The translations under genes and the position numbers were made by a program. A stretch of 64,000 nucleotides of DNA from sequence record MZ475893.1; one strand, 5' to 3'. The notes under the pieces were generated by a model. The model ran no database searches and was not told the DNA's origin. It saw only the letters and a program-made list of their open reading frames with translations. Positions within the stretch are counted from its first letter, which is position 1; the number at the start of each line of letters is the position of its first letter. Below are positions 1-64,000 of the stretch, piece after piece.

Positions 1-1
1 G

Positions 2-151
2 TCTAAAAAGTCTAAGAAGTCAGATGATGACGACGAAGACGACGAAGATGATAAGCCGAAGAAGAAAAAGAAATCCTCTTCGGTGAAGTCGTCGTCTAAG
101 AAAAAGTCTTCGAAGGACGATGAGCCTAAGAAGAAAAAGAAAAAGAAGTAA
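2..151 (+). CDS. 3' end of upstream gene; Lys/Ser/Asp low-complexity tail (partial)
   Basis: Frame 2 reads SKKSKKSDDDDEDDEDDKPKKKKKSSSVK...PKKKKKKK to TAA 149-151; followed by terminator. Confidence 0.8.
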   Translation, partial: SKKSKKSDDDDEDDEDDKPKKKKKSSSVKSSSKKKSSKDDEPKKKKKKK

Positions 152-159
152 AATGAATC

Positions 160-188
160 GGGGTGGCTAGCGCCGCCCCTTTCTTTTC
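160..188 (+). terminator. intrinsic terminator
   Basis: GGGGTGGC-TAGC-GCCGCCCC then TTTCTTTTC. Confidence 0.75.
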
Positions 189-210
189 TCCACTCAGGAA
201 TTATCTCTCA

Positions 211-2712
211 ATGGCAAAAGAGAAGAAGGCCAAAGCAAGCAAGAAGGCGAAAGCTGTTGCTTCTGATGACATTGGCGGGACCGTAGTAGAACTGTTTAGT
301 CTGGGTAGCTACATGGACGACGTCCTCGATGCTATCGAAAAGAAGACGAAAGTTAGTTCCGCTGATGCTGCCCGACATGCTCCTCGTATCTCGACCGGTG
401 TGCTTGCTCTCGACATGTATCTGGATGGTGGTATCGTGCCTGGCGGCTGGTACACGTTCAGCGGCGGTGAGCAATCATGTAAGTCAACCATGACCATGAG
501 TATCATGGCCTCTCTTATTCGTCTCAAGTACAGCGGCATTAGCGTTGTGTTTGACTACGAAGGTTCTACCGATGCCGACTACGTTGCTGGTCAGCTCAAA
601 ACATTCGGCGTTAAAGTCGATCCGAAAACTATCTTCGGTGTGCGTGATGAAGAAGGCGGCTGGATCATCAAGCCTACCATTCGCTACTACGCGCCTGACA
701 ACGGTGAGCGCTTCTTCGATTATATGTCGATGCTGCGTCGTCGCCTGCCTGACAAGATCGTTGAGAAAGACGGTTCAGCTTACTACCTCTTCGAGAACAC
801 CAAAGAGAACTCGAAGAAGCTGGCAGGCAAGTACGATAAGAAGTGGTTCAGTCGTAACAACCAGTTCAAAGTTCCTGCGCCAGATGGCCACATGCAGGCT
901 GCTGTTATCGTTGACTCATATCCGGCAATGCTGCCTGATCAGGTCGATGACGACGACGGTTCAAAAGCAATGGCTCTGCAAGCGCGTATGTTCTCCGATG
1001 GCATCAAACGTTTCCGTGGCGGTATGCGCCGTAAGATGATGACTATCGTGGGCGTTAACCAGTTGCGCCAGAAGCCTGCTGTAATGTTCGGCAGCCCTGA
1101 ATATGAGCCGGGCGGGGACGCTCTCAAGTTCTATTGCTTCGCTGATGACACGCGCATTCGTACCGACCACGGTGTGTTGACTGCGCCTAAGATTAAAGCG
1201 TTGCTGGACGAAGGCAAAGAAGTTTGCGTTGAATCGTTCGAAGGCTTCCAGAAGATTAACGGCGCGTGGAAAGTTGAAGACGCTCCTTATCCGATCGAAG
1301 TCAATGCTGGTGGCCATGTGTATGTCGGCAGTGCTGAGCATCGCCAGTTCACCTTCATGCATGACACAACCGCAGAAGGTATGCGTGTACTTCGTCCTGA
1401 GTGGAACACGCTTAGCCAGCTGGCGCAGTACCCTTCTGCGGAAGGTCAGTATGCTGCGATTCGTCTTGCGTCCGTCGAAGAACTCAAGCAGAACACGCCT
1501 GATCAATTCGATACATCAAGCAAGAACATCGAGCTGGTGCTGTCTAACTGTGGTCCTGAGAAGCGTGATATTAATATCCTCTCTCATGACGGCACAACGT
1601 ACACAATGCCTGCTGTGCTGATCGACGCCGTTGGTCCTTACGATCACGTTGAAGACTTCGCGCATTACATTCAGGACTTCCTGAACATCGGTATCTATGC
1701 GTATGCAGACAACTCCGGTATCTGGATTCCTGGTCTGGTTGAAGCTGACCTGCACAATGCTGTTGCACGCGATGCAGACTCTGGTTATCAGGGCGTTGAC
1801 TTCTACGCTACCTCACGTCAGATCAGCTACCAGATGATGGCAGTTATCTCTGATGTGTTCCCAGAGCTGACCCGCTTTGTTCTGGACTTCAACGCGAATC
1901 ACGCGGAAGAGCAGGAAGAGCAAGTTTATCTGGCGCCTGGCTTTGATATTGCCGAAGCTATGGATGGCATTCTGCACAAAGAGATCAGTGGCTACGATGA
2001 CCAGTACGATCTGCTGATGCAGCAACTGGCCTACGTTGAAGACTGGTTCAGTGTTGATGACCGTCTGCTGCCTGTACCGTTCACGCTGCGTGCGCTTGAC
2101 AAGCAAGTTGAGTTCTGGGATGTTAACGTCGATGAGACTTCCGTCGTTATTACCAACAACTTCGTTAGTCATAACAGTGACGTTCGCGTTCGTCTGGCTT
2201 CTCGTGCTGTGCCTGAAGGCTGGCCGAAACTTAAAGACGCGCCTGGCGTTGTCGGTGAGAAGTCTGTTTCTGTTGAAGGCGGTACTGACCGCTATCGCTT
2301 CATTGCAGCCAAGACCATCAAGAACAAGATGGGTGGTATTCCTAACCAGCAGACGTGGTTACGCCTGTGGGAAGCTGACGGTAATGGTGAAGCACGCGGC
2401 TTTGACCCGGTGTTCGATACATGGCACTATGTCAAAACTCTCGGCCTCGTCAACGGTACGCGCAAGTCATTCAAACTGAAAGCGCCGTGCCCTGTAGCAT
2501 CCGAAGTTAAGATGGATTGGGATGACTTCCGTACGCTGATCAACGGTAACAAAGAACAGATTGTTAGCGTGTGCAAAAAGCTGAAAGTCAAACCTGTATC
2601 TCTGCGTCTGTGGGCGTTCAAGTTCGTGCAGTCCCAGAAAGGCAAAGATATGTTGAAAGCGTCGATCAGTAAGTCCGTCAAGAACGTTAACGACGACGAA
2701 GACGACGATTAA
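211..2712 (+). CDS. uvsX: RecA/UvsX-family recombinase, intein-containing
   Basis: RISTGVLALD, Walker A-like GGEQSCKST, Walker B VIVDS, VNQLRQK, VMFGSPE, GGDALKFY/SDVR; ATG 211 after AGGA. Confidence 0.92.
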   Translation: MAKEKKAKASKKAKAVASDDIGGTVVELFSLGSYMDDVLDAIEKKTKVSSADAARHAPRISTGVLALDMYLDGGIVPGGWYTFSGGEQSCKSTMTMSIMASLIRLKYSGISVVFDYEGSTDADYVAGQLKTFGVKVDPKTIFGVRDEEGGWIIKPTIRYYAPDNGERFFDYMSMLRRRLPDKIVEKDGSAYYLFENTKENSKKLAGKYDKKWFSRNNQFKVPAPDGHMQAAVIVDSYPAMLPDQVDDDDGSKAMALQARMFSDGIKRFRGGMRRKMMTIVGVNQLRQKPAVMFGSPEYEPGGDALKFYCFADDTRIRTDHGVLTAPKIKALLDEGKEVCVESFEGFQKINGAWKVEDAPYPIEVNAGGHVYVGSAEHRQFTFMHDTTAEGMRVLRPEWNTLSQLAQYPSAEGQYAAIRLASVEELKQNTPDQFDTSSKNIELVLSNCGPEKRDINILSHDGTTYTMPAVLIDAVGPYDHVEDFAHYIQDFLNIGIYAYADNSGIWIPGLVEADLHNAVARDADSGYQGVDFYATSRQISYQMMAVISDVFPELTRFVLDFNANHAEEQEEQVYLAPGFDIAEAMDGILHKEISGYDDQYDLLMQQLAYVEDWFSVDDRLLPVPFTLRALDKQVEFWDVNVDETSVVITNNFVSHNSDVRVRLASRAVPEGWPKLKDAPGVVGEKSVSVEGGTDRYRFIAAKTIKNKMGGIPNQQTWLRLWEADGNGEARGFDPVFDTWHYVKTLGLVNGTRKSFKLKAPCPVASEVKMDWDDFRTLINGNKEQIVSVCKKLKVKPVSLRLWAFKFVQSQKGKDMLKASISKSVKNVNDDEDDD
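1135..2175 (+). mobile_element. intein (347 aa) with degenerate LAGLIDADG endonuclease
   Basis: Starts Cys (CFADDTRI), block-B-like His (SAEH), ends SHN followed by Ser; removal restores ALKFY-SDVRV; remnants PAVLIDAVG and IPGLVEADL. Confidence 0.92.
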
Positions 2713-2719
2713 TTAACTC

Positions 2720-2737
2720 GCGGTCCTTCGGGGCCGC
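2720..2737 (+). terminator. UUCG hairpin without U-tract (terminator or stabilising stem)
   Basis: GCGGTCC-TTCG-GGGCCGC; identical copy at 50334-50351. Confidence 0.5.
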
Positions 2738-2756
2738 CCACTATCTGGAGAAAGAG

Positions 2757-3140
2757 ATGCGTACTCTGATTCATACCGCAGACGTAACCAATCTGTCTGT
2801 GCTGGAACTGGAAGAAGGCTCTGTAGCAAAGCCTGTTACTCCAAATCTGATTTCTGATCTCAAAGAGCTGCTGTCACGCGAAGACCTGAGTCAGAACATT
2901 CGCCACGTTGTGTTCATCTCTGCTGATCAGGTCGGCGTATTCACCGAAGCTGAGATGATCAACTACTTCGACCCAATCGAGCAGGTGTCTGAAATCAACG
3001 CAGGCAATATCGGTACTGTGCTGGCTATGCAGGTTATTCGTGTCGATGACAAGACTAATCTGATCGCAGTGGCTGGTGTCACTGATGTGGAAGAAGGCGT
3101 TACTATCAACGAGTTCAACGCATCGCCTGTAAATCTGTAA
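2757..3140 (+). CDS. hypothetical protein (127 aa)
   Basis: RBS GGAG, phage-like codon usage. Confidence 0.8.
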   Translation: MRTLIHTADVTNLSVLELEEGSVAKPVTPNLISDLKELLSREDLSQNIRHVVFISADQVGVFTEAEMINYFDPIEQVSEINAGNIGTVLAMQVIRVDDKTNLIAVAGVTDVEEGVTINEFNASPVNL

Positions 3141-3210
3141 ATAAAACAAGTGAGGGCAATCGTGTCCTCACTTAACTCACTCTGATAGGGCATTGACCCA
3201 GGAGATAAAC

Positions 3211-3933
3211 ATGACAATCAAATTTGTCGAAGTACCGAACATTAGTATGTTCGAGGGTCTGGTGCATGGCGCCAACCGACACGCACAAAACGCCAACATC
3301 GGCGGCAAGGCTCGTTACGCATTCTACGTGGATGTGACAGAAGCTGCGGCAGAAGCTGCACTGTATTCAATGTTGCGCAAGAAGGCACACGCAGATGTTA
3401 GAGCTGTGGGCTACTCTGTTTCTCATACTGTGAGAGGTATGACTCAACCCAAAGAGATTCCTGTTTTCTTGTCGGACAATTTGTCTCACATAGCATTGGA
3501 TTCTTTGAAACAAAATTTATGTGAGTTGCTTCGTGCGCTGTGTCGTTCAGCCGCCAGCTCGGATAGCAATATCATTCTGTACTACCAAAAGGACATGGCT
3601 TTCATCAAAAGCAAAATGTTCGATTGGGTTCTTGAAGGCAAACTGAGCAGACCTTCAAAAGTAAACAGCGAACTATATGTTCGTTCCTCAAACATTGATC
3701 TTAACGTCCTTCTTAATATCGTTAGAGATCACGATTATATCGGACACTTTGCATCTAACATACCACAAGAGATTACAATAGGCTCTGATGCGAGTGCCAT
3801 AGATGCGGTCAAGTTATGTGACACCGCCGACGTACTGGCTGCTCAAGGCCGCAAAGTGCATCTGTGCAATGACATTTACCGCAAAGCGTTGTCTATCTCC
3901 TTTGCAGACGGTATTCCGCGTAATCAACTGTAA
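3211..3933 (+). CDS. hypothetical protein
   Basis: AGGAG upstream of ATG 3211; long ORF. Confidence 0.75.
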   Translation: MTIKFVEVPNISMFEGLVHGANRHAQNANIGGKARYAFYVDVTEAAAEAALYSMLRKKAHADVRAVGYSVSHTVRGMTQPKEIPVFLSDNLSHIALDSLKQNLCELLRALCRSAASSDSNIILYYQKDMAFIKSKMFDWVLEGKLSRPSKVNSELYVRSSNIDLNVLLNIVRDHDYIGHFASNIPQEITIGSDASAIDAVKLCDTADVLAAQGRKVHLCNDIYRKALSISFADGIPRNQL

Positions 3934-3977
3934 ACCAAACACATTGCTGTGTGTAGTCTTTGGCCAAACTTAGGCTC

Positions 3978-4008
3978 GGGAGTCCAGGACGGGCTCCCAT
4001 TTTTATTT
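3978..4008 (+). terminator. intrinsic terminator
   Basis: GGGAGTCC-AGGAC-GGGCTCCC then ATTTTTATTT. Confidence 0.7.
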
Positions 4009-4021
4009 CGGAGACAGAACA

Positions 4022-5086
4022 GTGACTGACATTAGAAGCAAAACAGCCTACGAATATCTGCACGACACCTATCTTGAAAACAATTTCTTTGTTGGCGTTC
4101 CTCGATCTAAACTCACAGCAAAGTTTCAAGAGTATTTGAAAACAACTAACGGTAGGCTGCATCGTCACGGTCTTCCTCTTGCTGACTTTATGACGTGGGC
4201 CAACATGCGTCCTGAGATCAAAAAGGGCGAACAGCAATTTGATGCCGTCATGAGACTGCACAAACTTTCTTTTGATGCAGCTGCGGTGTATACACAATTT
4301 GTATGGTCGTTTACCAAAGGTGTGTTCAAGATCGATCAAGAAATATGGAAGCATCTTGCAGAAGGTGAGCCACCCAAGATACTACCCTCTGATACGCTCA
4401 AGAGATTGCCTAACTGGTCCCAGTGGTTAGATACATCGCTGAGAATGGTGCGCCACGATAGCGCCAGTGACACGCTGTTTGCTTTGACCACTGAAGGCTT
4501 CTGGTCAACTTATCTGTGCTATGATCATCAAAACAGAACGCACATGTTCCTCGTAGCGCCTACCGTTATGCAAATAGGCAAAGAGAGTTTCATCGCAACC
4601 ACTCTGGTTATGTTTGATATAACAAAAGACCATGAGATGGAAGACAACATGGATTGGCAAATCACCGCCACATCAACTGACGGTCAAACTTCCGTACGCT
4701 TTACGAAAGAGCATGAAACGTACGGCAAGATACTTGACGGTTTGGTTAGTGCTTGGATTGATTCTGCTGTCAATGCGTTGTTGTTCGTCGCTTCATCCGT
4801 TGATAACGTTTATAAAGGAGGTGTAAAGGGAATCGTCCCACGCAAACAAGGTAAGACGTTCAAAGTTCTACCGATACGTGACGTGCGTGTATGGCATGTA
4901 GGTTCCGAATTGCTTAACGAGATACGCCAGTATGAATCTGATGTAGCCTCAGAGAGTTCTCAGAATCGCCGTGCTCACATTCGTCGTGGTCATTATCATA
5001 ACTACTGGTATGGCCCACGTGATGGTGAACGTGTACTAAAGGCCAAATGGCTTCCACCGTGTGTCGTTCGAGGCACCGCAGAGTAA
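4022..5086 (+). CDS. AcrVA2/FinQ-family protein
   Basis: WSFTKGVFKIDQEI, LPNW, EGFW, GSELLNEIRQYES and HIRRGHYHNYWYG..KWLP match AcrVA2 motifs as recalled; GTG start after GGAG. Confidence 0.75.
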   Translation: MTDIRSKTAYEYLHDTYLENNFFVGVPRSKLTAKFQEYLKTTNGRLHRHGLPLADFMTWANMRPEIKKGEQQFDAVMRLHKLSFDAAAVYTQFVWSFTKGVFKIDQEIWKHLAEGEPPKILPSDTLKRLPNWSQWLDTSLRMVRHDSASDTLFALTTEGFWSTYLCYDHQNRTHMFLVAPTVMQIGKESFIATTLVMFDITKDHEMEDNMDWQITATSTDGQTSVRFTKEHETYGKILDGLVSAWIDSAVNALLFVASSVDNVYKGGVKGIVPRKQGKTFKVLPIRDVRVWHVGSELLNEIRQYESDVASESSQNRRAHIRRGHYHNYWYGPRDGERVLKAKWLPPCVVRGTAE

Positions 5087-5135
5087 TCACAATCAACCGT
5101 ATCTTCCACAAAGGCGTTTAGCCTAGGAGAATCTT

Positions 5136-5894
5136 ATGTCACGAGTACAAACGTTGTTCATCCCTGAAGTTGAACGTTTTGAAGCGTATGTTAAGTCGTT
5201 GCTGCACATGGCACGCACGCTAGATAACAGCGGTCGTCAATATGATCGCACGAAACATGTTGTCGTCGTTGGCTCAACAACTCGCACAGTCGAAGCCTAC
5301 GTCAAAACAACAATCGGCTCTAACACAGTTCCAGATGGCGTTTTCTGCCTCGGACTGAATCAGGCGCCTGACCTTTATAAGAAGTATGACTTCGGCTCTG
5401 CTCATGTTGTACTGATGTTCGATCTGATGTATACGTCGGAGAGCGCAATCCAATCACTGGCCCACAGACTGTTTGATATTATCCTGACGCTCAAGCAGCG
5501 ACCAGAAGACAGAGAACTGAAAAACCTTCCGATACATATCGTCGGCCAGAACTGGAAGGTGTGGGATGCTATGATGGAGTCAGGTGCAGCAAACGTAGCA
5601 AACTACGAATGCTATTCTACGGGATTGCAGTTTGCCCCCAATCAAACTTTCGAAACAGCCTCATGCATTACGTTTGATCAGCTACTCACGCAGGACCCTA
5701 ACACTTACGCCAAGCACGACATTTCGATTGGCCGAGAGTTCACCGTGATTGATCATGCTACGCTGATTCAAAAACTCCATAACATCAAATGGGTGTTGCA
5801 GTCAGGTCAGACACAACACAAACTCATCCTCGACCACGCGTTTCAGCGCATTTTGTTCGAGCAATATCTCTGCTATGAGTTTCAGGGTCTTTAA
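5136..5894 (+). CDS. hypothetical protein
   Basis: AGGAG RBS; 252 aa ORF. Confidence 0.8.
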   Translation: MSRVQTLFIPEVERFEAYVKSLLHMARTLDNSGRQYDRTKHVVVVGSTTRTVEAYVKTTIGSNTVPDGVFCLGLNQAPDLYKKYDFGSAHVVLMFDLMYTSESAIQSLAHRLFDIILTLKQRPEDRELKNLPIHIVGQNWKVWDAMMESGAANVANYECYSTGLQFAPNQTFETASCITFDQLLTQDPNTYAKHDISIGREFTVIDHATLIQKLHNIKWVLQSGQTQHKLILDHAFQRILFEQYLCYEFQGL

Positions 5895-5968
5895 GAATAA
5901 TCTTAGTCCGCTAACTAATTTAAAAACGTTGGCAAGTAGTGCTGACGTCTAGTTATCGGAGACATAAC

Positions 5969-6232
5969 GTGTACGAACGTAGCCTCGTGCGATTGAAGTA
6001 CCACGCCAGAGCACACCTCTGGTATAATAATACAGAACACGCTTGCAGTGAGCGGAAGGCTACTAATGTGCAATGTGAACAATTCTTGGAAGCAACCAAG
6101 AACTGTCGCTCTGTGCAGGAGTCGCCTAGTGTTGTTTCTTTCTACTCAGGAGCCGAGCTTGTTGGTCAAGCAATATGGCAGCATGATGCAGACAGTGACA
6201 GCACACTTCAATTCCGGCTTCTACTTGCGTAA
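5969..6232 (+). CDS. hypothetical protein
   Basis: GGAG 7 nt before GTG 5969; fills intergenic gap. Confidence 0.5.
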   Translation: MYERSLVRLKYHARAHLWYNNTEHACSERKATNVQCEQFLEATKNCRSVQESPSVVSFYSGAELVGQAIWQHDADSDSTLQFRLLLA

Positions 6233-6296
6233 CATCCTAAAGGGCTTTCAGATACCTCTGGCGGCCCTTTATCATTTCAATACACGGAGAAAGCCA

Positions 6297-6563
6297 ATGT
6301 CTGTTCAGATTCAACTGTCCGAGAAAAACCTCGACGATATTATGCAGCACTCCACCAGCCGCATCAGCCTGTCAGAGTTGAATGCTCGTCTGGCGCAAGA
6401 TGAAATCATCATGCAGAACGTGCTGGTGGAACGCCCTGTAGGCGCTGGTGTGCCTATCACTGTCGTGCGTGATATTGTTGATCGCTATCTGGAGCTGATT
6501 CGCAATCCAGGTCCGATTGACGGTCAATGGCAGCCGCAAGAATACGCTATCGTGCAATACTGA
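6297..6563 (+). CDS. hypothetical protein (88 aa)
   Basis: GGAG RBS before ATG 6297. Confidence 0.75.
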   Translation: MSVQIQLSEKNLDDIMQHSTSRISLSELNARLAQDEIIMQNVLVERPVGAGVPITVVRDIVDRYLELIRNPGPIDGQWQPQEYAIVQY

Positions 6564-6567
6564 TCTC

Positions 6568-6598
6568 ATGGGTGCCTTAGGGCGCCCATATTCGTTTA
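6568..6598 (+). terminator. hairpin/weak terminator
   Basis: ATGGGTGCC-TTAG-GGCGCCCAT. Confidence 0.55.
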
Positions 6599-6637
6599 TA
6601 TGCTAATTTCTACCTACATTCAACTAGGAGAGACAGC

Positions 6638-7297
6638 ATGAAAATATTCGTTTCGCTGTCGGCCCCACAAAAACAAAAAGAACCGCCGATTGTAACTGAA
6701 TCTGATCAAAAGAATCCTCGCGTAAACGATAACAGCAAACTCGGTCAAGTGTTTGATGTGTTCGTGCTCCAGCAAATGTCCTATCTCGATATGAAAGAGA
6801 TTCGTGGCTCTGCTGGTCCAAAGTACGCGCAGGTTATTGCCGACTGGCTTAACAGCCAACGCAGTATCGACAATAAGTTCCGTGTGTCTAAGCGCAGTAA
6901 GATCTCTATTGCTGTCAAGAACACTCAACAGCTTGCCGCTCGCTATACGGACATTTACCTGTTGAGTCCTGAGAGCAATAAAGAGCGTTCGTGGTTGCTT
7001 AAAGGCGAAGGCCCACAAGGCAACAACAAGACGATTGAGATTGGTCGTAATCTCTTATTAGACGTCCTATATGCTTCTGCTCTGACGTTGCTTGGTGCAC
7101 ACCTCGTAACAGAAGAATGGCCAGGCAACAGCACGTATGATCAAGTGTTGTTTGAAATGGACAAGCGAAGCAAACGTGGTAAAAGGATTGGTAAGCGCTA
7201 CCCACGCATTGCCAAAGAAAATGAAAACACACTAATCACGATGATGCAGGACGGGTTGTCTATTGCAGAAATCACCGATTGGGTTCTGAAACAGTAA
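6638..7297 (+). CDS. hypothetical protein, possible C-terminal HTH
   Basis: AGGAGG RBS; ends MMQDGLSIAEITDWV. Confidence 0.75.
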   Translation: MKIFVSLSAPQKQKEPPIVTESDQKNPRVNDNSKLGQVFDVFVLQQMSYLDMKEIRGSAGPKYAQVIADWLNSQRSIDNKFRVSKRSKISIAVKNTQQLAARYTDIYLLSPESNKERSWLLKGEGPQGNNKTIEIGRNLLLDVLYASALTLLGAHLVTEEWPGNSTYDQVLFEMDKRSKRGKRIGKRYPRIAKENENTLITMMQDGLSIAEITDWVLKQ

Positions 7298-7306
7298 GAG
7301 GAATCT

Positions 7307-8119
7307 ATGTCACTCGTAAAACTTCAAGGCGTCCCGTCCTTGTCCGCGCCTACCAAGGCCCAGAAAGATGCAGCTATCTATATGTTTGGCTCTAAAGGCC
7401 ATTCTATCGTTGCTGTGTTGGATAAATTCAGTCGTGCCAAAGAAGTGCGTGCACCGCATCTCGATGGTCTATTGAAGCTGATGAAGGAAGGCGAAGATGA
7501 TGAGATCATCAAATTCGTTTCATCTGCTGCTGGTAAGAAAGCTCTGGCTAACGCGAAAGCATTCGCCGTTGCAAAGACACTGACCGCAAGCATCAAAGCG
7601 CTTAAACTGATTCGCGTTCCGATGAAGTGGATCGACGGTCACTCGGATGTTGCTGCTGCACGCAACGAAGAAACCAAAGAGATTCGCGCACGCAAGACTG
7701 CTGGCAATCGTCCTGAGAAGCCTATCAAGCTCGATAACCCGCAAGCGCCTGCACCTGTTACTCCTAAGGCCAAGCCTGTTCACATCCCGTCTGGCAAGTC
7801 TGCTGATACGCTGGTGGATGAGATGGGTGATATTCCTGCGCGTAAGATCTCAGGCAAGAGTATGCAACAGCGTGAGGAATATTTGAATGCTCTGGGCTTC
7901 GTTATCCAGCGCAATATTCCGCGTGCAAAAGTCAACGTCTCGGCTGACAGCGTTATGGTAACTAAAGGCTCCAAGATTTATACCATTGCACTGACGCCAC
8001 AAGCGTGGACGCTGCAAGAAGGTGTGACTAAGAAGCCTAAGCGCATCGGCACAACGTTCGACGTTGTTGCTATACTGTCTGCGATTGATCCTTCGTTCGC
8101 TCCGGTCCTGATGAAGTAA
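7307..8119 (+). CDS. basic Lys/Ala-rich hypothetical protein
   Basis: GAGG RBS; 270 aa. Confidence 0.8.
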   Translation: MSLVKLQGVPSLSAPTKAQKDAAIYMFGSKGHSIVAVLDKFSRAKEVRAPHLDGLLKLMKEGEDDEIIKFVSSAAGKKALANAKAFAVAKTLTASIKALKLIRVPMKWIDGHSDVAAARNEETKEIRARKTAGNRPEKPIKLDNPQAPAPVTPKAKPVHIPSGKSADTLVDEMGDIPARKISGKSMQQREEYLNALGFVIQRNIPRAKVNVSADSVMVTKGSKIYTIALTPQAWTLQEGVTKKPKRIGTTFDVVAILSAIDPSFAPVLMK

Positions 8120-8123
8120 CAAC

Positions 8124-8152
8124 AAAAGGGTGGCCTAAGGGTCGCCCTTTTT
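8124..8152 (+). terminator. intrinsic terminator
   Basis: AAAAGGGTGGCC-TAAG-GGTCGCCCTTTTT. Confidence 0.8.
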
Positions 8153-8374
8153 CGATCTATTTGCGTGCCAATCGTAAATAACCTTTCCTCTGCGTTGCCT
8201 CTTCTACTCCTGCCTCGACGCCCACACGCTGCATACTCATTCCATTTGTCTCTACTAACTCTGGCTCTAACTCAAAACTTGCCTCAGTTTCCTGCTAACC
8301 TGATCGCTAATTCCTATCTGCAAGCCAAGTTCTTGCATACGCAAATTTGCTATTAGGTTAAGAGGAATATTCCC

Positions 8375-10213
8375 ATGATTGAAGTAAACTGTTTCGCAGA
8401 TTTACGCACTACCGCTCCAGCAAAGGCTGGCGACATGGCGTTACTGAAACGTTACTATGACAAAGACAGTTCGTTTCGTGGGGGCGGCTACTTCATCGGC
8501 TTTCCGCAGACAAAAGATCTGCCCGCAGATGATGGTGGCATCACGGCAGTAGATGCAAACAAAAGTTTCTTCTGGAAGCGTGTTGTGAATGACCCAGAAG
8601 AGATTAACCTGTTCCACTTTGGTGGTCGCTGCGACGGTAAGACAGATGACAGTGACGCGTTCCTGCGTAACTTCATGTGGACGTGCAAGTCTTCTGATGG
8701 CAACGACACTATCGGTGTGCGCTTCCCAACAGGCACAACGTTGATCAACCCTATCGATCTTACTCACTTGGGTGAGATACCTGTGTTCGCTATCTATGGT
8801 GACACACGTTCTGATAAGGGCTGGCGTCCTCGTGTCAAGCTGATCAGTAACCAAGGCGAAGCTACTGTATTCAAGTTCAATGCACGCCGCACTATTGTTC
8901 GTGGCCTGAACTGGAACGGTCAGTGCTATCCTGTGAAGGACGGCAAGAAGGTAGACGTGTCCACGATCGTGGGTGCTGTCATGCCTGAGCAGCGTTCGAA
9001 CAATCAGATCTTCCTTGAGAACATCTGTACGATGGGTCAGTACATTGGCATACAGTGCTTCCGTGCTGAGAGCAACGGCGGATCTGCATTGAAGTTCCAA
9101 GACACCATCGATACTTCTATCACAGAGATCTACGGCAGCAAGAGCTATGGTGCTGTGATTGAAGCCAAGTGGTCGAACACAGTGCAGGCCGGTTGGAACC
9201 ACTCGACTGCTGTGCGCTTAGAGAACGGTAACTTCCAGTACGGCTACGGCCCTGCTGTGTTAGACATGCCGCGTATGACTCAGGCGTTCATGAAGAACGT
9301 CTGGATTGAGCACACGCGATTCCCAGGTAATATGAACGATGGTCAATGGGTGCTTGAAGGTAACTCGATTGAGAGTTCTGACAACCCACTCAATCTGGCT
9401 AACACTCGTTGTGTGATCAACGGCTACTACTTCCAAGGCGTTGGTACAATGAACTTGGAACGTGCGTCAAGCCCTGACAACTGGCTGAGTGGCTACGAGC
9501 GCGGCAACATTCGTACTGAGACGTACGGTATCATCATGACCGATTCCTGCTTCCGCGCAGGATACTACACGGGCTATAAGATTACCAACAATACAGATCA
9601 GGACAAATGGTTCTATCTGGGCAGCTACTCATTCCCGAAAGTGAATCAAGTGTGGCGGATTGAACTGCTGGGTACTGCACCAAACGTTGTGCCTAACACG
9701 AAGCTGCAACAGCCTACGCAGATGGACGGCATGGGTCGTCGTGTTATCACAATGCAACGCTGCATCTCACCGCAGAAGAAAGTGTATGCCGATATGCACA
9801 TGGAAGGAACGGACGCAATCGCCGATGTTGTGTACCAGCGCCTGTGGGAAGACTACGGCAAGGTGTGGGTTAAGCTGAAAGCCAACAGTGGCGATACTAT
9901 CTTCAACCTGACCACCACTGGTCCAACTCGTTTCGAAGCAGGTGTTTGTACATTGTTCAGCGACGGTCCAATTGAATGCGTGGATCCCGTTCTGACCGAG
10001 ATGACAACCAGTGTCGAAAAGAATCAGAAGGACTATGCGCGACCTCAGGCTCGTTTCAGTTTGCACAATGGCCTTGCAGGTGTAGGCGCAAACGAGCAGG
10101 GTCTCATCACTATTCAAACCAAAGACGCTACAGCACCGAAAGATACCACTAAGCCTGCTGGCTATGTGAGTGTCAATATCAACGGTGTTGATCGTCTCTT
10201 GCCTTACTACTAA
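8375..10213 (+). CDS. amsF: AmsF/WceF-like tailspike-fold exopolysaccharide-modifying enzyme
   Basis: EVNCFADLRT..GGGYFIG, FGGRCDGKTDDSDAF beta-helix entry motif, C-terminus GYVSVNINGVDRLLPYY; family call from recalled AmsF/WceF features. Confidence 0.65.
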   Translation: MIEVNCFADLRTTAPAKAGDMALLKRYYDKDSSFRGGGYFIGFPQTKDLPADDGGITAVDANKSFFWKRVVNDPEEINLFHFGGRCDGKTDDSDAFLRNFMWTCKSSDGNDTIGVRFPTGTTLINPIDLTHLGEIPVFAIYGDTRSDKGWRPRVKLISNQGEATVFKFNARRTIVRGLNWNGQCYPVKDGKKVDVSTIVGAVMPEQRSNNQIFLENICTMGQYIGIQCFRAESNGGSALKFQDTIDTSITEIYGSKSYGAVIEAKWSNTVQAGWNHSTAVRLENGNFQYGYGPAVLDMPRMTQAFMKNVWIEHTRFPGNMNDGQWVLEGNSIESSDNPLNLANTRCVINGYYFQGVGTMNLERASSPDNWLSGYERGNIRTETYGIIMTDSCFRAGYYTGYKITNNTDQDKWFYLGSYSFPKVNQVWRIELLGTAPNVVPNTKLQQPTQMDGMGRRVITMQRCISPQKKVYADMHMEGTDAIADVVYQRLWEDYGKVWVKLKANSGDTIFNLTTTGPTRFEAGVCTLFSDGPIECVDPVLTEMTTSVEKNQKDYARPQARFSLHNGLAGVGANEQGLITIQTKDATAPKDTTKPAGYVSVNINGVDRLLPYY

Positions 10214-10218
10214 CAGAC

Positions 10219-10237
10219 GAGGGGCGCAATGCCCCTC
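10219..10237 (+). terminator. hairpin without U-tract
   Basis: GAGGGGC-GCAAT-GCCCCTC just after stop. Confidence 0.45.
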
Positions 10238-10298
10238 AACTAAGTCAAATCTCTGTACTCTCCCTAACTCAAATAAGATACGCCGCACAGCGTACTAA

Positions 10299-10352
10299 GC
10301 ACTAATAAGGTCAAAATGACCATTCTCTGCTATATGCTGCCTATGCTATAAT
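10299..10352 (+). promoter_or_regulatory. box promoter P1
   Basis: GCACTAATAAGGTCAAAAT-29 nt-TATAAT with TG extension. Confidence 0.75.
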
Positions 10353-10398
10353 AGTTGCGAGCGCATTGCTCAATACAATCATGCTGAGGAGCATAACA

Positions 10399-10740
10399 AT
10401 GAACGCATCTACTTTCGATTTCTCTATCATCTGCACCGAGAGCTTCAACATTAACGAGCTGAACAAAATCGCCGTTGAGCTGAACAAGCTGATCACCAAC
10501 TCGCAGATCAAAATTGAAGCCGTAGAGATTGATGATGAAGGCGCCGAGTGTATTCTTCTGGCTGTCGGTCTTGATGAAGACGGCGAAGAGACTGGCGAGA
10601 ACGGCTACTCCCTGCATCTGGACAACGGCGACTATCAGATCGTGTATCTCGGCGTGCCACATCCTGACTTCGATAAGCACGAACTTGCGACCAGCGACTT
10701 TGAGTTGTTCATCAAATCAGTGAACGGCCTTGAGTTCTAA
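10399..10740 (+). CDS. acidic hypothetical protein
   Basis: SD in hairpin ATGCT-GAGG-AGCAT; ATG 10399. Confidence 0.8.
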   Translation: MNASTFDFSIICTESFNINELNKIAVELNKLITNSQIKIEAVEIDDEGAECILLAVGLDEDGEETGENGYSLHLDNGDYQIVYLGVPHPDFDKHELATSDFELFIKSVNGLEF

Positions 10741-10793
10741 GCATTAATCTGGCAGAAATCGCCGTTGTGTTTAGACGCTCAACGGCATACTAT
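10741..10793 (+). promoter_or_regulatory. box promoter P2
   Basis: GCATTAATCTGGCAGAAAT-28 nt-TACTAT; TTGTGT 17 nt upstream of -10. Confidence 0.7.
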
Positions 10794-10842
10794 TATGTCT
10801 CTAGCGCAATGACGCGCTACAACAACGAAAGAGAGAAACAAC

Positions 10843-11097
10843 ATGAGCGAAGACGTTAAAGTAACAATCGACTTAGTAGCTGACTTTGTATCACGCACCG
10901 AAGTTGTGTTTGAAGACGGTCAATCATCTAATGACTGGCTCGCGCCGTATGATCTGCGCCTGAACGTAACTGAGCCTCAAGGGCCGAACGGCTACCCCGA
11001 AGTTGAAATCGTCGGCCAGCGCGATAACGTCTTGCGCTTCTTTGATGAGCAGATGCCTGACAGCGACATTACAGAAGACTCGCTTGAATCTGCATAA
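10843..11097 (+). CDS. hypothetical protein (84 aa)
   Basis: First ORF after P2. Confidence 0.8.
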   Translation: MSEDVKVTIDLVADFVSRTEVVFEDGQSSNDWLAPYDLRLNVTEPQGPNGYPEVEIVGQRDNVLRFFDEQMPDSDITEDSLESA

Positions 11098-11112
11098 GCA
11101 ACAAACAACACT

Positions 11113-11140
11113 GTGGCGTTACGGCGCCACTTTTCTATTT
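11113..11140 (+). terminator. intrinsic terminator
   Basis: GTGGCGT-TACG-GCGCCAC-TTTTCTATTT. Confidence 0.75.
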
Positions 11141-11156
11141 CTGATCTGAGGTCAAT

Positions 11157-11696
11157 ATGAAACAAAAATTCTTATTCTTGCGCATGAGCCGACACGAGCT
11201 GAATCAGCATTTGTTTTTACTTCGTGGCATGAGCCGTGAGCGTCTTGAATCATTTACTGGCATTATCGCCGTTGTCAAAGACGATACGACGATGGCGAAC
11301 ATCGATGATACTGACCTGTATTATTTCAGCGAAGTAACAGCCGAAGAGACAACATCAGAGACGCAACAAACCTGGTGGAACCTGATTCATTACTACGACA
11401 ATCAGATTGCTATCGGCTCACTCCCACGCATAGAGCCGCTGCTGCCTGACGATTTAGTTGAGCGCATCAAAACAACTCGCAGCAATCGCTTCTACTACGA
11501 GTTCGATACGCAAATGCCAGAAGTGTTGGCCACTGTTGATCTTGACCTACACTTCTTGCCGTCTGCCGCTCAGCCTCGTGTGAAGAAGCCTAAAGAAGAA
11601 CAGCCAGAAGTTAATCCCCTGGCCGCATACACAGTCGAACAACTGTGTGCCGAACTGCGTACTCGCCTGAGTGCAAAAATCACTATCGAATTTTAA
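11157..11696 (+). CDS. hypothetical protein
   Basis: GAGG RBS; 179 aa. Confidence 0.75.
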   Translation: MKQKFLFLRMSRHELNQHLFLLRGMSRERLESFTGIIAVVKDDTTMANIDDTDLYYFSEVTAEETTSETQQTWWNLIHYYDNQIAIGSLPRIEPLLPDDLVERIKTTRSNRFYYEFDTQMPEVLATVDLDLHFLPSAAQPRVKKPKEEQPEVNPLAAYTVEQLCAELRTRLSAKITIEF

Positions 11697-11713
11697 TCAA
11701 CTAGCACAGGGAC

Positions 11714-12343
11714 GTGCCTCTAACTGAGATCAAAACTATGTTCACCAAAGCATTCTTCTTCAAAACTAACTACTCTGTATTGGCCGAAGGTGAGTTCGCG
11801 CTGCCTGTTGACTCACTGACCTCTCTCGTCAACTCGCGTATTTTCATCTGCATCACAGAAGACAACCTGCGCTTCGCACTGACCAACATCACTGTGCAGC
11901 CGATTCGCAATGGCTTCTTGCGCGTTGGCTTCGAGCCGAAGACTGACGTGAATGCAATCACTACTCCAATCATCACGCCTAAAACGATGTGGAGCGAATA
12001 TGATTTTGATGCGTGCAGTGTTGAAAACATCCCGTCATTTAATATCAGTACGCATGAAGACAAGAACAACGAACAACTGATTGCACTGTCATATGACCTT
12101 CGTATGGCTCTCATGCATTATCGTGAAGGCATGTACTGCGTGACCGACATCGTTTTGCGCCTGCATGAGCATGGCATCTTTGTCGTAGATATTGATCAGA
12201 ATCTCAAGGTTGCTCTCTCGCCTATCGCCGTGCTTAGCGAACGACCTACACATGCGGTCAGTCTGAGTAAAGACAACGGTGTGCTGTCTCGCATTGATGA
12301 CTTCGAACTGCCTGATCTCGCCAAACTGATCGTCCTACTGTAA
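11714..12343 (+). CDS. hypothetical protein
   Basis: GTG start (alternative ATG 11738). Confidence 0.75.
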   Translation: MPLTEIKTMFTKAFFFKTNYSVLAEGEFALPVDSLTSLVNSRIFICITEDNLRFALTNITVQPIRNGFLRVGFEPKTDVNAITTPIITPKTMWSEYDFDACSVENIPSFNISTHEDKNNEQLIALSYDLRMALMHYREGMYCVTDIVLRLHEHGIFVVDIDQNLKVALSPIAVLSERPTHAVSLSKDNGVLSRIDDFELPDLAKLIVLL

Positions 12344-12355
12344 ACAAACAACTCT

Positions 12356-12380
12356 AGCCTCGCATCGTGCGGGGCTTTCT
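12356..12380 (+). terminator. terminator-like hairpin
   Basis: AGCCTCGCA-TCG-TGCGGGGCT-TTCT. Confidence 0.6.
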
Positions 12381-12395
12381 GCTTTGGAGAATACC

Positions 12396-12656
12396 ATGTA
12401 TCAATATGACCGCGATGAATTGAATGATCTGCCGCTTGACGTGCTGCATAGCGAAGCTGAAAAGCGTGGCTTGCTCGCTGACCTGGACGACGATGATGAT
12501 TGTCCTGACCGTGCAGTGCTGGTGGGCATGATCATTGATGATCAGAACGAGCGCAATGCCGAAGACGAAGAGGAAGAGCAGCGCCGTCAGATGCAAGATG
12601 ACGCTGACGATCACCGTCGCATGTTAGACGAACGCGACGGCTCAGACGACTGCTAA
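12396..12656 (+). CDS. small acidic protein with HeH/Rho-N-like motif
   Basis: GGAG RBS; LNDLPLDVLHSEAEKRGL...DRAVLVGMI. Confidence 0.75.
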   Translation: MYQYDRDELNDLPLDVLHSEAEKRGLLADLDDDDDCPDRAVLVGMIIDDQNERNAEDEEEEQRRQMQDDADDHRRMLDERDGSDDC

Positions 12657-12657
12657 C

Positions 12658-12996
12658 ATGCTATACTCTGGGCAGCAATACGATACACTCAGTCCTGACC
12701 AGTTGAATGAGTGTTTCAATCTGATTGAAAGTTGCATGGTGGCCTCTGGCTGCCGTGGCTTTCAGATAGTGTTATCACCATCTGGTCATGGCGATTGTCG
12801 TAGCGTCGTCCACATTCAGCACCCACAGTATGCAGGTCACATTGAGTTCCCCTCAGTTGACCGTGATACTTTTCGTGTAACACTCGTCGCAACACGCGGT
12901 TGCTATGACAGCCGCACAGTGTTCGTACCAAATTCAGATACAGCCTATTCAGTGATAGGTCTGTATCTCTCAAACTTTATAGGGGCTACAAAATGA
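12658..12996 (+). CDS. hypothetical protein
   Basis: Tightly packed ORF. Confidence 0.7.
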   Translation: MLYSGQQYDTLSPDQLNECFNLIESCMVASGCRGFQIVLSPSGHGDCRSVVHIQHPQYAGHIEFPSVDRDTFRVTLVATRGCYDSRTVFVPNSDTAYSVIGLYLSNFIGATK

Positions 12997-13337
12997 AACG
13001 CCGCGTTATTCGTATCGATCAGTCAGAGTTCAACGGTGAAGCGCTTGTCTTCCCACCATCATTCAACATCACCGGCATTGACGTTGTGGTGCTTGTGACC
13101 GTGAAGCACGAAGATTTCGGTGGCTTGAAGTTTCAAGATACCTATCGTGTGAACGAACTACGTGTAAGCGAACATACAAATCCCCTGCGTCAGGAGATTG
13201 AGATCGTAGAGTACAGCAAACTGCCGAACGATGAAGCAATCTTCACACGACTACTCGACGTTGATTATTTCGACGACGACATTGCAGAGCGTGACCTGCG
13301 TCTGTACGATGCACCGACCACAATCGTCACTGCGTAA
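12993..13337 (+). CDS. hypothetical protein
   Basis: ATG overlaps upstream stop (ATGA). Confidence 0.75.
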   Translation: MKRRVIRIDQSEFNGEALVFPPSFNITGIDVVVLVTVKHEDFGGLKFQDTYRVNELRVSEHTNPLRQEIEIVEYSKLPNDEAIFTRLLDVDYFDDDIAERDLRLYDAPTTIVTA

Positions 13338-13345
13338 TAATCTTT

Positions 13346-13377
13346 AGGGCTGCCATCTTGGTGGCCCTTTTTGTTTT
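13346..13377 (+). terminator. intrinsic terminator
   Basis: AGGGCTGCCA-TCT-TGGTGGCCCT-TTTTGTTTT. Confidence 0.8.
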
Positions 13378-13420
13378 CTGTAAACTACACGCACAATCCC
13401 AACAATGCGAGAACGCACAG

Positions 13421-13795
13421 ATGCCAAAGCGCCGCTTTTATTTGATGTTCTTTATCAGTCAGGCAGAACTCGACGCCAAGACTTTCTATCAACACAACAT
13501 GCGCATCCTGACAACGATACGCCGCACACGCTGCATCTTCCTTGTGGTAAGAGAGACTGGTGAAGTCTATGTGCCAGGCAGCGCCGTGTATCAGTCTGCA
13601 ATCGAAGAAGATCTAACGCAGATGGTCTTTGACGATCTGCACAAGGCCACCGAGTCTGTGAATGCGGTTGAGTCCTTTGCTCAAGCCATCGCAGTAAACA
13701 AAAACGATAAGACAGTTCGCTACTGCGGCCGCAATCCAGAGGTGAGTGTCGTCTTCTTTGATCGCATGTTCACGAAAGTGGAGGTTCATATATGA
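13421..13795 (+). CDS. hypothetical protein (start uncertain)
   Basis: ORF coupled to next gene. Confidence 0.65.
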   Translation: MPKRRFYLMFFISQAELDAKTFYQHNMRILTTIRRTRCIFLVVRETGEVYVPGSAVYQSAIEEDLTQMVFDDLHKATESVNAVESFAQAIAVNKNDKTVRYCGRNPEVSVVFFDRMFTKVEVHI

Positions 13796-14067
13796 GTTAC
13801 GATCCGCCTAAGCCAACTACGTCTCTTGGCGCTTCTCTTGCTTCGCGTTGTGCTCACTCCACCAGAGAGAAAGCGAATAAGACGCGCAAGAAATACCCCG
13901 CGACAAAGACTGTGGTTGCTACACTGACCGCACCTATGCACGCTGCTGTGCAACGTCTCGCTAACAGTCGTGGCCTGTCTATTCAGAAGTGTCTGGTGCG
14001 TATGCTTGAAGCCGAGTTGGCGAAAGAGGGTATCACTTACGCTAAAGAACAGGACGAAGACGAATGA
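13792..14067 (+). CDS. putative ribbon-helix-helix DNA-binding protein
   Basis: TVVATLTAPMHAAVQRLANSRGLSIQKCLVRML fits strand-helix-G-S-helix pattern. Confidence 0.6.
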   Translation: MSYDPPKPTTSLGASLASRCAHSTREKANKTRKKYPATKTVVATLTAPMHAAVQRLANSRGLSIQKCLVRMLEAELAKEGITYAKEQDEDE

Positions 14068-14699
14068 AACGTTTAGGTACAGTCATGGCGTTAGGTCTAA
14101 AAGACAAAGCGCCAAAGAACACTGACCTCGACATTATGCCCGTTTCGAAAGATGCAGAATGGGGCTCTTTGAGTCCCTTTCACTTGGGGCCGTGTCGAAG
14201 CGCAGATGGTATTATGTTCCACAACTTCGAAAACCTCTGGCAGTATAGCAAGGTCTACGAAGAACATTTGGAGAACACAAACCTCATCCTCGCTGGAGAG
14301 ATAAACTCTGATTGGTATCAGTGGCATCTTAAAGGTGCAAGATCAAAACAGGCGCATCGCTATCCTATGGGAAAAGGCCAGAAGGCTTTATTCTCCAAAT
14401 GGGGCGACTTGCGCCTTTCGTACATTCCCGCACGTAAACAGATCTATGTTCCAGGCTATGCCGAGCTACTTCTGCCTCAAAAGAAATTCAAACAACTCCT
14501 CAAGCAATACAAGGCCGGTGCCAACATAATCGTCAGGGACTACGACACCTACGATCTGCTGAAAGCATATCCCAATTCTAATCGCATGTGGCTTGATGCT
14601 CTCAACAACCCAAACGCCAAGTTCGGTCACAGTTTCGTGATCGCCCTTGCTCTCATACTGCACGACAGACCTCTATGGTACAATCAATGGGTGATATAA
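14064..14699 (+). CDS. DUF6939-like / possible NADAR-related protein
   Basis: LSPFHLGP..NFENLWQYSKVY, ARKQIYVP, FGHSFVIA motifs; family recalled, not searched. Confidence 0.4.
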   Translation: MKRLGTVMALGLKDKAPKNTDLDIMPVSKDAEWGSLSPFHLGPCRSADGIMFHNFENLWQYSKVYEEHLENTNLILAGEINSDWYQWHLKGARSKQAHRYPMGKGQKALFSKWGDLRLSYIPARKQIYVPGYAELLLPQKKFKQLLKQYKAGANIIVRDYDTYDLLKAYPNSNRMWLDALNNPNAKFGHSFVIALALILHDRPLWYNQWVI

Positions 14700-14998
14700 T
14701 CTACGAATGGGTCCACGACCTTGAAGGTAACGAAAGTCAGAATCTGCCTATCTTGCCTCCAGACATTTATGCGTATGTGCGCGATGCCGTCACTGGCGCA
14801 CGTACTCCAATCAACTTTGAAGGCCGCACCGAGTTACAGCGTCAAGACAAGAAAGTCATAGGCGTTGTCTATTGGTCTAATCGAGCTAATCTGATTTCAT
14901 GGACGGGCGTCGAGCGCTTTCGTTTTACGCTGTATGTAGTACGCGCCTCACGTAAGTCAAATGAGCAACAGGAGGAAGCTCAAGTCTGCACTAATTAG
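14687..14998 (+). CDS. hypothetical protein
   Basis: Overlaps upstream stop. Confidence 0.65.
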   Translation: MGDIIYEWVHDLEGNESQNLPILPPDIYAYVRDAVTGARTPINFEGRTELQRQDKKVIGVVYWSNRANLISWTGVERFRFTLYVVRASRKSNEQQEEAQVCTN

Positions 14999-15040
14999 GC
15001 TGAAATAGCTATCGCGCATAATACGCTCCTGTGCTATACT
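14988..15040 (+). promoter_or_regulatory. box promoter P3
   Basis: GCACTAATTAGGCTGAAAT-28 nt-TATACT with TG extension. Confidence 0.7.
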
Positions 15041-15085
15041 CATAGACGAAGCAACACATAATCTATTCACGCTAAGGAGCGTATT

Positions 15086-15517
15086 ATGACTATCAACAAG
15101 TTTGACTTTCAAACACTGACTACCCCAGAACAATGGTCTTCCGCTGCTTGGGGTTTCTATCGTGACTTCGCAGATCGTTTGCGTGATACTATCGGCCGCG
15201 ATGATCTTTACTTCGACATTGAAGTTGATGGTGGCAGCGATAGCGACCAAGTTGCCGAAGAGATGGTCGATGATGGTGTGATTCATTTACTCATCTCGTA
15301 CAAAAACGAAGATGAAGATTTCATTAACGCCAAAGGCGTCTGGCTGTTCCAAGTCACTTACCCAACAGAAAGTGATATTGACGGTGAGTGGTCTAACCGC
15401 TTCGTGGTAGATGTGCAGACCGTTGATATGGAAATCTTAGAGCTGGTGGACTTTGATAACGGCCACCCACGTTTGCTTGAAGATATTGCAGCGCGTGTTA
15501 ATCACTGGTTAGTGTAA
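15086..15517 (+). CDS. acidic hypothetical protein
   Basis: SD hairpin ACGCT-AAGG-AGCGT. Confidence 0.8.
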   Translation: MTINKFDFQTLTTPEQWSSAAWGFYRDFADRLRDTIGRDDLYFDIEVDGGSDSDQVAEEMVDDGVIHLLISYKNEDEDFINAKGVWLFQVTYPTESDIDGEWSNRFVVDVQTVDMEILELVDFDNGHPRLLEDIAARVNHWLV

Positions 15518-15524
15518 TTGCTTG

Positions 15525-15546
15525 CGGGTCTTTTACGAAGGGCCCG
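15525..15546 (+). terminator. TACG-loop hairpin without U-tract
   Basis: CGGGTCTTT-TACG-AAGGGCCCG. Confidence 0.45.
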
Positions 15547-15582
15547 TCGTCAACAACACAAACCTGTTCTGAGGAGAACAAC

Positions 15583-15900
15583 ATGTCATCATCTACTGAA
15601 TTTCATTTCATCTTTCCAGAGTCAACCACTCTTATCGTTACTGTGGGTAACGGCATCGTCCCTGAGTATATGGGCATCCCTGCTAATCAAGAAACCCACC
15701 TGACGGGTGAGACTGCATTCAACTTTATGCAGAACTCTAACATCGTGGGCGTTATGAATCGTTTTGATCAGTCGCTTCTCAATCTGCTTATTGATCGCCA
15801 TGAGCAGAACGAAGAAGAGGAGAGTGCGCTGCGCCAAGCACACATGCAGAAGCACACGAAGAACTTCGGCGTGTATCTGCTGATTAAACATCACCGCTAA
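15583..15900 (+). CDS. hypothetical protein
   Basis: SD hairpin TGTTCT-GAGG-AGAACA. Confidence 0.8.
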   Translation: MSSSTEFHFIFPESTTLIVTVGNGIVPEYMGIPANQETHLTGETAFNFMQNSNIVGVMNRFDQSLLNLLIDRHEQNEEEESALRQAHMQKHTKNFGVYLLIKHHR

Positions 15901-15965
15901 GATTTGTGAAGGGCATTCGTTGCTGAGTGCTCTTTGAAAATCAACCCTGTTCTGAGGAGAACAAT

Positions 15966-16376
15966 ATGAAACATCCACAACCTGGCTCTGTATACACCCT
16001 GCGTGAAATGCTGACTGAACTGAGTCTGCGCGACACGCCGAATCTCGGCTTCACTCCTGTTTCTGTGCGCTATCCAGAAACGAAGGAGATTCGCCAGCAG
16101 ACGATTCAGGATTCGCATCTGACAGAAGAAGAAATGCTCGCTCTTCCGGGCTGGGCAGAAACGAAGTGGCGCTACATTCGTGAAACCCACGAGTGGATCC
16201 CTGTGTTCGTCGCTGTTGACAATGCAGAGATTGAAGCGCTGTGTGTTATCGAACCCTACACGGACCGCTACTTCCGTAATGAGGGTATCATGCACGTTTA
16301 CCCACGCGGCGTTGAGCGCGCACAGCATAAAGCGTATGACCCAGAAACGCACGGCACACTGGTTAAAGTGGCCTAA
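15966..16376 (+). CDS. hypothetical protein
   Basis: Same 19-nt RBS CCTGTTCTGAGGAGAACAA as 15583 gene. Confidence 0.8.
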   Translation: MKHPQPGSVYTLREMLTELSLRDTPNLGFTPVSVRYPETKEIRQQTIQDSHLTEEEMLALPGWAETKWRYIRETHEWIPVFVAVDNAEIEALCVIEPYTDRYFRNEGIMHVYPRGVERAQHKAYDPETHGTLVKVA

Positions 16377-16390
16377 GCACAAACTACCTC

Positions 16391-16415
16391 AAGCGGCTTA
16401 CGGGCCGCTTTTCTT
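16391..16415 (+). terminator. intrinsic terminator
   Basis: AAGCGGCT-TACG-GGCCGCTT-TTCTT. Confidence 0.75.
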
Positions 16416-16433
16416 AAACATCAGGAGTCTATC

Positions 16434-16955
16434 ATGAAAACCACCGACGTAGTTCATATCGCTCATCACCTCATGACCCATCTCGCATCGGCTCGTCTCA
16501 TCAGTGCATTGACTTTCATCGGTCAGGACGCTGTGCGTTTCAAAGTTGGTTCGCAGACGTTTGACGTTCGTGGGCGTCACCCAAGCTTCATCGTCCATCA
16601 AGTTGAGGGTGGCTGCTTGTGTGCAGACGCAGACTCTGCCGAGATCGAAGCGCAGTTGAACGGTGACCCAATATCGAGTATGCGTGATCAACTGCCGCAT
16701 CCTGAGAACGTGCAATCTGCTATCATCGATCACGTCAACTCCATGCCGGACAAAGACGTGCAGAACTTTAGCGAGCATCAGGGTGGCCCAGACATGGACA
16801 CGATGTTTGAGCAGCGTCTGTGGTTGAAGAACTGGTTGATTAGTCGTTCAATCGTACTCGCCGACATGCTCGACATTGTTGCGTTTCTTGAAGGCACTGA
16901 GCGCCGTAACTCACTGGCTATGGCAATTGAACTCAACAAAGGGAAACGCGCATGA
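16434..16955 (+). CDS. hypothetical protein
   Basis: AGGAG RBS. Confidence 0.8.
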   Translation: MKTTDVVHIAHHLMTHLASARLISALTFIGQDAVRFKVGSQTFDVRGRHPSFIVHQVEGGCLCADADSAEIEAQLNGDPISSMRDQLPHPENVQSAIIDHVNSMPDKDVQNFSEHQGGPDMDTMFEQRLWLKNWLISRSIVLADMLDIVAFLEGTERRNSLAMAIELNKGKRA

Positions 16956-17452
16956 ACTTTGTACGCAGACTTAAAGCAATCGACCAGTTGCCGTTAATCA
17001 CTGGTCAGTATTACAATGCGCAAGCTATGGCAGAACAATCAGCATTCGGCTCGTGTGCGTTTCACATAACTGATCGTGTGGAGCTTGACGGCATCTCGAT
17101 GTATATCCGCTTCCGCACTAATCAGCAACGTCTGTGGATGCATCCTGTTTTGATACTCGCATCAATCGACATTGAACATCAGGGCTGCGGTATCTTCACT
17201 GAGCTTCTCGCAGAAGCCCAACGCGTATGTCGTGAGAACAAGTGGGTGCTGCAAATTGAGAACGTGCTTGAGCAACGCTTCCGCCGTTTCTTGTTTGACC
17301 GTTCATTCGAAACTATCGGCGTTGATAAAGATTGTGCGCACGGTAGCATGTTCTGGTTCTTTGATGAGAAGATCAAAGAGAACGCAACGCAGTTCCAAGC
17401 GATGGAAGAAAACATCCGAGAACGCGCCGCTGCACAGAAGGCAACATCATGA
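16952..17452 (+). CDS. GNAT-like acetyltransferase
   Basis: LILASIDIEHQGCGIFTELL (motif A QGxG) and LQIENV..F..FL...F. Confidence 0.6.
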   Translation: MNFVRRLKAIDQLPLITGQYYNAQAMAEQSAFGSCAFHITDRVELDGISMYIRFRTNQQRLWMHPVLILASIDIEHQGCGIFTELLAEAQRVCRENKWVLQIENVLEQRFRRFLFDRSFETIGVDKDCAHGSMFWFFDEKIKENATQFQAMEENIRERAAAQKATS

Positions 17453-17916
17453 ACATTCCATGGTACATGATGTTTGCCATTGGCTGTGTGCCTCTTTTCT
17501 TCTGCTATGTAACTATGCCGTGGTTTCGCGCTGCTGTCAAAAGACGGTTGCTGTTTAAACCTCGTGACTACGATTCGGTGCAGGAGATCTTAGACACAGG
17601 CATCCCGCCTGAGATCTCTATCGAATGCTTGCAGGCTAGCTATCGCAGCAACATGCCTGCCAAGTACGCGCAGCACATCGACTTCTATCCGCACAAGGAA
17701 GGCATCGTGTGTTGTCGCATGAAGTACGACGAGCAATTCCCAATCGCTCGTATATTTAATGGTGTACTAGTCGCAAACATCGGACTGCTTGCTCTTCCTA
17801 GCAAAAAGATGCCGCGCATCACCATTAACTATTCCACTTATCAAGTCACGGACTTTGATAGTGATAATGAGTACCTGCACATTTATCTTCAACATAAGGA
17901 AGGCAAGCATGAATAA
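17449..17916 (+). CDS. hypothetical protein with N-terminal TM segment
   Basis: Hydrophobic residues 4-26; coupled ATGA. Confidence 0.7.
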   Translation: MNIPWYMMFAIGCVPLFFCYVTMPWFRAAVKRRLLFKPRDYDSVQEILDTGIPPEISIECLQASYRSNMPAKYAQHIDFYPHKEGIVCCRMKYDEQFPIARIFNGVLVANIGLLALPSKKMPRITINYSTYQVTDFDSDNEYLHIYLQHKEGKHE

Positions 17917-18961
17917 CGAATCTGCAATGATCGACGAAGACGTTCTCGAATGGCTCGAAGACCTGACCCGTCATAAGTTGCTGGACGTGATTGGCTTAAT
18001 CAACAATCTGATTTTCGTCCATCGTCCTGTTCTCGATCTGCCGACACTCGGTACGGACGAAGATGTAGCAGCACTGTCGCACGCTGACCTGACAACGTTG
18101 TTCCGTCTGGTTGCACCAGAATGCTCTGTTGATACAAACACGCTGAGCAATCTACAACTGCTTGGGCTTATGCTCAATCAGAAAGGCGTTGTTGTGTTCT
18201 CGCTGCCAAACAACAACAGCCCTATTCTAACTGCCCGTACGTTCAACGTACCTAATAAGCCGCAACGTTTGAACCCAGCTTCATCTAAGGGTGAGATTGC
18301 TACTGCTGTTAGCGCGTGGCTATTCGGACTGTTCCCGCTTGAGCTACGTTCTGATCAAAACGACATGCCGCGTGAGAACGGCCTGTACCTTGCCAAAGAC
18401 GAGCACGAACAAATTCGTTTCGGGCGTTTGTTCCGTAACGGCGCAGAAGGTGATGGCTGGACTTTCTGCGAAAGCTATTCTGATGCTACAGCCACTTACT
18501 GGCATCACAGCGATTCTCCTGTGGACGACGAACTGCCTATGAGTTTGCTGCATAGCTGGCTGCAAGTCTCTGCAACCACTTCACCAAACGAAGTGCATAA
18601 CGAAAACGTCAGTGTTCTGGTAACTGACTCGCAGCGCATCTTTGCTTTCCTGCGCAGTCTGAGCCAACACGTTAAAGCTGAGCTGGTGGCCAACTTTGAT
18701 GGCGTGCTTAACTCGACACATAGCAGTGTCGAATCTATCGGGCGTCTGACGCGTGCTGACTGGACAGCCGCTGCCGTAGCAGTAGCAGATGATAAAGACA
18801 TGAAGGACGGACTTGGCTCATGGGAAGAACACAGCGCGTGGGATTGTTTCGTGGCTACGTTGCAAAGTCTACGCTTCAATTTTGATACACGGGAATTCGA
18901 CCCGATGTATGACTATGGGAAACACGACAATGAGACCGATATTGATCGAGGAGACGAATAA
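17909..18961 (+). CDS. hypothetical protein
   Basis: AAGGAAGG RBS; 350 aa. Confidence 0.8.
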   Translation: MNNESAMIDEDVLEWLEDLTRHKLLDVIGLINNLIFVHRPVLDLPTLGTDEDVAALSHADLTTLFRLVAPECSVDTNTLSNLQLLGLMLNQKGVVVFSLPNNNSPILTARTFNVPNKPQRLNPASSKGEIATAVSAWLFGLFPLELRSDQNDMPRENGLYLAKDEHEQIRFGRLFRNGAEGDGWTFCESYSDATATYWHHSDSPVDDELPMSLLHSWLQVSATTSPNEVHNENVSVLVTDSQRIFAFLRSLSQHVKAELVANFDGVLNSTHSSVESIGRLTRADWTAAAVAVADDKDMKDGLGSWEEHSAWDCFVATLQSLRFNFDTREFDPMYDYGKHDNETDIDRGDE

Positions 18962-18968
18962 ACTAAGG

Positions 18969-19148
18969 ATGGCCTACGCACTGACTGCGATATTTCTATC
19001 TTGGCTTGAGCTGAGCATTGCAGTTCGGTATCTCGACTATACACAGATTTTTGATGCGCTGATCATTCTGGTTAGCGGTGTGAATCTGGTGATTGCTTTT
19101 ATCTCGTCACTTGATGAGGTAGACCATATCTTTTCGTGGGAAGATTAA
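18969..19148 (+). CDS. small membrane protein
   Basis: AAGGA RBS; two hydrophobic stretches. Confidence 0.6.
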   Translation: MAYALTAIFLSWLELSIAVRYLDYTQIFDALIILVSGVNLVIAFISSLDEVDHIFSWED

Positions 19149-19149
19149 A

Positions 19150-19356
19150 ATGAAAGACATTGTGCTACACACAGCCCTTTTATTGACCATGATCGTTGTT
19201 AGCTTTTTGACTCTTCACTACATTCGCTTCCTGAGTCTGGGCTACTATATGCTGATCACTATGACAGCATTCGTACTGGCCGTGTATGCGTGCAAGCGTC
19301 TCGCATCTGCTGTCACTAAAAATCGTTTTAACAAAGTGAGAATCAATCGTGGCTAA
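19150..19356 (+). CDS. small membrane protein
   Basis: Two TM helices, basic C-terminus. Confidence 0.65.
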   Translation: MKDIVLHTALLLTMIVVSFLTLHYIRFLSLGYYMLITMTAFVLAVYACKRLASAVTKNRFNKVRINRG

Positions 19357-19894
19357 ATCTTTCGGTGTGTACCTGACGTTCATTCTGCGCCATCGCCCGC
19401 AAGACATTGGCATTGCAATGGACACCCAAGGCTGGGTATCAGTTCCAGACTTGCTCGAACGTGCTCAATACAAGAAGCAGCCAATCACGTTAGAGATGTT
19501 GCGTGAAGAAGTTGCTACTGATGGTAAAGGCCGCTTCCAGTTCAACGCTGCCCACTCGCGCATTCGTTGTGTGCAGGGACATTCAGTTGAGCATGTGATT
19601 CTTAACCTCAAGCCATACACGAATCACAATGACCCGCTGTATCACGGAACAGCCAGCAAGAACGTTGCGTCTATTCTTGCGCAGGGAATTCTTCGCGGTA
19701 AACGTAAACACGTTCACATCGCAACCAACACCGCTACTGCTAAGCAAGTTGGTCAGCGTCACGGTGAACCTGTTGTGTTTGAGATCGACACGTATGCCAT
19801 GATCGTTGCTGGCTATAAGTTCGAACAAGCCGAGAACGGTGTGATTCTTACCGAGCACGTTCCATCCCGATATCTAAGGTTGGTAGAGTTATGA
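19349..19894 (+). CDS. kptA: RNA 2'-phosphotransferase Tpt1/KptA
   Basis: LRHRP..MDTQGWV, IRCVQGHS, LYHGT, RKHVH, NGVILT motifs. Confidence 0.92.
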   Translation: MAKSFGVYLTFILRHRPQDIGIAMDTQGWVSVPDLLERAQYKKQPITLEMLREEVATDGKGRFQFNAAHSRIRCVQGHSVEHVILNLKPYTNHNDPLYHGTASKNVASILAQGILRGKRKHVHIATNTATAKQVGQRHGEPVVFEIDTYAMIVAGYKFEQAENGVILTEHVPSRYLRLVEL

Positions 19895-20298
19895 CTGAAC
19901 AACGAATGAGTTATTGCGGTTCACGTTACATCCGTACATCTTCTGGCAGGTGGTATTTGCTTTTCGAACGAGCTGCCTGCTTGTGCATCAATCGTCATGG
20001 TACCCAGTACTGGCGAGCAGGTACGCAAGTGTGGAAGGATGTGTCTCTCTCAACTCGCGCCACTTTGGAGAACGAGTTTATCAGTCGTACCCGCAAAGAT
20101 TTCAAGGAGTCGAAGTCTGCGTACAACAGATGGGGCAAGGTGATTCGTACACTCATTCTAGGTGCAGGCACTAACGAGCATCTCCACGATTTAGCGTCGA
20201 TTCTTGAGTCGCTGAGACAGACGCATATAGGGCGCAAGCAACAGCAACTGCGCACTACATTGGATGAAATAGCTATTCAGTCGAGAACTACCCTGTGA
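19891..20298 (+). CDS. hypothetical protein
   Basis: Coupled ATGA start. Confidence 0.7.
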   Translation: MTEQRMSYCGSRYIRTSSGRWYLLFERAACLCINRHGTQYWRAGTQVWKDVSLSTRATLENEFISRTRKDFKESKSAYNRWGKVIRTLILGAGTNEHLHDLASILESLRQTHIGRKQQQLRTTLDEIAIQSRTTL

Positions 20299-20304
20299 TA
20301 TAAT
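20252..20304 (+). promoter_or_regulatory. box promoter P4
   Basis: GCACTACATTGGATGAAAT-28 nt-TATAAT with TG extension. Confidence 0.75.
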
Positions 20305-20355
20305 AGTAGCGAACGCTAAACAGTCTCGTTTAGCTACTTACATGAGGATATGTAT

Positions 20356-20457
20356 ATGATTAACAACTACTGCCCGTTTCGCGCTGTGATGTACCACGCT
20401 TCAATCATCCTTCTCGCCATTTGCTCTGGCGTTGTTTTAGCCCACGCACATTTCTGA
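20356..20457 (+). CDS. 33-aa hydrophobic peptide (below ORF-track cutoff)
   Basis: GAGGA 7 nt before ATG; MINNYCPFRAVMYHASIILLAICSGVVLAHAHF. Confidence 0.55.
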   Translation: MINNYCPFRAVMYHASIILLAICSGVVLAHAHF

Positions 20458-20470
20458 GGAGAATATTAAG

Positions 20471-21610
20471 ATGATGCGCAACTTCACGGCAATCCTGCCA
20501 GTAACCTGTAATGCCGACTGTTCATTCTGCCCTGAGAAAGAAATGGAGCAGAAAGCTACGAACCGCCAGTGGTTGACTAACCTCATCTCGCAGATTAATG
20601 ATCATGCTGGTGAGTTCGACCACGTTTCAATTTCTGGCGGTGAGCCTACGCTCAAGCCAAAGTTCCTGTTTGAAGTGATCGATGCGATTCGCACTCAAAC
20701 GGATATCGATAAAGTTGGACTCACGTCTAACGGTCGCTTCCTGAATAAGCAAGACAGCATTTTTCAGTTTCTTGATCTGAACACAGACGACATGCTGGAA
20801 AGCAAGCTGTCCCATCTGAATATCAGCCGTCATTCATTCGATGATGCCAAGAACAACGAGATCATGAAAGTGCGTTACACGTACACGCTCGATGATCTTG
20901 TGAAGTTTAGACGTCAACTCGGCACGAAGCTGAGCTTCCACATTAACTTCGTTATCAACGAGCACAACATCGATAACATTGAGTGGGAGTTTGCACAGGC
21001 TAATCGATTCATGATGGAGAATCCGTGGATCGATGTAGTGTTCCGCGTTGACTATGCAGACGAAAAGCTGAATCGTCGTCTGCGTCGTTACGGCCTGTCT
21101 GTGCAAGCGTGGCGTGATGCAACTCGCGGCTCTATTCGTGATGAACGCATAGCGCGTGAGAAGCTGAAAAAGAAACCCAAACTCGTTCAGTTGTTTGATG
21201 GAGTGTTTAGCGGTACAACACAGGACAATGACGGTACATTTACCGATGCGTGTCCAAGCTGTTTCGTACATCGCAGCCAGAAGATTCATAACAACCACGC
21301 GTGGCTAAAAGCGTCCTCGTACGAACCGAACGTAGACGAAGAGGAATACACTGAGTATGTGTTCCACATGGACGGCGAACTTTACTACGACTGGTCGCGT
21401 GCTGAGCCTGTGCCTGCCGTAGAGAAGAAGCCGCGCAAACACAAAGCCATTCGCATTATCCAGAGAGAAGTGGAAGAAGATGATATGGATGAAGACATGC
21501 CTGCATCTTCTCGTATGGGTTGTCAGTATAGAACTGTCGGATGTTCTTACGGTGAATCAGAATCTGCTGGTGGCTGTTCATTTAGATCTCCTGGCAGCTG
21601 TAGCTTTTAA
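20471..21610 (+). CDS. radical SAM protein with Gly-Cys repeat tail
   Basis: CNADCSFC (CxxxCxxC), ISGGEPTL, LTSNG. Confidence 0.9.
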   Translation: MMRNFTAILPVTCNADCSFCPEKEMEQKATNRQWLTNLISQINDHAGEFDHVSISGGEPTLKPKFLFEVIDAIRTQTDIDKVGLTSNGRFLNKQDSIFQFLDLNTDDMLESKLSHLNISRHSFDDAKNNEIMKVRYTYTLDDLVKFRRQLGTKLSFHINFVINEHNIDNIEWEFAQANRFMMENPWIDVVFRVDYADEKLNRRLRRYGLSVQAWRDATRGSIRDERIAREKLKKKPKLVQLFDGVFSGTTQDNDGTFTDACPSCFVHRSQKIHNNHAWLKASSYEPNVDEEEYTEYVFHMDGELYYDWSRAEPVPAVEKKPRKHKAIRIIQREVEEDDMDEDMPASSRMGCQYRTVGCSYGESESAGGCSFRSPGSCSF

Positions 21611-21623
21611 TTAAGGAAAGATT

Positions 21624-21860
21624 ATGTCAGACCCAAAACCAAAACCAGAAGTAACAAAAGCTGATCTCCAACATCTGCTGCACGTAGCAGGTGCGTATGA
21701 AGGCAACGACCGCCATCGCTGGTACGCAATGTTCATCGTGCTCAAACTGAAACGTCAGATGGACGGTCAGAACCTGCCGCGCTCTTGTGCCAACATTACG
21801 CATGAGAGCCAAGACTACGAGATCGAAGAGGCTTGCTACAAGCTGGGGTATTTATCATGA
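21624..21860 (+). CDS. hypothetical protein
   Basis: AAGGA RBS. Confidence 0.7.
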   Translation: MSDPKPKPEVTKADLQHLLHVAGAYEGNDRHRWYAMFIVLKLKRQMDGQNLPRSCANITHESQDYEIEEACYKLGYLS

Positions 21861-22222
21861 AAGAGCGCCGTAACTATTACTGGGATAGCCCGTTCTATTA
21901 CGGGCTGATACTCTGGCGTAAGCGTATGCGCAATGTCGTGCTGTTTCTGATTGCTATCTTAATCTATCATGGCACGCACGCACCCGTAGTTGAGAACATG
22001 TGGATGTGGACAGGCACTATCTTCGGCATTCTCTTTCTCGTCTGCTATATCAAGATGTGGGAATACGAGCGCATGATTCTCGAAGCTATGGGGCCGCTGA
22101 ATAATAACTGCGTTATCGGTGCTCTTAACTTTGAGAGTCTTGAGCGCCGCCATGCTGTTTGGTATCGGAAGAAATTTAAATCCGAACCACCTAAGACTAA
22201 CACGTATTCGAGGGAAAACTAA
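21857..22222 (+). CDS. membrane protein
   Basis: Two hydrophobic segments; coupled ATGA. Confidence 0.7.
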   Translation: MKERRNYYWDSPFYYGLILWRKRMRNVVLFLIAILIYHGTHAPVVENMWMWTGTIFGILFLVCYIKMWEYERMILEAMGPLNNNCVIGALNFESLERRHAVWYRKKFKSEPPKTNTYSREN

Positions 22223-22584
22223 TGCCACGTATGTTCACACAGACTCATCGCAACAAATATAAACTGACCGAAGCTGATGCAGACTATCACGGTGATGCCT
22301 GCGAAGCTGTCTACCTTGAGGGTATGGAGTTGCTCAAAGAGCTTCACTATCTGAAAGGGCTTCTGCATGATCGTCACATTGCAGAAAAGCCGATGCCCAT
22401 TCCTCCTGAGTCCAAGCGTTGGTCAAAGTGGATGGCTTGCACGAAAATGTCACAGCTTGATGTGCGCTCCACTGACCGTCTGCGCAAGCGCTATCGTCGT
22501 GTCATGGAAGAACTCAAGATTGCCCGCGTATCTTATACGTTGCTTCACACAGCGCGACATGCACCGGCGGTTGAGGTTAAGTAA
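22222..22584 (+). CDS. hypothetical protein
   Basis: TAATG coupling. Confidence 0.7.
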   Translation: MPRMFTQTHRNKYKLTEADADYHGDACEAVYLEGMELLKELHYLKGLLHDRHIAEKPMPIPPESKRWSKWMACTKMSQLDVRSTDRLRKRYRRVMEELKIARVSYTLLHTARHAPAVEVK

Positions 22585-22865
22585 TGCAGTTTACTTCAAA
22601 AGAAGAAATAGACGAAACGTATGCAATGGTTGTTCATGCCATGCTGGCCGCCCTTGTGCCTGACGATACTCGCACAAAAGACCAACGCGTTCTCGACTAC
22701 GTGGCGAAGCACTTAGCGCCCAATAACATTTTTGACAGGGATCTGTTTAGCATTACATTTGAACATCGGTTCAAGTTTCAAACAACACACAGGATGATGC
22801 GCAATGCTAAAGTAAGCGGCGCACCTTTTCTATATCTAAAGCAGGCTCATAGCCTAAAGAATTGA
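22584..22865 (+). CDS. hypothetical protein
   Basis: TAATG coupling. Confidence 0.7.
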   Translation: MQFTSKEEIDETYAMVVHAMLAALVPDDTRTKDQRVLDYVAKHLAPNNIFDRDLFSITFEHRFKFQTTHRMMRNAKVSGAPFLYLKQAHSLKN

Positions 22866-22875
22866 GGTTAGTATC

Positions 22876-23139
22876 ATGGCAGTAGGTTTCGCCAAAGATG
22901 ATGACGTGTCCAACACCGTCGAAACAAACGTGCTGAATGAAATCGACCGCGCTCGTTCTGAGTTGCGTGGCGCTGGTAGTTCGCACTGTATCAACCCTGA
23001 CTGTGGTGCAGAGATTCCACTCATGCGCCGCGTAGCAATGCCGAACGCTCGCTACTGCGTTAGCTGTCAAGCACACCATGACGGTACGCCTGCTGTTGGC
23101 TACAATCGTCGTGGTTCCAAAGATTCTCAACTGAGGTAG
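22876..23139 (+). CDS. ybiI: YbiI-like DksA/TraR C4 zinc-finger protein
   Basis: CINPDC..IPLMRR..P.ARYCVSCQ; C-terminus GYNRRGSKDSQLR matches YbiI as recalled. Confidence 0.88.
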   Translation: MAVGFAKDDDVSNTVETNVLNEIDRARSELRGAGSSHCINPDCGAEIPLMRRVAMPNARYCVSCQAHHDGTPAVGYNRRGSKDSQLR

Positions 23140-23141
23140 TT

Positions 23142-23273
23142 ATGTGCGACAACAATGAAGTACCTTGTGTGAGATGCACTAAGCCCACACCTGTTGTTGA
23201 TTTGGGTGGGCCGTACGGTGATTTGTGTGATGACTGTGTAACGCTGATGCGTGAAGAACAGGAGGAAGAATGA
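23142..23273 (+). CDS. 43-aa CxxC/CxxC zinc-finger peptide (below ORF-track cutoff)
   Basis: MCDNNEVPCVRCTKPTPVVDLGGPYGDLCDDCVTLMREEQEEE; GAGG RBS; stop overlaps next ATG. Confidence 0.65.
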   Translation: MCDNNEVPCVRCTKPTPVVDLGGPYGDLCDDCVTLMREEQEEE

Positions 23274-23452
23274 AACTGTCCGAATCTGAGTTAGAGTCTT
23301 TGCGCTTTCGTATGCGTCTGCGTGAGCAACCCAAGCCAATGCCTGACACGCACAAAATGCCAGACAAGAAGTTTGACAGTCATAAGCTGGATAAGTCCAC
23401 TGATATGACGCTCGGCGATGTTCGCCACCACTTCCCTCCAAAAGGAAATTGA
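23270..23452 (+). CDS. hypothetical protein (60 aa)
   Basis: GGAGG RBS. Confidence 0.65.
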   Translation: MKLSESELESLRFRMRLREQPKPMPDTHKMPDKKFDSHKLDKSTDMTLGDVRHHFPPKGN

Positions 23453-23453
23453 A

Positions 23454-23786
23454 ATGGAAGAGATTCTTGATGTTGACAGCAAGATGTATGCTGTCTATGA
23501 CGGTCACGTTGTTACCAACTATCATCATGAAGGCAGCGGCGTGATGTACATCGAAGACAGCTTCTGGCTCAGCTTGAATCTGCGCGATGATCTTTTCCCT
23601 GCGCCAGCAACTCGTTTGGCGCATTACAAAAACGTACACACGCGTTCTATTGATCGCGTTCGTGTTAGCACCATTCAAGATATACGCGAATCCTTGTATA
23701 AGGTTCGTCACTATATTCGTTGGTTCGAGTATATTTCCGAAGATAAGCTGCAAGGCTTGCAGCACCTGTTCCGCGAACCTGATTAA
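23454..23786 (+). CDS. hypothetical protein
   Basis: AAGGA RBS. Confidence 0.7.
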   Translation: MEEILDVDSKMYAVYDGHVVTNYHHEGSGVMYIEDSFWLSLNLRDDLFPAPATRLAHYKNVHTRSIDRVRVSTIQDIRESLYKVRHYIRWFEYISEDKLQGLQHLFREPD

Positions 23787-23884
23787 AGGTAACGCTCATG
23801 TGTTCTGCTAGTCAATTTCCTCAAGGACGAGGTTAAGATGCGTATCTGTAAACGTATACAACAACCCAACTAAAGGTAGCGATC

Positions 23885-24250
23885 ATGATTTCTCGAATCA
23901 GTAATCTCCTCTTTGCCGAATCAATGTCCGTTGAGCAGTTAGCGCAGGCGTTGCGTATTCAAAACTTCAACGCGACTGTTCGTGGTGAGTTCAAGTTGGT
24001 TGCTGGTACTAACTCCAGTGGCTACATTACTTCTGCACTGTCAGGCCCTGTCGAAGTGCTGCGCGACCTGAAAGGCGTTCAGACTTTGAAAGATGCAGGC
24101 TTCTCTGACCCTGACATTGCACTCGCTCTCGGCATCGACCGTTTGCGCCTCAAGAAAGTTTATAACGAGGCACGCAAGAGCAACAAGAAGCCTGTTGAGC
24201 CGGCTCCAGTGCAGCGTACCTCTAAAGCAATTTCACTCGACGATCTGTAA
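23885..24250 (+). CDS. putative HTH protein
   Basis: LKDAGFSDPDIALALGIDRLRLKKVY. Confidence 0.6.
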   Translation: MISRISNLLFAESMSVEQLAQALRIQNFNATVRGEFKLVAGTNSSGYITSALSGPVEVLRDLKGVQTLKDAGFSDPDIALALGIDRLRLKKVYNEARKSNKKPVEPAPVQRTSKAISLDDL

Positions 24251-24260
24251 GGAAACAATC

Positions 24261-24965
24261 ATGACAAGTAAATTTGAAAAGTCGGATGCATCTACTCGCC
24301 GCGCCGAACTGCTGGTACTGATGTGTGAGATCTACACGTCACTGCGTGACCAGTCGTTGTCTGAGTCAGAGACAAAAGCCTTTGCGTTGTTCAAAGACAT
24401 TATGGATTTGGCTGACGTGCGTACCGTCGATGCCGTGTTCTCTGAAATCGAACACGAACTGGACCCTAAAGTTGAAGGTCTGCTGAATTATGTCCACAGA
24501 ACGTTTATGCTGCATGACACTCTGTGCAAAGCTGAGGCAGAAGCCGCAGCAAAGCTCAAAGCCGAGGAGGCGCGTGAGCATGTACGCAAACACACGTACA
24601 AACCGCCTGTGGAAAAGCTCATTAGTAAAGAGCAGATCACCGAACTGTGTGCAGGCTTGACTGCCTACGTTGAGCGCGAAGATGTTCGACCTAAAGTCAA
24701 CGTCGATCTTATCGATGATATCCTCGAATCATTGGATAAGAACTACACGTTCATCGACACGCTCGATCTGTCCAATCACCTTGAAGGTGAAGATCTGAAA
24801 ATTGCCGTCAAGCTGATTGAAGACGCAGTGACCGAGAGCCACCAACCACTGAAAGAAGTCATGGACACTATCTGGTGCCACATGGCTAAACGCGATTTAC
24901 CTGCCGTTGACTTCTTTGACCAATACGGCAATGCCGAAGATGAGAACTATGCACTTGCACCTTAA
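24261..24965 (+). CDS. hypothetical protein
   Basis: AAGGA RBS. Confidence 0.8.
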   Translation: MTSKFEKSDASTRRAELLVLMCEIYTSLRDQSLSESETKAFALFKDIMDLADVRTVDAVFSEIEHELDPKVEGLLNYVHRTFMLHDTLCKAEAEAAAKLKAEEAREHVRKHTYKPPVEKLISKEQITELCAGLTAYVEREDVRPKVNVDLIDDILESLDKNYTFIDTLDLSNHLEGEDLKIAVKLIEDAVTESHQPLKEVMDTIWCHMAKRDLPAVDFFDQYGNAEDENYALAP

Positions 24966-25146
24966 ACGTTATTGGCGGGCACTCATTGTATTGCTCGTCG
25001 TTTTCATCATTAGTTGTTTGCTGCCCATTCTTGAAGTGCGCAACCCAACACTGACTCTTATCGTAGTCGTGATTGTTGCCTGCTACTTCATTGCAGTCTG
25101 GGCATACAAACCTGTTAAAGCAATTAAGGAAGAGTTGGATGACTAG
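24931..25146 (+). CDS. small membrane protein (start uncertain)
   Basis: Two clear TM helices. Confidence 0.6.
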   Translation: MPKMRTMHLHLKRYWRALIVLLVVFIISCLLPILEVRNPTLTLIVVVIVACYFIAVWAYKPVKAIKEELDD

Positions 25147-25696
25147 TCGTAAGAACGAGGTCAAGTTGACTGACGCTGAGATAGCCGCAGGCGCACGGCA
25201 GATACTTGAGATGCTGGTTAGTATGCGTCTCAGTGCGCATCATCAGGATGTCGGCTATGAAACGCTGTACACCGATTCTTTGGGTGAGACGCAGGGCGGT
25301 TGGTACGTAGCATTCGACAGCATGAGCCGTACTCGACTCAAAGAATCCAAAGCTGTGTCGTGGCGCAACGTCGGCATGGTCTCTGGTGATTCGCTCGAAG
25401 ATGTTCTCACAACGCTGCGAACGCTCCGCCGCGATATGTCCAATCGCGTACATGCGCCCACACCAGAAGAACGTGAGCGCGTACTCAACTTGCGTGATAG
25501 CAACATACGCAACGCACTGACTAAGTTCCACAAGGGTGAGTCGCTGTCTGATGGTGAACTCAACCTGAGCATTAAGCATTTTCAGTCGTTAGAGAATGCG
25601 CTTCGCGTAGATGAGTTGTTGCAACTTGCAGCACCCTACATTACTCAGAATCTCAACGTGCTCTTAGGATATAAAGAAGCACGCCGTCGCAAATAA
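25139..25696 (+). CDS. hypothetical protein
   Basis: AAGGA upstream; overlaps upstream stop. Confidence 0.75.
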   Translation: MTSRKNEVKLTDAEIAAGARQILEMLVSMRLSAHHQDVGYETLYTDSLGETQGGWYVAFDSMSRTRLKESKAVSWRNVGMVSGDSLEDVLTTLRTLRRDMSNRVHAPTPEERERVLNLRDSNIRNALTKFHKGESLSDGELNLSIKHFQSLENALRVDELLQLAAPYITQNLNVLLGYKEARRRK

Positions 25697-25701
25697 CAAT
25701 C

Positions 25702-25732
25702 GGGAGATCCCTAACAAGGGGTTTCCCTTTTT
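25702..25732 (+). terminator. intrinsic terminator
   Basis: GGGAGATCCCT-AACA-AGGGGTTTCCC-TTTTT. Confidence 0.8.
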
Positions 25733-25752
25733 GCATTTCTGGAGCAAATTTT

Positions 25753-26733
25753 ATGCGTTTTGGTTTCGCCTGCAAACTGCTTGATGACAACGGTAAACAA
25801 CCGTACACGAACAAGAGCCTGAGCTATGCTCACTTCTCCAAGCTGTCTCAGACAGAGCAGCAAGAAAAGCTGGTGCTCGTCGTCACACACAATCTGACCT
25901 CGTTGCTTGAGATGATCAGACACGTTGGCCGTCTGCGCACCGACTTGCGCATGTTTCGAATCACAAGCGAATTACTTCCGCTATTCACGCACCCGATGGT
26001 AACGCGCATGTATCTCCAAACACACATGACCAAACTGACAGACACGATGTTGGCAACATGTGGTGCAGCGGCTAGACGTCTTGGTGTTCGACTGTCATTC
26101 CACCCTGGTCAGTTTACCGTGCTTGCGTCTGACCGACCCGACGTTATGCTCAACTCGATTAACGAAATGGAGTATCACGCCTACTGTGCGCAGGCTATGG
26201 GCTACGGTCGTAAGTTCCAAGATTTCAAAATCAACATTCATTTGAGTGGTCGTCGTGGTGCCACAGGTTTCAGAGACGCCTACTCTCGTCTAAGCGATCA
26301 TTGTCGCAAGATGATCACGGTAGAGAATGACGAGTACACTTCCTCGATCGAGGATTGTCTTGAGCTTGCCGACATTTGTCCTGTTGTTCTCGACATTCAC
26401 CATCACTGGGTAATGACTAACGAATACATTCAGCCGACCGATGATCGTGTTCAACGTGTCATTGACTCGTGGCGCGGCGTTCGTCCTGTTGCGCATTACT
26501 CTGTGTCACGCCCAGAGTTCATACCGTCTACGGGTCTGCCTGATCAGAACAAGCTAGAAGCAAAGTCTGCCTCGCTGCGTGCTCATTCTGACTACTACCA
26601 CAACGACAGCGTAAACGAGTGGGCCCTCAGCTTCGAGCAATTCGACCTGATGTGCGAGTCTAAAGCGAAGAATCTAGCACGCACGAAACTAGCCCTTTTT
26701 AAGGGCAACTCTGCACAAATATGGTCAAAATAA
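25753..26733 (+). CDS. uvsE: UV-damage endonuclease UvsE/UvdE
   Basis: RFGFAC, MFRITSELLP, RLSFHPGQFTVLAS, ENDE, LDIHHH, HYS motifs. Confidence 0.92.
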   Translation: MRFGFACKLLDDNGKQPYTNKSLSYAHFSKLSQTEQQEKLVLVVTHNLTSLLEMIRHVGRLRTDLRMFRITSELLPLFTHPMVTRMYLQTHMTKLTDTMLATCGAAARRLGVRLSFHPGQFTVLASDRPDVMLNSINEMEYHAYCAQAMGYGRKFQDFKINIHLSGRRGATGFRDAYSRLSDHCRKMITVENDEYTSSIEDCLELADICPVVLDIHHHWVMTNEYIQPTDDRVQRVIDSWRGVRPVAHYSVSRPEFIPSTGLPDQNKLEAKSASLRAHSDYYHNDSVNEWALSFEQFDLMCESKAKNLARTKLALFKGNSAQIWSK

Positions 26734-26766
26734 GGCTTGTTTTAGAAGGTGCCCCTATGATACACT
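26713..26766 (+). promoter_or_regulatory. box promoter P5
   Basis: GCACAAATATGGTCAAAAT-29 nt-TACACT with TG extension. Confidence 0.75.
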
Positions 26767-26817
26767 GATTACGAGCACTGTATGCTCGTTTCTACTGATT
26801 CAAGAGGATAAGACAAT

Positions 26818-27114
26818 ATGTTCATTACAACTCTAAACGCAAACACTGCGAAACCTGCACCGAAAGCAATCAACCACATGAACCTCGACCTTGCACCTTC
26901 TGGTCGCATTTCTTGTGTCTGGCCTGGCGCACTCGATGTTCCTGCGAACATCAAACGTTTCTGCCGTGCTTGTGAAATCATTACCGACCTTGACCCATGT
27001 ATGCGTCTTCGTTTCAAAGGTCGTCGCTCTGATGTTCTGGCGCTCATTACCAAGATCGCTCCTGACAACCCTGACCTCGCAGCGCGAATTGCGGGCACTA
27101 TCACTGAGGCTTAA
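26818..27114 (+). CDS. hypothetical protein
   Basis: GAGGA RBS; first ORF after P5. Confidence 0.75.
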   Translation: MFITTLNANTAKPAPKAINHMNLDLAPSGRISCVWPGALDVPANIKRFCRACEIITDLDPCMRLRFKGRRSDVLALITKIAPDNPDLAARIAGTITEA

Positions 27115-27115
27115 A

Positions 27116-27379
27116 ATGAAAATCCCCTGTCTGAATGCTGTGTATGGTATTACGAACACCAATACTCCACTCGTGGATAAACGCGGCTTTCGTTGTGTTG
27201 AATCGAAATATGTTGACGGAACGGAGGTTAGATTACAGCGACAAGCCCATGACATTCATGAACGTGTGGTAGTGGCCTATGACCAGTATGGTCGTGCAGT
27301 GTATGGAACACTGACTCCGCCCGCATCGTTCGAAGTGCGTGACAGCAAGGAAAGCGACCAATATAACAAGGCGCCCTAG
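27116..27379 (+). CDS. hypothetical protein
   Basis: GAGG RBS before ATG 27116. Confidence 0.65.
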   Translation: MKIPCLNAVYGITNTNTPLVDKRGFRCVESKYVDGTEVRLQRQAHDIHERVVVAYDQYGRAVYGTLTPPASFEVRDSKESDQYNKAP

Positions 27380-27457
27380 CAAGCTCACAACGAAGCCATA
27401 GAATGAATACTAAGAAGTCTAACAATTCATGCGCTGACCTACTCGTGGGGTGTCAAA

Positions 27458-27835
27458 ATGATCGTAGTATGTAACTCTTCAAAGGAATTTTCTGTTGAAC
27501 GTTTGAAACACGGGGACGCATTTGTATTCGGCAAGACGCGAATGCTTCTGCGAGCGGACTATCTGATACTAACAGATAAGCACAATGCTTTTTACGTGGT
27601 TCGCAAATCTGATGTTGTTTGGGCTCCCGAATTAACTGGCGCTACGCACATGATTAAGATCAGGGCGTATGCCCAGATTAAGCCGTTCGAACTCCATGCA
27701 GCATGTCCACAGTTCAATGGTCGTGTTTACGGAACAATCGCTTTCCGTAACCCACACTTTGAACATAGAATGAATACACTTCGTTATAGTGAGACAATCT
27801 TTGGAGGTCAACATGGCACGGTATCATGTGTTTAG
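27458..27835 (+). CDS. hypothetical protein
   Basis: 125-aa ORF. Confidence 0.6.
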   Translation: MIVVCNSSKEFSVERLKHGDAFVFGKTRMLLRADYLILTDKHNAFYVVRKSDVVWAPELTGATHMIKIRAYAQIKPFELHAACPQFNGRVYGTIAFRNPHFEHRMNTLRYSETIFGGQHGTVSCV

Positions 27836-28061
27836 TGCAGAAAGCAAATACTACGGCGAAGCATACGAGGGAACGCACTTAAAAGCGATTGACCTCGGGT
27901 ACCCAGTTACCCACGCCGAGTTTAAAAATTTCGAGAGCGCTAAGGAATGCGCAGATAAGTTACATGAGGTTTGCGATATGGGCTGGATTGTATACAACGC
28001 TTTTTCAGAAGTATCTGTATACGACAGCCGCACTATTGAAGGTGAGTCTGTAAATAACTAA
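27813..28061 (+). CDS. hypothetical protein
   Basis: GGAGG RBS. Confidence 0.7.
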   Translation: MARYHVFSAESKYYGEAYEGTHLKAIDLGYPVTHAEFKNFESAKECADKLHEVCDMGWIVYNAFSEVSVYDSRTIEGESVNN

Positions 28062-28132
28062 CAGACGACCTTGCATCTTCCGTGTGATGCTTACGGGCGT
28101 CACGCACATTCACTGTGATAATGAGGTTCAAA

Positions 28133-28648
28133 ATGAAATACGCTTCAATCGTTCTTGCTACTCTGCTTGCCACTTCTTTCGCTGCGTCTGCCGCTAACTA
28201 CAAAGCACCAGCGCCTGTTAAGGGTATGCAGTCTAGCGGTATGCACATCGATGATCAACTGGACGATAGCTGCCAGACCAAACTGTCTCAAGCCATCGAC
28301 TTGCGCGACTCTGTTGTTGACTTCACTGTTAGTCGCAATCAGATTGATACTGTGGCCGCTTGGCCGCTTGTGTGTTCCCCAACAGTCGAAGCAAAGACTG
28401 TTAGTGTTGAGCGTATGGGTTCTGACCTGACGATCACTTACGTTAACAACGACGACACCCTGCACCCGCTGACTCTGACATTGCAGCGTGTTGAATCTGA
28501 ATCCGAAGATGACGCACCCGCGTATCAGATTGTCCAAGTAGGCGACATGAACGCAATGGGTTATCAAGAACAGGCTGACGTTAAAGATTGGCTGCTGGAC
28601 TGTTACGCTGCTACGTTGCAGACTGGCATTCCACTGAGCATGAACTAA
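28133..28648 (+). CDS. exported (Sec signal peptide) protein
   Basis: MKYASIVLATLLATSFAASA cleavage pattern; three Cys in mature part. Confidence 0.7.
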   Translation: MKYASIVLATLLATSFAASAANYKAPAPVKGMQSSGMHIDDQLDDSCQTKLSQAIDLRDSVVDFTVSRNQIDTVAAWPLVCSPTVEAKTVSVERMGSDLTITYVNNDDTLHPLTLTLQRVESESEDDAPAYQIVQVGDMNAMGYQEQADVKDWLLDCYAATLQTGIPLSMN

Positions 28649-28926
28649 TGCAGCACCGTCGTAAAGTAAAGGCCGAGTCAAAGCAACGTTCAATACCCGA
28701 AGACTGGCCTGTATTCAAAGACATGTTGCTGACGTTGCGCATCGCTGTACTCACGGACGAGAAACCTCACGCTAAACTGCGTGCGCTTGCTCTCCAATGG
28801 TATACAGATGGGAAGTATCGTAACCCTGTCTGTGATTCTGTTCTGCTTAGGTTGACCGCTGAGAAACGACCTAAGCAAACTCTTGATCAATTGATCACTC
28901 TCTATAACTTTCTTGAGGAAGAATAA
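28648..28926 (+). CDS. hypothetical protein
   Basis: TAATG coupling. Confidence 0.7.
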   Translation: MQHRRKVKAESKQRSIPEDWPVFKDMLLTLRIAVLTDEKPHAKLRALALQWYTDGKYRNPVCDSVLLRLTAEKRPKQTLDQLITLYNFLEEE

Positions 28927-28928
28927 AA

Positions 28929-30149
28929 ATGGCTATCATTTCCGCAGAAGAACAAGCGCGTCTGGATTCACTTGCTGCTATCGTAGCTAAGATGTGGGCA
29001 CAAGGCGGCCCTGCTGTGCGTGATGCTCTGCGCTACGTTGCTAACCAAATGCTGAGCGACGAGCATTCATTCCCGTACGAAGAAGTGCCTGGTGTAACTC
29101 CTGACATTGAATCTGTCTACCACCATCTGAGCGATTTGCCACTGACGGGTATGACCCGCATCGTGCGCAATCCTGACTTGATCAGCTCGCTTGAAGATCT
29201 GATGAACAAAAATGAGCGTGAGATCTTCGGCTCTGCCGTGCGTAACAGCGCATACACTATGTTCAAACTTTTACCGCAGAATGAAACCTCGGTGTTCTGC
29301 CATCCAGGTAAAGGTGCTACCTCTCGCACCCAGCCTCGTCAAGTCGCTGAAAGACTGCATCGTGGTTTAAGCTACATGTTGTCCGTGCACGGTCTGGACG
29401 CGTATATCAAAAAGGCTGACAATCAAATTCGCTCTTACGGGCATACTCGCCTAGCCTCTCTGGTAATCGCAGTCGCAGTCAAAGGCGAACGCAGTGTTGC
29501 TACTCGCATCGTACCTCTGTGGTGTATGGACAATCACACCACAGAGGTGGGCACGATTGAACTTGATCAGGATATCCCGAACGATAAGCCTTCAACCTCA
29601 GTTGAGGTAGAAACTGATATCCAAGTTTGGCCGAAGTTTGAAGCAAAACAACTTAGAGATATCCTGCTCAAGCATGGGAATTATATCGAGTCTAAGCTGC
29701 GCGGCATGGACCGCGAAGAATTAGATGATACCTATGAAGCCTTCGTTGATGCATACCTTAACAATACTCACGACGAGGGTGATGAAGACGAAGATGATGA
29801 GTGGGACGAAGAAGAGGATGAAGACGAAGAAGATGCCTTCTGTACTGAAATCCCTTCGCGCCTAGCTCTACCTGTCGAACTGCCTATTGTTAATCTCGAA
29901 CGTCCGAAGTTAGACATTCGCCCAGGCATGCGTTTGAAGACCAAAAAGCCTAGACAGTCTCATATTCAGAATATTCTGATTGATCCAGTTTGGCACGCAG
30001 TTGACCCACAAGACGAGAACAATATTCATTATTTCAGTGTGTCTATTGTTGCCCGTGATACTGTCGGTCATAAGGCTATTTCAGCTTCGCCGCTTGAAGC
30101 ACTGACTATCTCCAACGTGCTGATGCAGATCGCTGAAACTAACACTTAA
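28929..30149 (+). CDS. hypothetical protein with acidic tract
   Basis: SD hairpin TTCTT-GAGG-AAGAA; 406 aa. Confidence 0.85.
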   Translation: MAIISAEEQARLDSLAAIVAKMWAQGGPAVRDALRYVANQMLSDEHSFPYEEVPGVTPDIESVYHHLSDLPLTGMTRIVRNPDLISSLEDLMNKNEREIFGSAVRNSAYTMFKLLPQNETSVFCHPGKGATSRTQPRQVAERLHRGLSYMLSVHGLDAYIKKADNQIRSYGHTRLASLVIAVAVKGERSVATRIVPLWCMDNHTTEVGTIELDQDIPNDKPSTSVEVETDIQVWPKFEAKQLRDILLKHGNYIESKLRGMDREELDDTYEAFVDAYLNNTHDEGDEDEDDEWDEEEDEDEEDAFCTEIPSRLALPVELPIVNLERPKLDIRPGMRLKTKKPRQSHIQNILIDPVWHAVDPQDENNIHYFSVSIVARDTVGHKAISASPLEALTISNVLMQIAETNT

Positions 30150-30194
30150 CTGGACAAAACAGCGCTTCTTAACGAGGCGCTTTTCTGCTATAAT
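30142..30194 (+). promoter_or_regulatory. box promoter P6 with terminator hairpin in spacer
   Basis: ACACTTAACTGGACAAAAC-28 nt-TATAAT; spacer AGCGCTTC-TTAAC-GAGGCGCT-TTT. Confidence 0.75.
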
Positions 30195-30260
30195 AGCAGC
30201 TAGAGCACAAGCTCTCACGTTTGCATTTACTATACGTTAAATACGGGAACCTCACATATT

Positions 30261-30563
30261 ATGGCACGTAACATTTCACGCAAGAAAGCGCTCGACCTGA
30301 TGGCAAAAACTTACAACGAAAAACATCCAGAGTATTTGCCGCGCCTCATGAAAGAGGACATGAATGCGAAAGACCTGTTCGAATTCCGTGAAGATGTTGT
30401 AGCTCAAATTCAGGCAGGTTTGAATCCTGCGAAAGTTGTTGATGATATGATCGACAACGCAATACGCGTCACCACGATGCGCCGCCGTATGAGCAATGAT
30501 TATAATCCGAAAATCTCCGACGTTCTTACCGATGAACTGCGTGAGGAACTTCGTAAACTCTAA
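30261..30563 (+). CDS. hypothetical protein
   Basis: First ORF after P6. Confidence 0.8.
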   Translation: MARNISRKKALDLMAKTYNEKHPEYLPRLMKEDMNAKDLFEFREDVVAQIQAGLNPAKVVDDMIDNAIRVTTMRRRMSNDYNPKISDVLTDELREELRKL

Positions 30564-30572
30564 GGAATAAAA

Positions 30573-31133
30573 ATGAAAAACTACGGTTACTTCTTTATCC
30601 TGAATCACATCGCACTCGCCGTAGATAGCGCCAGCAAGGAAGCTGGCTTTAAAGATTTGGTTGAGCTGGACATGTTCAACCGCGCTTCTGTTTTAGTTGT
30701 AGCTGACGCCGAGCCAAGGGGACGTCAGATTGCAAACGATTTGACCGCTGCACTTTATCCACGAGCGGCTGATTGTGTGCCAACAGTTGAGCAACGCATG
30801 ATGTTAGTGCAAGCTCTGCATGATGCCGAAATCGAAAAGATTCTTGGCAACATCCGCTTCTTCGTACCGCACGCTCACACGCGAGAAGATTTGATTTCGC
30901 GTTTCGGCTTTTACGTGGAGAACGATCAGCCTGCGCTGTTTATGCCGTACTACATGCGAAAGCATATTCTTAGTGACACCGCTGTGTTCTGCGAGGGGCG
31001 TCTGACTTCATTCAGAGACGCTTGCTCTAACGGAACTGTTACTGAGAACATCCGCGACTACGGCCTATTGACTGCGCAAGCGTACGGAAAAGACAACGTG
31101 CCTGAAATGTATCAGGACCTGCCTTTGTTTTAA
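30573..31133 (+). CDS. hypothetical protein
   Basis: AAGGA RBS. Confidence 0.8.
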   Translation: MKNYGYFFILNHIALAVDSASKEAGFKDLVELDMFNRASVLVVADAEPRGRQIANDLTAALYPRAADCVPTVEQRMMLVQALHDAEIEKILGNIRFFVPHAHTREDLISRFGFYVENDQPALFMPYYMRKHILSDTAVFCEGRLTSFRDACSNGTVTENIRDYGLLTAQAYGKDNVPEMYQDLPLF

Positions 31134-31144
31134 GGAGACACCTA

Positions 31145-31612
31145 ATGGGTGTAGTTAACGGTATCAGTTCAACTAAGTTCCCGCGTCGAGGGCGGGACGA
31201 GGGTCTGACAGTCATTCTTCGTCGTCGCTGGGGATTGTTCCCAGCTACTATCATTCGCCAAGATCACGGCGAACCCAATAACACGATCTACCGCATTGAA
31301 GCTAAGGCCTTGCCTAAACGTTTCTTCGACGGTAGTCATGAACTCTACGTTGCTGAGTATTATCAAACGAACTTTCCTAAAGACACTCCTATGTGTGCTG
31401 CTGGTGCAGTTGAAGGTCTGTTCGTTGAGATTGTATTCGACCATGATGTTCACAACAAATGCGAAGGCATCTGTGTGACTGATCGCGGTATGCAGAAAAT
31501 CTTTTTGATCACGACAGGTCAACATGAAGGTCGTTACGTCACTGAGGCCGAGTGTGATTACAAAGTCAAACCTAAACTTGTAAAGGATAATAGAGATGAC
31601 AGTAACATCTGA
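31145..31612 (+). CDS. hypothetical protein
   Basis: AAGGAG RBS. Confidence 0.75.
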   Translation: MGVVNGISSTKFPRRGRDEGLTVILRRRWGLFPATIIRQDHGEPNNTIYRIEAKALPKRFFDGSHELYVAEYYQTNFPKDTPMCAAGAVEGLFVEIVFDHDVHNKCEGICVTDRGMQKIFLITTGQHEGRYVTEAECDYKVKPKLVKDNRDDSNI

Positions 31613-31901
31613 ACACTCAACAACATCTACCTGCAAGCGTGCGACTACCGGCCTGGGTCGTTTGACTAGCGGCGATCAGTTCTACCTGTCGCTGGCAATC
31701 ACTGGCTCTAAGACAGGCGAAGATGCGGGCTTCATTGATTCCGTTCGTGATCTGCATAAGCACATTGCTGCGTTTGCAGCAAAGCATGAGGTTACGCAAG
31801 TGACCGCGTTTCTTGGACATAACGTTATGTCCGACGCCGAGTACACGTTAGAGTTCAACGTGTCTCAAGTATTCACACTCAAAAAAGAAAGGACGTATTA
31901 A
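31596..31901 (+). CDS. hypothetical protein
   Basis: Overlapping start, coupled to dut. Confidence 0.7.
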   Translation: MTVTSEHSTTSTCKRATTGLGRLTSGDQFYLSLAITGSKTGEDAGFIDSVRDLHKHIAAFAAKHEVTQVTAFLGHNVMSDAEYTLEFNVSQVFTLKKERTY

Positions 31902-32446
31902 TGGAATTTCAAATTAAGCCAGACTTGCAGACCTACCCAAATTTCATTCTGCCTAAGCGTGGCTCTGCTCAGGCGGCGGGCCTCGATCTGTTCGCGCAGG
32001 AAGATATGATCTTCACTGAAACTACTGAGCTGTTTAATCTTGGCTTCCGCGCTGCTGTACCTGAAGGCTACGTTGCCTTAATCGTACCGCGCTCTGGCTT
32101 GGGTGCTAAGTTCAACATGCAACTGTCAAACACGATGGGCGTTATTGATAGTGACTATCGTGGTGATTGGATGGCAGCGTTCCATCTGGGCGGTAAAGGC
32201 ACGCAAGCTGATACACTGCCGCCATATGGTCAGTATCAGAAAGAGTTCTATCATCACGGCAGTGAGCTGTGGGAAAAAGCGAATCAAAACGAAGCGCCTA
32301 TGCTCCTAGTTCCTAAAGGTGATGCGTTTGCGCAGGTGCTGTTCTTTGAAGTACCGTTGATGCAAGTGACTCTGGTCGACGAGCTGCCTGAAACAGAGCG
32401 TGGTGAAGGTGGCTTCGGTTCTACCACGAAGTCGCAAAGTGCCTGA
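31901..32446 (+). CDS. dut: trimeric dUTPase with ~30-aa insertion
   Basis: Motifs AGLDL, PRSG, GVIDSDYRG, AQ, RGEGGFGST. Confidence 0.95.
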   Translation: MEFQIKPDLQTYPNFILPKRGSAQAAGLDLFAQEDMIFTETTELFNLGFRAAVPEGYVALIVPRSGLGAKFNMQLSNTMGVIDSDYRGDWMAAFHLGGKGTQADTLPPYGQYQKEFYHHGSELWEKANQNEAPMLLVPKGDAFAQVLFFEVPLMQVTLVDELPETERGEGGFGSTTKSQSA

Positions 32447-32654
32447 TTACCTTATCTTCATCTTGATCGCCTACTACATTGTAGGCTTCATGCAGTTTAT
32501 GCGTGAAGTGTTCAGTTCTAAACTGAGTGAGAGCGAACGCTTGGCTGTCATTAAAGAAGATGAGGACACTCCAACGTCCGTAGTTTGGGCGCAGGCATTT
32601 AAGCTGATGTTATACGTTCTGTTCATTCACATACCGATGTGGATATTCAGATAA
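32439..32654 (+). CDS. small 2-TM membrane protein
   Basis: GTG start; hydrophobic N- and C-termini. Confidence 0.55.
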   Translation: MPDYLIFILIAYYIVGFMQFMREVFSSKLSESERLAVIKEDEDTPTSVVWAQAFKLMLYVLFIHIPMWIFR

Positions 32655-32664
32655 CGTCAATCGT

Positions 32665-32690
32665 TAGGTCCTTGCGGGGACCTATTTTAT
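32665..32690 (+). terminator. intrinsic terminator
   Basis: TAGGTCCT-TGCG-GGGACCTA-TTTT. Confidence 0.7.
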
Positions 32691-32705
32691 CGTAATATAA
32701 ACACT

Positions 32706-33026
32706 ATGAGCAAAAAGAAACCGCAGTACATTCTGCCTCGTGAGCGTCCTACGCGCTTGCCAAATCTGCGTGCTTATCTGATGCATCTGGCACGCAACCC
32801 AAACAAACATCGTGCCGTCCTTGAGATGCATTGCAATGCAGCGCTGGCCCAGCTGCGTAAAGATCGTTTATTTCTTGGCAGACTGTTTGCTCATAAGGTG
32901 TATACGAAGTCGAGCAAGGTCGCATACACAATAGTATGGATTGACCCGTACAACTACGATTGCCTTGTTCTAAATCATATAAAAAGGAGAGTAGAGTTTA
33001 AAAACCTTTACGGCCTGATTCTTTGA
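32706..33026 (+). CDS. basic hypothetical protein
   Basis: 106-aa ORF. Confidence 0.7.
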   Translation: MSKKKPQYILPRERPTRLPNLRAYLMHLARNPNKHRAVLEMHCNAALAQLRKDRLFLGRLFAHKVYTKSSKVAYTIVWIDPYNYDCLVLNHIKRRVEFKNLYGLIL

Positions 33027-33059
33027 TTAGGTCCTAGCGCCTTCACACTAGGAGACAGA

Positions 33060-33740
33060 ATGACTATTCTTATTTCTAACCGCACCGACGAGGTGATTCG
33101 CCAACTCAACGTAGCTATCTGGTCAAGCGTTCTATTCGGACTCATTGTACTTGCATCAATTCTGGTGCAGCCGAATGCAACAGCCAGCGTCTCTACGGGC
33201 CCTGATAACGTTATCGATATGTCTTCAACAACTTCACTCGATCCCTCCAATCGTGTGGCAAGAGAATACAAGGAGATTGCAAAGACGCTAGTTGTGCAAG
33301 ACGAGCGAAGGCCCTCGCGTTCTGTTACGAGAGAGCGCCTCCGACAATTGTACTCGCATCTACCGCACCCCAATGATTTAGGCAGGCAGATTGATTTGGC
33401 CGCTGCAAAGTATGCAGTGGACGCAAAGCTGATTCTTTCCATTTGCGTTTCCGAGTCGCATCTTCGTGCTAAAGTCAGAAACAAGTCTGGTGCGACAGGC
33501 ATCTGCCAAGTAATGGCTAAGATGCATGGGCATTCAGCAAAAGACCTCCTCGATTATCGTATCAACATTGATGCGGCAACGAAGATAATTGCAGATCTTA
33601 ATAAACAGTGTCGTGGTCGTACTGCTTGTGTTATTCAAGCGTACAACACAGGCTGGGGAGCATATTCGAAGGGTGCCCGTGCACCGCAATACTTGGCTAA
33701 AGTTAGATCAGAGATGCGCAAGCACCCATCATCATCCTAA
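33060..33740 (+). CDS. lytic transglycosylase (SLT domain) with N-terminal TM anchor
   Basis: ILSICVSES (catalytic Glu), SGATGICQVM, AYNTG. Confidence 0.85.
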   Translation: MTILISNRTDEVIRQLNVAIWSSVLFGLIVLASILVQPNATASVSTGPDNVIDMSSTTSLDPSNRVAREYKEIAKTLVVQDERRPSRSVTRERLRQLYSHLPHPNDLGRQIDLAAAKYAVDAKLILSICVSESHLRAKVRNKSGATGICQVMAKMHGHSAKDLLDYRINIDAATKIIADLNKQCRGRTACVIQAYNTGWGAYSKGARAPQYLAKVRSEMRKHPSSS

Positions 33741-33753
33741 AGAGGACATAATA

Positions 33754-34407
33754 ATGAGCACCGCCAACATCGCAGACTTGTACAAAATGCAGTTCCAGAT
33801 TCTCAAACCACTTTCGCCACGCCAAGAGTACGCACTGATTGTGCTACATGCTTCCGCGACCGAAGATGACGTTCGTGGTCTGGCCGAAGTTGTTGTTCGT
33901 GATTACCCGCACGTTGCGCGTCTGTATGATGCGTTTGCTGCTGCGACTGAGTACGGTGATAACTCTGTACCGTTCATCATTCCAGTATCAAATAGTGAGC
34001 ACGTCACCGAAGAGATTTACGCTATCGTTGATCACTCACTCGTCGTTGCGCCAAGTCTGCGCCAACTTTTGGAGCAAGCCCTTGAGCGTGTTCAATACAT
34101 GCCAGAGACTGCTGACGAAAGACGTTTCGTAATTGAACGCGAACCCCTGACTATGGGCTGGTTCATTGATTGTGTCCTTGACGCGTACAACTGTGGTCAA
34201 CTGCCTATGGCTGTTCGTCCATCGAAAGCGCAACAACAAATGCGTAACGAAAACCTGCTGTCGTTCAATCAGCTCCGTGATGCTGATATGTTCAGCGGCG
34301 AGATCGACTACACGCAAGCCTTACAGCCAAGTATGCAAGCGCGTCACATTGCAGCTAAGCTGATCGCACGTCTGCAAAACAGCAAGCGTGCTGTAACTGT
34401 TAACTAA
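33754..34407 (+). CDS. hypothetical protein
   Basis: GAGGA RBS. Confidence 0.75.
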   Translation: MSTANIADLYKMQFQILKPLSPRQEYALIVLHASATEDDVRGLAEVVVRDYPHVARLYDAFAAATEYGDNSVPFIIPVSNSEHVTEEIYAIVDHSLVVAPSLRQLLEQALERVQYMPETADERRFVIEREPLTMGWFIDCVLDAYNCGQLPMAVRPSKAQQQMRNENLLSFNQLRDADMFSGEIDYTQALQPSMQARHIAAKLIARLQNSKRAVTVN

Positions 34408-34412
34408 CAACT

Positions 34413-34445
34413 CGGGAGACCTTAACTGGTTTCCCGTTTTACTTT
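34413..34445 (+). terminator. intrinsic terminator
   Basis: CGGGAGACC-TTAACT-GGTTTCCCG-TTTT. Confidence 0.75.
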
Positions 34446-34471
34446 CTCGCTGAATTTTTAAGGAAATTCCA

Positions 34472-35617
34472 ATGACTAATTCATCTCTGCCTTTCGTTTC
34501 TTGGTTCGAACGTGACAACTACTTTGATGACATGCTTGAGCGCCTCGATCTCAAACGTCTCTGGGGCTATGTTGAAAAGAACAACGTGGTCAACAAGACT
34601 AAATACAATCTGCCTAACCTCACTGCTTACCACACTACCGAGCACATGAAAGAAGTTGCGTGCATCGCGTCCTCTCTACTGCACCGCGAGTCGAACCACG
34701 ACTGGCAGATTCGTCTGATGGAATATCCGTTAGTCGTCGCGTGCCTTTTCCACGATATGAATCACAGTCTGGGTAAATATACTGATGACGTGAACATCAA
34801 CCATGCGCTCGTTGCGTTTAATGACTATCTTAATAGCAAAGATGAGAATCAGGGTAACGACAAGCTGCTGTTTGAATATCGCGATCAGATCTGTGCGCTG
34901 ATTCGTTGCACCCAATTCCCGTTCCATGACTCACGCAAGCCAACTAACCTGATGGAGCGCTGCATTCGTGATGCGGATATTCTATACGGCCTGCAGGATG
35001 ACGCAATGCCTGCTGTTGTGATTGGTCTACTGGATGAAGTGAACGTTCGTTTGGCTCCAGAAAGCAAATACTCCACAGATCAGTGGGTGGCAGGTCGCAT
35101 TGAGTTCCTGTTGTCGTGTGAGATGTTCACCGAAACTGCTAACAAAATCTTCTGCGATGCTCTCAGCACCAACAGTCCAAACTATCACGGAAATGTGCTG
35201 CAATCTTTCCTTGAGATGAAAGTGCGGCTGATCGATGTTCGTGCAGGTAAGCTACGTGGTGGTGATGTTATCTGGACAGACACAGAGAACGACTCAACCT
35301 ATCGTCCACGCCAGATCAGAAACATCGGCAACGAAGCGCTGCCAGACGTTAACGTGTATTTCACTGACGGTCAGGCTTGTGGTTATCGTAGCGGTGAGAC
35401 CGTTCAGTTGCTGCCTAATACAGAGATGGTGAAGCTCGAAGACATTGTAGTAGGCGACATTATTCTTGAGCCTGCACAGGGTGAAGTGAAGCGCGATCTG
35501 CATCGCATCGTAAACATTGCTAAAGGTGGCCTGCACGAAAGCGTGCTCTATCTTGAAAATGGCGGTGTGTTTACGTCAGCGCCCAAAGGCCGTGTCTGTC
35601 GCGTAGTCAGCAAATAA
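34472..35617 (+). CDS. HD-domain metal-dependent phosphohydrolase with two small C-terminal repeats
   Basis: AYHTTEH, LFHDMNH, IRDADI. Confidence 0.8.
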   Translation: MTNSSLPFVSWFERDNYFDDMLERLDLKRLWGYVEKNNVVNKTKYNLPNLTAYHTTEHMKEVACIASSLLHRESNHDWQIRLMEYPLVVACLFHDMNHSLGKYTDDVNINHALVAFNDYLNSKDENQGNDKLLFEYRDQICALIRCTQFPFHDSRKPTNLMERCIRDADILYGLQDDAMPAVVIGLLDEVNVRLAPESKYSTDQWVAGRIEFLLSCEMFTETANKIFCDALSTNSPNYHGNVLQSFLEMKVRLIDVRAGKLRGGDVIWTDTENDSTYRPRQIRNIGNEALPDVNVYFTDGQACGYRSGETVQLLPNTEMVKLEDIVVGDIILEPAQGEVKRDLHRIVNIAKGGLHESVLYLENGGVFTSAPKGRVCRVVSK

Positions 35618-35662
35618 CTGGACGAAATAAGGCTACTCTGCTTAGGCTGCTTATGCTATAAT
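35610..35662 (+). promoter_or_regulatory. box promoter P7
   Basis: GCAAATAACTGGACGAAAT-28 nt-TATAAT with TG extension. Confidence 0.75.
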
Positions 35663-35704
35663 ATGCGTGAGCAGTCTTTTAACTTATTCTCAAGGGAGAA
35701 ACGT

Positions 35705-36379
35705 ATGTTTAGAACATTCAATCCAGATATGACAGGCAAGTTTTTCGTAATCGAACACAGCTTTAAAATTCAAAACATCTTTTGGATGGGCTTCAAAACG
35801 ATTGATGGCAGAGAAATCATTTTGCCTATTCCTGCACGTGACGCACAGAGTGGTTATCGTGTTGGCCGAGAAGCGGCCTTCCCTGTAATTCGCTCCAACA
35901 TTAATACGAACGCTGACCCAGATTCAGACGTCTTGTTCGAACATACGGTAGGCATCTTGCATATGCGAGCACGCCGTTTCGAAACTCAGATCATGACGCG
36001 CACTGCCGTCTCTTATACTGGCTTGCTGCCTGACGTCCGTATGGCAAAAGAGGGCGAGCGCTATGTTACGCCTCTTAATTCGTTTGAAGGTCCTCTTATT
36101 CCTGCACTGAGTCGTCGTCTTACTCATTTCTGCGAAGAAACGCCGATGCTGCACAGTTCTTTCCTTGAGACGTTCTCTGACGAAGAGTGGTCGAAACTGA
36201 AAGCCGCACCTGTATCAATCAATGATTGGCATAGTGTTTCTAACTCTATTCGTGAGGGTAAGCTAAAGCCTACAGTTAATATCCCAGACTTCTATCTGTC
36301 TACCCGTAAAGAAGATACGACAGTACCGTCAGACGTTATCGAATATTACGCCGAAGCTAACGCACGAGGTGATAGTTAA
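35705..36379 (+). CDS. hypothetical protein
   Basis: SD hairpin TTCTC-AAGG-GAGAA. Confidence 0.75.
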   Translation: MFRTFNPDMTGKFFVIEHSFKIQNIFWMGFKTIDGREIILPIPARDAQSGYRVGREAAFPVIRSNINTNADPDSDVLFEHTVGILHMRARRFETQIMTRTAVSYTGLLPDVRMAKEGERYVTPLNSFEGPLIPALSRRLTHFCEETPMLHSSFLETFSDEEWSKLKAAPVSINDWHSVSNSIREGKLKPTVNIPDFYLSTRKEDTTVPSDVIEYYAEANARGDS

Positions 36380-36612
36380 TGAGCAACCCTCTGCATCAAA
36401 CGTCTGAGACGATCTTTTATATTCTCGGTGCTGTAACCCTTCTGGCTCACCTTGTGGGCTTCGTTAAGAACTGGCTCAAGATTCATGAGATGCGCCAGAA
36501 GCGCCGCGACAAACTCGCAAAAGCTAAAACTCCGCACGAAAAGATGCAACGCCGTCTGGGTAAAGCTCGGCGCGATGCTCTGCTTTATAAACCTCGCAAA
36601 GTAAGGAATTGA
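36379..36612 (+). CDS. small membrane-anchored basic protein
   Basis: One TM helix then Lys/Arg tail; TAATG coupling. Confidence 0.65.
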   Translation: MSNPLHQTSETIFYILGAVTLLAHLVGFVKNWLKIHEMRQKRRDKLAKAKTPHEKMQRRLGKARRDALLYKPRKVRN

Positions 36613-36614
36613 TT

Positions 36615-36917
36615 ATGTCTTCTGATTTACGCCGCAAGCTCATGGCTGTGCTCGACAAGATGTTTGAGCACAAGTCTGAAAACAATCTCGCAGACGACAC
36701 GGCCTACTCCGTACCTCGTTCTGAGTTCTCTATGATTGCACCTGAGAGTGCTGCTGAGAAATGCGCGGCCATTACCGAGATTCTGCGTGACGGCCACATC
36801 ATCAATCTGTACGGTCCGTATGCCGTTACTGTCAGTCGTGACAGTGAAGGCCAACAGGTGTTTGTGTTCGTTCGCGTTCCAGACTATCAAGACATTGTTG
36901 CTGTGGAGAAACTGTGA
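36615..36917 (+). CDS. hypothetical protein
   Basis: AAGGA RBS. Confidence 0.7.
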   Translation: MSSDLRRKLMAVLDKMFEHKSENNLADDTAYSVPRSEFSMIAPESAAEKCAAITEILRDGHIINLYGPYAVTVSRDSEGQQVFVFVRVPDYQDIVAVEKL

Positions 36918-37465
36918 TGGAACAGATCGACATGTTCTACCAAGATCAGCCTCAGCAAACAACAACGCGTGCTGAATACTACAACCCGCACATCTCCGAA
37001 GAAGATCGTCTTCGTCAGTGGCGTTATGTGCAAGCTGCATTCGGTGGTGGTCCTGCTGGTAGTCCTATTCGTGTTGAGAAGATGCCGAAAGACATTACCA
37101 ACATTCATGAGTTCATCATTGTGCCTAACGAGAAACAGCGTAAGGAAATGAATGAACTCATGGGCGATCCCGAAGACCCGTCCGACCAGAAGTATCTGAC
37201 GATGCTGTACACGTACACGACAAAAGTCGGTATGATGGTACGCTCGTTCCAAGAGCTGGCTGAACGTGGTGGCCCTATGGGTTGTCTCAACGTGTTCACT
37301 ACAACGAACATCTATGAGTCTCGTCTGCTTGTGTTCTGGAATAAGAACCCTCTCGAAGATCAAGAGGAGTACACACAGTGGCTTGACCACATTCGCGGTA
37401 ACTTCAACAAGAAGTCCCGACGCTTCTATGAGATTTCATCAGAGCGTGAACTTTACTCAGCATAA
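36917..37465 (+). CDS. hypothetical protein
   Basis: GGAG RBS. Confidence 0.75.
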   Translation: MEQIDMFYQDQPQQTTTRAEYYNPHISEEDRLRQWRYVQAAFGGGPAGSPIRVEKMPKDITNIHEFIIVPNEKQRKEMNELMGDPEDPSDQKYLTMLYTYTTKVGMMVRSFQELAERGGPMGCLNVFTTTNIYESRLLVFWNKNPLEDQEEYTQWLDHIRGNFNKKSRRFYEISSERELYSA

Positions 37466-37471
37466 TTCATT

Positions 37472-37489
37472 TTGGCCTTGCGGGGCCAA
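37472..37489 (+). terminator. TGCG-loop hairpin without U-tract
   Basis: TTGGCCT-TGCG-GGGCCAA. Confidence 0.45.
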
Positions 37490-37502
37490 TTAGGAGAACA
37501 TC

Positions 37503-38891
37503 ATGATTTTCGATCTGCGCAAAAGTTTGGCCATGGTTCGTACCGTAATCGATGACCAAGTAATCTATAACTTCTACAACATGATTGGCCGCGATATGCA
37601 ACTGCCCGGTACTACTCTCAAAGAGATTATCGACGTGCAGCGTAAGGGCGAACTGTGCACCAACATCATGTGGGGTACTCAGAAGATGGAGTATCGTACA
37701 CTCAGATTCGATGAGCGTGGTGATCTTCTCTTAGACGTGACCGTTGGTCCGCATTGCTACGCACGGCTCTCTTACGATCAGATTGAACACTATGGGCGCA
37801 AAGAGTTTAAGGCTATTAACTGCATCGAGATCGATAGCTACCTCGCCCGTGACATTAGAGCGCATCTTCGCGCAGTGGGCCAAACTGAGCCTAAGCTCGA
37901 ATGGTATGACAACGTGTCGGATGATGAACTGAAGGACGCTCTACTTTCAGTTGGTCACATGGGACCTCTGGCTTATGAAGGTAAATCTCGTAACCAGTTA
38001 GAGGACATGTTTGAGAAATTCCAGCGTAAGCACGATGCAGAATACAAGTACACGCACGCGTATATTGGCCTAGACCCAGACGAAAAGCTGCCTGCTGATT
38101 TGTATGAAGATGAGGCACGCTCAATCACTCGTCGTTCTTTTGCTCCTCAGAAGACTGTCGATATGATGATCACTGAGATCTCAAACGTGATGCGCATGTT
38201 CGATATCTGGGACTCAGCGCCAACCTCTGAGACGCATGAGTGGTCAATGCAGGAAGCATACATGGCCTTCTATAACAGCTTAGTGATTGATAGCGATGGC
38301 AGCCGTCTGCGTGAACTGAAAGATAATCCACAGTTCGCTATCAACTTCATCTACGGCATGGCGGCTGACCTGAACTGGATTCACATCAACGAAATGACCG
38401 AAGACTATCGTGGCTCGGTTGTGAATCGCATCCTGCAGGAGATTGCTGTTGAGATCAGCACCTCTGATGATTACTGCACGACGGAGCACGGCATCGCTCT
38501 TATTAAGAAAGAAGAAGAGACAGAAGAAGAGGAGGATGCTTCTGAGCCAGTCTCCATCGAAAAGAAAAAGAAGAAAGGCTTCCCGGATATTCGTTCAGTA
38601 GAAGAGGTGAACTATGACGCACTGCATATCATCGAGATTACATACAAACTGCCCAAGCAGCCTAAGCTGCGCACTAAGCTAGACGTACTGCAATCTCGTG
38701 AGTGCTATCTTGAGCACTTCTTCGGTTGTTTGAAAGAAAATGATTGGCATAGATTAGGCAATATCACTAATCTTGATCTGCGCCGTATTGTTGGTGCTGT
38801 TACTAAATCTAATGGTGGTAGATTCAGCCACAACGCCCTGTTAAACATAATTAAACGTGCAGCTAAGAAACTGGCTGCCACTGAGTTCTAA
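37503..38891 (+). CDS. hypothetical protein (462 aa) with HeH-like segment
   Basis: AGGAG RBS; YDNVSDDELKDALLSVG...KSRNQLEDMF. Confidence 0.85.
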   Translation: MIFDLRKSLAMVRTVIDDQVIYNFYNMIGRDMQLPGTTLKEIIDVQRKGELCTNIMWGTQKMEYRTLRFDERGDLLLDVTVGPHCYARLSYDQIEHYGRKEFKAINCIEIDSYLARDIRAHLRAVGQTEPKLEWYDNVSDDELKDALLSVGHMGPLAYEGKSRNQLEDMFEKFQRKHDAEYKYTHAYIGLDPDEKLPADLYEDEARSITRRSFAPQKTVDMMITEISNVMRMFDIWDSAPTSETHEWSMQEAYMAFYNSLVIDSDGSRLRELKDNPQFAINFIYGMAADLNWIHINEMTEDYRGSVVNRILQEIAVEISTSDDYCTTEHGIALIKKEEETEEEEDASEPVSIEKKKKKGFPDIRSVEEVNYDALHIIEITYKLPKQPKLRTKLDVLQSRECYLEHFFGCLKENDWHRLGNITNLDLRRIVGAVTKSNGGRFSHNALLNIIKRAAKKLAATEF

Positions 38892-38924
38892 CCGCTATTA
38901 TACCTAACATTGTAGGGAACCAAA

Positions 38925-39347
38925 ATGAATTTCAATCCAAACATCATTGTTGTTGATCGTGTTGTCGTCATTGCCACAAAAGAGACCACAGACAAGTGGG
39001 CTGTTGCTGCAAAGCAAGATCGTGACAACGCACAGTTCGGTATGGCTTTATTGCACGCGGAGCTTCAACGTAAAATCAGTAGCACGCTGCGCAACGCCAA
39101 CCCTGAATCGATGTTCCGTCCTGAGATATTCTGGGCAGACTACGGCCCGCTCACCGTTAGCGGCTTCATGTATATTGAGAGCAGCGCGGACGAAGAAGTT
39201 TTGAATCAGGCAGATGACCGTGATTACCTGTGTCATCTCGAAGCGATCAAAAACATCGCCGCATCTATGGGGCACACTGTTGTTATCCAGCGTGTGAAAG
39301 CCCAGTTCCCTATTGTTGATACTCGCGTACCTGTTGCTTATGCCTAA
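38925..39347 (+). CDS. hypothetical protein
   Basis: AGGGA RBS. Confidence 0.75.
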   Translation: MNFNPNIIVVDRVVVIATKETTDKWAVAAKQDRDNAQFGMALLHAELQRKISSTLRNANPESMFRPEIFWADYGPLTVSGFMYIESSADEEVLNQADDRDYLCHLEAIKNIAASMGHTVVIQRVKAQFPIVDTRVPVAYA

Positions 39348-39357
39348 GAGGTGACCT

Positions 39358-39654
39358 ATGTCTGAACAAACTCAATTGCCTGGCCAAGTCGTTATCGTTT
39401 GTGTTATGCAGGAATCTGATTCTTTCATGGGCCAAAAGTTTGATGGCTATGTGTACTTGCTCAATCCAGAACACAAAGAGATGTTTGAGCGTCACCTGCA
39501 GGCGCACAAAAGCCGTGAGAACTACTCACGCATTATCAGCCACGCTAATCACTATATAACTAGCACGGGCTTCGATGCGCTTCATGCTGCTATACGCAAA
39601 GACGCAAACAGACCCTGGCTGTGGTCAGATACTGATTACACGATAACTGCATAA
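39358..39654 (+). CDS. hypothetical protein
   Basis: GAGGTG RBS. Confidence 0.75.
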   Translation: MSEQTQLPGQVVIVCVMQESDSFMGQKFDGYVYLLNPEHKEMFERHLQAHKSRENYSRIISHANHYITSTGFDALHAAIRKDANRPWLWSDTDYTITA

Positions 39655-39701
39655 ATCTGGACAAAATAGAGGTAGCTAGAAAAAGCTGCCCCTGATATAC
39701 T
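39649..39701 (+). promoter_or_regulatory. box promoter P8
   Basis: GCATAAATCTGGACAAAAT-28 nt-TATACT with TG extension. Confidence 0.8.
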
Positions 39702-39729
39702 AAAAGCGTAGCTTGTGCTGCGCTTTTTT
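39702..39729 (+). terminator. intrinsic terminator overlapping P8 start site
   Basis: AAAAGCGTAGC-TTGT-GCTGCGCTTTTTT. Confidence 0.7.
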
Positions 39730-39754
39730 ACTTTCTGTCTGAGGAGACAACTAA

Positions 39755-40210
39755 ATGAAACCAATCAAAGCAACTGAGGCTGATAAAGCGCTTCAAAACG
39801 AATGTATGGACGCTGTTGCTCAGTGTATCATCCTGAACACACCCGACTGGCGAGATGTAGCGATTGCAGGTTTGCGCCTGTATCTGGTTGCATCTAGTAT
39901 GAGCGGCGCGGAACTTCCGTGTATGCAATTCGAACATAACGGCAAGCCGTGCCGTTTATCGTTTAAGATGAACCTTGTTGATGAAGGCGAAGAGTTCACT
40001 CCGAATGAAGTGAACCAAGCTCACCAACAAGAAATGGTCGAATGCATTCTTGCTAAGACCGAAGCGCTTGGTGGTTACAGTTACTTTGATTTGTTCGTTT
40101 GCTCAGGCCGCCTGTTTATGATTGGCTTCGACGGTATGGCCGACACCGTTCCTGCTCTGATGTTCCGCTCAGACAAAAAGAACTACCGTGTTAACTTGAT
40201 CAACGGATAA
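39755..40210 (+). CDS. hypothetical protein
   Basis: SD hairpin TGTCT-GAGG-AGACA. Confidence 0.8.
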   Translation: MKPIKATEADKALQNECMDAVAQCIILNTPDWRDVAIAGLRLYLVASSMSGAELPCMQFEHNGKPCRLSFKMNLVDEGEEFTPNEVNQAHQQEMVECILAKTEALGGYSYFDLFVCSGRLFMIGFDGMADTVPALMFRSDKKNYRVNLING

Positions 40211-40213
40211 GCT

Positions 40214-40396
40214 GTGAAGACCACCAACGACCTGATTAAAGAATTAAAGCAACATCGTGTTATCATCATTGAAGAACACGACAAGCATATTCTGCCTGAC
40301 CTGACATTCGCCCTGAGTTGCTTGTGCATCGATCATACTAAACGTGTGGTCGAAACAAAGCGTAGTGCTCAGGCAACCAAAATCAAACTCGCATGA
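40214..40396 (+). CDS. hypothetical protein (60 aa)
   Basis: GTG start 3 nt after upstream stop. Confidence 0.6.
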   Translation: MKTTNDLIKELKQHRVIIIEEHDKHILPDLTFALSCLCIDHTKRVVETKRSAQATKIKLA

Positions 40397-40406
40397 GGAA
40401 ATGATT

Positions 40407-40853
40407 ATGACCTTCAATGAAGTCCCAACGAAAGCTCAACTCAGTCTTCTGGCTATGGCTGTTATGGCGTGCGCCGAGATTATGTGTCGCGGCCAAGAGA
40501 CTGCCGCACAAAAACAAGCTGTCGACCTGCTGTGTGCTCGATTCGGTTTGACTCTGGAAGATCTCACCCAGTTGACTAAGCTGCCTCCTGAAATCGATCA
40601 GTATGTGCAGAAAGTTATGGACGAAGGCGCTAAGCGACCTATATCTGACTTTGAGGCCAAAGCAGAGCCTGCGCCTGAATATAGTCAAGACGACCTCGAT
40701 TTGATTCGCGTAGAATATGAGCCAATCGATACGTCTGTCCTGCGTCAAGGGGCTGTGAATGATGGTGTTATCACAGTGCAGCAAGCAGCCACTTTCGAGC
40801 GTGATCAGATACTGACTGCTATTCTTGAGTACCGTCTGCGCTCAGAAGCATAA
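40407..40853 (+). CDS. hypothetical protein
   Basis: GAGGA RBS. Confidence 0.75.
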   Translation: MTFNEVPTKAQLSLLAMAVMACAEIMCRGQETAAQKQAVDLLCARFGLTLEDLTQLTKLPPEIDQYVQKVMDEGAKRPISDFEAKAEPAPEYSQDDLDLIRVEYEPIDTSVLRQGAVNDGVITVQQAATFERDQILTAILEYRLRSEA

Positions 40854-40900
40854 ATCTGGACAAAATCGTGGTTGTAGCAAAAACCGTCCTATGTTATAAT
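40848..40900 (+). promoter_or_regulatory. box promoter P9
   Basis: GCATAAATCTGGACAAAAT-28 nt-TATAAT, TG extension, TTGTAG at -35. Confidence 0.8.
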
Positions 40901-40906
40901 AGAGAT

Positions 40907-40991
40907 GTAGCGTAGACGTGAGGTATGCGCTATAAATTGAATGACGCGTTTTTGCTTGACTGTAAGGTAGCGGTATCTTACAGTCCTTTTT
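40907..40991 (+). ncRNA. candidate small RNA or attenuator leader (~85 nt)
   Basis: Between P9 and hairpin GACTGTAAG-10-CTTACAGTC-CTTTTT; start inferred from -10 position. Confidence 0.35.
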
Positions 40992-41109
40992 CAAGTGGCT
41001 TCGAAGTTTGAGGCTTCTTGCGAAAGGTCAAATGTACCTTTGAGCGTTTTCGGATTTACGCGGTTTTCACCGACTGCGCTCTCACTTTAAACCGCAAAGG
41101 AAATACATC

Positions 41110-41931
41110 ATGCCAGAAGCACGCAAACCTCGCCCAGCTGATCGTTTCGCTAAAGCCCGTGCAGAGAAAAACTCACCGGAGCGTCAAGATGCGGCGGCCC
41201 AGCGCACGTATAAAGACACTCCGCCTAAATCTGTTCAGGTGAAACTGGATGCTGTGGCAGCTTCTAAGAAGAAAGTTTCTCGCGGTCCCAAGGCATCTCG
41301 TCCGCGTCAGTCGCCTGCTGTTGACGCATCGCCAAAGCCTCGCATTCGTGATGAGGAACGTGTGTACAATCTCGTACACATGATTCTCTCTGCGTGGAAA
41401 GCCGATGCAGAAAACGCGGCAGCAAGTGTGGGAATCGTTAAAGTGTCTCGGCGTAAGATTGAGGGTGCGTTACGCGATCTCAAGAATACGCGCTTTACTA
41501 AAATCCCAGGCTTAATCAATGACGTGCTTGTCTACAATGAACTGGTAGCTGAGTTCGGGCAGTGGGTGTACGTCGAGCACGACAGTCCTGATTGGATTTT
41601 TGTGCGCCTGCCTGAAAACAGCACGCCTGTGATTCGCGCTGACATTAGCTATGCCAAGACGGGTGAAACTTCCACGTCTGTTTCGACTTCTAGTGAAGTT
41701 CTGCTGAAAGATCTTAGCGAAGACGAAGAAGATGAGATCCCCGAGAATGTCGAGTACGACGATGCGGACGAGACTGACGAAGACGAAGAGGAGCCGTATG
41801 ACTACAGCGCTTGGTCTCTGCGTGACCTGCAGGATTATGCAAAGCGCTATGACTTCCTGCAGCCCGACACTGAGGGGTTCGATGATCGCGAGAAGTTGAT
41901 AGCAGCCATCGAGCTGGGGGAACAGCACTAA
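41110..41931 (+). CDS. basic N-terminus, acidic tract, C-terminal HeH-like motif
   Basis: AAGGA RBS; YSAWSLRDLQDYAKRYDFL...DREKLIAAI. Confidence 0.85.
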   Translation: MPEARKPRPADRFAKARAEKNSPERQDAAAQRTYKDTPPKSVQVKLDAVAASKKKVSRGPKASRPRQSPAVDASPKPRIRDEERVYNLVHMILSAWKADAENAAASVGIVKVSRRKIEGALRDLKNTRFTKIPGLINDVLVYNELVAEFGQWVYVEHDSPDWIFVRLPENSTPVIRADISYAKTGETSTSVSTSSEVLLKDLSEDEEDEIPENVEYDDADETDEDEEEPYDYSAWSLRDLQDYAKRYDFLQPDTEGFDDREKLIAAIELGEQH

Positions 41932-41985
41932 GCACAAATATGGACAAAATAGTGGTAGCATCTAAAGCATGACCTGTGCTACACT
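41932..41985 (+). promoter_or_regulatory. box promoter P10
   Basis: GCACAAATATGGACAAAAT-29 nt-TACACT with TG extension. Confidence 0.75.
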
Positions 41986-41991
41986 ATAGAT

Positions 41992-42046
41992 CGAATGCCT
42001 TGTAGTTTTTTGACTGTGAGTTACTTTCCGGCTCACAGTCCTTTTT
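41992..42046 (+). ncRNA. candidate small RNA (~55 nt)
   Basis: Between P10 and hairpin GACTGTGAG-11-CTCACAGTC-CTTTTT; no ORF before P11. Confidence 0.35.
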
Positions 42047-42104
42047 AAAGTGCTCTCCCAAGAACGCTTTAAAAAGCACAGACTGCCTGCGCTTTTGATA
42101 GACA

Positions 42105-42157
42105 GCATAAATCTGGACAAAATCATGGTTGTATCAGAATGCTGCCTGTCATACACT
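42105..42157 (+). promoter_or_regulatory. box promoter P11
   Basis: GCATAAATCTGGACAAAAT-28 nt-TACACT. Confidence 0.75.
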
Positions 42158-42218
42158 TTAATGAGTCGAGCAATAGTGCTCGCAACAAACTAAATCCCAA
42201 TACTGAGGAGTATTACAC

Positions 42219-43829
42219 ATGGCACGTTTCGAAACTAACACTAATCTGGTTGGCAAAACTATCGTCCTGCTGAACGGCACCAAAGCGAAGATTGAAGACG
42301 CTATCGTTTCTGGCTACAAAGTGAAAGGCCAGACCAAGCGCATCGCAACCCGTGACGTCATCAAAGAGGGTGCGCACTTTAAAGAAATCGAGCGCACGCC
42401 GCTGAGCCAGCTGGAAGATACTGGCGAAGGTTATGTGAAGTTGAAAGAAGCCAAAGCCGCTTCTAAGAAAGCGCCTGCGAAAGACGCGAAAGCTACTGGC
42501 AAAAAAGCTGCGGCAAAAGACAAGCCTGCTAAGACCAGCAAAAAAGCTGCCGCTAAAGATAAGCCAGCGAAAGAGCAAGAGCCGAAAGTTCGTCGTAAGT
42601 CTGCGAAAGAGCAGGGCAACGATTATCAGGAACTCGCGCAGGCTATCATCAAAGGCGGTCGCCGTGCAGCGCCAGTTGAAATTGACAGCGTGGACGAAGC
42701 GCTGACCGATGCAATCGCTAAGCGTCTGACCGCTGTTGTCGAATCGTCTGAGATTGCGAAACTCGCCGCTGATAACAAAACGCCGATCGCTAACGCACTG
42801 ACCGTAACTTACGGTGCTGAGTTTGCGACTGATGCAAACGTTGTGCAGATTACGCTGAACCTGCAATACGCTAAGCCGACTGCCGTTGAGTCTGCCGCTC
42901 CTACTCTGGAGAATGCCGAAGCAATCGCAATGCGTGCTGCTAAAATGGCCGCACCTAAAGTGAGCGCTAAACTCAAGAAGGCGGTGCGTGAAGCGTTCGA
43001 CATTGAAACAGACCTTGAGCTGGGTACTGTGATTATGTCAGGCGATGATCAATTCGCTTACTACGGCGAAAGCGCGAAGCACGCTGGCAAAGCGCTGCTG
43101 TACGTTGTCGAAACTGACAAGTTCAAATCTGTCCTGGCCTCTACTCTGACCGACTACGAACTGCCTGCTGATGAAGAAGCTGAGGCAGAAGAAGCTGAGG
43201 CAGAAGAAGAAGAGGAAGAAGAAGAAGAGGAAGAAGAAGAAGAAGCCGCTGATGACTTCGACGACGAAGAGGAAGAAGATGCGGACGATGCAGATGATGC
43301 CGACGATGCTGATGGCGACGACGACGAATTCCAGTACGTTGCTGTAGGCGATGAACACTTTGCTCTGGTCAACAAAAAGATCACAGCCAAGTATCACGAT
43401 GCACTGGCTGAGCAATTCGGCGTTAGCACCGAAGCGCTGGTCCCAGGCTTAGTGTTGACCAACGGCGAGATCACTTTCGCTTATCTGGGCAACGATAGCA
43501 AAGGCGGCCTGCTCGTTATCGACCTCGACGACGATGCGGACGAAGACGACAACGTTCTGGTCTACCCGAAAGCAGACGTCAAATCACTGACCGACTTCTC
43601 TCCTGTGCTGGGTGATGCAGATGAAGAAGACGCAGACGATGCAGAAGAGACCGACGAAGAAGACGAAGATCAGGACGACGACTTCGAATTTGACGATGCG
43701 CCAACTGCTGACCTCGAAGACCTGTCTGACGATGAACTGCGTGACCGCGCTGTTGAGATGGGCCTGACCACTGTACGCAAAGCTGACAAAATGAACGCCA
43801 AGCAACTGCGTGCGCTGCTGTCTGAATAA
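42219..43829 (+). CDS. Lys/Ala linker plus highly acidic protein with C-terminal HeH-like motif
   Basis: SD hairpin AATACT-GAGG-AGTATT; poly-Glu/Asp tracts; biased codon usage. Confidence 0.9.
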   Translation: MARFETNTNLVGKTIVLLNGTKAKIEDAIVSGYKVKGQTKRIATRDVIKEGAHFKEIERTPLSQLEDTGEGYVKLKEAKAASKKAPAKDAKATGKKAAAKDKPAKTSKKAAAKDKPAKEQEPKVRRKSAKEQGNDYQELAQAIIKGGRRAAPVEIDSVDEALTDAIAKRLTAVVESSEIAKLAADNKTPIANALTVTYGAEFATDANVVQITLNLQYAKPTAVESAAPTLENAEAIAMRAAKMAAPKVSAKLKKAVREAFDIETDLELGTVIMSGDDQFAYYGESAKHAGKALLYVVETDKFKSVLASTLTDYELPADEEAEAEEAEAEEEEEEEEEEEEEEAADDFDDEEEEDADDADDADDADGDDDEFQYVAVGDEHFALVNKKITAKYHDALAEQFGVSTEALVPGLVLTNGEITFAYLGNDSKGGLLVIDLDDDADEDDNVLVYPKADVKSLTDFSPVLGDADEEDADDAEETDEEDEDQDDDFEFDDAPTADLEDLSDDELRDRAVEMGLTTVRKADKMNAKQLRALLSE

Positions 43830-43850
43830 GTAACCTGTAGTTCTGAATAC

Positions 43851-43872
43851 ATGCGGCTCGAAAGGGCCGCAT
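43851..43872 (+). terminator. GAAA-loop hairpin without U-tract
   Basis: ATGCGGCTC-GAAA-GGGCCGCAT. Confidence 0.5.
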
Positions 43873-43904
43873 ACTGACAACAAAGTTGATTGAGGAATCA
43901 CATT

Positions 43905-45167
43905 ATGTCAAACGCAAATAAAATTCTGCTTAACGCTCGTGTACGTCTGTCCACTGGCACAACTACTTTCATCAACAAGATTAACGCGAACGGCTACGGC
44001 ATCGATGCTAAGGGCCCGCAGATTTCTGTGAAGCGTCTTGTTATCGCAGGCAAAATGCTCAAAGAGCTGGCTGAGCCGCTGCCGCAAGGTGAATACGTTG
44101 TGCTGAACGGCGTCACTGTGAAACTGAACAAGCGCCAGCAACGTGAGCTTGCAGAGAAAACGCTCGACACTAAAGCGCTGCTGCCTGATTTAAGCAAGCT
44201 GACCTACGTTGACCCGCAGACAGGCAAAGTCACTGACGCAAAAGTGAAGCAGCCGAAAGCTGGCGCGAAAGCAAGTCTGAAAGCAACGCGTGAGCACAAC
44301 AAAGAGCCGCAGCGTAGTCGCAAACAGCACAAAGCTGAAACGAACGATCTCAAAGACAGTCTGGACATTATCGACGAACGCAAATCACCGAAAGCGTCTC
44401 TGATTGAACGTCTGGATGCAGCAATCGCCGAAGCGAAAACGAAAGCACGCCGTAAGCTGTTAGCCGAAACGTTCGACATGGACTGGGCTGATATTAAAAA
44501 GCATGGCGGTGCGGGTATCGTTAAGCAGCACGGCCGCAAGAACGCCCAGAAGTTTATTGATCGTCAGACAGTGCAGGTCGATAGCACAACGTTCATCAAA
44601 CAAATGCCAGCGCCGCTCAAGCGTCTTATTCAGGACACTGAGTTGCGTCTCAATCAAAAGCAGATTGAGCAAGTGCTCGGTGCGCTGGGGCTTGATACGC
44701 AATTCTACGCAGTCGCCGTACAAGAGCTGCTGGGCAAACTCAAACTGTCCATAGGCGGTCGCGTGATCGAAGGCGAAGTTGTTCGAAAGGAGAACACGCC
44801 GAAGCCAAAAAGGTTCGTACACGCTGAGGCGATATATGCAGACAAGAAAGAAGCCAAGCGCCGCGTAAGCAAAATGAAATATGCGCTGCTGATTCCGCCT
44901 AAGAAAGGTCTGCCTGCGTTGCGTATGCATCAAATCGATGCAAAGCAGTCACTCGCCGTTCTGCTGCACCTGAAGCCTGGGAACATCAAGCGTGGTCTGC
45001 TCGCGTATGACAACAAAGGCCGTGAGTATATGTATGTCGCTTGCGATATGACGGGCCCTGTGTTCATCGATAAAGATAGCAACGAGCTGGCGTTCACGTA
45101 TGCCAATCTGATCGATAACTTCAAACTCAAAGCGCAGCCTGTGTCTGAACTGGACGTGGCCGTATGA
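43905..45167 (+). CDS. basic protein, apparent paralogue of 42219 gene
   Basis: SD hairpin TGATT-GAGG-AATCA; shared N- and C-terminal patterns. Confidence 0.85.
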   Translation: MSNANKILLNARVRLSTGTTTFINKINANGYGIDAKGPQISVKRLVIAGKMLKELAEPLPQGEYVVLNGVTVKLNKRQQRELAEKTLDTKALLPDLSKLTYVDPQTGKVTDAKVKQPKAGAKASLKATREHNKEPQRSRKQHKAETNDLKDSLDIIDERKSPKASLIERLDAAIAEAKTKARRKLLAETFDMDWADIKKHGGAGIVKQHGRKNAQKFIDRQTVQVDSTTFIKQMPAPLKRLIQDTELRLNQKQIEQVLGALGLDTQFYAVAVQELLGKLKLSIGGRVIEGEVVRKENTPKPKRFVHAEAIYADKKEAKRRVSKMKYALLIPPKKGLPALRMHQIDAKQSLAVLLHLKPGNIKRGLLAYDNKGREYMYVACDMTGPVFIDKDSNELAFTYANLIDNFKLKAQPVSELDVAV

Positions 45168-45550
45168 GAACTGAAATCATCGTAGCGGGAGTTCTCTCTC
45201 AACTTTACACGCGGCTGATTACGGCCGCTATAATGAAAGCGCATGTGTATTACTCAGACCTTGCGCCGGTGGTGTTCGGTGTGCAGCTTACCAAAGTCGG
45301 TAAGTCGCAGTATCAAGCGCTGTGGGATTTAGTAGCGCTGACGATGCAGATGGATCACGCACACGGCCGACCGCCTGTTGCTGCTCTGTATGTGTCTCGC
45401 GCTAATGCATCAAAACGACCGCCGCAAGCATTCTTCGCTGAATACGAGCGGCTAACTGGTAAGCGACTCAATGACGACGACTGGGAAGAGTTAGTCGATG
45501 AAGTATGGGCAGCTTACTCTCCACCAGAACTGTGTCAGGAGCCGACATGA
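45164..45550 (+). CDS. hypothetical protein, possible winged-helix fold
   Basis: YSDLA....GRPPVAALYVS...PQAFF pattern. Confidence 0.65.
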   Translation: MRTEIIVAGVLSQLYTRLITAAIMKAHVYYSDLAPVVFGVQLTKVGKSQYQALWDLVALTMQMDHAHGRPPVAALYVSRANASKRPPQAFFAEYERLTGKRLNDDDWEELVDEVWAAYSPPELCQEPT

Positions 45551-46005
45551 AGAAGTTGAAAGCCGTAAAGGTTAAAATTAGCCGCGGTGGTTATAAGCCT
45601 TCTTCTAAGGAAGAGGCAAAGAAGCTGGTGGCAGAGTTTCTGCTCGGTACCATCGGCATTAGCCCAACGCAAGTCAGTCAACAACTGCTGTTGAATATCA
45701 CGAACTACAACTATTTGACCTCTGTTGCGTATTCTGGACGTTCTACAGATTACAGCCAAGCGGCAGCGCACAAAACTGTAAAAGAACTAAATGAATTTTG
45801 TCGAAAGCATAAAATTCAACTGGGCTTGCTAATTATGCCCCACACGTCGGCGTCTGAATATGATGGTGACGTAATTGTTGCAATCCCGTGGGAGCATGTT
45901 AAGAACAATCCGCAAATCCAGTCTGCCGTTAATTCTCTGTTTGAATCGGTTGAAGCAGACGGCTACCCACAGTATGTGACTGATGCTAAAACAGTAGAGG
46001 GATAA
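45547..46005 (+). CDS. hypothetical protein
   Basis: AGGAG RBS. Confidence 0.75.
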   Translation: MKKLKAVKVKISRGGYKPSSKEEAKKLVAEFLLGTIGISPTQVSQQLLLNITNYNYLTSVAYSGRSTDYSQAAAHKTVKELNEFCRKHKIQLGLLIMPHTSASEYDGDVIVAIPWEHVKNNPQIQSAVNSLFESVEADGYPQYVTDAKTVEG

Positions 46006-46006
46006 G

Positions 46007-47287
46007 ATGTTCTACGACTATGTATTCAACTTCGACGAGCGCCAGACGCTACTGTCGTTAGCGGAATCCAAGTATCTTCTTAAACGGGACATTCCCGAGT
46101 ATCTTAAAAAGTCCAAACACGCAATTGAGATTCGTCACACTGTGACCAATCGTGGACGCGAGCGCCGCTCAGGAACAATAACAACTCCTATCGTGCCGCG
46201 TATTCACACCCGTGATGTTATGCGCTTGCTTGATGATATTCGTGACAACGCGACTTACAGCTCCTGCCAAAGTCTCGCTGAACTGTTTGAATTGGGCTTG
46301 GGCGTTCCGCGCCAGAAAGATATTGCTACTTACCTTCATGCTTATTCGCGTGAGCACGATAAGAAAGGTATCGGTATCAAGTATATCCGCAAGCTGGTGG
46401 TTGATTATCATCGTAAGCACCGTCGTAGTATGGCGGGCAGTCGCTGGTTAATGCCTGCTGCTTACACGGCCAATCTGCTGAACATGCAGAACTTCATTCA
46501 TCTGAAAGAAGACGGCTACAAGGGTAAAGTCAAAACGCCAGACGGCATCCCTGTAGTCTTGATTTACCAGAGCACTGAATACGCGACTGGCGAGTTTACT
46601 CTGTGTGACGCATTCATGATTAGTCCGATGGGATATCCAATGCCGTTCGCTCAGATTGCGCTGCGTCCCGAGTTCAAGGCTGTGCCTAAAACGTTTTGCT
46701 CCCAAGCTCTGCGCGGCAAAGGCATGTACTCAATGGTTCTCGGTATGATTTACTGGGAGAAAGGTGATTCAGTCGAATTGACACGCGAAGTCATGGAGAT
46801 TGATGACAACCAGTATCTCACGTTGCTCGATGATGAACGTTATGCTGACCGCCGCTCTGATGAATATTCAGCGATGCTGGTCAAGCGTGAAGAGTTCCGT
46901 CGCAATCGTGACAAGTGGCAGTCAGTGATTGATAAGTACGGCCAGACAGTTCGAACTCTCAAGCCTGAGATTAGCGCTCGTCTTGATCGTGCTCGTCAGT
47001 TCTTCTACGACCGCTCCGAGTTCCTGAAAGAGTTCGAGTCTCAGGAGAAGCGTGAGAACACCCGCGCATCAAAACGTTTTGCTGTAGCGTCTGCGATGTT
47101 TGCTGCGATTGACTGTGGGACAATTGCTGATCGTCAGACCTACCTTGCAGTGAGCACAAAGATTGATAAAGTGCATGACATTCTCGGTAAGTGGGGATTC
47201 AACACTGTAAAATCTGTTAATGCTAGTTTGAAGAAGTCTCTTTTAACCTATGACGAATCAGGCGTATCTCGCGTCTGGTCACTATAA
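46007..47287 (+). CDS. hypothetical protein with one Sel1-like repeat
   Basis: LAELFELGLGVPRQKDIATYLH. Confidence 0.75.
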   Translation: MFYDYVFNFDERQTLLSLAESKYLLKRDIPEYLKKSKHAIEIRHTVTNRGRERRSGTITTPIVPRIHTRDVMRLLDDIRDNATYSSCQSLAELFELGLGVPRQKDIATYLHAYSREHDKKGIGIKYIRKLVVDYHRKHRRSMAGSRWLMPAAYTANLLNMQNFIHLKEDGYKGKVKTPDGIPVVLIYQSTEYATGEFTLCDAFMISPMGYPMPFAQIALRPEFKAVPKTFCSQALRGKGMYSMVLGMIYWEKGDSVELTREVMEIDDNQYLTLLDDERYADRRSDEYSAMLVKREEFRRNRDKWQSVIDKYGQTVRTLKPEISARLDRARQFFYDRSEFLKEFESQEKRENTRASKRFAVASAMFAAIDCGTIADRQTYLAVSTKIDKVHDILGKWGFNTVKSVNASLKKSLLTYDESGVSRVWSL

Positions 47288-47308
47288 CCCTTATCTGAGG
47301 AGATAAAC

Positions 47309-50300
47309 ATGTCCGAGAACAATCAAAGCGGAGCTACTCGCTTCGGCACAGAAGTGCAGGCCGGCATCGCAGAAGCGCAACGCCGTGCTAACTCTGCTGA
47401 GAGTGGCAAGCTGAACAAATGCACGATCATCGTGCTGACTTCGATTGACGCCAACCAGCGTTACTCTTATCTGTCCGCAGACGAACAACTGCGCGAAGAA
47501 CTGGTGCGCGGTAAAGTAATCAACCGTCTGCCTGACCTGTTAGAGCGTGCTGGTGGTAATACCGCTGCTGACAATAACAGCGCGTTCCACATCCTGCACC
47601 CAAACAACGGCGTGCCTACCTCGATCGATGCTCGCATCAAAGTGGGCGAAGGCAATGCGGTCATTCTGTCGTATACTGTAAACAAAGCAGTGACAGAGAT
47701 GCACGGTAGCTTATCGCTTGCTCTGTTTGCATCTGGCGCCGAAGACTTAAATGATCTCGCCGCTGATTTCGGTATTCACGCAATTGCGATTGTTGAAGAA
47801 TCGAAAGCCGCTGAGTTCATCAAAGGACTTGAAGCTCAGGTGGAAGCGTTGAATATTGTAAATCTCACTAGCATTGATGATTCTAACGATTCGTTAGACC
47901 TGCCAGTGATTGACTTCGCTGCATTAGCGGGCAATCCTACAACAGTGCTTACGGGTGCTGTGCGTACCTTCATCATGCAATCAATCAGCGGCGAAGTCTT
48001 CGCTGCAATCCCTAATAACGGAGAACTGAACGTGAAAAACGATAACGTGGCTCAGCCTGCTGACCTGGAAGAAGACTTCGACAACAATGATGAGATTGTT
48101 GATCAGAACGGCGGCGAAGGCGAAGTTACTGGCGAAGAGCTGCTGGGCTACAAAGCAGAAAATCTTTCGCTCGACCAAATGCGTAGTGCGCTTGAAGCGA
48201 TCAACTACGACCTGTCTGAAATGACGGAAGAAGCCATCCGTGAAGCGTTCGAAACTGAACAGAACCTTTACCTGGGTGGCGGCGATGATGAATCTTCCGA
48301 AGAAGAGGAAGATGAAGACGCCGCTGATGTTGACAGCGACGAAGAAGAAGAGGAAGAAGACGAGGAGTTCGATGCTCCTGCGTATCTGGCTCAAGCGCTC
48401 GCTGCTGAAAACTTCAGCCGTAGCGATCTGAAACTGCTGGTCAAGTCGCAAGACCTGAAAGTTATGAAGAACGACACTCCTGAAACTCTGGTGCAGAAGC
48501 TGCTGGACCTGGTGCAGGACGCATCGTCTGATGAAGTGTTCGAACTGATCACTGTGTTCGTTGAACTGCTGGACGAGCACGGCGTTGAGTGTGACGCGCT
48601 GCGTGCTACCATCGCTGAGGATGAAAGCGATGAAGACGAAGAAGAGGACGGCGAAGACGAAGACGAAGACGCCGATGAAGATGGCGACGACGAAGAAGAG
48701 GAAGATGAAGAGGAGTCTGATGAAGACGAATCTGAAACCGAATCTGACGACGAACCCGCAACGCTGTTTTCTGCCTCTGACGTTACTGATCCTCTCGACT
48801 ACTTCCAGTTCGAAGGTGGTGACCTGACTCACGAACAACGCGCCGCTGCCGTACAGGCGATGGGTTCAAGCACTGTTGGTCTGAACATCGTTCAGGTCAT
48901 GAAAGCGTTCAATCAAATCCGTTCACAGTCTAACGCGATTGACATTGCCGCTGATGAAGCCGACTCTGCGCTGTACGACATGCTGACTGCGCTGCCGTAT
49001 GCAACGCTGCTGAGCTTCGCTCAAGAGATTGAGCTGGACGTTGATGGCGAAGAGTCTGCCGAAGATCTCGTCACTCTGCTGATGGACGAATCTACTGCCG
49101 ACAGCGATACGCTGAAAGCGCTGGCGTATGTGTTCGAAACCTACGGCGGCCTGGGTGTTGAAGCAGATGATATCCTGCTGATGGACTGGCATGAAGCGCT
49201 GGCGCTGGTTATTCCTGTGTATGCATCGTCAGACGAAGTTGAGTCTGATGCAGAAGAAGACGAAGACGAAGACGTTATCGCCGATGAAGATTCGTCTAAC
49301 GCTAACCTGAAGTTCCTGAAATCTGTTGACGTCAACAATCCTGTCGGCCCGATGCTTGAAGTTGATATGGACCGCACTCTGGTTATCAACTACACCTTCA
49401 CTGACGGTAACACTTACCGCGATGTGCAAGATGAGCTGGCTGATATCGGTGGCGTTAACTACCGCTTCCCGTTCAATCTGGGCAAAGCTGGTAAAGCAAA
49501 CAAGAGCAGTGCGCCTGGTAGCCTGATTGCTCCTGCTGAACATCTGATCGCAATGTTAGACCGCGCCGGTACTACCCGCTTCTTAGCTGACCCGAACACC
49601 TTCGATGTTGGTGTGTGGGCAGAATCTCTGGAGCGTATGCTGAACGCAGAAATCTCTAACAACCTGTACGCTGGTCGCATTGAAGATGGCGCTGACCCGC
49701 AGCAAGCTGGCATCGTAGTCGGTGACTTCATCGATGAAGACGAGCAAGCAGAAGTTGCTGACCTCGGCCTGCTGGATGAAGATGAGCTGGAAGCGTACAC
49801 TGGTGATCATCTGCCGATTGCAAGCCTGTACAATGCGCAAGCCCGCGTACGTCCAGTCAACGTCGATAGCTCTTACGTTGCACTGAGCACCGTAGTGCTG
49901 AACGTTGCAGTCCCTGGCTTCTGGTGTGACTCTGATGTTGGCCGTCTGGTGCAAGCGTGTGTTAATCGCGTAATCAGCCTGGCGGAAAGCGTTGAAGGCA
50001 TCAAAGTGTATGCAGGCTTCACTCTGGAATCTGCTGCGCTGCTGAACAACGGTCGCCTGTACGAAGTTGTTGGTGCGCTGCGTGAGATGGACGGTGTGCA
50101 GTCTTACTCTGCCGCAGACGCTGCTAACTTCTCAGAAGCGGAAGACATTATCGAAGTAGCGTCTTCTATCGATGATCGTGACCTGCCGTTCACTGTACTG
50201 GCAAGCGGCCTGTCTGGCGCAACGTTTGAAAACGGCGGTGACCTGACCGTGCTGGTTCCGTGCTCTGTCTTCGACGAAGAAGAAGATGAGTCCGAAGAGG

Positions 50301-50326
50301 ACGAGTCAGAAGAAGACGAAGAGTAA
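47309..50326 (+). CDS. 1005-aa extremely acidic protein with about three HeH-like repeats
   Basis: SD hairpin TTATCT-GAGG-AGATAA; several Asp/Glu tracts; strong codon bias. Confidence 0.9.
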   Translation: MSENNQSGATRFGTEVQAGIAEAQRRANSAESGKLNKCTIIVLTSIDANQRYSYLSADEQLREELVRGKVINRLPDLLERAGGNTAADNNSAFHILHPNNGVPTSIDARIKVGEGNAVILSYTVNKAVTEMHGSLSLALFASGAEDLNDLAADFGIHAIAIVEESKAAEFIKGLEAQVEALNIVNLTSIDDSNDSLDLPVIDFAALAGNPTTVLTGAVRTFIMQSISGEVFAAIPNNGELNVKNDNVAQPADLEEDFDNNDEIVDQNGGEGEVTGEELLGYKAENLSLDQMRSALEAINYDLSEMTEEAIREAFETEQNLYLGGGDDESSEEEEDEDAADVDSDEEEEEEDEEFDAPAYLAQALAAENFSRSDLKLLVKSQDLKVMKNDTPETLVQKLLDLVQDASSDEVFELITVFVELLDEHGVECDALRATIAEDESDEDEEEDGEDEDEDADEDGDDEEEEDEEESDEDESETESDDEPATLFSASDVTDPLDYFQFEGGDLTHEQRAAAVQAMGSSTVGLNIVQVMKAFNQIRSQSNAIDIAADEADSALYDMLTALPYATLLSFAQEIELDVDGEESAEDLVTLLMDESTADSDTLKALAYVFETYGGLGVEADDILLMDWHEALALVIPVYASSDEVESDAEEDEDEDVIADEDSSNANLKFLKSVDVNNPVGPMLEVDMDRTLVINYTFTDGNTYRDVQDELADIGGVNYRFPFNLGKAGKANKSSAPGSLIAPAEHLIAMLDRAGTTRFLADPNTFDVGVWAESLERMLNAEISNNLYAGRIEDGADPQQAGIVVGDFIDEDEQAEVADLGLLDEDELEAYTGDHLPIASLYNAQARVRPVNVDSSYVALSTVVLNVAVPGFWCDSDVGRLVQACVNRVISLAESVEGIKVYAGFTLESAALLNNGRLYEVVGALREMDGVQSYSAADAANFSEAEDIIEVASSIDDRDLPFTVLASGLSGATFENGGDLTVLVPCSVFDEEEDESEEDESEEDEE

Positions 50327-50332
50327 TTGACA

Positions 50333-50352
50333 TGCGGTCCTTCGGGGCCGCA
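50333..50352 (+). terminator. UUCG hairpin, identical core to 2720-2737
   Basis: TGCGGTCC-TTCG-GGGCCGCA. Confidence 0.5.
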
Positions 50353-50377
50353 ATCTTTCTCAACAGGAACTGTCTAA

Positions 50378-51199
50378 ATGTCAGAACAAGTTGACCACGC
50401 AACTAACATCATTAAGATGGTTAGTGACCGTGATGCTAAGATTAGCGAGCTGTCTGTTACGGCAAACGAGCTGCAAGGTCAGGTGAATGACTATGCTGCC
50501 GAACTCGCCGCATCTGCTGTGCGTGAAACTGCATTGCGTTTGAAGCTACGTTCTCAAGAGCGCCAGACGAATACCGATTTAGTTCGTCTGGAAACTCGCA
50601 CGAAAGAGTTGGTGGATATTTCAAACACTCAGATGGCCGAAAGTAACGAGCTTAAAGCACGCGTTGAAGAAATGAACGCTAAGCTGGCGCAAGTTGACCC
50701 GATGCCGTTCGTGCTGCATCTGGTTGCTGTGCAAGCCGCATCTGTGTTCTCGTACATGGTGCAGTCGTTTGCTCATGCTCATGTTAACCAGCGCACAAAC
50801 GATACCACACGCACACTCAGTGCTCTGATGGTAGGCGAGACAGCGCGGCGTTATCAGTCTTTCGAAAAGACCATCGCTCGCTACTGCAACTCGATTGGCG
50901 CTGAACGTCCGAAAGCAAATGATGTGCGTAACGCTTTCCCTGACTTCATGCGTAATGAAGCTGATTTATTCTGTAAAGACCCGAAGTACAGTCACGATTG
51001 CATGGCGTTAGCTGCTATGCTTAATCTGCCTCGTACATCGTGGATGTATCGAAAGTCTCTGGACGCCGTAAACCACTTCGCGTGGATTGCAGCTTTCGAA
51101 GGCAGTCCTCAAGAGTTTGAGTCAGATTCAGATTACAACGAATTATACGTTAACTCGCTTATCGATATTGCAAGCGCGTTAATCGGGCAAAACTTTTAA
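50378..51199 (+). CDS. coiled-coil hypothetical protein
   Basis: Heptad-rich N-terminal half. Confidence 0.8.
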   Translation: MSEQVDHATNIIKMVSDRDAKISELSVTANELQGQVNDYAAELAASAVRETALRLKLRSQERQTNTDLVRLETRTKELVDISNTQMAESNELKARVEEMNAKLAQVDPMPFVLHLVAVQAASVFSYMVQSFAHAHVNQRTNDTTRTLSALMVGETARRYQSFEKTIARYCNSIGAERPKANDVRNAFPDFMRNEADLFCKDPKYSHDCMALAAMLNLPRTSWMYRKSLDAVNHFAWIAAFEGSPQEFESDSDYNELYVNSLIDIASALIGQNF

Positions 51200-51224
51200 T
51201 CTGTAAAACTTCCCTGTGATTTAT

Positions 51225-51244
51225 TCTGTAAACACTAATTGAAG
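51225..51244 (+). promoter_or_regulatory. TCTGTAAACA(C/T)TAATTGAAG element, copy 1
   Basis: 19/20 identical to 51939-51958; both precede codon-biased genes. Confidence 0.5.
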
Positions 51245-51294
51245 TTCGCAACGGGCAAAAGCCCAAATCGAAAAATTAACGGAGTTCCACTACA

Positions 51295-51864
51295 ATGGCA
51301 AAAGCTACTAAGTCAACTAACCTGGTTCCTACCCTGGTTTCTCGCATCGCTAAAAAGTCTGGCTCTATCGGTACTTCGAAAGCAAAAGCAACTGACCTGC
51401 CGCATGACATTCTGATCGAATCTCAGCACGTTGTCGAAATCATCGGTTATATCACTGACCGTTCTGCGAACCACGTTACTCTGCGTCACAAAAAAGGCCA
51501 CGGTTCTTCTTCTCAGATCGTTTCAACCTTCGGCCCGGGTCAACTGCTGACCGTTCTGGGTGAAGCCGGTTCACACGGTTCTGTGCGTGCGCTGATTACT
51601 GCTCCGGTCTGCGAACTGAAAGGCTTCACCATTAAGTATGACGGCGATACCATCATCGCTACTTCTATCGAAACTGGCGAAGTGATTCACGTTAACACCC
51701 AGCTGGCCGGTCACACCGTTCGCGCTACTGTGAACGAAACTGCCGCCGCTAAGAAATACGGCACGCCTGCTCCAGGCAAAGGCAAGAAAGATGCTAAGCC
51801 TGCTAAAGCAGACAAAGCAGCGAAAGGCGGTAAGAAAAAGAAAGGTAGCGACGAAGACTTTTAA
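51295..51864 (+). CDS. abundant basic protein with Lys/Ala tail ending SDEDF
   Basis: GGAG RBS; strong codon bias. Confidence 0.9.
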   Translation: MAKATKSTNLVPTLVSRIAKKSGSIGTSKAKATDLPHDILIESQHVVEIIGYITDRSANHVTLRHKKGHGSSSQIVSTFGPGQLLTVLGEAGSHGSVRALITAPVCELKGFTIKYDGDTIIATSIETGEVIHVNTQLAGHTVRATVNETAAAKKYGTPAPGKGKKDAKPAKADKAAKGGKKKKGSDEDF

Positions 51865-51897
51865 TCGCTGATCTGAAAATCTGTAAAAACTGATTAT

Positions 51898-51927
51898 GCA
51901 GAGCAACAAAAAATAAAGTTGCTCTGC
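51898..51927 (+). repeat. perfect 10-bp inverted repeat with A-rich loop
   Basis: GCAGAGCAAC-AAAAAATAAA-GTTGCTCTGC. Confidence 0.8.
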
Positions 51928-51938
51928 CGTTAAACGAA

Positions 51939-51958
51939 TCTGTAAACATTAATTGAAG
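51939..51958 (+). promoter_or_regulatory. TCTGTAAACA(C/T)TAATTGAAG element, copy 2
   Basis: See copy 1. Confidence 0.5.
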
Positions 51959-51994
51959 CAAGTCGCTTCTCATCCCATACAGGAAATAAAAACC

Positions 51995-52786
51995 ATGGCT
52001 AAATCTGCTAAAGTAACCGTAACCGTCGCACAGAAAGTTCTGGCTCAGATGCTGGGTGTTGTTGTAGCGAACGCAAGCGAGAAAGAACTCGTTGCGATTC
52101 TGTCTGACCTGGGCCTGACTGTTGCTGCGAAAGGTAAAGGTGCTAAAGCTGAGAAAGCTGCGAAAGGCGGCAAGAAAGCTAAAGCCGCTACCGTTGCTCA
52201 GATCGTTAAGGCCGTTGAAGAAGAGGAAGCTATCTCCCTCGACGGCGTAAGTGAAGATGACCTGCGTGCTGCGGTCATCAAAGCTAAGCTGGCTAAGGCC
52301 AACAAAGCTAAAGCGCTGGACGAAGAGGAGTTGACTGAACTCCTGACCGACGCAATGGGTGCCGAGTCTGATGAAGACGAGGAAGAGGAAGAGGACGAAG
52401 AAGAAGAAGAGGACGAAGACGACTCGGACGACGAAGACGAAGATGAAGACGACGAGGACTCAGATGATGAAGATGAGGACGAAGACGACGAAGATTCGGA
52501 CGACGAAGACGAGGACGAAGATGATGAGGACGAAGACGAAGACGAGGATGAAGATGAGGACGAAGATGAAGATCTCGACCTCGACGGCCTCGACGAAGAC
52601 GAACTCCGCGCCCTCGTGATCGACAACAAGCTGGCCACTAAGGCCAAAGCTAAAAAGATGGACGAAGACGAACTTCGTGAACTGTGTGAATCCCACTTCG
52701 GCGGCGACGATGAAGACGAAGACGAAGATGAGGACGAAGACGATGAAGACTTCGACGACGAAGACGAAGACGAAGACGACGAATAA
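51995..52786 (+). CDS. Lys/Ala N-terminus, two HeH-like repeats and very long Asp/Glu tracts
   Basis: AGGA RBS; LDGVSEDDLR.. and LDGLDEDELR.. repeats. Confidence 0.9.
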   Translation: MAKSAKVTVTVAQKVLAQMLGVVVANASEKELVAILSDLGLTVAAKGKGAKAEKAAKGGKKAKAATVAQIVKAVEEEEAISLDGVSEDDLRAAVIKAKLAKANKAKALDEEELTELLTDAMGAESDEDEEEEEDEEEEEDEDDSDDEDEDEDDEDSDDEDEDEDDEDSDDEDEDEDDEDEDEDEDEDEDEDEDLDLDGLDEDELRALVIDNKLATKAKAKKMDEDELRELCESHFGGDDEDEDEDEDEDDEDFDDEDEDEDDE

Positions 52787-52801
52787 GTCCTGATCTGCCG
52801 C

Positions 52802-52836
52802 TGCCCTGCAAGACTAATGAGTGTCTGCGCAGGGCA
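52802..52836 (+). terminator. hairpin after stop
   Basis: TGCCCTGC/GCAGGGCA outer and AGAC/GTCT inner stems. Confidence 0.45.
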
Positions 52837-52999
52837 AGAAATATTCGAAAAATAGTTCGAATTATTTCGCAAAAAGTTTGAAAAATTCCTGTCGTTGTTT
52901 ATTGCACATAGTAATATTCGACTACAGGAATTAAACCTGAAAAATTTTACTTTTATCCAACGCGACGAGTCGCACACAATAAATTCACGGAGTATTACG

Positions 53000-53512
53000 A
53001 TGACTAAGAAAATCATTTCTGGCCTGAACAAAAACCTGAAAGCTATCGCTAAATCAGAAGCTGCCCTGGCCAAAACTGTTGTTGCTACCAACAAAGAGAT
53101 CGAAAACCTGGGTTCACAGCGTGCTGGTATCGAAGCGCAGATCGCTGAACTGTCTGGTGTTGCTGCTCCTGCCAAAGCTGATAAAAAAGCTAAAGGCGCC
53201 AAAGCTGAAAAAGCGGCCAAGCCTGCTAAAGCTGAAAAAGCAGCTAAAGCAGGTAAGAAAGAAAAAGCTGCTAAAGCTGAAAAGCCTGCCAAAGCTGATA
53301 AAAAAGCGAAAGGCGCCAAAGCTGAAAAAGCTGCTAAGCCTGCTAAAGCAGACAAAGCTGGCAAGAAAGAAAAAGCTGCTACCAAGCCTGCTAAAGCTGA
53401 TAAAAAAGCGAAAGGCGCCAAGGCCGACAAAGCTGCTAAAGGCGGTAAAGCTGACAAAGCCGGTAAGAAAAAGAAAGCGCAGTCTGATGACTTCGAATTC
53501 GAAATGGAATAA
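53000..53512 (+). CDS. histone H1/AlgP-like Lys-Ala-Pro repeat protein with N-terminal coiled coil
   Basis: GGAG RBS; three imperfect copies of PAKADKKAKGAKA(E/D)KAAK; ends SDDFEFEME. Confidence 0.88.
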   Translation: MTKKIISGLNKNLKAIAKSEAALAKTVVATNKEIENLGSQRAGIEAQIAELSGVAAPAKADKKAKGAKAEKAAKPAKAEKAAKAGKKEKAAKAEKPAKADKKAKGAKAEKAAKPAKADKAGKKEKAATKPAKADKKAKGAKADKAAKGGKADKAGKKKKAQSDDFEFEME

Positions 53513-53544
53513 GCAAGCGGTCGCATAGCGCGATAACTTGATCG

Positions 53545-53577
53545 AGAGGGCAGCGCTGACGGGCGTTTGCCCTCTTG
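53545..53577 (+). terminator. hairpin/terminator
   Basis: AGAGGGCAGCGCT-GACG-GGCGTTTGCCCTCT. Confidence 0.55.
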
Positions 53578-53609
53578 TCGTATCTATCTCATTTTCGAGG
53601 CTCTTTAAA

Positions 53610-54095
53610 ATGTCCAAACAAGAAGTATTCAACAGGCTTGATGATCTTCACTCCAAAGAACGTGAACGTATCAAACAAGCCAAGCAAGGTCCCTCCTATT
53701 TCGAACTGACGAACCTGCGTATTGAAGCAGCCGCTCGTCTCGCTCGTGCTCTCCAAACTCTCAAAGCCGCAAACGTTGTTGGTAACGTTGAAGGTGTCTC
53801 TCTGCAGGAAGATGCGCTTGAAGTCGCTCAAGCCTACTGGACTGCTATCTTAGATGGCTTAACCCCTGTAGTAGTTGATGGCTCGCCTATGCGCAAGCTG
53901 CTTGATGGTATGCCTGCATGTATCGAAGCGTTCCGTGTTGTCGTAATGGAAAGCGCTATGCGGGAACATCTGGTCGTTCAATGCAATGCGATTGCAGATG
54001 ACATTAAGGGTTTCCCTCAACTGACTGGGCATGTTCTGCCTACTGTTCAACACACCTGCGAAGAGGGGTGCAACTGTGGCTCAATCACTGAGTGA
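53610..54095 (+). CDS. hypothetical protein
   Basis: GAGG RBS. Confidence 0.75.
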   Translation: MSKQEVFNRLDDLHSKERERIKQAKQGPSYFELTNLRIEAAARLARALQTLKAANVVGNVEGVSLQEDALEVAQAYWTAILDGLTPVVVDGSPMRKLLDGMPACIEAFRVVVMESAMREHLVVQCNAIADDIKGFPQLTGHVLPTVQHTCEEGCNCGSITE

Positions 54096-54846
54096 GAAGA
54101 TTAACCGTTACTTCAATCTGATGGAGGACATCCGCGCTGAGATGTTCCGTGTAATTGACGTATCTGACCGTTACTTCGGTATCGTTAGTTTCAACACTAA
54201 CATGCAGGCACTGCAAACCACACTGGTGAGCAGGTCCACCCTGATGGAAGTTAAGCTGCTTGAGGGTATCAAAGGAGCGGAGCTGATTGCGTTTGGCAAT
54301 ATGGTTCACACCGTAGAGCAATGGGTTGCTGGTGGCATGAAGGGCGCTTTCCCTATCGAGCAGACCAAAGACGTGTATGCCAAATATCGCGCTGCTACCT
54401 CAGATGAACCACAGGCACAAAGTGAACCTGAGCCTGCTAATGCACCGCAGACTGATGCAGATGTGTTAGACCCCCAAGAGCTGGACAATATCAAGGTTCA
54501 ACTTCTATCCTTCGATGACTCTGAACTGATCGACCATGCCGCTCAGTTTAAACTCGGCACTCGTACACGCCTGCGTTGCATGGGCCGTGACGACCTGCTG
54601 GACATGCTGTTTGACCATCATGGTATCTATGCAGAAAACGACCAGCGCCGCAATGAAAGTGTTGCAGACTGGTTAGAGCGTATACCTCTTGATGATGCTC
54701 TCCGCGAAGTCGACCGCATAGATGATAGCAGTGTACTTGATCACGTTGCGGACGCTATGAGCGTTATGTCGGGTGTCAATGACGCTGTGACGCGAGCGCG
54801 TATAAAGCAGTCGCTGAAAGAGCTACACACTAAGCCTGCTCAGTAA
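54076..54846 (+). CDS. hypothetical protein with HeH-like motif
   Basis: GAGGGG RBS before GTG; LLSFDDSELIDHAAQFKLGTRTRLRCMGRDDLLDML. Confidence 0.75.
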   Translation: MAQSLSEKINRYFNLMEDIRAEMFRVIDVSDRYFGIVSFNTNMQALQTTLVSRSTLMEVKLLEGIKGAELIAFGNMVHTVEQWVAGGMKGAFPIEQTKDVYAKYRAATSDEPQAQSEPEPANAPQTDADVLDPQELDNIKVQLLSFDDSELIDHAAQFKLGTRTRLRCMGRDDLLDMLFDHHGIYAENDQRRNESVADWLERIPLDDALREVDRIDDSSVLDHVADAMSVMSGVNDAVTRARIKQSLKELHTKPAQ

Positions 54847-54861
54847 GTCAAATTTGTCTCG

Positions 54862-54915
54862 ACACTAAGCTGGACAGATCGTGGGTAGCGTCTGACGCTC
54901 TGCCTATGTTATAAT
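54862..54915 (+). promoter_or_regulatory. box promoter P12 (topoisomerase operon)
   Basis: ACACTAAGCTGGACAGATC-29 nt-TATAAT with TG extension. Confidence 0.75.
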
Positions 54916-54986
54916 ACATATAGGACAAGTAGTGTCTGAATATGCTAATATCGAGTGGTCAACGCTACTCATTAGGAGAAACGAAA

Positions 54987-57014
54987 ATGGCGAAAACGCC
55001 TAAAGCCGCAAAAGTCAAAAAGGGTGACGGCTCCCAAGATGGCTTCACTATCGCAGAAGGCCTCGACGGGATTCGACTAAACCCTGGCATGTACATGGGT
55101 CAACAGGGTGCGGACATGGCGTATCGCGCTGTGAAAGAACCTGTGGACAATGACTACGATGAATACATCGCAGGTCGTAACAAGTTGATCGAAGTGGTCA
55201 TTGATTACGATAGCGACCTGAACATCGTAGCTGACCAAGCAGGCGGCATTCCTACCGACTTCAAGAAACTGAAAGACGGTACGAAAGAAACGATCATGAC
55301 CGCAGCGTTTAGCCGTGTTCATGCGGGTGGTAAATTCAACGATCAGGCATATAAGACCTCTGCTGGTACACACGGTGTAGGTGTAGCTGCACTGAACGCA
55401 ATCTCCAGTCAGTTGCGTGTGTGGTCAATGTACAAAGGCAGTTGCGCTTATCAGATGTGGCAGTGCGGCGAAGTCAAGTCTGGCAAAGACCCTAAGAAAG
55501 TCAAGACCATCGACAAAGACGTTATGAGCCTGCTGCGCGATAAGAAGCACAGCAAGTACGGTACTGTGGTAGCGTGGACGCTTGACCAGACTGTTGTGTC
55601 TGCTGATGCACAGCGTGGTAAGAAGCTGCCTAAGAACTATCGCCACGCTGCTCCTAATCCAGCTCAGCTTGGTGAGTGGCTGCGTAACATGTCAATGCTC
55701 AACCCAGGCCTTGAGATTCGCCTGACGTTGATCAAGAAGGGCAAGCGCAAAGAGTTCACGTTCATCAACAAGAAAGACCTGAACTATGTTGTGAAGACTA
55801 TGTGTGAAGAACGCGAGCTGGGAACTGTCGGCAAGCCGTTCATCTTCAAGTCTGACAATATCACGGCTGCGCTTGCTTGGACAGATCATGCAGACACTGA
55901 CAACTTCCTCAGTTTCGTTAACACCAGCCCAACAGTTGACGGCGGGTGGCACGTTGTAGGTTTCCGTGATGCGCTGTTTGATGCCATCAAGCCTTTCATG
56001 AAAGAGCCGAAAGGTAAGGGCAAGAAGAAGAAGCAGGGCTTCAAGCAAGAAGACTTGTTAATTGGCCTGACAGGTATGTTCGACTGGCGTATGCACGGTG
56101 CTCAGTACACCTCGCAGGTAAAAGACAAGCTGGCCAGCCGCGTCGAGAAAGACGTGTACGAAATGCTGAAAGATGCTTTCGTGAAATACTTCAAGGACAA
56201 TAAGAAGGTCGCTACGACAATCATCAAGCGTGCCGAAGCGATGAACAAGGGACGTGAAGAACTCAGCGCCGTCGTTAAGTCTATGGCTGATACGAAGAAG
56301 AAGCTGAAAGGCAACGCACTGCCTGCTGACCTCGTTGTCGCAAACAAGTGTAAGCCGCATGAGCGCGAGCTTGTCGTGGTGGAAGGGGATTCTGCTGGTG
56401 GTACTGCGAAAGATGCGCGTAACCCTGACTATCAGGAAGTTATGAAAGCTGGTGGTAAGCCTCTGAACGGTCTGAAAGCAAGTCTGGCTGACGTACTCAA
56501 GCACAAAGAAGTGCAGGGCATGCTGGTGAGTATCGGTGCTGACCTGAAGTCGCTTGACCCGAAAGCAGAAGCACCTAAGTTGAGCACAAAGAATCTGCGT
56601 ATCGGCAACATCCTGTTCCTTGCTGATGCTGACCCAGATGGCTTCCATATCAACGTGCTGTTCCTAGGCGTTATCTATCGCTTGCTGCCTGACTTGATGA
56701 AAGAAGGTCGTGTGTGGATTGTTGACGCACCGCTGTATAACGTTATTCATCAGGGCAAACACTACGGTGGTATGACGTTTGAAGAATGCCGTGCTAAAGC
56801 GCCGTCTGCTGTAAAAGACAAAGACATTGTACGCGCTAAAGGTTGGGGTGAAGTTGAACCTGACGTGCTTGAAGCAATCGCGTTCAATCCGAAAACTCGT
56901 CGTCTCATTCGTGTTAACCCGTTTGAGAACGTTGAGCAGGAGCGGTTCTTTAGAGGTGTAGTTGCAGAAGATGCAGTTCACCGTCGTCGCTTGCTTGGTC
57001 TGGAGGCAGCATAA
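54987..57014 (+). CDS. gyrB: type IIA topoisomerase subunit B (GyrB/ParE-like)
   Basis: IRLNPGMYMG, EPVDNDYDE, DQAGGIP, HAGGKF, GTHGVG, VEGDSAGG, DADPDG. Confidence 0.95.
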   Translation: MAKTPKAAKVKKGDGSQDGFTIAEGLDGIRLNPGMYMGQQGADMAYRAVKEPVDNDYDEYIAGRNKLIEVVIDYDSDLNIVADQAGGIPTDFKKLKDGTKETIMTAAFSRVHAGGKFNDQAYKTSAGTHGVGVAALNAISSQLRVWSMYKGSCAYQMWQCGEVKSGKDPKKVKTIDKDVMSLLRDKKHSKYGTVVAWTLDQTVVSADAQRGKKLPKNYRHAAPNPAQLGEWLRNMSMLNPGLEIRLTLIKKGKRKEFTFINKKDLNYVVKTMCEERELGTVGKPFIFKSDNITAALAWTDHADTDNFLSFVNTSPTVDGGWHVVGFRDALFDAIKPFMKEPKGKGKKKKQGFKQEDLLIGLTGMFDWRMHGAQYTSQVKDKLASRVEKDVYEMLKDAFVKYFKDNKKVATTIIKRAEAMNKGREELSAVVKSMADTKKKLKGNALPADLVVANKCKPHERELVVVEGDSAGGTAKDARNPDYQEVMKAGGKPLNGLKASLADVLKHKEVQGMLVSIGADLKSLDPKAEAPKLSTKNLRIGNILFLADADPDGFHINVLFLGVIYRLLPDLMKEGRVWIVDAPLYNVIHQGKHYGGMTFEECRAKAPSAVKDKDIVRAKGWGEVEPDVLEAIAFNPKTRRLIRVNPFENVEQERFFRGVVAEDAVHRRRLLGLEAA

Positions 57015-57268
57015 TGGTTAAAAGTGAAAACCTATCCATCGGAACGCAAGTTCGTTTTCTCGATATGCCTGTCTTTCAGCACCCGCCAATGACCGAAGAG
57101 CAACGCAAGCAGTATGAAGCGTTAATGGCAAAAGGTCGTGAGTTGTCGAAAAACGTTACCGTATCTGCATTCAGTGTAGTTGACGGTAAGCCTGCTGAGC
57201 GTGTGCAGGTGCAGATGAGTCGCACAACTCTCGATAAGATTAATGCGATGCACTCAGGAGATCAGTAA
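57014..57268 (+). CDS. small hypothetical protein
   Basis: GGAGG RBS, TAATG coupling. Confidence 0.7.
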   Translation: MVKSENLSIGTQVRFLDMPVFQHPPMTEEQRKQYEALMAKGRELSKNVTVSAFSVVDGKPAERVQVQMSRTTLDKINAMHSGDQ

Positions 57269-57507
57269 TGCTCAAGGGTAAGAAAGTAAATAAAGCACCG
57301 TCGCGTGCTTCACGAATCTTTCCTGTGGTCGCAGGTACAGAACACTGGCCAATCCCGCTGTTCGATATGCCTGACTTTCATATCAACATGAGCGAGGAGC
57401 AGAAAGCTCGTCTTGATTCTGCTATGGCTAACGTCACGCAACACATTAAAGATAGTCCTTACAACGGGAAGCGATTCTTTACTGTTCCTGGAGATGCGCA
57501 TGAATAA
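57268..57507 (+). CDS. small hypothetical protein, paralogue of previous
   Basis: AGGAG RBS; shared DMP.F...M.EEQ motif. Confidence 0.7.
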   Translation: MLKGKKVNKAPSRASRIFPVVAGTEHWPIPLFDMPDFHINMSEEQKARLDSAMANVTQHIKDSPYNGKRFFTVPGDAHE

Positions 57508-57739
57508 GTTCCAGCGTCACATTAAATCTCTGCCTGAATCTGGTGCCAGCTTTCAGCAAGCAGCACCGCTCGGCCGTACTGTCATAACACATTCAGCGGG
57601 TATAACACGCGGTGTAACTCGCATGGCTTATCCTCAGTTGCAGCAAATCCCGCGCAACTTATCGGGCCTGAATGATGTGAACGTTCGTCGCATCGATATT
57701 AACTTGGGTGAAAACGTTTTCATCCAGACGCATTCGTAA
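57500..57739 (+). CDS. small hypothetical protein
   Basis: GGAG RBS before ATG 57500. Confidence 0.65.
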   Translation: MNKFQRHIKSLPESGASFQQAAPLGRTVITHSAGITRGVTRMAYPQLQQIPRNLSGLNDVNVRRIDINLGENVFIQTHS

Positions 57740-57748
57740 GAGGCTGGC

Positions 57749-59410
57749 ATGCCAATCAAACCTAAGAAAGTCAAAGCGGCCAAAGCAGTTAAGCCTGCTA
57801 AAGCGACCGCTGTAGCGAAGCCGCTTAAAGTCAAAGTGAAATCGAAAGCCGTTTCTGTCGATGACATTAAGACAAAGAAAAAGTCGAAAGAAGTTGCCAC
57901 AATGCAGACAGGCGCATCGCTCTATCCGATGATTGGTCAAGATGAATCGAACATTCGAGATCAGGGCCTCGCAGATTACACGCGCCACGCGCTGGGTGTA
58001 TACGGTTCTTACGTTGTTGAGGACCGTGCTATAGCTGACTATCGTGATGGCCTCAAGCCTGTGCACCGTGCGCTGCTGTGGTCGTTGTCTGATCTTAACT
58101 TGCGTCCTGGTGGTGCGTTCAAGAAGTCTGCGCGTACTGTTGGTGACACGATTGGTAAGTATCACCCGCACGGCGATGCTGCCTGTTACGGTGCGATGGT
58201 AACGATTGCAAACACAGTGCCACCAGCTGTTGCTGGTTCTGGTAACTGGGGTAGCCCTGTTGACCCTGCTGCTGCGATGCGTTATACCGAAGCGAAGATG
58301 AGTAAGTTCACGGGCACGTTCTTGCTCGACTCTGATTACTTAGAAGTTGTGCCGCGTGTGCCTAACTTCTCAAACGATCTTGAGCTGCCACTTTATCTGC
58401 CTGCACTGTTGCCGTACATGTTGTTCAATGGCTCTGTGCCTGCACCAGCGTACGGCGTCAAGTGTGGTAACCCGTCATTCAGCTTCACGTCCGTATCTAA
58501 AGTCGTGTGTGAGATGCTGAGCGGCAAAGAGTACACAGCGAAGACGCTTGCGAAGACGCTTGAGATTCGCCATGAGTTCGGCTGTATCGACGTTAGCTCT
58601 GACGAAGATATGTACCAGCTTATCTCAACAGGCCGCGGTAAAGTCACATACGAACCGCTGATTAAGATCGATGAGAAGTCGAAGACCATCACGATTCAAA
58701 CGTATGTGCCTGCTGGTATGTCCAACACTGCGGGTATCACGAAGAAGCTGGAGAAGATTTCTGAGTGGCCTGGCATTAGCTCCGCAGCAAACGCCAGCGG
58801 TAAGAAGAACAAGAACGCAGGTCCTTACGGTGCAGCGTTTGAGTTCCGCGTACGTGGCAGCGAAGACCAGTTGTACGAACTCGCCTCACGCATTCAGAAG
58901 GAGGTGACTGCGGGCGTCAACTACAATCTGGGCGTTACGATTCGTCGTGCTGATAAGCCGAACACCTTCAAGTATCTGAACTATCTGGATTACTTCAAGG
59001 CGTGGGTAGCGTATCGTATCAAACTCGAAACAGCCATGCTGAACAACAAGCTGGCTAAAGCAGAGAAAGCCCTGCACTTGCAGCAAGTATATCTGTGGGC
59101 GGTTGACAACATGAAGCAACTGCTGGCTGCTTTGCCTAAAGTGTTAGTCGCAGAAGACCCAGACAAAGCGCTGGCCAAAGCGTGCAAGATTCCAGTTGAA
59201 GATGCGAAGATCATCCTCGACCGTCAAGTGCGTAAGCTCGCCAAGCTGGAACGTGGTGGTCTGATTGCCAAAATCAAAGACATTAAGGAAGAGATTGCTG
59301 GTTATAAGGCAGGCTTGAAAGCGCCAGGCAAACATGCAGCACAGAGCACGGCTGCTAAAGTCAAAGCGTACATCAAATCACCTGATGACAAGCTGCCCGT
59401 AAGTCTTTGA
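57749..59410 (+). CDS. gyrA: type IIA topoisomerase subunit A (GyrA/ParC-like, no C-terminal pinwheel)
   Basis: DGLKPVHR, GKYHPHGD, AAMRYTE catalytic Tyr. Confidence 0.95.
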   Translation: MPIKPKKVKAAKAVKPAKATAVAKPLKVKVKSKAVSVDDIKTKKKSKEVATMQTGASLYPMIGQDESNIRDQGLADYTRHALGVYGSYVVEDRAIADYRDGLKPVHRALLWSLSDLNLRPGGAFKKSARTVGDTIGKYHPHGDAACYGAMVTIANTVPPAVAGSGNWGSPVDPAAAMRYTEAKMSKFTGTFLLDSDYLEVVPRVPNFSNDLELPLYLPALLPYMLFNGSVPAPAYGVKCGNPSFSFTSVSKVVCEMLSGKEYTAKTLAKTLEIRHEFGCIDVSSDEDMYQLISTGRGKVTYEPLIKIDEKSKTITIQTYVPAGMSNTAGITKKLEKISEWPGISSAANASGKKNKNAGPYGAAFEFRVRGSEDQLYELASRIQKEVTAGVNYNLGVTIRRADKPNTFKYLNYLDYFKAWVAYRIKLETAMLNNKLAKAEKALHLQQVYLWAVDNMKQLLAALPKVLVAEDPDKALAKACKIPVEDAKIILDRQVRKLAKLERGGLIAKIKDIKEEIAGYKAGLKAPGKHAAQSTAAKVKAYIKSPDDKLPVSL

Positions 59411-59439
59411 AAATCTGTAAATAGACTATGATAAACTCT

Positions 59440-59491
59440 GCACTAAGTTGGACAGAAGCCGCTTGAGATTATTCTTAGTCTATGATATACT
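59440..59491 (+). promoter_or_regulatory. box promoter P13
   Basis: GCACTAAGTTGGACAGAAG-27 nt-TATACT, TG extension, TTGAGA at -35. Confidence 0.75.
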
Positions 59492-59764
59492 GGTACTGTT
59501 GATTGCAGACATTCTGACGAGGGTTTTCTGCAATCATGCCAGAAAAAGGAGGGTAGCGTATATAAGCAAAAGACGTAGCATAAGTTGGGATGAAAATTCG
59601 AGCCGAAAAGGCCGGACGCTGTTTCAAGATTGACCTCTGAAACGGCAAATATTATAATCGACCTACAGAATACTAATATGTAGTTGCAGCACATTAGTTT
59701 CGACGTGTCGCTAGGGCCAAGAGTACGGTCCTCAACTCTTTTATGAGAAGTTTGGAATCCGCAA

Positions 59765-61039
59765 ATGAAAAATCAGGTACACAACCTCAAAGCTGGTTTG
59801 AACGTAGTTGTCACCTCACTGACGGAACTGCGTTCTGGAAAAAACATGAAGCGCCAGCATGTTGTTGAAGTATTAGGTCAGCCGTCTTCCGTTTTGACTG
59901 ACCTCACAAAGGCATTGAAAAGTAATACCTTCAAGTCATATCCTGATGTACTCCAGTTGCGCGACTCAGTTCGTGCGACAAGCACTACCTGTCTTAACCT
60001 GTTAGAGCAAGTGGTATCTCGCCGTATCAAGCCACGCGATCTGATGGAAAAACTTGGTGAAGTTGTGAAGTCGTTTGAAGCCGACGTTAAGCTGGCTGAT
60101 TCGACCCTCGGGTATCTGCCTGAATCTCGTAAGACTCTCTCGCTCGATGACGTTGAGCGCGATGCTGATGGTAAGCTGAATCTCAAATCCTTGAATGCGG
60201 TCAGTGAAAAGATCTATGAGCAAGAGACGAACGATAAGGCGATACGTAGAGAGCAACGCGAAGACGCAGCGACAGTAAAGACCAGTCGTGTGCTCCAGCG
60301 TCTCAAAGAGTCGTATGCTCACAAAGTCCCAAGAACGTTCAATAAAGCCATTCAAATAATCCAATTGCCTGTGATGGCACGATTCGGTACGCTCGCTATG
60401 AGTCCTGAATCGCTGTCTAAAATGGGATTCAAAATTCAAACTGCTGGTCTGCACTCCACCCCGAGTTCTGACTTAGGTATTGTCTTTGAAAACCAGTTGC
60501 TGCTTTTCTTCCGTATGTCTGACGCTAAAGGCGTTGCAGAAGAAGCTGCAAAGAAACACAAGGACCTCGATGGAACTCTCGTAGAACGCAAACGCCTCCA
60601 GAAAGAAAGAAACGCAGAACGCCGCGACATTAAAAAGCTCAATCAGCTTTTGGCGGAAAACAAGTCACTCGTAGCCAAGCGCAAAATCCGTGAGCAAATT
60701 GCGGAAGCACAGGGCAACGTTGACGACATTACTGCGACTCTTGATGACATGGACCAAAAGGTGCGCTCATCGAACTCCAAAGAGCGTGTGTATCGTCAGA
60801 TGAAAACATCAAGCGATCACGCGATGCTGGATTACCTTAACCCTATCGTCGATATGCTCAACGAAAAAAGCAGTTCAACTCTCGGTCTGTTTACTACCAT
60901 GCCGTTACGCGGTGTCATGAAAGACGCTGATGTGCATTGCGCATGGCTCATGGAACAATCAGCTATTCGACTTCTGTTACGCCATTGCGGCGGTGACGTG
61001 AAGTTGCAGAACTGGTTCTTGCCGTGGACTAATGGCTAA
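59765..61039 (+). CDS. hypothetical protein with coiled coil (424 aa)
   Basis: Long ORF; start follows ~265-nt leader. Confidence 0.85.
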   Translation: MKNQVHNLKAGLNVVVTSLTELRSGKNMKRQHVVEVLGQPSSVLTDLTKALKSNTFKSYPDVLQLRDSVRATSTTCLNLLEQVVSRRIKPRDLMEKLGEVVKSFEADVKLADSTLGYLPESRKTLSLDDVERDADGKLNLKSLNAVSEKIYEQETNDKAIRREQREDAATVKTSRVLQRLKESYAHKVPRTFNKAIQIIQLPVMARFGTLAMSPESLSKMGFKIQTAGLHSTPSSDLGIVFENQLLLFFRMSDAKGVAEEAAKKHKDLDGTLVERKRLQKERNAERRDIKKLNQLLAENKSLVAKRKIREQIAEAQGNVDDITATLDDMDQKVRSSNSKERVYRQMKTSSDHAMLDYLNPIVDMLNEKSSSTLGLFTTMPLRGVMKDADVHCAWLMEQSAIRLLLRHCGGDVKLQNWFLPWTNG

Positions 61040-61571
61040 CGAAAATCGTTTACCAGCGGAAACAAAAGGTGCGTTAACACGGTGTATCATCTGCGGTCAG
61101 TTTAGCCGCGCGATTCACTACCACCATACTGTTCCCCGCTCACTGGGAGGCGAGCACTCGCTCCAAATCCCAATAGACGGTAACTGCCACACAACGCTCC
61201 ATGCGAAAGCAGAAGCTGTGGTAGCGCGTTTGGCCGGTAACCGTAAACAACCAATTGGTCAGTTCTGGGACGACCCAGATGCTGAGCAACGAGCTGAAAT
61301 GTGGCTAACGATTCTGGTAGATGCAATGCTTAATCCTCCAGTGCAGCCCGGACAGAAAGAAGTCCTGTTGCCGATGATTAAGGTTGATTTAGAAACCAGA
61401 CATGCGTTAGAATTGTTGAAGCGTGACACACCAGGCATAACAAACATGGGCCAAGTGTTGCGCTACTGTATTGAGACAACGTTAAAGGTTAAGGGGTTAA
61501 AAAATGGCAAATCAGAAAATCCGCACTCTGGACATCAAAGCACTCGTAAAAAGCGAGATGACCTGTGGTGA
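61032..61571 (+). CDS. HNH endonuclease-like protein
   Basis: CIICG..HYHHTVPRSLGG....IPIDGNCHTTLH. Confidence 0.75.
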   Translation: MANENRLPAETKGALTRCIICGQFSRAIHYHHTVPRSLGGEHSLQIPIDGNCHTTLHAKAEAVVARLAGNRKQPIGQFWDDPDAEQRAEMWLTILVDAMLNPPVQPGQKEVLLPMIKVDLETRHALELLKRDTPGITNMGQVLRYCIETTLKVKGLKNGKSENPHSGHQSTRKKRDDLW

Positions 61572-62367
61572 TTGCAGAGGGTTGACGCGGGATGCGTTAT
61601 TACCTACAGCGGAAAAACCATGTGCTACTCAAGGGCAGTTGCCAGATGCTAAGATCTGCAAACACTATCGCCCTGACAGCGCATCACTGACTACCTTAAT
61701 GTCTGAGAATGGCGATTCACTGATCGCTATGTTCAACACAGTCAAAGACTTTAGCACCAAAGACTTGCACGTTGTTGCTGGTCTGTTGTTACGTGAAGCG
61801 AAGACACGTAGCTACGGTGTGCGCATAGGTCAAGCTGTGTTCGTGCGCTATCAAGGCCGCGAGACGCGTAACTATCTCAACAACTTTATGGCAGCGCGTG
61901 TGCTTGACGTTGACGACGAAACGATTCGCCTTATTTCCGAGAAGGGTGACATTGTTCTGACTTACGCCAACACAGGGTTCTCTGGACCGTCTGTCTATTC
62001 TAAACAGCAATTCACCAAACTGCGCAAGGAGATGAAAGCCAGTGGTAAGTTGATCGATCCTGAACGTCAGATCAAGACTACGAAACGCATGTTACCTATG
62101 GAAGACAATGTTAGCTTCTCCGCACCAAGCTCGCTCGATGGCTTCTCAATCCCGATGATGGATGAAGTTGTCAAAGGCCGTGGTGCTAAGCGTAAGGGCA
62201 AGAAGACCAACACGCTGGTGGACATTGTGAGCATGATCGATAACGGTTATGACATGGGTGCAGAGCAAGACGAGTCTGGTGTTATGTCGCTGGGCAGTAA
62301 CAGCTACAAGAACAAAGGCAAGCGCATTCAGAAGGGCGCTGTCGAACTGTCTGACCTCGAAGGTTAA
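61504..62367 (+). CDS. hypothetical protein with 4-Cys N-terminal motif
   Basis: CGDC...C...C; AAGGGG upstream. Confidence 0.8.
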   Translation: MANQKIRTLDIKALVKSEMTCGDCRGLTRDALLPTAEKPCATQGQLPDAKICKHYRPDSASLTTLMSENGDSLIAMFNTVKDFSTKDLHVVAGLLLREAKTRSYGVRIGQAVFVRYQGRETRNYLNNFMAARVLDVDDETIRLISEKGDIVLTYANTGFSGPSVYSKQQFTKLRKEMKASGKLIDPERQIKTTKRMLPMEDNVSFSAPSSLDGFSIPMMDEVVKGRGAKRKGKKTNTLVDIVSMIDNGYDMGAEQDESGVMSLGSNSYKNKGKRIQKGAVELSDLEG

Positions 62368-62409
62368 TCTGAACAACTCTTACCATAATATACGATTAGG
62401 ATCTCGGAA

Positions 62410-63549
62410 ATGATCACAGAAGAAATCACTCTTAATGCTTACCTCTCACAGCGTCTGAACCTCGAAGAAGATTCAGAGCAATTCCGCCGAGTATACGCAG
62501 CCACGATCAAATATATTGGCAGCGGTTATAAGTCTATCGCAGGTTATCATCGTGACCTGCAATCCGAAGTAGATTTTAAGCAATTTGAGTTCACAGCGCC
62601 AGACTTGCGTATTGATATTTCTTCCGTATGTCGTTTTACTCTCAAGCTGCGTTTTTTCGTGCTGGCTGTATGCTTGCACAAGGACCCAAAAGAGATTGTT
62701 CAGAAGTATGCAGCGTATGGTCTCTCCAAGCGTGAGGCCGTGCTTGCATGGAATACATTGTTGAAAGAAGTCGCAGCCCGCACACAGATTCGTCGTATGG
62801 CCAAACAGAAGTCCAAGACTAAGGGCGGCCTTGATGTTACGATGGTTAGTAGTCGTGAGCTTCGTCTTCGCCTTGACCAGACAGCCAGCCTGTTTGCTGA
62901 ATTGCATCGCAGTGCGAAGCGTCTGGTCAGAAAGAATCTCATGTGGGTGAGCAAGAGCGAGAACATCCCTCTGCCAGATCTGACCTGTGACATTATGTGC
63001 AAGGTGCTGTTGTCGTATTATCAGTCTCTGCCTAATCGTTTCTCAGAAGCCCACCAGCTCAACTACCTGCGTGCGTCTCTGAACAACCGCATCAACAACA
63101 TGAACAACTACTACAGTGCAGACTGCCGCAAGCGTATGCACAAAGTGGGCGAAGACAAGTATGAGATTCTTGTTATGTCTGACAATCAGATGTGGCATAA
63201 TCCAGAAGATGATTCGTCTGCCTCGTATGAGGACCTGTTGGCTTCTGATGCGCGTGTTCATACCGAAGAGATGGAAAACAATCTGACTATTAATCGCCTT
63301 CTTGAGGAAGCTGAAGGCACTAAGCGCCACAAGCTGTACAGTACGGTGTTGGGCCGAGACTGTGCCGAGTTCACTGAGTACCTCCGTGACAACGGTATGC
63401 TCAAACAGACAATGACGTGTGCGACTCAATGGTTCATGGCTAAGCCCTACAAGTTCATTCGTAAGCATCTTGCGCAATGGCTTGAAGTGGCAGTTGAGAC
63501 GGTTAACGCCGGTCTGGTAACATTACGTGGTTCTTTGCAGGCAGCATGA
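62410..63549 (+). CDS. putative divergent RNA polymerase sigma-like factor
   Basis: LPDLTCDIMCKVLLSYY...LNYLRASLNNRINN resembles sigma region 2; weak. Confidence 0.4.
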   Translation: MITEEITLNAYLSQRLNLEEDSEQFRRVYAATIKYIGSGYKSIAGYHRDLQSEVDFKQFEFTAPDLRIDISSVCRFTLKLRFFVLAVCLHKDPKEIVQKYAAYGLSKREAVLAWNTLLKEVAARTQIRRMAKQKSKTKGGLDVTMVSSRELRLRLDQTASLFAELHRSAKRLVRKNLMWVSKSENIPLPDLTCDIMCKVLLSYYQSLPNRFSEAHQLNYLRASLNNRINNMNNYYSADCRKRMHKVGEDKYEILVMSDNQMWHNPEDDSSASYEDLLASDARVHTEEMENNLTINRLLEEAEGTKRHKLYSTVLGRDCAEFTEYLRDNGMLKQTMTCATQWFMAKPYKFIRKHLAQWLEVAVETVNAGLVTLRGSLQAA

Positions 63550-63938
63550 GAGGTCACCAATTAGATATGCAGCAGTCAATCATCAACACTGATTTAGAGC
63601 GCTCGGCTTTCGCTCTGTTCAGCCGTTCTCAGTTAGCTGAGGACTATAAGCGTACCGTATTGTATCTCGTGTATAAGACTGTAAATCGTAATGGCATGAT
63701 GCAGGTTAATCGCCTCATCTATGAACTCGGTCAGAAGTATGAACTCAACCGCGAAGATGTTAAGTCAGCTATCGGTGCACTCAAAGCTCCGTTCGCGTTT
63801 AACGCGCTGTCTGTGTTCGTGCCTCGTGCCGACGTTAAAACAAATCGAGTGTGTCGTACTAGCTCTAACCCTGCGATTGATAATTGGTTAGCAGAAGTAG
63901 AGCACAATTTCCCACACATCAGTCGTATGTTGCAGTAG
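63546..63938 (+). CDS. hypothetical protein, possible winged helix
   Basis: Coupled ATGA start. Confidence 0.7.
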   Translation: MRGHQLDMQQSIINTDLERSAFALFSRSQLAEDYKRTVLYLVYKTVNRNGMMQVNRLIYELGQKYELNREDVKSAIGALKAPFAFNALSVFVPRADVKTNRVCRTSSNPAIDNWLAEVEHNFPHISRMLQ

Positions 63939-63946
63939 GGGCGCAG

Positions 63947-64000
63947 ATGGAAATGTTTTCGCTTGGCCTTGAGATCAGGGCCATCCGAACTATAACTAAT
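63947..64000 (+). CDS. 5' end of next gene (partial)
   Basis: AGGGG RBS then MEMFSLGLEIRAIRTITN open to window end. Confidence 0.6.
   Translation, partial: MEMFSLGLEIRAIRTITN

Follow-up and report, generated by a model that had tools for sequence, protein, structure and literature searches.

A conserved, probably very highly expressed module of acidic and lysine-rich, putatively DNA-associated proteins in the Erwinia jumbo phage pEa_SNUABM_45

Bacterial SSB, T4 gp32 and T7 gp2.5 bind single-strand DNA and carry acidic tails at their C-termini. In nucleoplasmin (NPM)-type histone chaperones and in HMGB1, with its acidic tail, acidic tracts are the partners of basic chromatin proteins; the nucleoplasmin-type chaperones have a beta-sandwich core which forms pentamers. 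Linker histone H1 consists of a winged-helix globular domain between K/A/P-rich tails. PAKKA repeats occur in mycobacterial Ku and Hlp and are reported to modulate DNA binding in M. smegmatis Ku (PMC3553676). Condensate-forming DNA-binding proteins are present in the replication factories of adenovirus (DBP; PMC8473285) and vaccinia virus (H5; PMC12633886). Among jumbo phages, a study of the chimallin core genome (PMC10299810) used Erwinia phage Alexandra for comparison, as a phage from beyond the chimallin group, and a 2026 review of jumbo phages that we searched mentions neither condensates nor phase separation nor histones.

Here, we analyzed the final 64 kb (64,000 nucleotides, hereafter the window) of Erwinia phage pEa_SNUABM_45 (MZ475893.1), a relative of Alexandra placed in Snuvirus within the PaBG/“Lupandier” jumbo group. 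The window is 100% identical to the record, and subtracting 199891 from a record coordinate gives the window coordinate. Positions 42219-54846 hold a conserved and, as judged from codon usage, probably very highly expressed module of the PaBG/“Lupandier” phages, with topoisomerase II genes directly downstream (Table 1). The open reading frames listed in a preliminary description are all present and agree with the deposited gene calls, and the topoisomerase genes that it placed downstream indeed encode a topoisomerase II pair, one member GyrB-like and the other GyrA/ParC-like. It had also called four proteins very acidic, which holds for gp320, gp325 and gp328 but not for gp319, at a net charge of just -14. 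For genome-wide counts and comparison with structural genes, we used the 97.5%-identical genome of pEa_SNUABM_7 (262.6 kb), where five of the nine ORFs with strong D/E or K/A tracts lie inside this 11-kb block (binomial P = 1.6e-5). At one copy per protein, acidic charge within the block sums to about -380 versus about +81 for basic charge.

Table 1. Features of the charged-protein module and its flanks (window coordinates)
Feature	Position	Strand	Remarks
Class-A promoter-like site	40856..40900	+	Upstream of gp319: CTGGACAAAAT..., -35-like hexamer, 17 nt, TATAAT
gp319	41110..41931	+	273 aa, net -14; K/R/P-rich basic N-terminal half, acidic C-terminal half
gp319 C-terminal helix-linker-helix-like motif	41797-41928	+	Pfam Ish1 E=2.9e-4, below cut-off
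gp320	42219..43829	+	536 aa, net -67
gp320 N-terminal beta domain	42219-42398	+	~60 aa; common to gp321 N-terminus, E=2e-4
gp320 K/A-rich tail	about 42441-42611	+	
gp320 D/E tracts	about 43161-43328 and 43590-43700	+	
gp320 C-terminal SAP/HeH-like motif	43710-43826	+	SAP E=8.6e-4, below cut-off
gp321	43905..45167	+	420 aa, basic, net +29
gp322 and gp323	45164..46005	+	Small, charge not unusual; Erwinia/Dickeya clade; no family match
gp324	46007..47287	+	426 aa, basic, net +14; no family match
gp325	47309..50326	+	1005 aa, net -187, pI 4.05
gp325 folded N-terminal domain	about 47420-48028	+	
gp325 helical middle	48029-49300	+	Three helix-linker-helix units, four disordered D/E tracts
gp325 folded C-terminal domain	about 49301-50263	+	Homologous to PaBG gp127 family, hhalign 90-93%, E about 1e-6
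GC-rich hairpin, then T-rich sequence	50333..50352	+	After gp325, terminator-like
gp326	50378..51199	+	273 aa, N-terminal coiled coil; family searches gave weak coiled-coil matches only
Class-B promoter-like motif pair (TCTGTAAA)	51200..51232	+	Upstream of gp327
gp327	51295..51864	+	189 aa, net +11; sequence anchor of module
gp327 beta-rich domain	51403-51732	+	AlphaFold2 pLDDT about 90; invariant T-x-R-H-K loop
gp327 K/A/G tail and DEDF tip	51763-51861	+	
Class-B second pair	51880-51946	+	Upstream of gp328
gp328	51995..52786	+	263 aa, net -96; longest pure D/E run 25
gp328 helix-linker-helix motif 1	52235-52360	+	
gp328 helix-linker-helix motif 2	52580-52702	+	
Conserved stem-loop upstream of gp329	52887..52929	+	18 predicted pairs, 4 with compensatory changes (5 phages)
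gp329	53000..53512	+	170 aa, net +27
gp329 N-terminal coiled coil	53000-53161	+	Heptad-like sequence, read by eye
gp329 K/A repeats	53162-53479	+	~1 acidic residue per nine residues
gp329 acidic-aromatic tip DDFEFEME	53480-53509	+	
gp330 and gp331	53610..54846	+	
gp331 C-terminal helix-linker-helix motif	54481-54624	+	Only in Snuvirus and Y3
Topoisomerase II large subunit, GyrB-like	54987..57014	+	K-rich N-terminal tail
Topoisomerase II subunit, GyrA/ParC N-terminal domain	57749..59410	+	~50-aa K/A/V-rich N-terminal tail

Searches of Pfam, PHROGs, NCBIfam, solved structures and folds matched the module proteins to no known family or fold, and no block protein could be linked by family, PDB-sequence or fold searches to DNA-binding proteins, histones, chaperones or DNA mimics. 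Structure prediction, as proposed earlier, gave folded cores for gp327 and gp325 in AlphaFold2 models, with the charged tracts disordered.

In gp327, the beta-rich domain is preceded by a basic N-terminal segment. We define its family by a ~110-aa beta domain with a conserved T-x-R-H-K...S-T-F segment and charged tails on either side; a profile search collected 74 clusters at 50% identity (E<1e-3), including PaBG gp126 (E=1.5e-26). N-termini are K/R-rich in 46 of the 74. An acidic C-terminal tip (at least 4 D/E in the final 8 residues) is present in 32, and 29 of these 32 have F, W, Y or L within the same 8 residues; gp327 itself has such an SSB-type acidic tip with a hydrophobic residue (DEDF). 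In 10 of the 74 clusters, a long poly-D/E tail is fused to the gp327-type beta domain, an arrangement seen in remote phages. Fold matches to gp327 in BFVD were proteins of Alexandra and PaBG and two further entries (E 1e-11 to 1e-25), and a protein of Achromobacter phage Motura (E 5e-4). Against the PDB, Foldseek returned nothing under E=0.04 for the beta domain, with an RPA chain at a probability of only 0.38, and neither an OB fold nor an SSB family was detected in gp327 by Pfam, PDB-sequence or fold searches.

gp328 begins with a helical part followed by a K/G/A patch; some 70 aa of D/E tract separate its two helix-linker-helix motifs, and its D/E tail closes with an invariant DEDFDDE..DEDEDDE. 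The unit AKA(D/E)KAAKGGK, described earlier as common to gp327 and gp328, is indeed found in both and also in gp329, and it constitutes a single repeat family at the DNA level across the three genes. The label “H1/AlgP-like” given to gp329 reflects a likeness of composition, as the protein has neither a linker-histone or other Pfam domain nor a named relative. We rejected linker histone H1 (no Pfam, NCBIfam or informative PHROG match; K/A-rich composition alone in common) and likewise an AlgP-type K/A/P-repeat protein, since no named relative was found and the repeat unit differs and includes D/E. Searched against 5.8 billion proteins, gp329 gave one unnamed match (E=1.9e-4) from a candidate list saturated by low-complexity words; its match to PaBG gp124 (E=4.5e-13) carries a high compositional-bias score.

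The giant acidic protein gp325, which ends in an acidic tip, was modeled with a mean pLDDT of 71 (acidic tracts <50), and at all three of its sites the AlphaFold2 model has a helix, a ~10-residue linker and a helix (pLDDT 84-92). Foldseek found no PDB match to this model with E below 0.07. A nucleoplasmin-type chaperone was rejected (no Pfam match, PDB sequence match or Foldseek core; acidic tracts alone in common), and the nucleoplasmin/chaperone parallel drawn previously does not extend to family or fold, as no protein matched a chaperone, histone or DNA-mimic fold. The middle part of gp320 is folded. The likeness of the helix-linker-helix motifs to SAP/LEM/HeH families was not significant: the best scores were below the Pfam gathering thresholds (Ish1, 21.5 bits against a cut-off of 26.6; SAP, 19.3 against 23.9; LEM, 14.6 against 24), SAP matched only 2 of 19 orthologous motif copies, leave-one-protein-out profiles did not recover the omitted copies, and the motif profile found no SAP, LEM or Rho chain among PDB sequences.

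Gene order and charge features are the same in Alexandra, Y3, Yoloswag and JA13. The more distant Pseudomonas phage PaBG has collinear counterparts in gp131, gp128, gp127, gp126, gp125, gp124 and gp122, among which gp131 corresponds to gp320 (hhalign 78%), gp128 is a probable remote counterpart of gp324 (hhalign 74%, E=2.8e-5, 205 columns) and gp122 is related to the N-terminal domain of gp331 (E=2.4e-5). Some members are clade specific: gp326, between gp325 and gp327, is confined to the Erwinia/Dickeya clade, and gp319 is a peripheral member found in Snuvirus and Alexandra but absent from Y3 and JA13. On remote contigs (142 kb and 205 kb), a PaBG-gp127-like acidic protein is followed by a gp327-like protein, a coiled-coil protein with a basic tail and then topoisomerase II; in distant phages, gp328- and gp329-like genes come after gp327-like genes. 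The module is kept across genera and adjoins DNA-metabolism genes. The link to topoisomerase is not universal, however, because the PaBG module sits near sigma, SSB and UvsX genes, away from topoisomerase II.

The block occupies the replication-gene arm, with the structural arm far off and in the opposite orientation. The clamp loader, SSB and the two subunits of topoisomerase II likewise bear charged tails. In PaBG, the one relative whose virion proteins have been listed in print, 14 were identified from Coomassie-stained gel bands and mass spectrometry (PMC7412058). None of PaBG gp122-gp131 is among those 14, a list of Coomassie-visible bands from PaBG only and of limited depth, in that very acidic or K/A-rich proteins could escape staining or tryptic mass spectrometry. 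As stated earlier, a chimallin-like protein is not recognizable: Pfam, PHROGs and NCBIfam reveal none among the block proteins, and the RefSeq annotation names none elsewhere in the genome.

The codon bias remarked upon before was borne out: scored against our own E. coli-type (enterobacterial) list, the fractions of optimal codons are 0.78 (gp327), 0.77 (gp329), 0.72 (gp328), 0.68 (gp320) and 0.67 (gp325), ranking 1, 2, 3, 5 and 7 among the 89 window genes (mean 0.55, sd 0.07). These five charged module genes reach the level of the major head protein (0.77) and tail sheath (0.69) of pEa_SNUABM_7, which fits very high abundance. SSB and the clamp loader of that phage score 0.58 and 0.55. High codon adaptation is equally compatible with abundant virion proteins. 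Two classes of promoter-like sequence motif accompany the genes. Class A (5 matches observed versus 0.4 expected) recurs at 39657, at 41940 and 42113 (both ahead of gp320) and at 54870, ahead of the topoisomerase II large subunit. Class B (10 matches versus 2.2 expected, always on the + and coding strand) also precedes the clamp-loader and sigma-factor genes; its positions are kept in Y3, Yoloswag, Alexandra and JA13, and it was not seen upstream of eleven virion-arm genes that we inspected, those for head, sheath and tube among them. Rfam yielded no family.

Our best reading, a tentative one, is that the block proteins may be abundant inside the cell and associate with DNA, with acidic partners tuning the binding; they most likely act on DNA in the infected cell alongside the replication and topology machinery. 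Their composition would suggest DNA binding; compaction, phase separation, shielding, partner binding and any compartment are steps that we infer beyond it, and a condensate or chromatin-like role is plausible. One possibility is that gp327, as a small basic beta-domain protein, and gp329, as a coiled-coil oligomer with a K/A-repeat tail, use their lysine-rich parts to contact DNA. The brief acidic tips of these two proteins, each with a hydrophobic end, might vie with DNA for the lysine-rich parts or bridge them, and so might the extended D/E tracts in gp328, gp320 and gp325, giving tuned binding and a multivalent electrostatic network around phage DNA that topoisomerase II, SSB and the clamp loader could join via their own charged tails. 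The acidic-basic partnership suggested previously gains from the fusions of the gp327 domain to poly-D/E and from the gp328- and gp329-like gene neighbors; simple one-to-one chaperoning does not survive, since an acidic charge so far above the basic charge means that the acidic proteins cannot be simple one-to-one chaperones of the block's basic proteins. Taken further, gp327 and gp329 as binders and gp325, gp328 and gp320 as poly-D/E scaffolds might form a shell-less, coacervate-like compartment held by charge around replicating phage DNA, with topoisomerase II, SSB and the clamp loader partitioning in via their charged tails; we regard this extended version as unlikely.

The same acidic excess would call for partners outside the block if gp325, gp328 and gp320 instead imitated nucleic acid and sequestered host DNA-binding proteins (nucleoid proteins, nucleases or defense sensors) while the lysine-rich proteins coated phage DNA, in a program of host take-over or protection. 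Extreme acidity, disordered D/E tracts, early-type promoter-like sites ahead of gp319 and gp320 and codon usage suggestive of abundance all suit such charge mimicry. However, the gp325 model has no fold match to solved DNA-mimic proteins, the gp327 domain of remote phages itself bears such acidic tails, which points to a partner within the phage's own set and not to one in the host, and host-specific counter-defense genes are not usually conserved, as these are, over phages of Erwinia, Dickeya and Pseudomonas; we consider mimicry doubtful. Codon usage on par with the major head protein would equally suit proteins that are packaged inside the head or help in assembly, the basic ones neutralizing capsid DNA and the acidic ones being scaffold-like or loading partners, and in pEa_SNUABM_7 the D/E-tract protein gp149 and a true KKPAAKK-type protein, gp192, do sit in the virion or late arm. 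Against this, which we think quite improbable, stand the distance and orientation of the block relative to the structural arm, the recurrence of its promoter-like motif ahead of clamp-loader and sigma-factor genes, with none seen before the eleven virion-arm genes, and the position of the PaBG counterparts outside the 14 detected virion proteins.

Two further explanations fare worse. The helix-linker-helix motifs and lysine-rich tails might bind RNA or ribosomes rather than DNA, in transcript handling or transcription-translation coupling: two motifs have a sub-threshold resemblance to SAP, LEM and Ish1 (helix-extension-helix type), K/A-rich tails bind any polyanion, and there are conserved RNA-like hairpins in block leaders. 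Yet the motif likeness is not significant, with leave-one-out and PDB profile searches negative, the neighboring genes encode DNA enzymes and no Rfam family was found; an RNA-directed role seems very unlikely. Least probable, and already disfavored, is that these are unrelated, fast-evolving low-complexity ORFans alike in composition only. Such a view would accommodate the lack of matches to described families and the fact that relatives beyond PaBG-related phages and metagenome contigs are uncharacterized, but not readily the collinearity from Erwinia to Pseudomonas phages and remote metagenomic contigs, the fusion of the gp327 core to acidic tails, the conserved terminal motifs or the clustering (P about 1e-5).

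Returning to the reading of DNA-associated proteins tuned by acidic partners, the gp327 relatives are laid out like SSB, gp32 and gp2.5: the N-terminal segment is basic, the beta core is folded, and a flexible linker leads to an acidic tip with a hydrophobic or aromatic residue. They, too, are encoded amid replication genes. Unlike these proteins, gp327 has no detected OB fold or SSB family, its nucleic-acid binding is only putative, some relatives bear poly-D/E tails of 40 to 90 residues in place of a short tip, and the phage already has a separate SSB-annotated gene (pEa_SNUABM_7 gp245). As in nucleoplasmin and HMGB1 systems, long Asp/Glu tracts lie beside lysine-rich sequences of the DNA-compacting type, in both intramolecular (the fusions) and intermolecular (gp328 beside gp327 and gp329) versions; unlike nucleoplasmin, the phage proteins lack its core or a related fold, belong to a bacterial virus and carry acidic charge far above that of their basic partners. 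gp329, and pEa_SNUABM_7 gp192 even more so, resembles AlgP and PAKKA proteins in its low-complexity K/A-rich repeats, but the regular acidic residues within its repeats, the attached coiled coil, the acidic-aromatic tip and the absence of recovered homology set it apart. As with adenovirus DBP and vaccinia H5, the genes indicate a putatively abundant viral product that has disordered charged regions and is encoded together with replication functions, although no sequence or fold relation links them. Finally, like the Chimalliviridae, this jumbo phage must organize a large replicating genome; unlike them, it has no recognized chimallin-like protein in the block, and it encodes a sigma factor and has host-type promoter-like sites. 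The coacervate-like compartment, if true, would represent a second, non-chimallin route to genome organization and protection in jumbo phages.

The charged-protein genes gp319 to gp331, which lie just upstream of the topoisomerase II genes of Erwinia phage pEa_SNUABM_45, form a conserved module in which lysine-rich and poly-acidic disordered segments are joined to new folded cores. The charged parts have been swapped between neighboring module genes during evolution, codon usage points to high expression, and the module is absent from the virion proteins detected in PaBG, a related Pseudomonas phage. The window covers the final 64 kb of the deposited record (window positions equal record positions minus 199891). 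Over positions 41000 to 55000, the sequence is 100% identical to this record (MZ475893.1; 263,891 bp) and 97 to 98% identical to seven sister phages, among them pEa_SNUABM_7 (RefSeq NC_061451, genus Snuvirus). Every gene of the window lies on the + strand, and each was deposited as a "hypothetical protein." Protein-level searches (57 records) group the phage with Alexandra, Y3, Yoloswag, Dickeya phage AD1, JA11/13/29/33, and one Yersinia phage; this clade, together with the Pseudomonas phages PaBG and Lu11, has been named "Lupandier" (PMC7412058). The ORFs named in the preliminary description agree with the deposited gene calls, and the topoisomerase genes that it placed downstream indeed encode a GyrB-like and GyrA/ParC-like topoisomerase II pair. 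Its list of very acidic proteins holds for gp320, gp325, and gp328 but not for gp319, which is bipolar with a net charge of only -14. No tRNA was found anywhere in the window by ARAGORN; a tRNA-Glu is annotated within the matching region of the sister phage pEa_SNUABM_13.

Block genes with their PaBG counterparts and other features discussed in the text (window coordinates unless a phage or contig is named)
Feature	Coordinates	Strand	Description	PaBG counterpart
gp319	41110-41931	+	273 aa, net charge -14	
gp320	42219-43829	+	536 aa, net charge -67	gp131, gp320-like (hhalign 78%)
gp321	43905-45167	+	420 aa, net charge +29	
gp324	46007-47287	+	426 aa, net charge +14	gp128, gp324-like (hhalign 74%)
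gp325	47309-50326	+	1005 aa, net charge -187	gp127, matching the C-terminal domain (hhalign 20% with three sequences, 90-93% only with a six-sequence profile; E about 1e-6, about 235 columns)
gp327	51295-51864	+	189 aa, net charge +11	gp126 (E = 1.5e-26)
gp328	51995-52786	+	263 aa, net charge -96	gp125, mini gp328 (150 aa, net -93)
gp329	53000-53512	+	170 aa, net charge +27	gp124, gp329-like (E = 4.5e-13, high compositional bias)
gp331		+		gp122, matching the N-terminal domain (E = 2.4e-5)
SSB gene	1-151 (gene end); pEa_SNUABM_7 199300-200556		Annotated SSB	gp117 (L022:14683-15894)
gp192 of pEa_SNUABM_7	161754-162419	-	221-aa KKPAAKK-type protein	
gp149 of pEa_SNUABM_7	108885-110957	-	Annotated "ATPase"	
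Near-identical hairpins	40958-40985; 42012-42040		GACTGTnAG...CTnACAGTC, then CTTTTT	
Stem-loop	52887-52929		18 predicted pairs	
GHKL-type ATPase genes	L016:2596-4185; L019:7145-8647		HATPase_c_3	
Topoisomerase II genes, 142-kb contig	L016:11691-14741; L016:16224-19289		Intein_splicing with HNH_3 or LAGLIDADG_3	

Strong D/E or K/A tracts occur in only nine ORFs over 262.6 kb of the pEa_SNUABM_7 genome, and five of the nine fall inside the 11-kb block (P = 1.6e-5). The AKA(D/E)KAAKGGK unit is common to gp327 and gp328, as noticed earlier, and is present in gp329 as well; in these three genes it constitutes one repeat family at the DNA level. In the AlphaFold2 model of gp327, built from a 20-sequence alignment, residues 37 to 146 form a β-rich domain (pLDDT about 90), which includes an invariant R-H-K loop and is flanked by disordered segments, one basic and the other K/A/G rich, with DEDF as the C-terminal end. 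The corresponding model of gp325 has an N-terminal (about 38-240) and a C-terminal (about 665-985) folded domain, with three helix-linker-helix units in the helical region between them, and all of its D/E tracts are predicted to be disordered. Charged residues make up 56% of gp328, including 25 D/E residues in an unbroken row. The protein starts with a helical part, followed by a K/G/A patch, and ca. 70 D/E residues separate its two helix-linker-helix motifs; its end, DEDFDDE..DEDEDDE, is invariant. The N-terminal segment of gp329, whose heptad-like pattern reads as that of a coiled coil, is followed by K/A repeats with ca. one acidic residue per nine and then by an acidic-aromatic tip, which is kept across genera as DDFEFEME, DFDFDME, or GFEFELDD. 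An N-terminal domain of ca. 60 residues is common to the acidic gp320 and the basic gp321 (BLASTP E = 2e-4).

Searches of all block proteins against Pfam, PHROGs, and NCBIfam gave nothing above threshold, only compositional or subthreshold matches. No match was returned by a PDB sequence search with gp324, gp325, and gp327 or, at E < 0.04, by Foldseek comparison of the gp325 and gp327 models with the PDB, and the matches in BFVD were all to uncharacterized relatives within the same phage group. The preliminary description had called gp329 "H1/AlgP-like." Given these results, the likeness is compositional only; Pfam detects no linker-histone domain in the protein, and a homologue search, in which low-complexity words swamped the matches, returned no named relative. 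A SAP/HeH identity for the eight helix-linker-helix motifs, which are spread over five proteins, was considered and rejected: Ish1, SAP, and LEM Pfam scores fell under the cutoffs, the motif profile found no further copy in the genome, leave-one-out profiles missed the omitted copies, and a profile search of the PDB returned no SAP, LEM, or Rho chain. What remains of this idea is the predicted shape, and helix-linker-helix is used here as a structural description only.

A synteny check across related jumbo phages, suggested earlier, came out positive: the block is collinear in Alexandra, Y3, Yoloswag, and JA13, where its charge features and terminal motifs are the same. When a gp327-family profile was searched against 1.84 billion representative proteins, the family came to 74 clusters, of which 46 have K/R-rich N termini, 28 have K/R-rich C tails, and 32 have an acidic tip (with F, W, Y, or L in 29 of the 32 tips); in 10 of the 74, a long poly-D/E tail is fused to the gp327-type β domain. 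On three short remote contigs (L013, L017, and L021), a gp327-like gene is followed by a gp328-like one. On two long contigs, one of 142 kb and the other of 205 kb, topoisomerase II comes last, after an acidic protein (ca. 350 to 400 aa), a gp327-like protein whose N-terminal tail is basic and whose C-terminal tail is acidic, and a small coiled-coil/basic-tail protein; relatives of gp337, gp339, and gp340 lie downstream of this series on the 205-kb contig. Both topoisomerase II genes of the 142-kb contig (L016), which is metagenomic, match intein-splicing and homing-endonuclease families in precomputed Pfam annotation (see the table). Upstream of the module on L016 and on the remote contig L019 is a GHKL-type ATPase gene (30% identity between the contigs), of which no counterpart was recognized in the window.

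PaBG has the same gene series as the block, with several of the tabulated correspondences resting on moderate profile scores together with synteny; PaBG-gp127-like proteins were not recovered by hmmsearch with a gp325 profile. Given these PaBG counterparts, the core of the module is old. The N-terminal domain and acidic-helical middle of gp325, gp326, gp319, and the C terminus of gp331 are later additions of the enterobacterial branch.

The gene arm that contains the block also has genes for a sigma factor, SSB, a UvsX-like recombinase, and topoisomerase II; the virion arm lies far from it, in the opposite orientation. By aligning intergenic regions, we derived two promoter-like classes, which are sequence motifs only. 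Class A consists of CTGGACAAAAT, a -35-like hexamer, 17 nt, and then TATAAT or TACACT and stands upstream of gp316, gp319, gp320 (twice), and the topoisomerase II large subunit gene (5 matches versus 0.4 expected). Class B, TCTGTAAA, occurs 31 times in the 262.6 kb of pEa_SNUABM_7 that were analyzed, always on the coding strand, mostly 25 to 60 nt before start codons, and often directly after a terminator-like hairpin, CTTCGGCTGCCCTTTTT. It is found upstream of the clamp-loader and sigma-factor genes and, in two copies each, before gp327 and gp328, a position that is kept before their orthologues in other genera, and was not seen upstream of eleven inspected head, sheath, tube, and other virion-arm genes. 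Class B is a candidate promoter of the phage's own sigma factor or, alternatively, a candidate middle-class promoter. A sigma-70 consensus scan showed no enrichment (16 sites versus 15.6 expected), and no clear late-promoter motif common to the head and tail genes emerged from their upstream regions.

Rfam contains no family matching 39.5 to 60 kb. Two near-identical hairpins, ahead of gp319 and gp320, respectively, lie ca. 50 to 60 nt 3′ of a class A site; they may represent short RNAs or act as attenuators in the leaders. A separate stem-loop, about 70 to 110 nt upstream of gp329 in AT-rich surroundings with repeated TTCGAA, has a conserved loop and compensatory changes in 4 of its pairs among five phages.

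On an index built from the analyst's own list of E. coli-type optimal codons, gp327 (0.78), gp329 (0.77), gp328 (0.72), gp320 (0.68), and gp325 (0.67) rank 1, 2, 3, 5, and 7 among the 89 genes of the window (mean, 0.55; SD, 0.07), which bears out the earlier remark on their codon bias. In the sister genome, the values are 0.77 for the major head protein, 0.69 for sheath proteins, and 0.49 to 0.58 for SSB, clamp loader, sigma factor, and terminase. Since gp327 is mostly globular, its value is not a repeat artifact. The bias suggests that these proteins are highly abundant, and even if their function is not to coat or condense DNA, they probably rank with the most abundant nonvirion products of this phage group.

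Charged proteins are also encoded outside the block. In pEa_SNUABM_7, gp192, a product of the virion/late arm, is more histone-H1-like than gp329 because it is almost free of acidic residues; its optimal-codon use is 0.74, and its upstream region resembles that of gp329. The gp149 gene of the same phage has the head protease gene on one side and the major head gene on the other. Its product contains cysteine pairs and a D/E tract, ca. 180 residues long, in which DEDFDSES units recur; it resembles a scaffold or internal head protein more than the ATPase of its annotation. The C-terminal tail of SSB (ca. 130 residues) has alternating acidic and lysine-rich blocks, and this tail is conserved in PaBG as well. 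Lysine-rich tails stand at the start of the clamp loader and of the two topoisomerase II subunits. Charged disordered appendages therefore extend beyond the block and mark the DNA machinery throughout the lineage.

We tentatively favor, at somewhat less than an even chance, a reading in which DNA binding by gp327 and gp329 is tuned by acidic tips and tracts within a network that organizes phage DNA. The basic parts of gp327 and gp329 would bind DNA; the acidic tips, together with the D/E tracts that gp328, gp320, and gp325 carry, would compete with DNA for these basic parts or bridge them; and the resulting multivalent network would arrange the phage DNA and concentrate enzymes with matching tails. 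That such a network would amount to a true condensate-like compartment, as had first been proposed, we consider unlikely. Equally doubtful is charge mimicry directed at host DNA-binding proteins. Counting one copy of each, the acidic proteins sum to about -380 versus about +81 for the basic proteins of the block, an imbalance that favors partners outside the block whichever reading is adopted, including an RNA-directed role, to which we assign only a small probability.

The block products might instead be head proteins that are packaged with the DNA, which is improbable, albeit less so than a role directed at RNA. The only virion list for this group, 14 PaBG proteins taken from Coomassie-stained bands (a shallow method), lacks gp122 to gp131 altogether (PMC7412058), which argues against the block products being major virion components. 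That the block genes, collinear across genera, have no joint function at all seems the least credible of these alternatives.

We know of no means by which jumbo phages outside the chimallin group organize or shield a replicating 260-kb genome. The gene set is now defined: it is kept from Erwinia to Pseudomonas phages with no member characterized, the gp327/PaBG gp126 family (74 clusters) is its clear sequence anchor, and a basic core combined with an acidic tail or acidic partner is its recurrent domain logic. Should the proteins prove to coat or condense DNA, viral nucleoid proteins that bring their own acidic regulators would be a new class, as well as a simple bacterial system for charge-driven assembly. 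None of the papers that could be searched treats the block genes, and a review on jumbo phages from 2026 does not mention condensates, phase separation, or histones. In function, the module comes closest to DNA-binding proteins whose acidic tails regulate them, to acidic chaperones that serve basic chromatin proteins, to the K/A-repeat tails of bacterial DNA-binding proteins (PMC3553676), and, by analogy likewise, to the condensate-forming DNA-binding proteins of eukaryotic DNA viruses (PMC8473285, PMC12633886). The module may work like such systems; tests for membership assigned it to none of these families, and we do not claim that it belongs to any of them. We read it as viral proteins that associate with nucleic acid and have acidic regulators, a kind that is known as such but is made here from protein families that are new.
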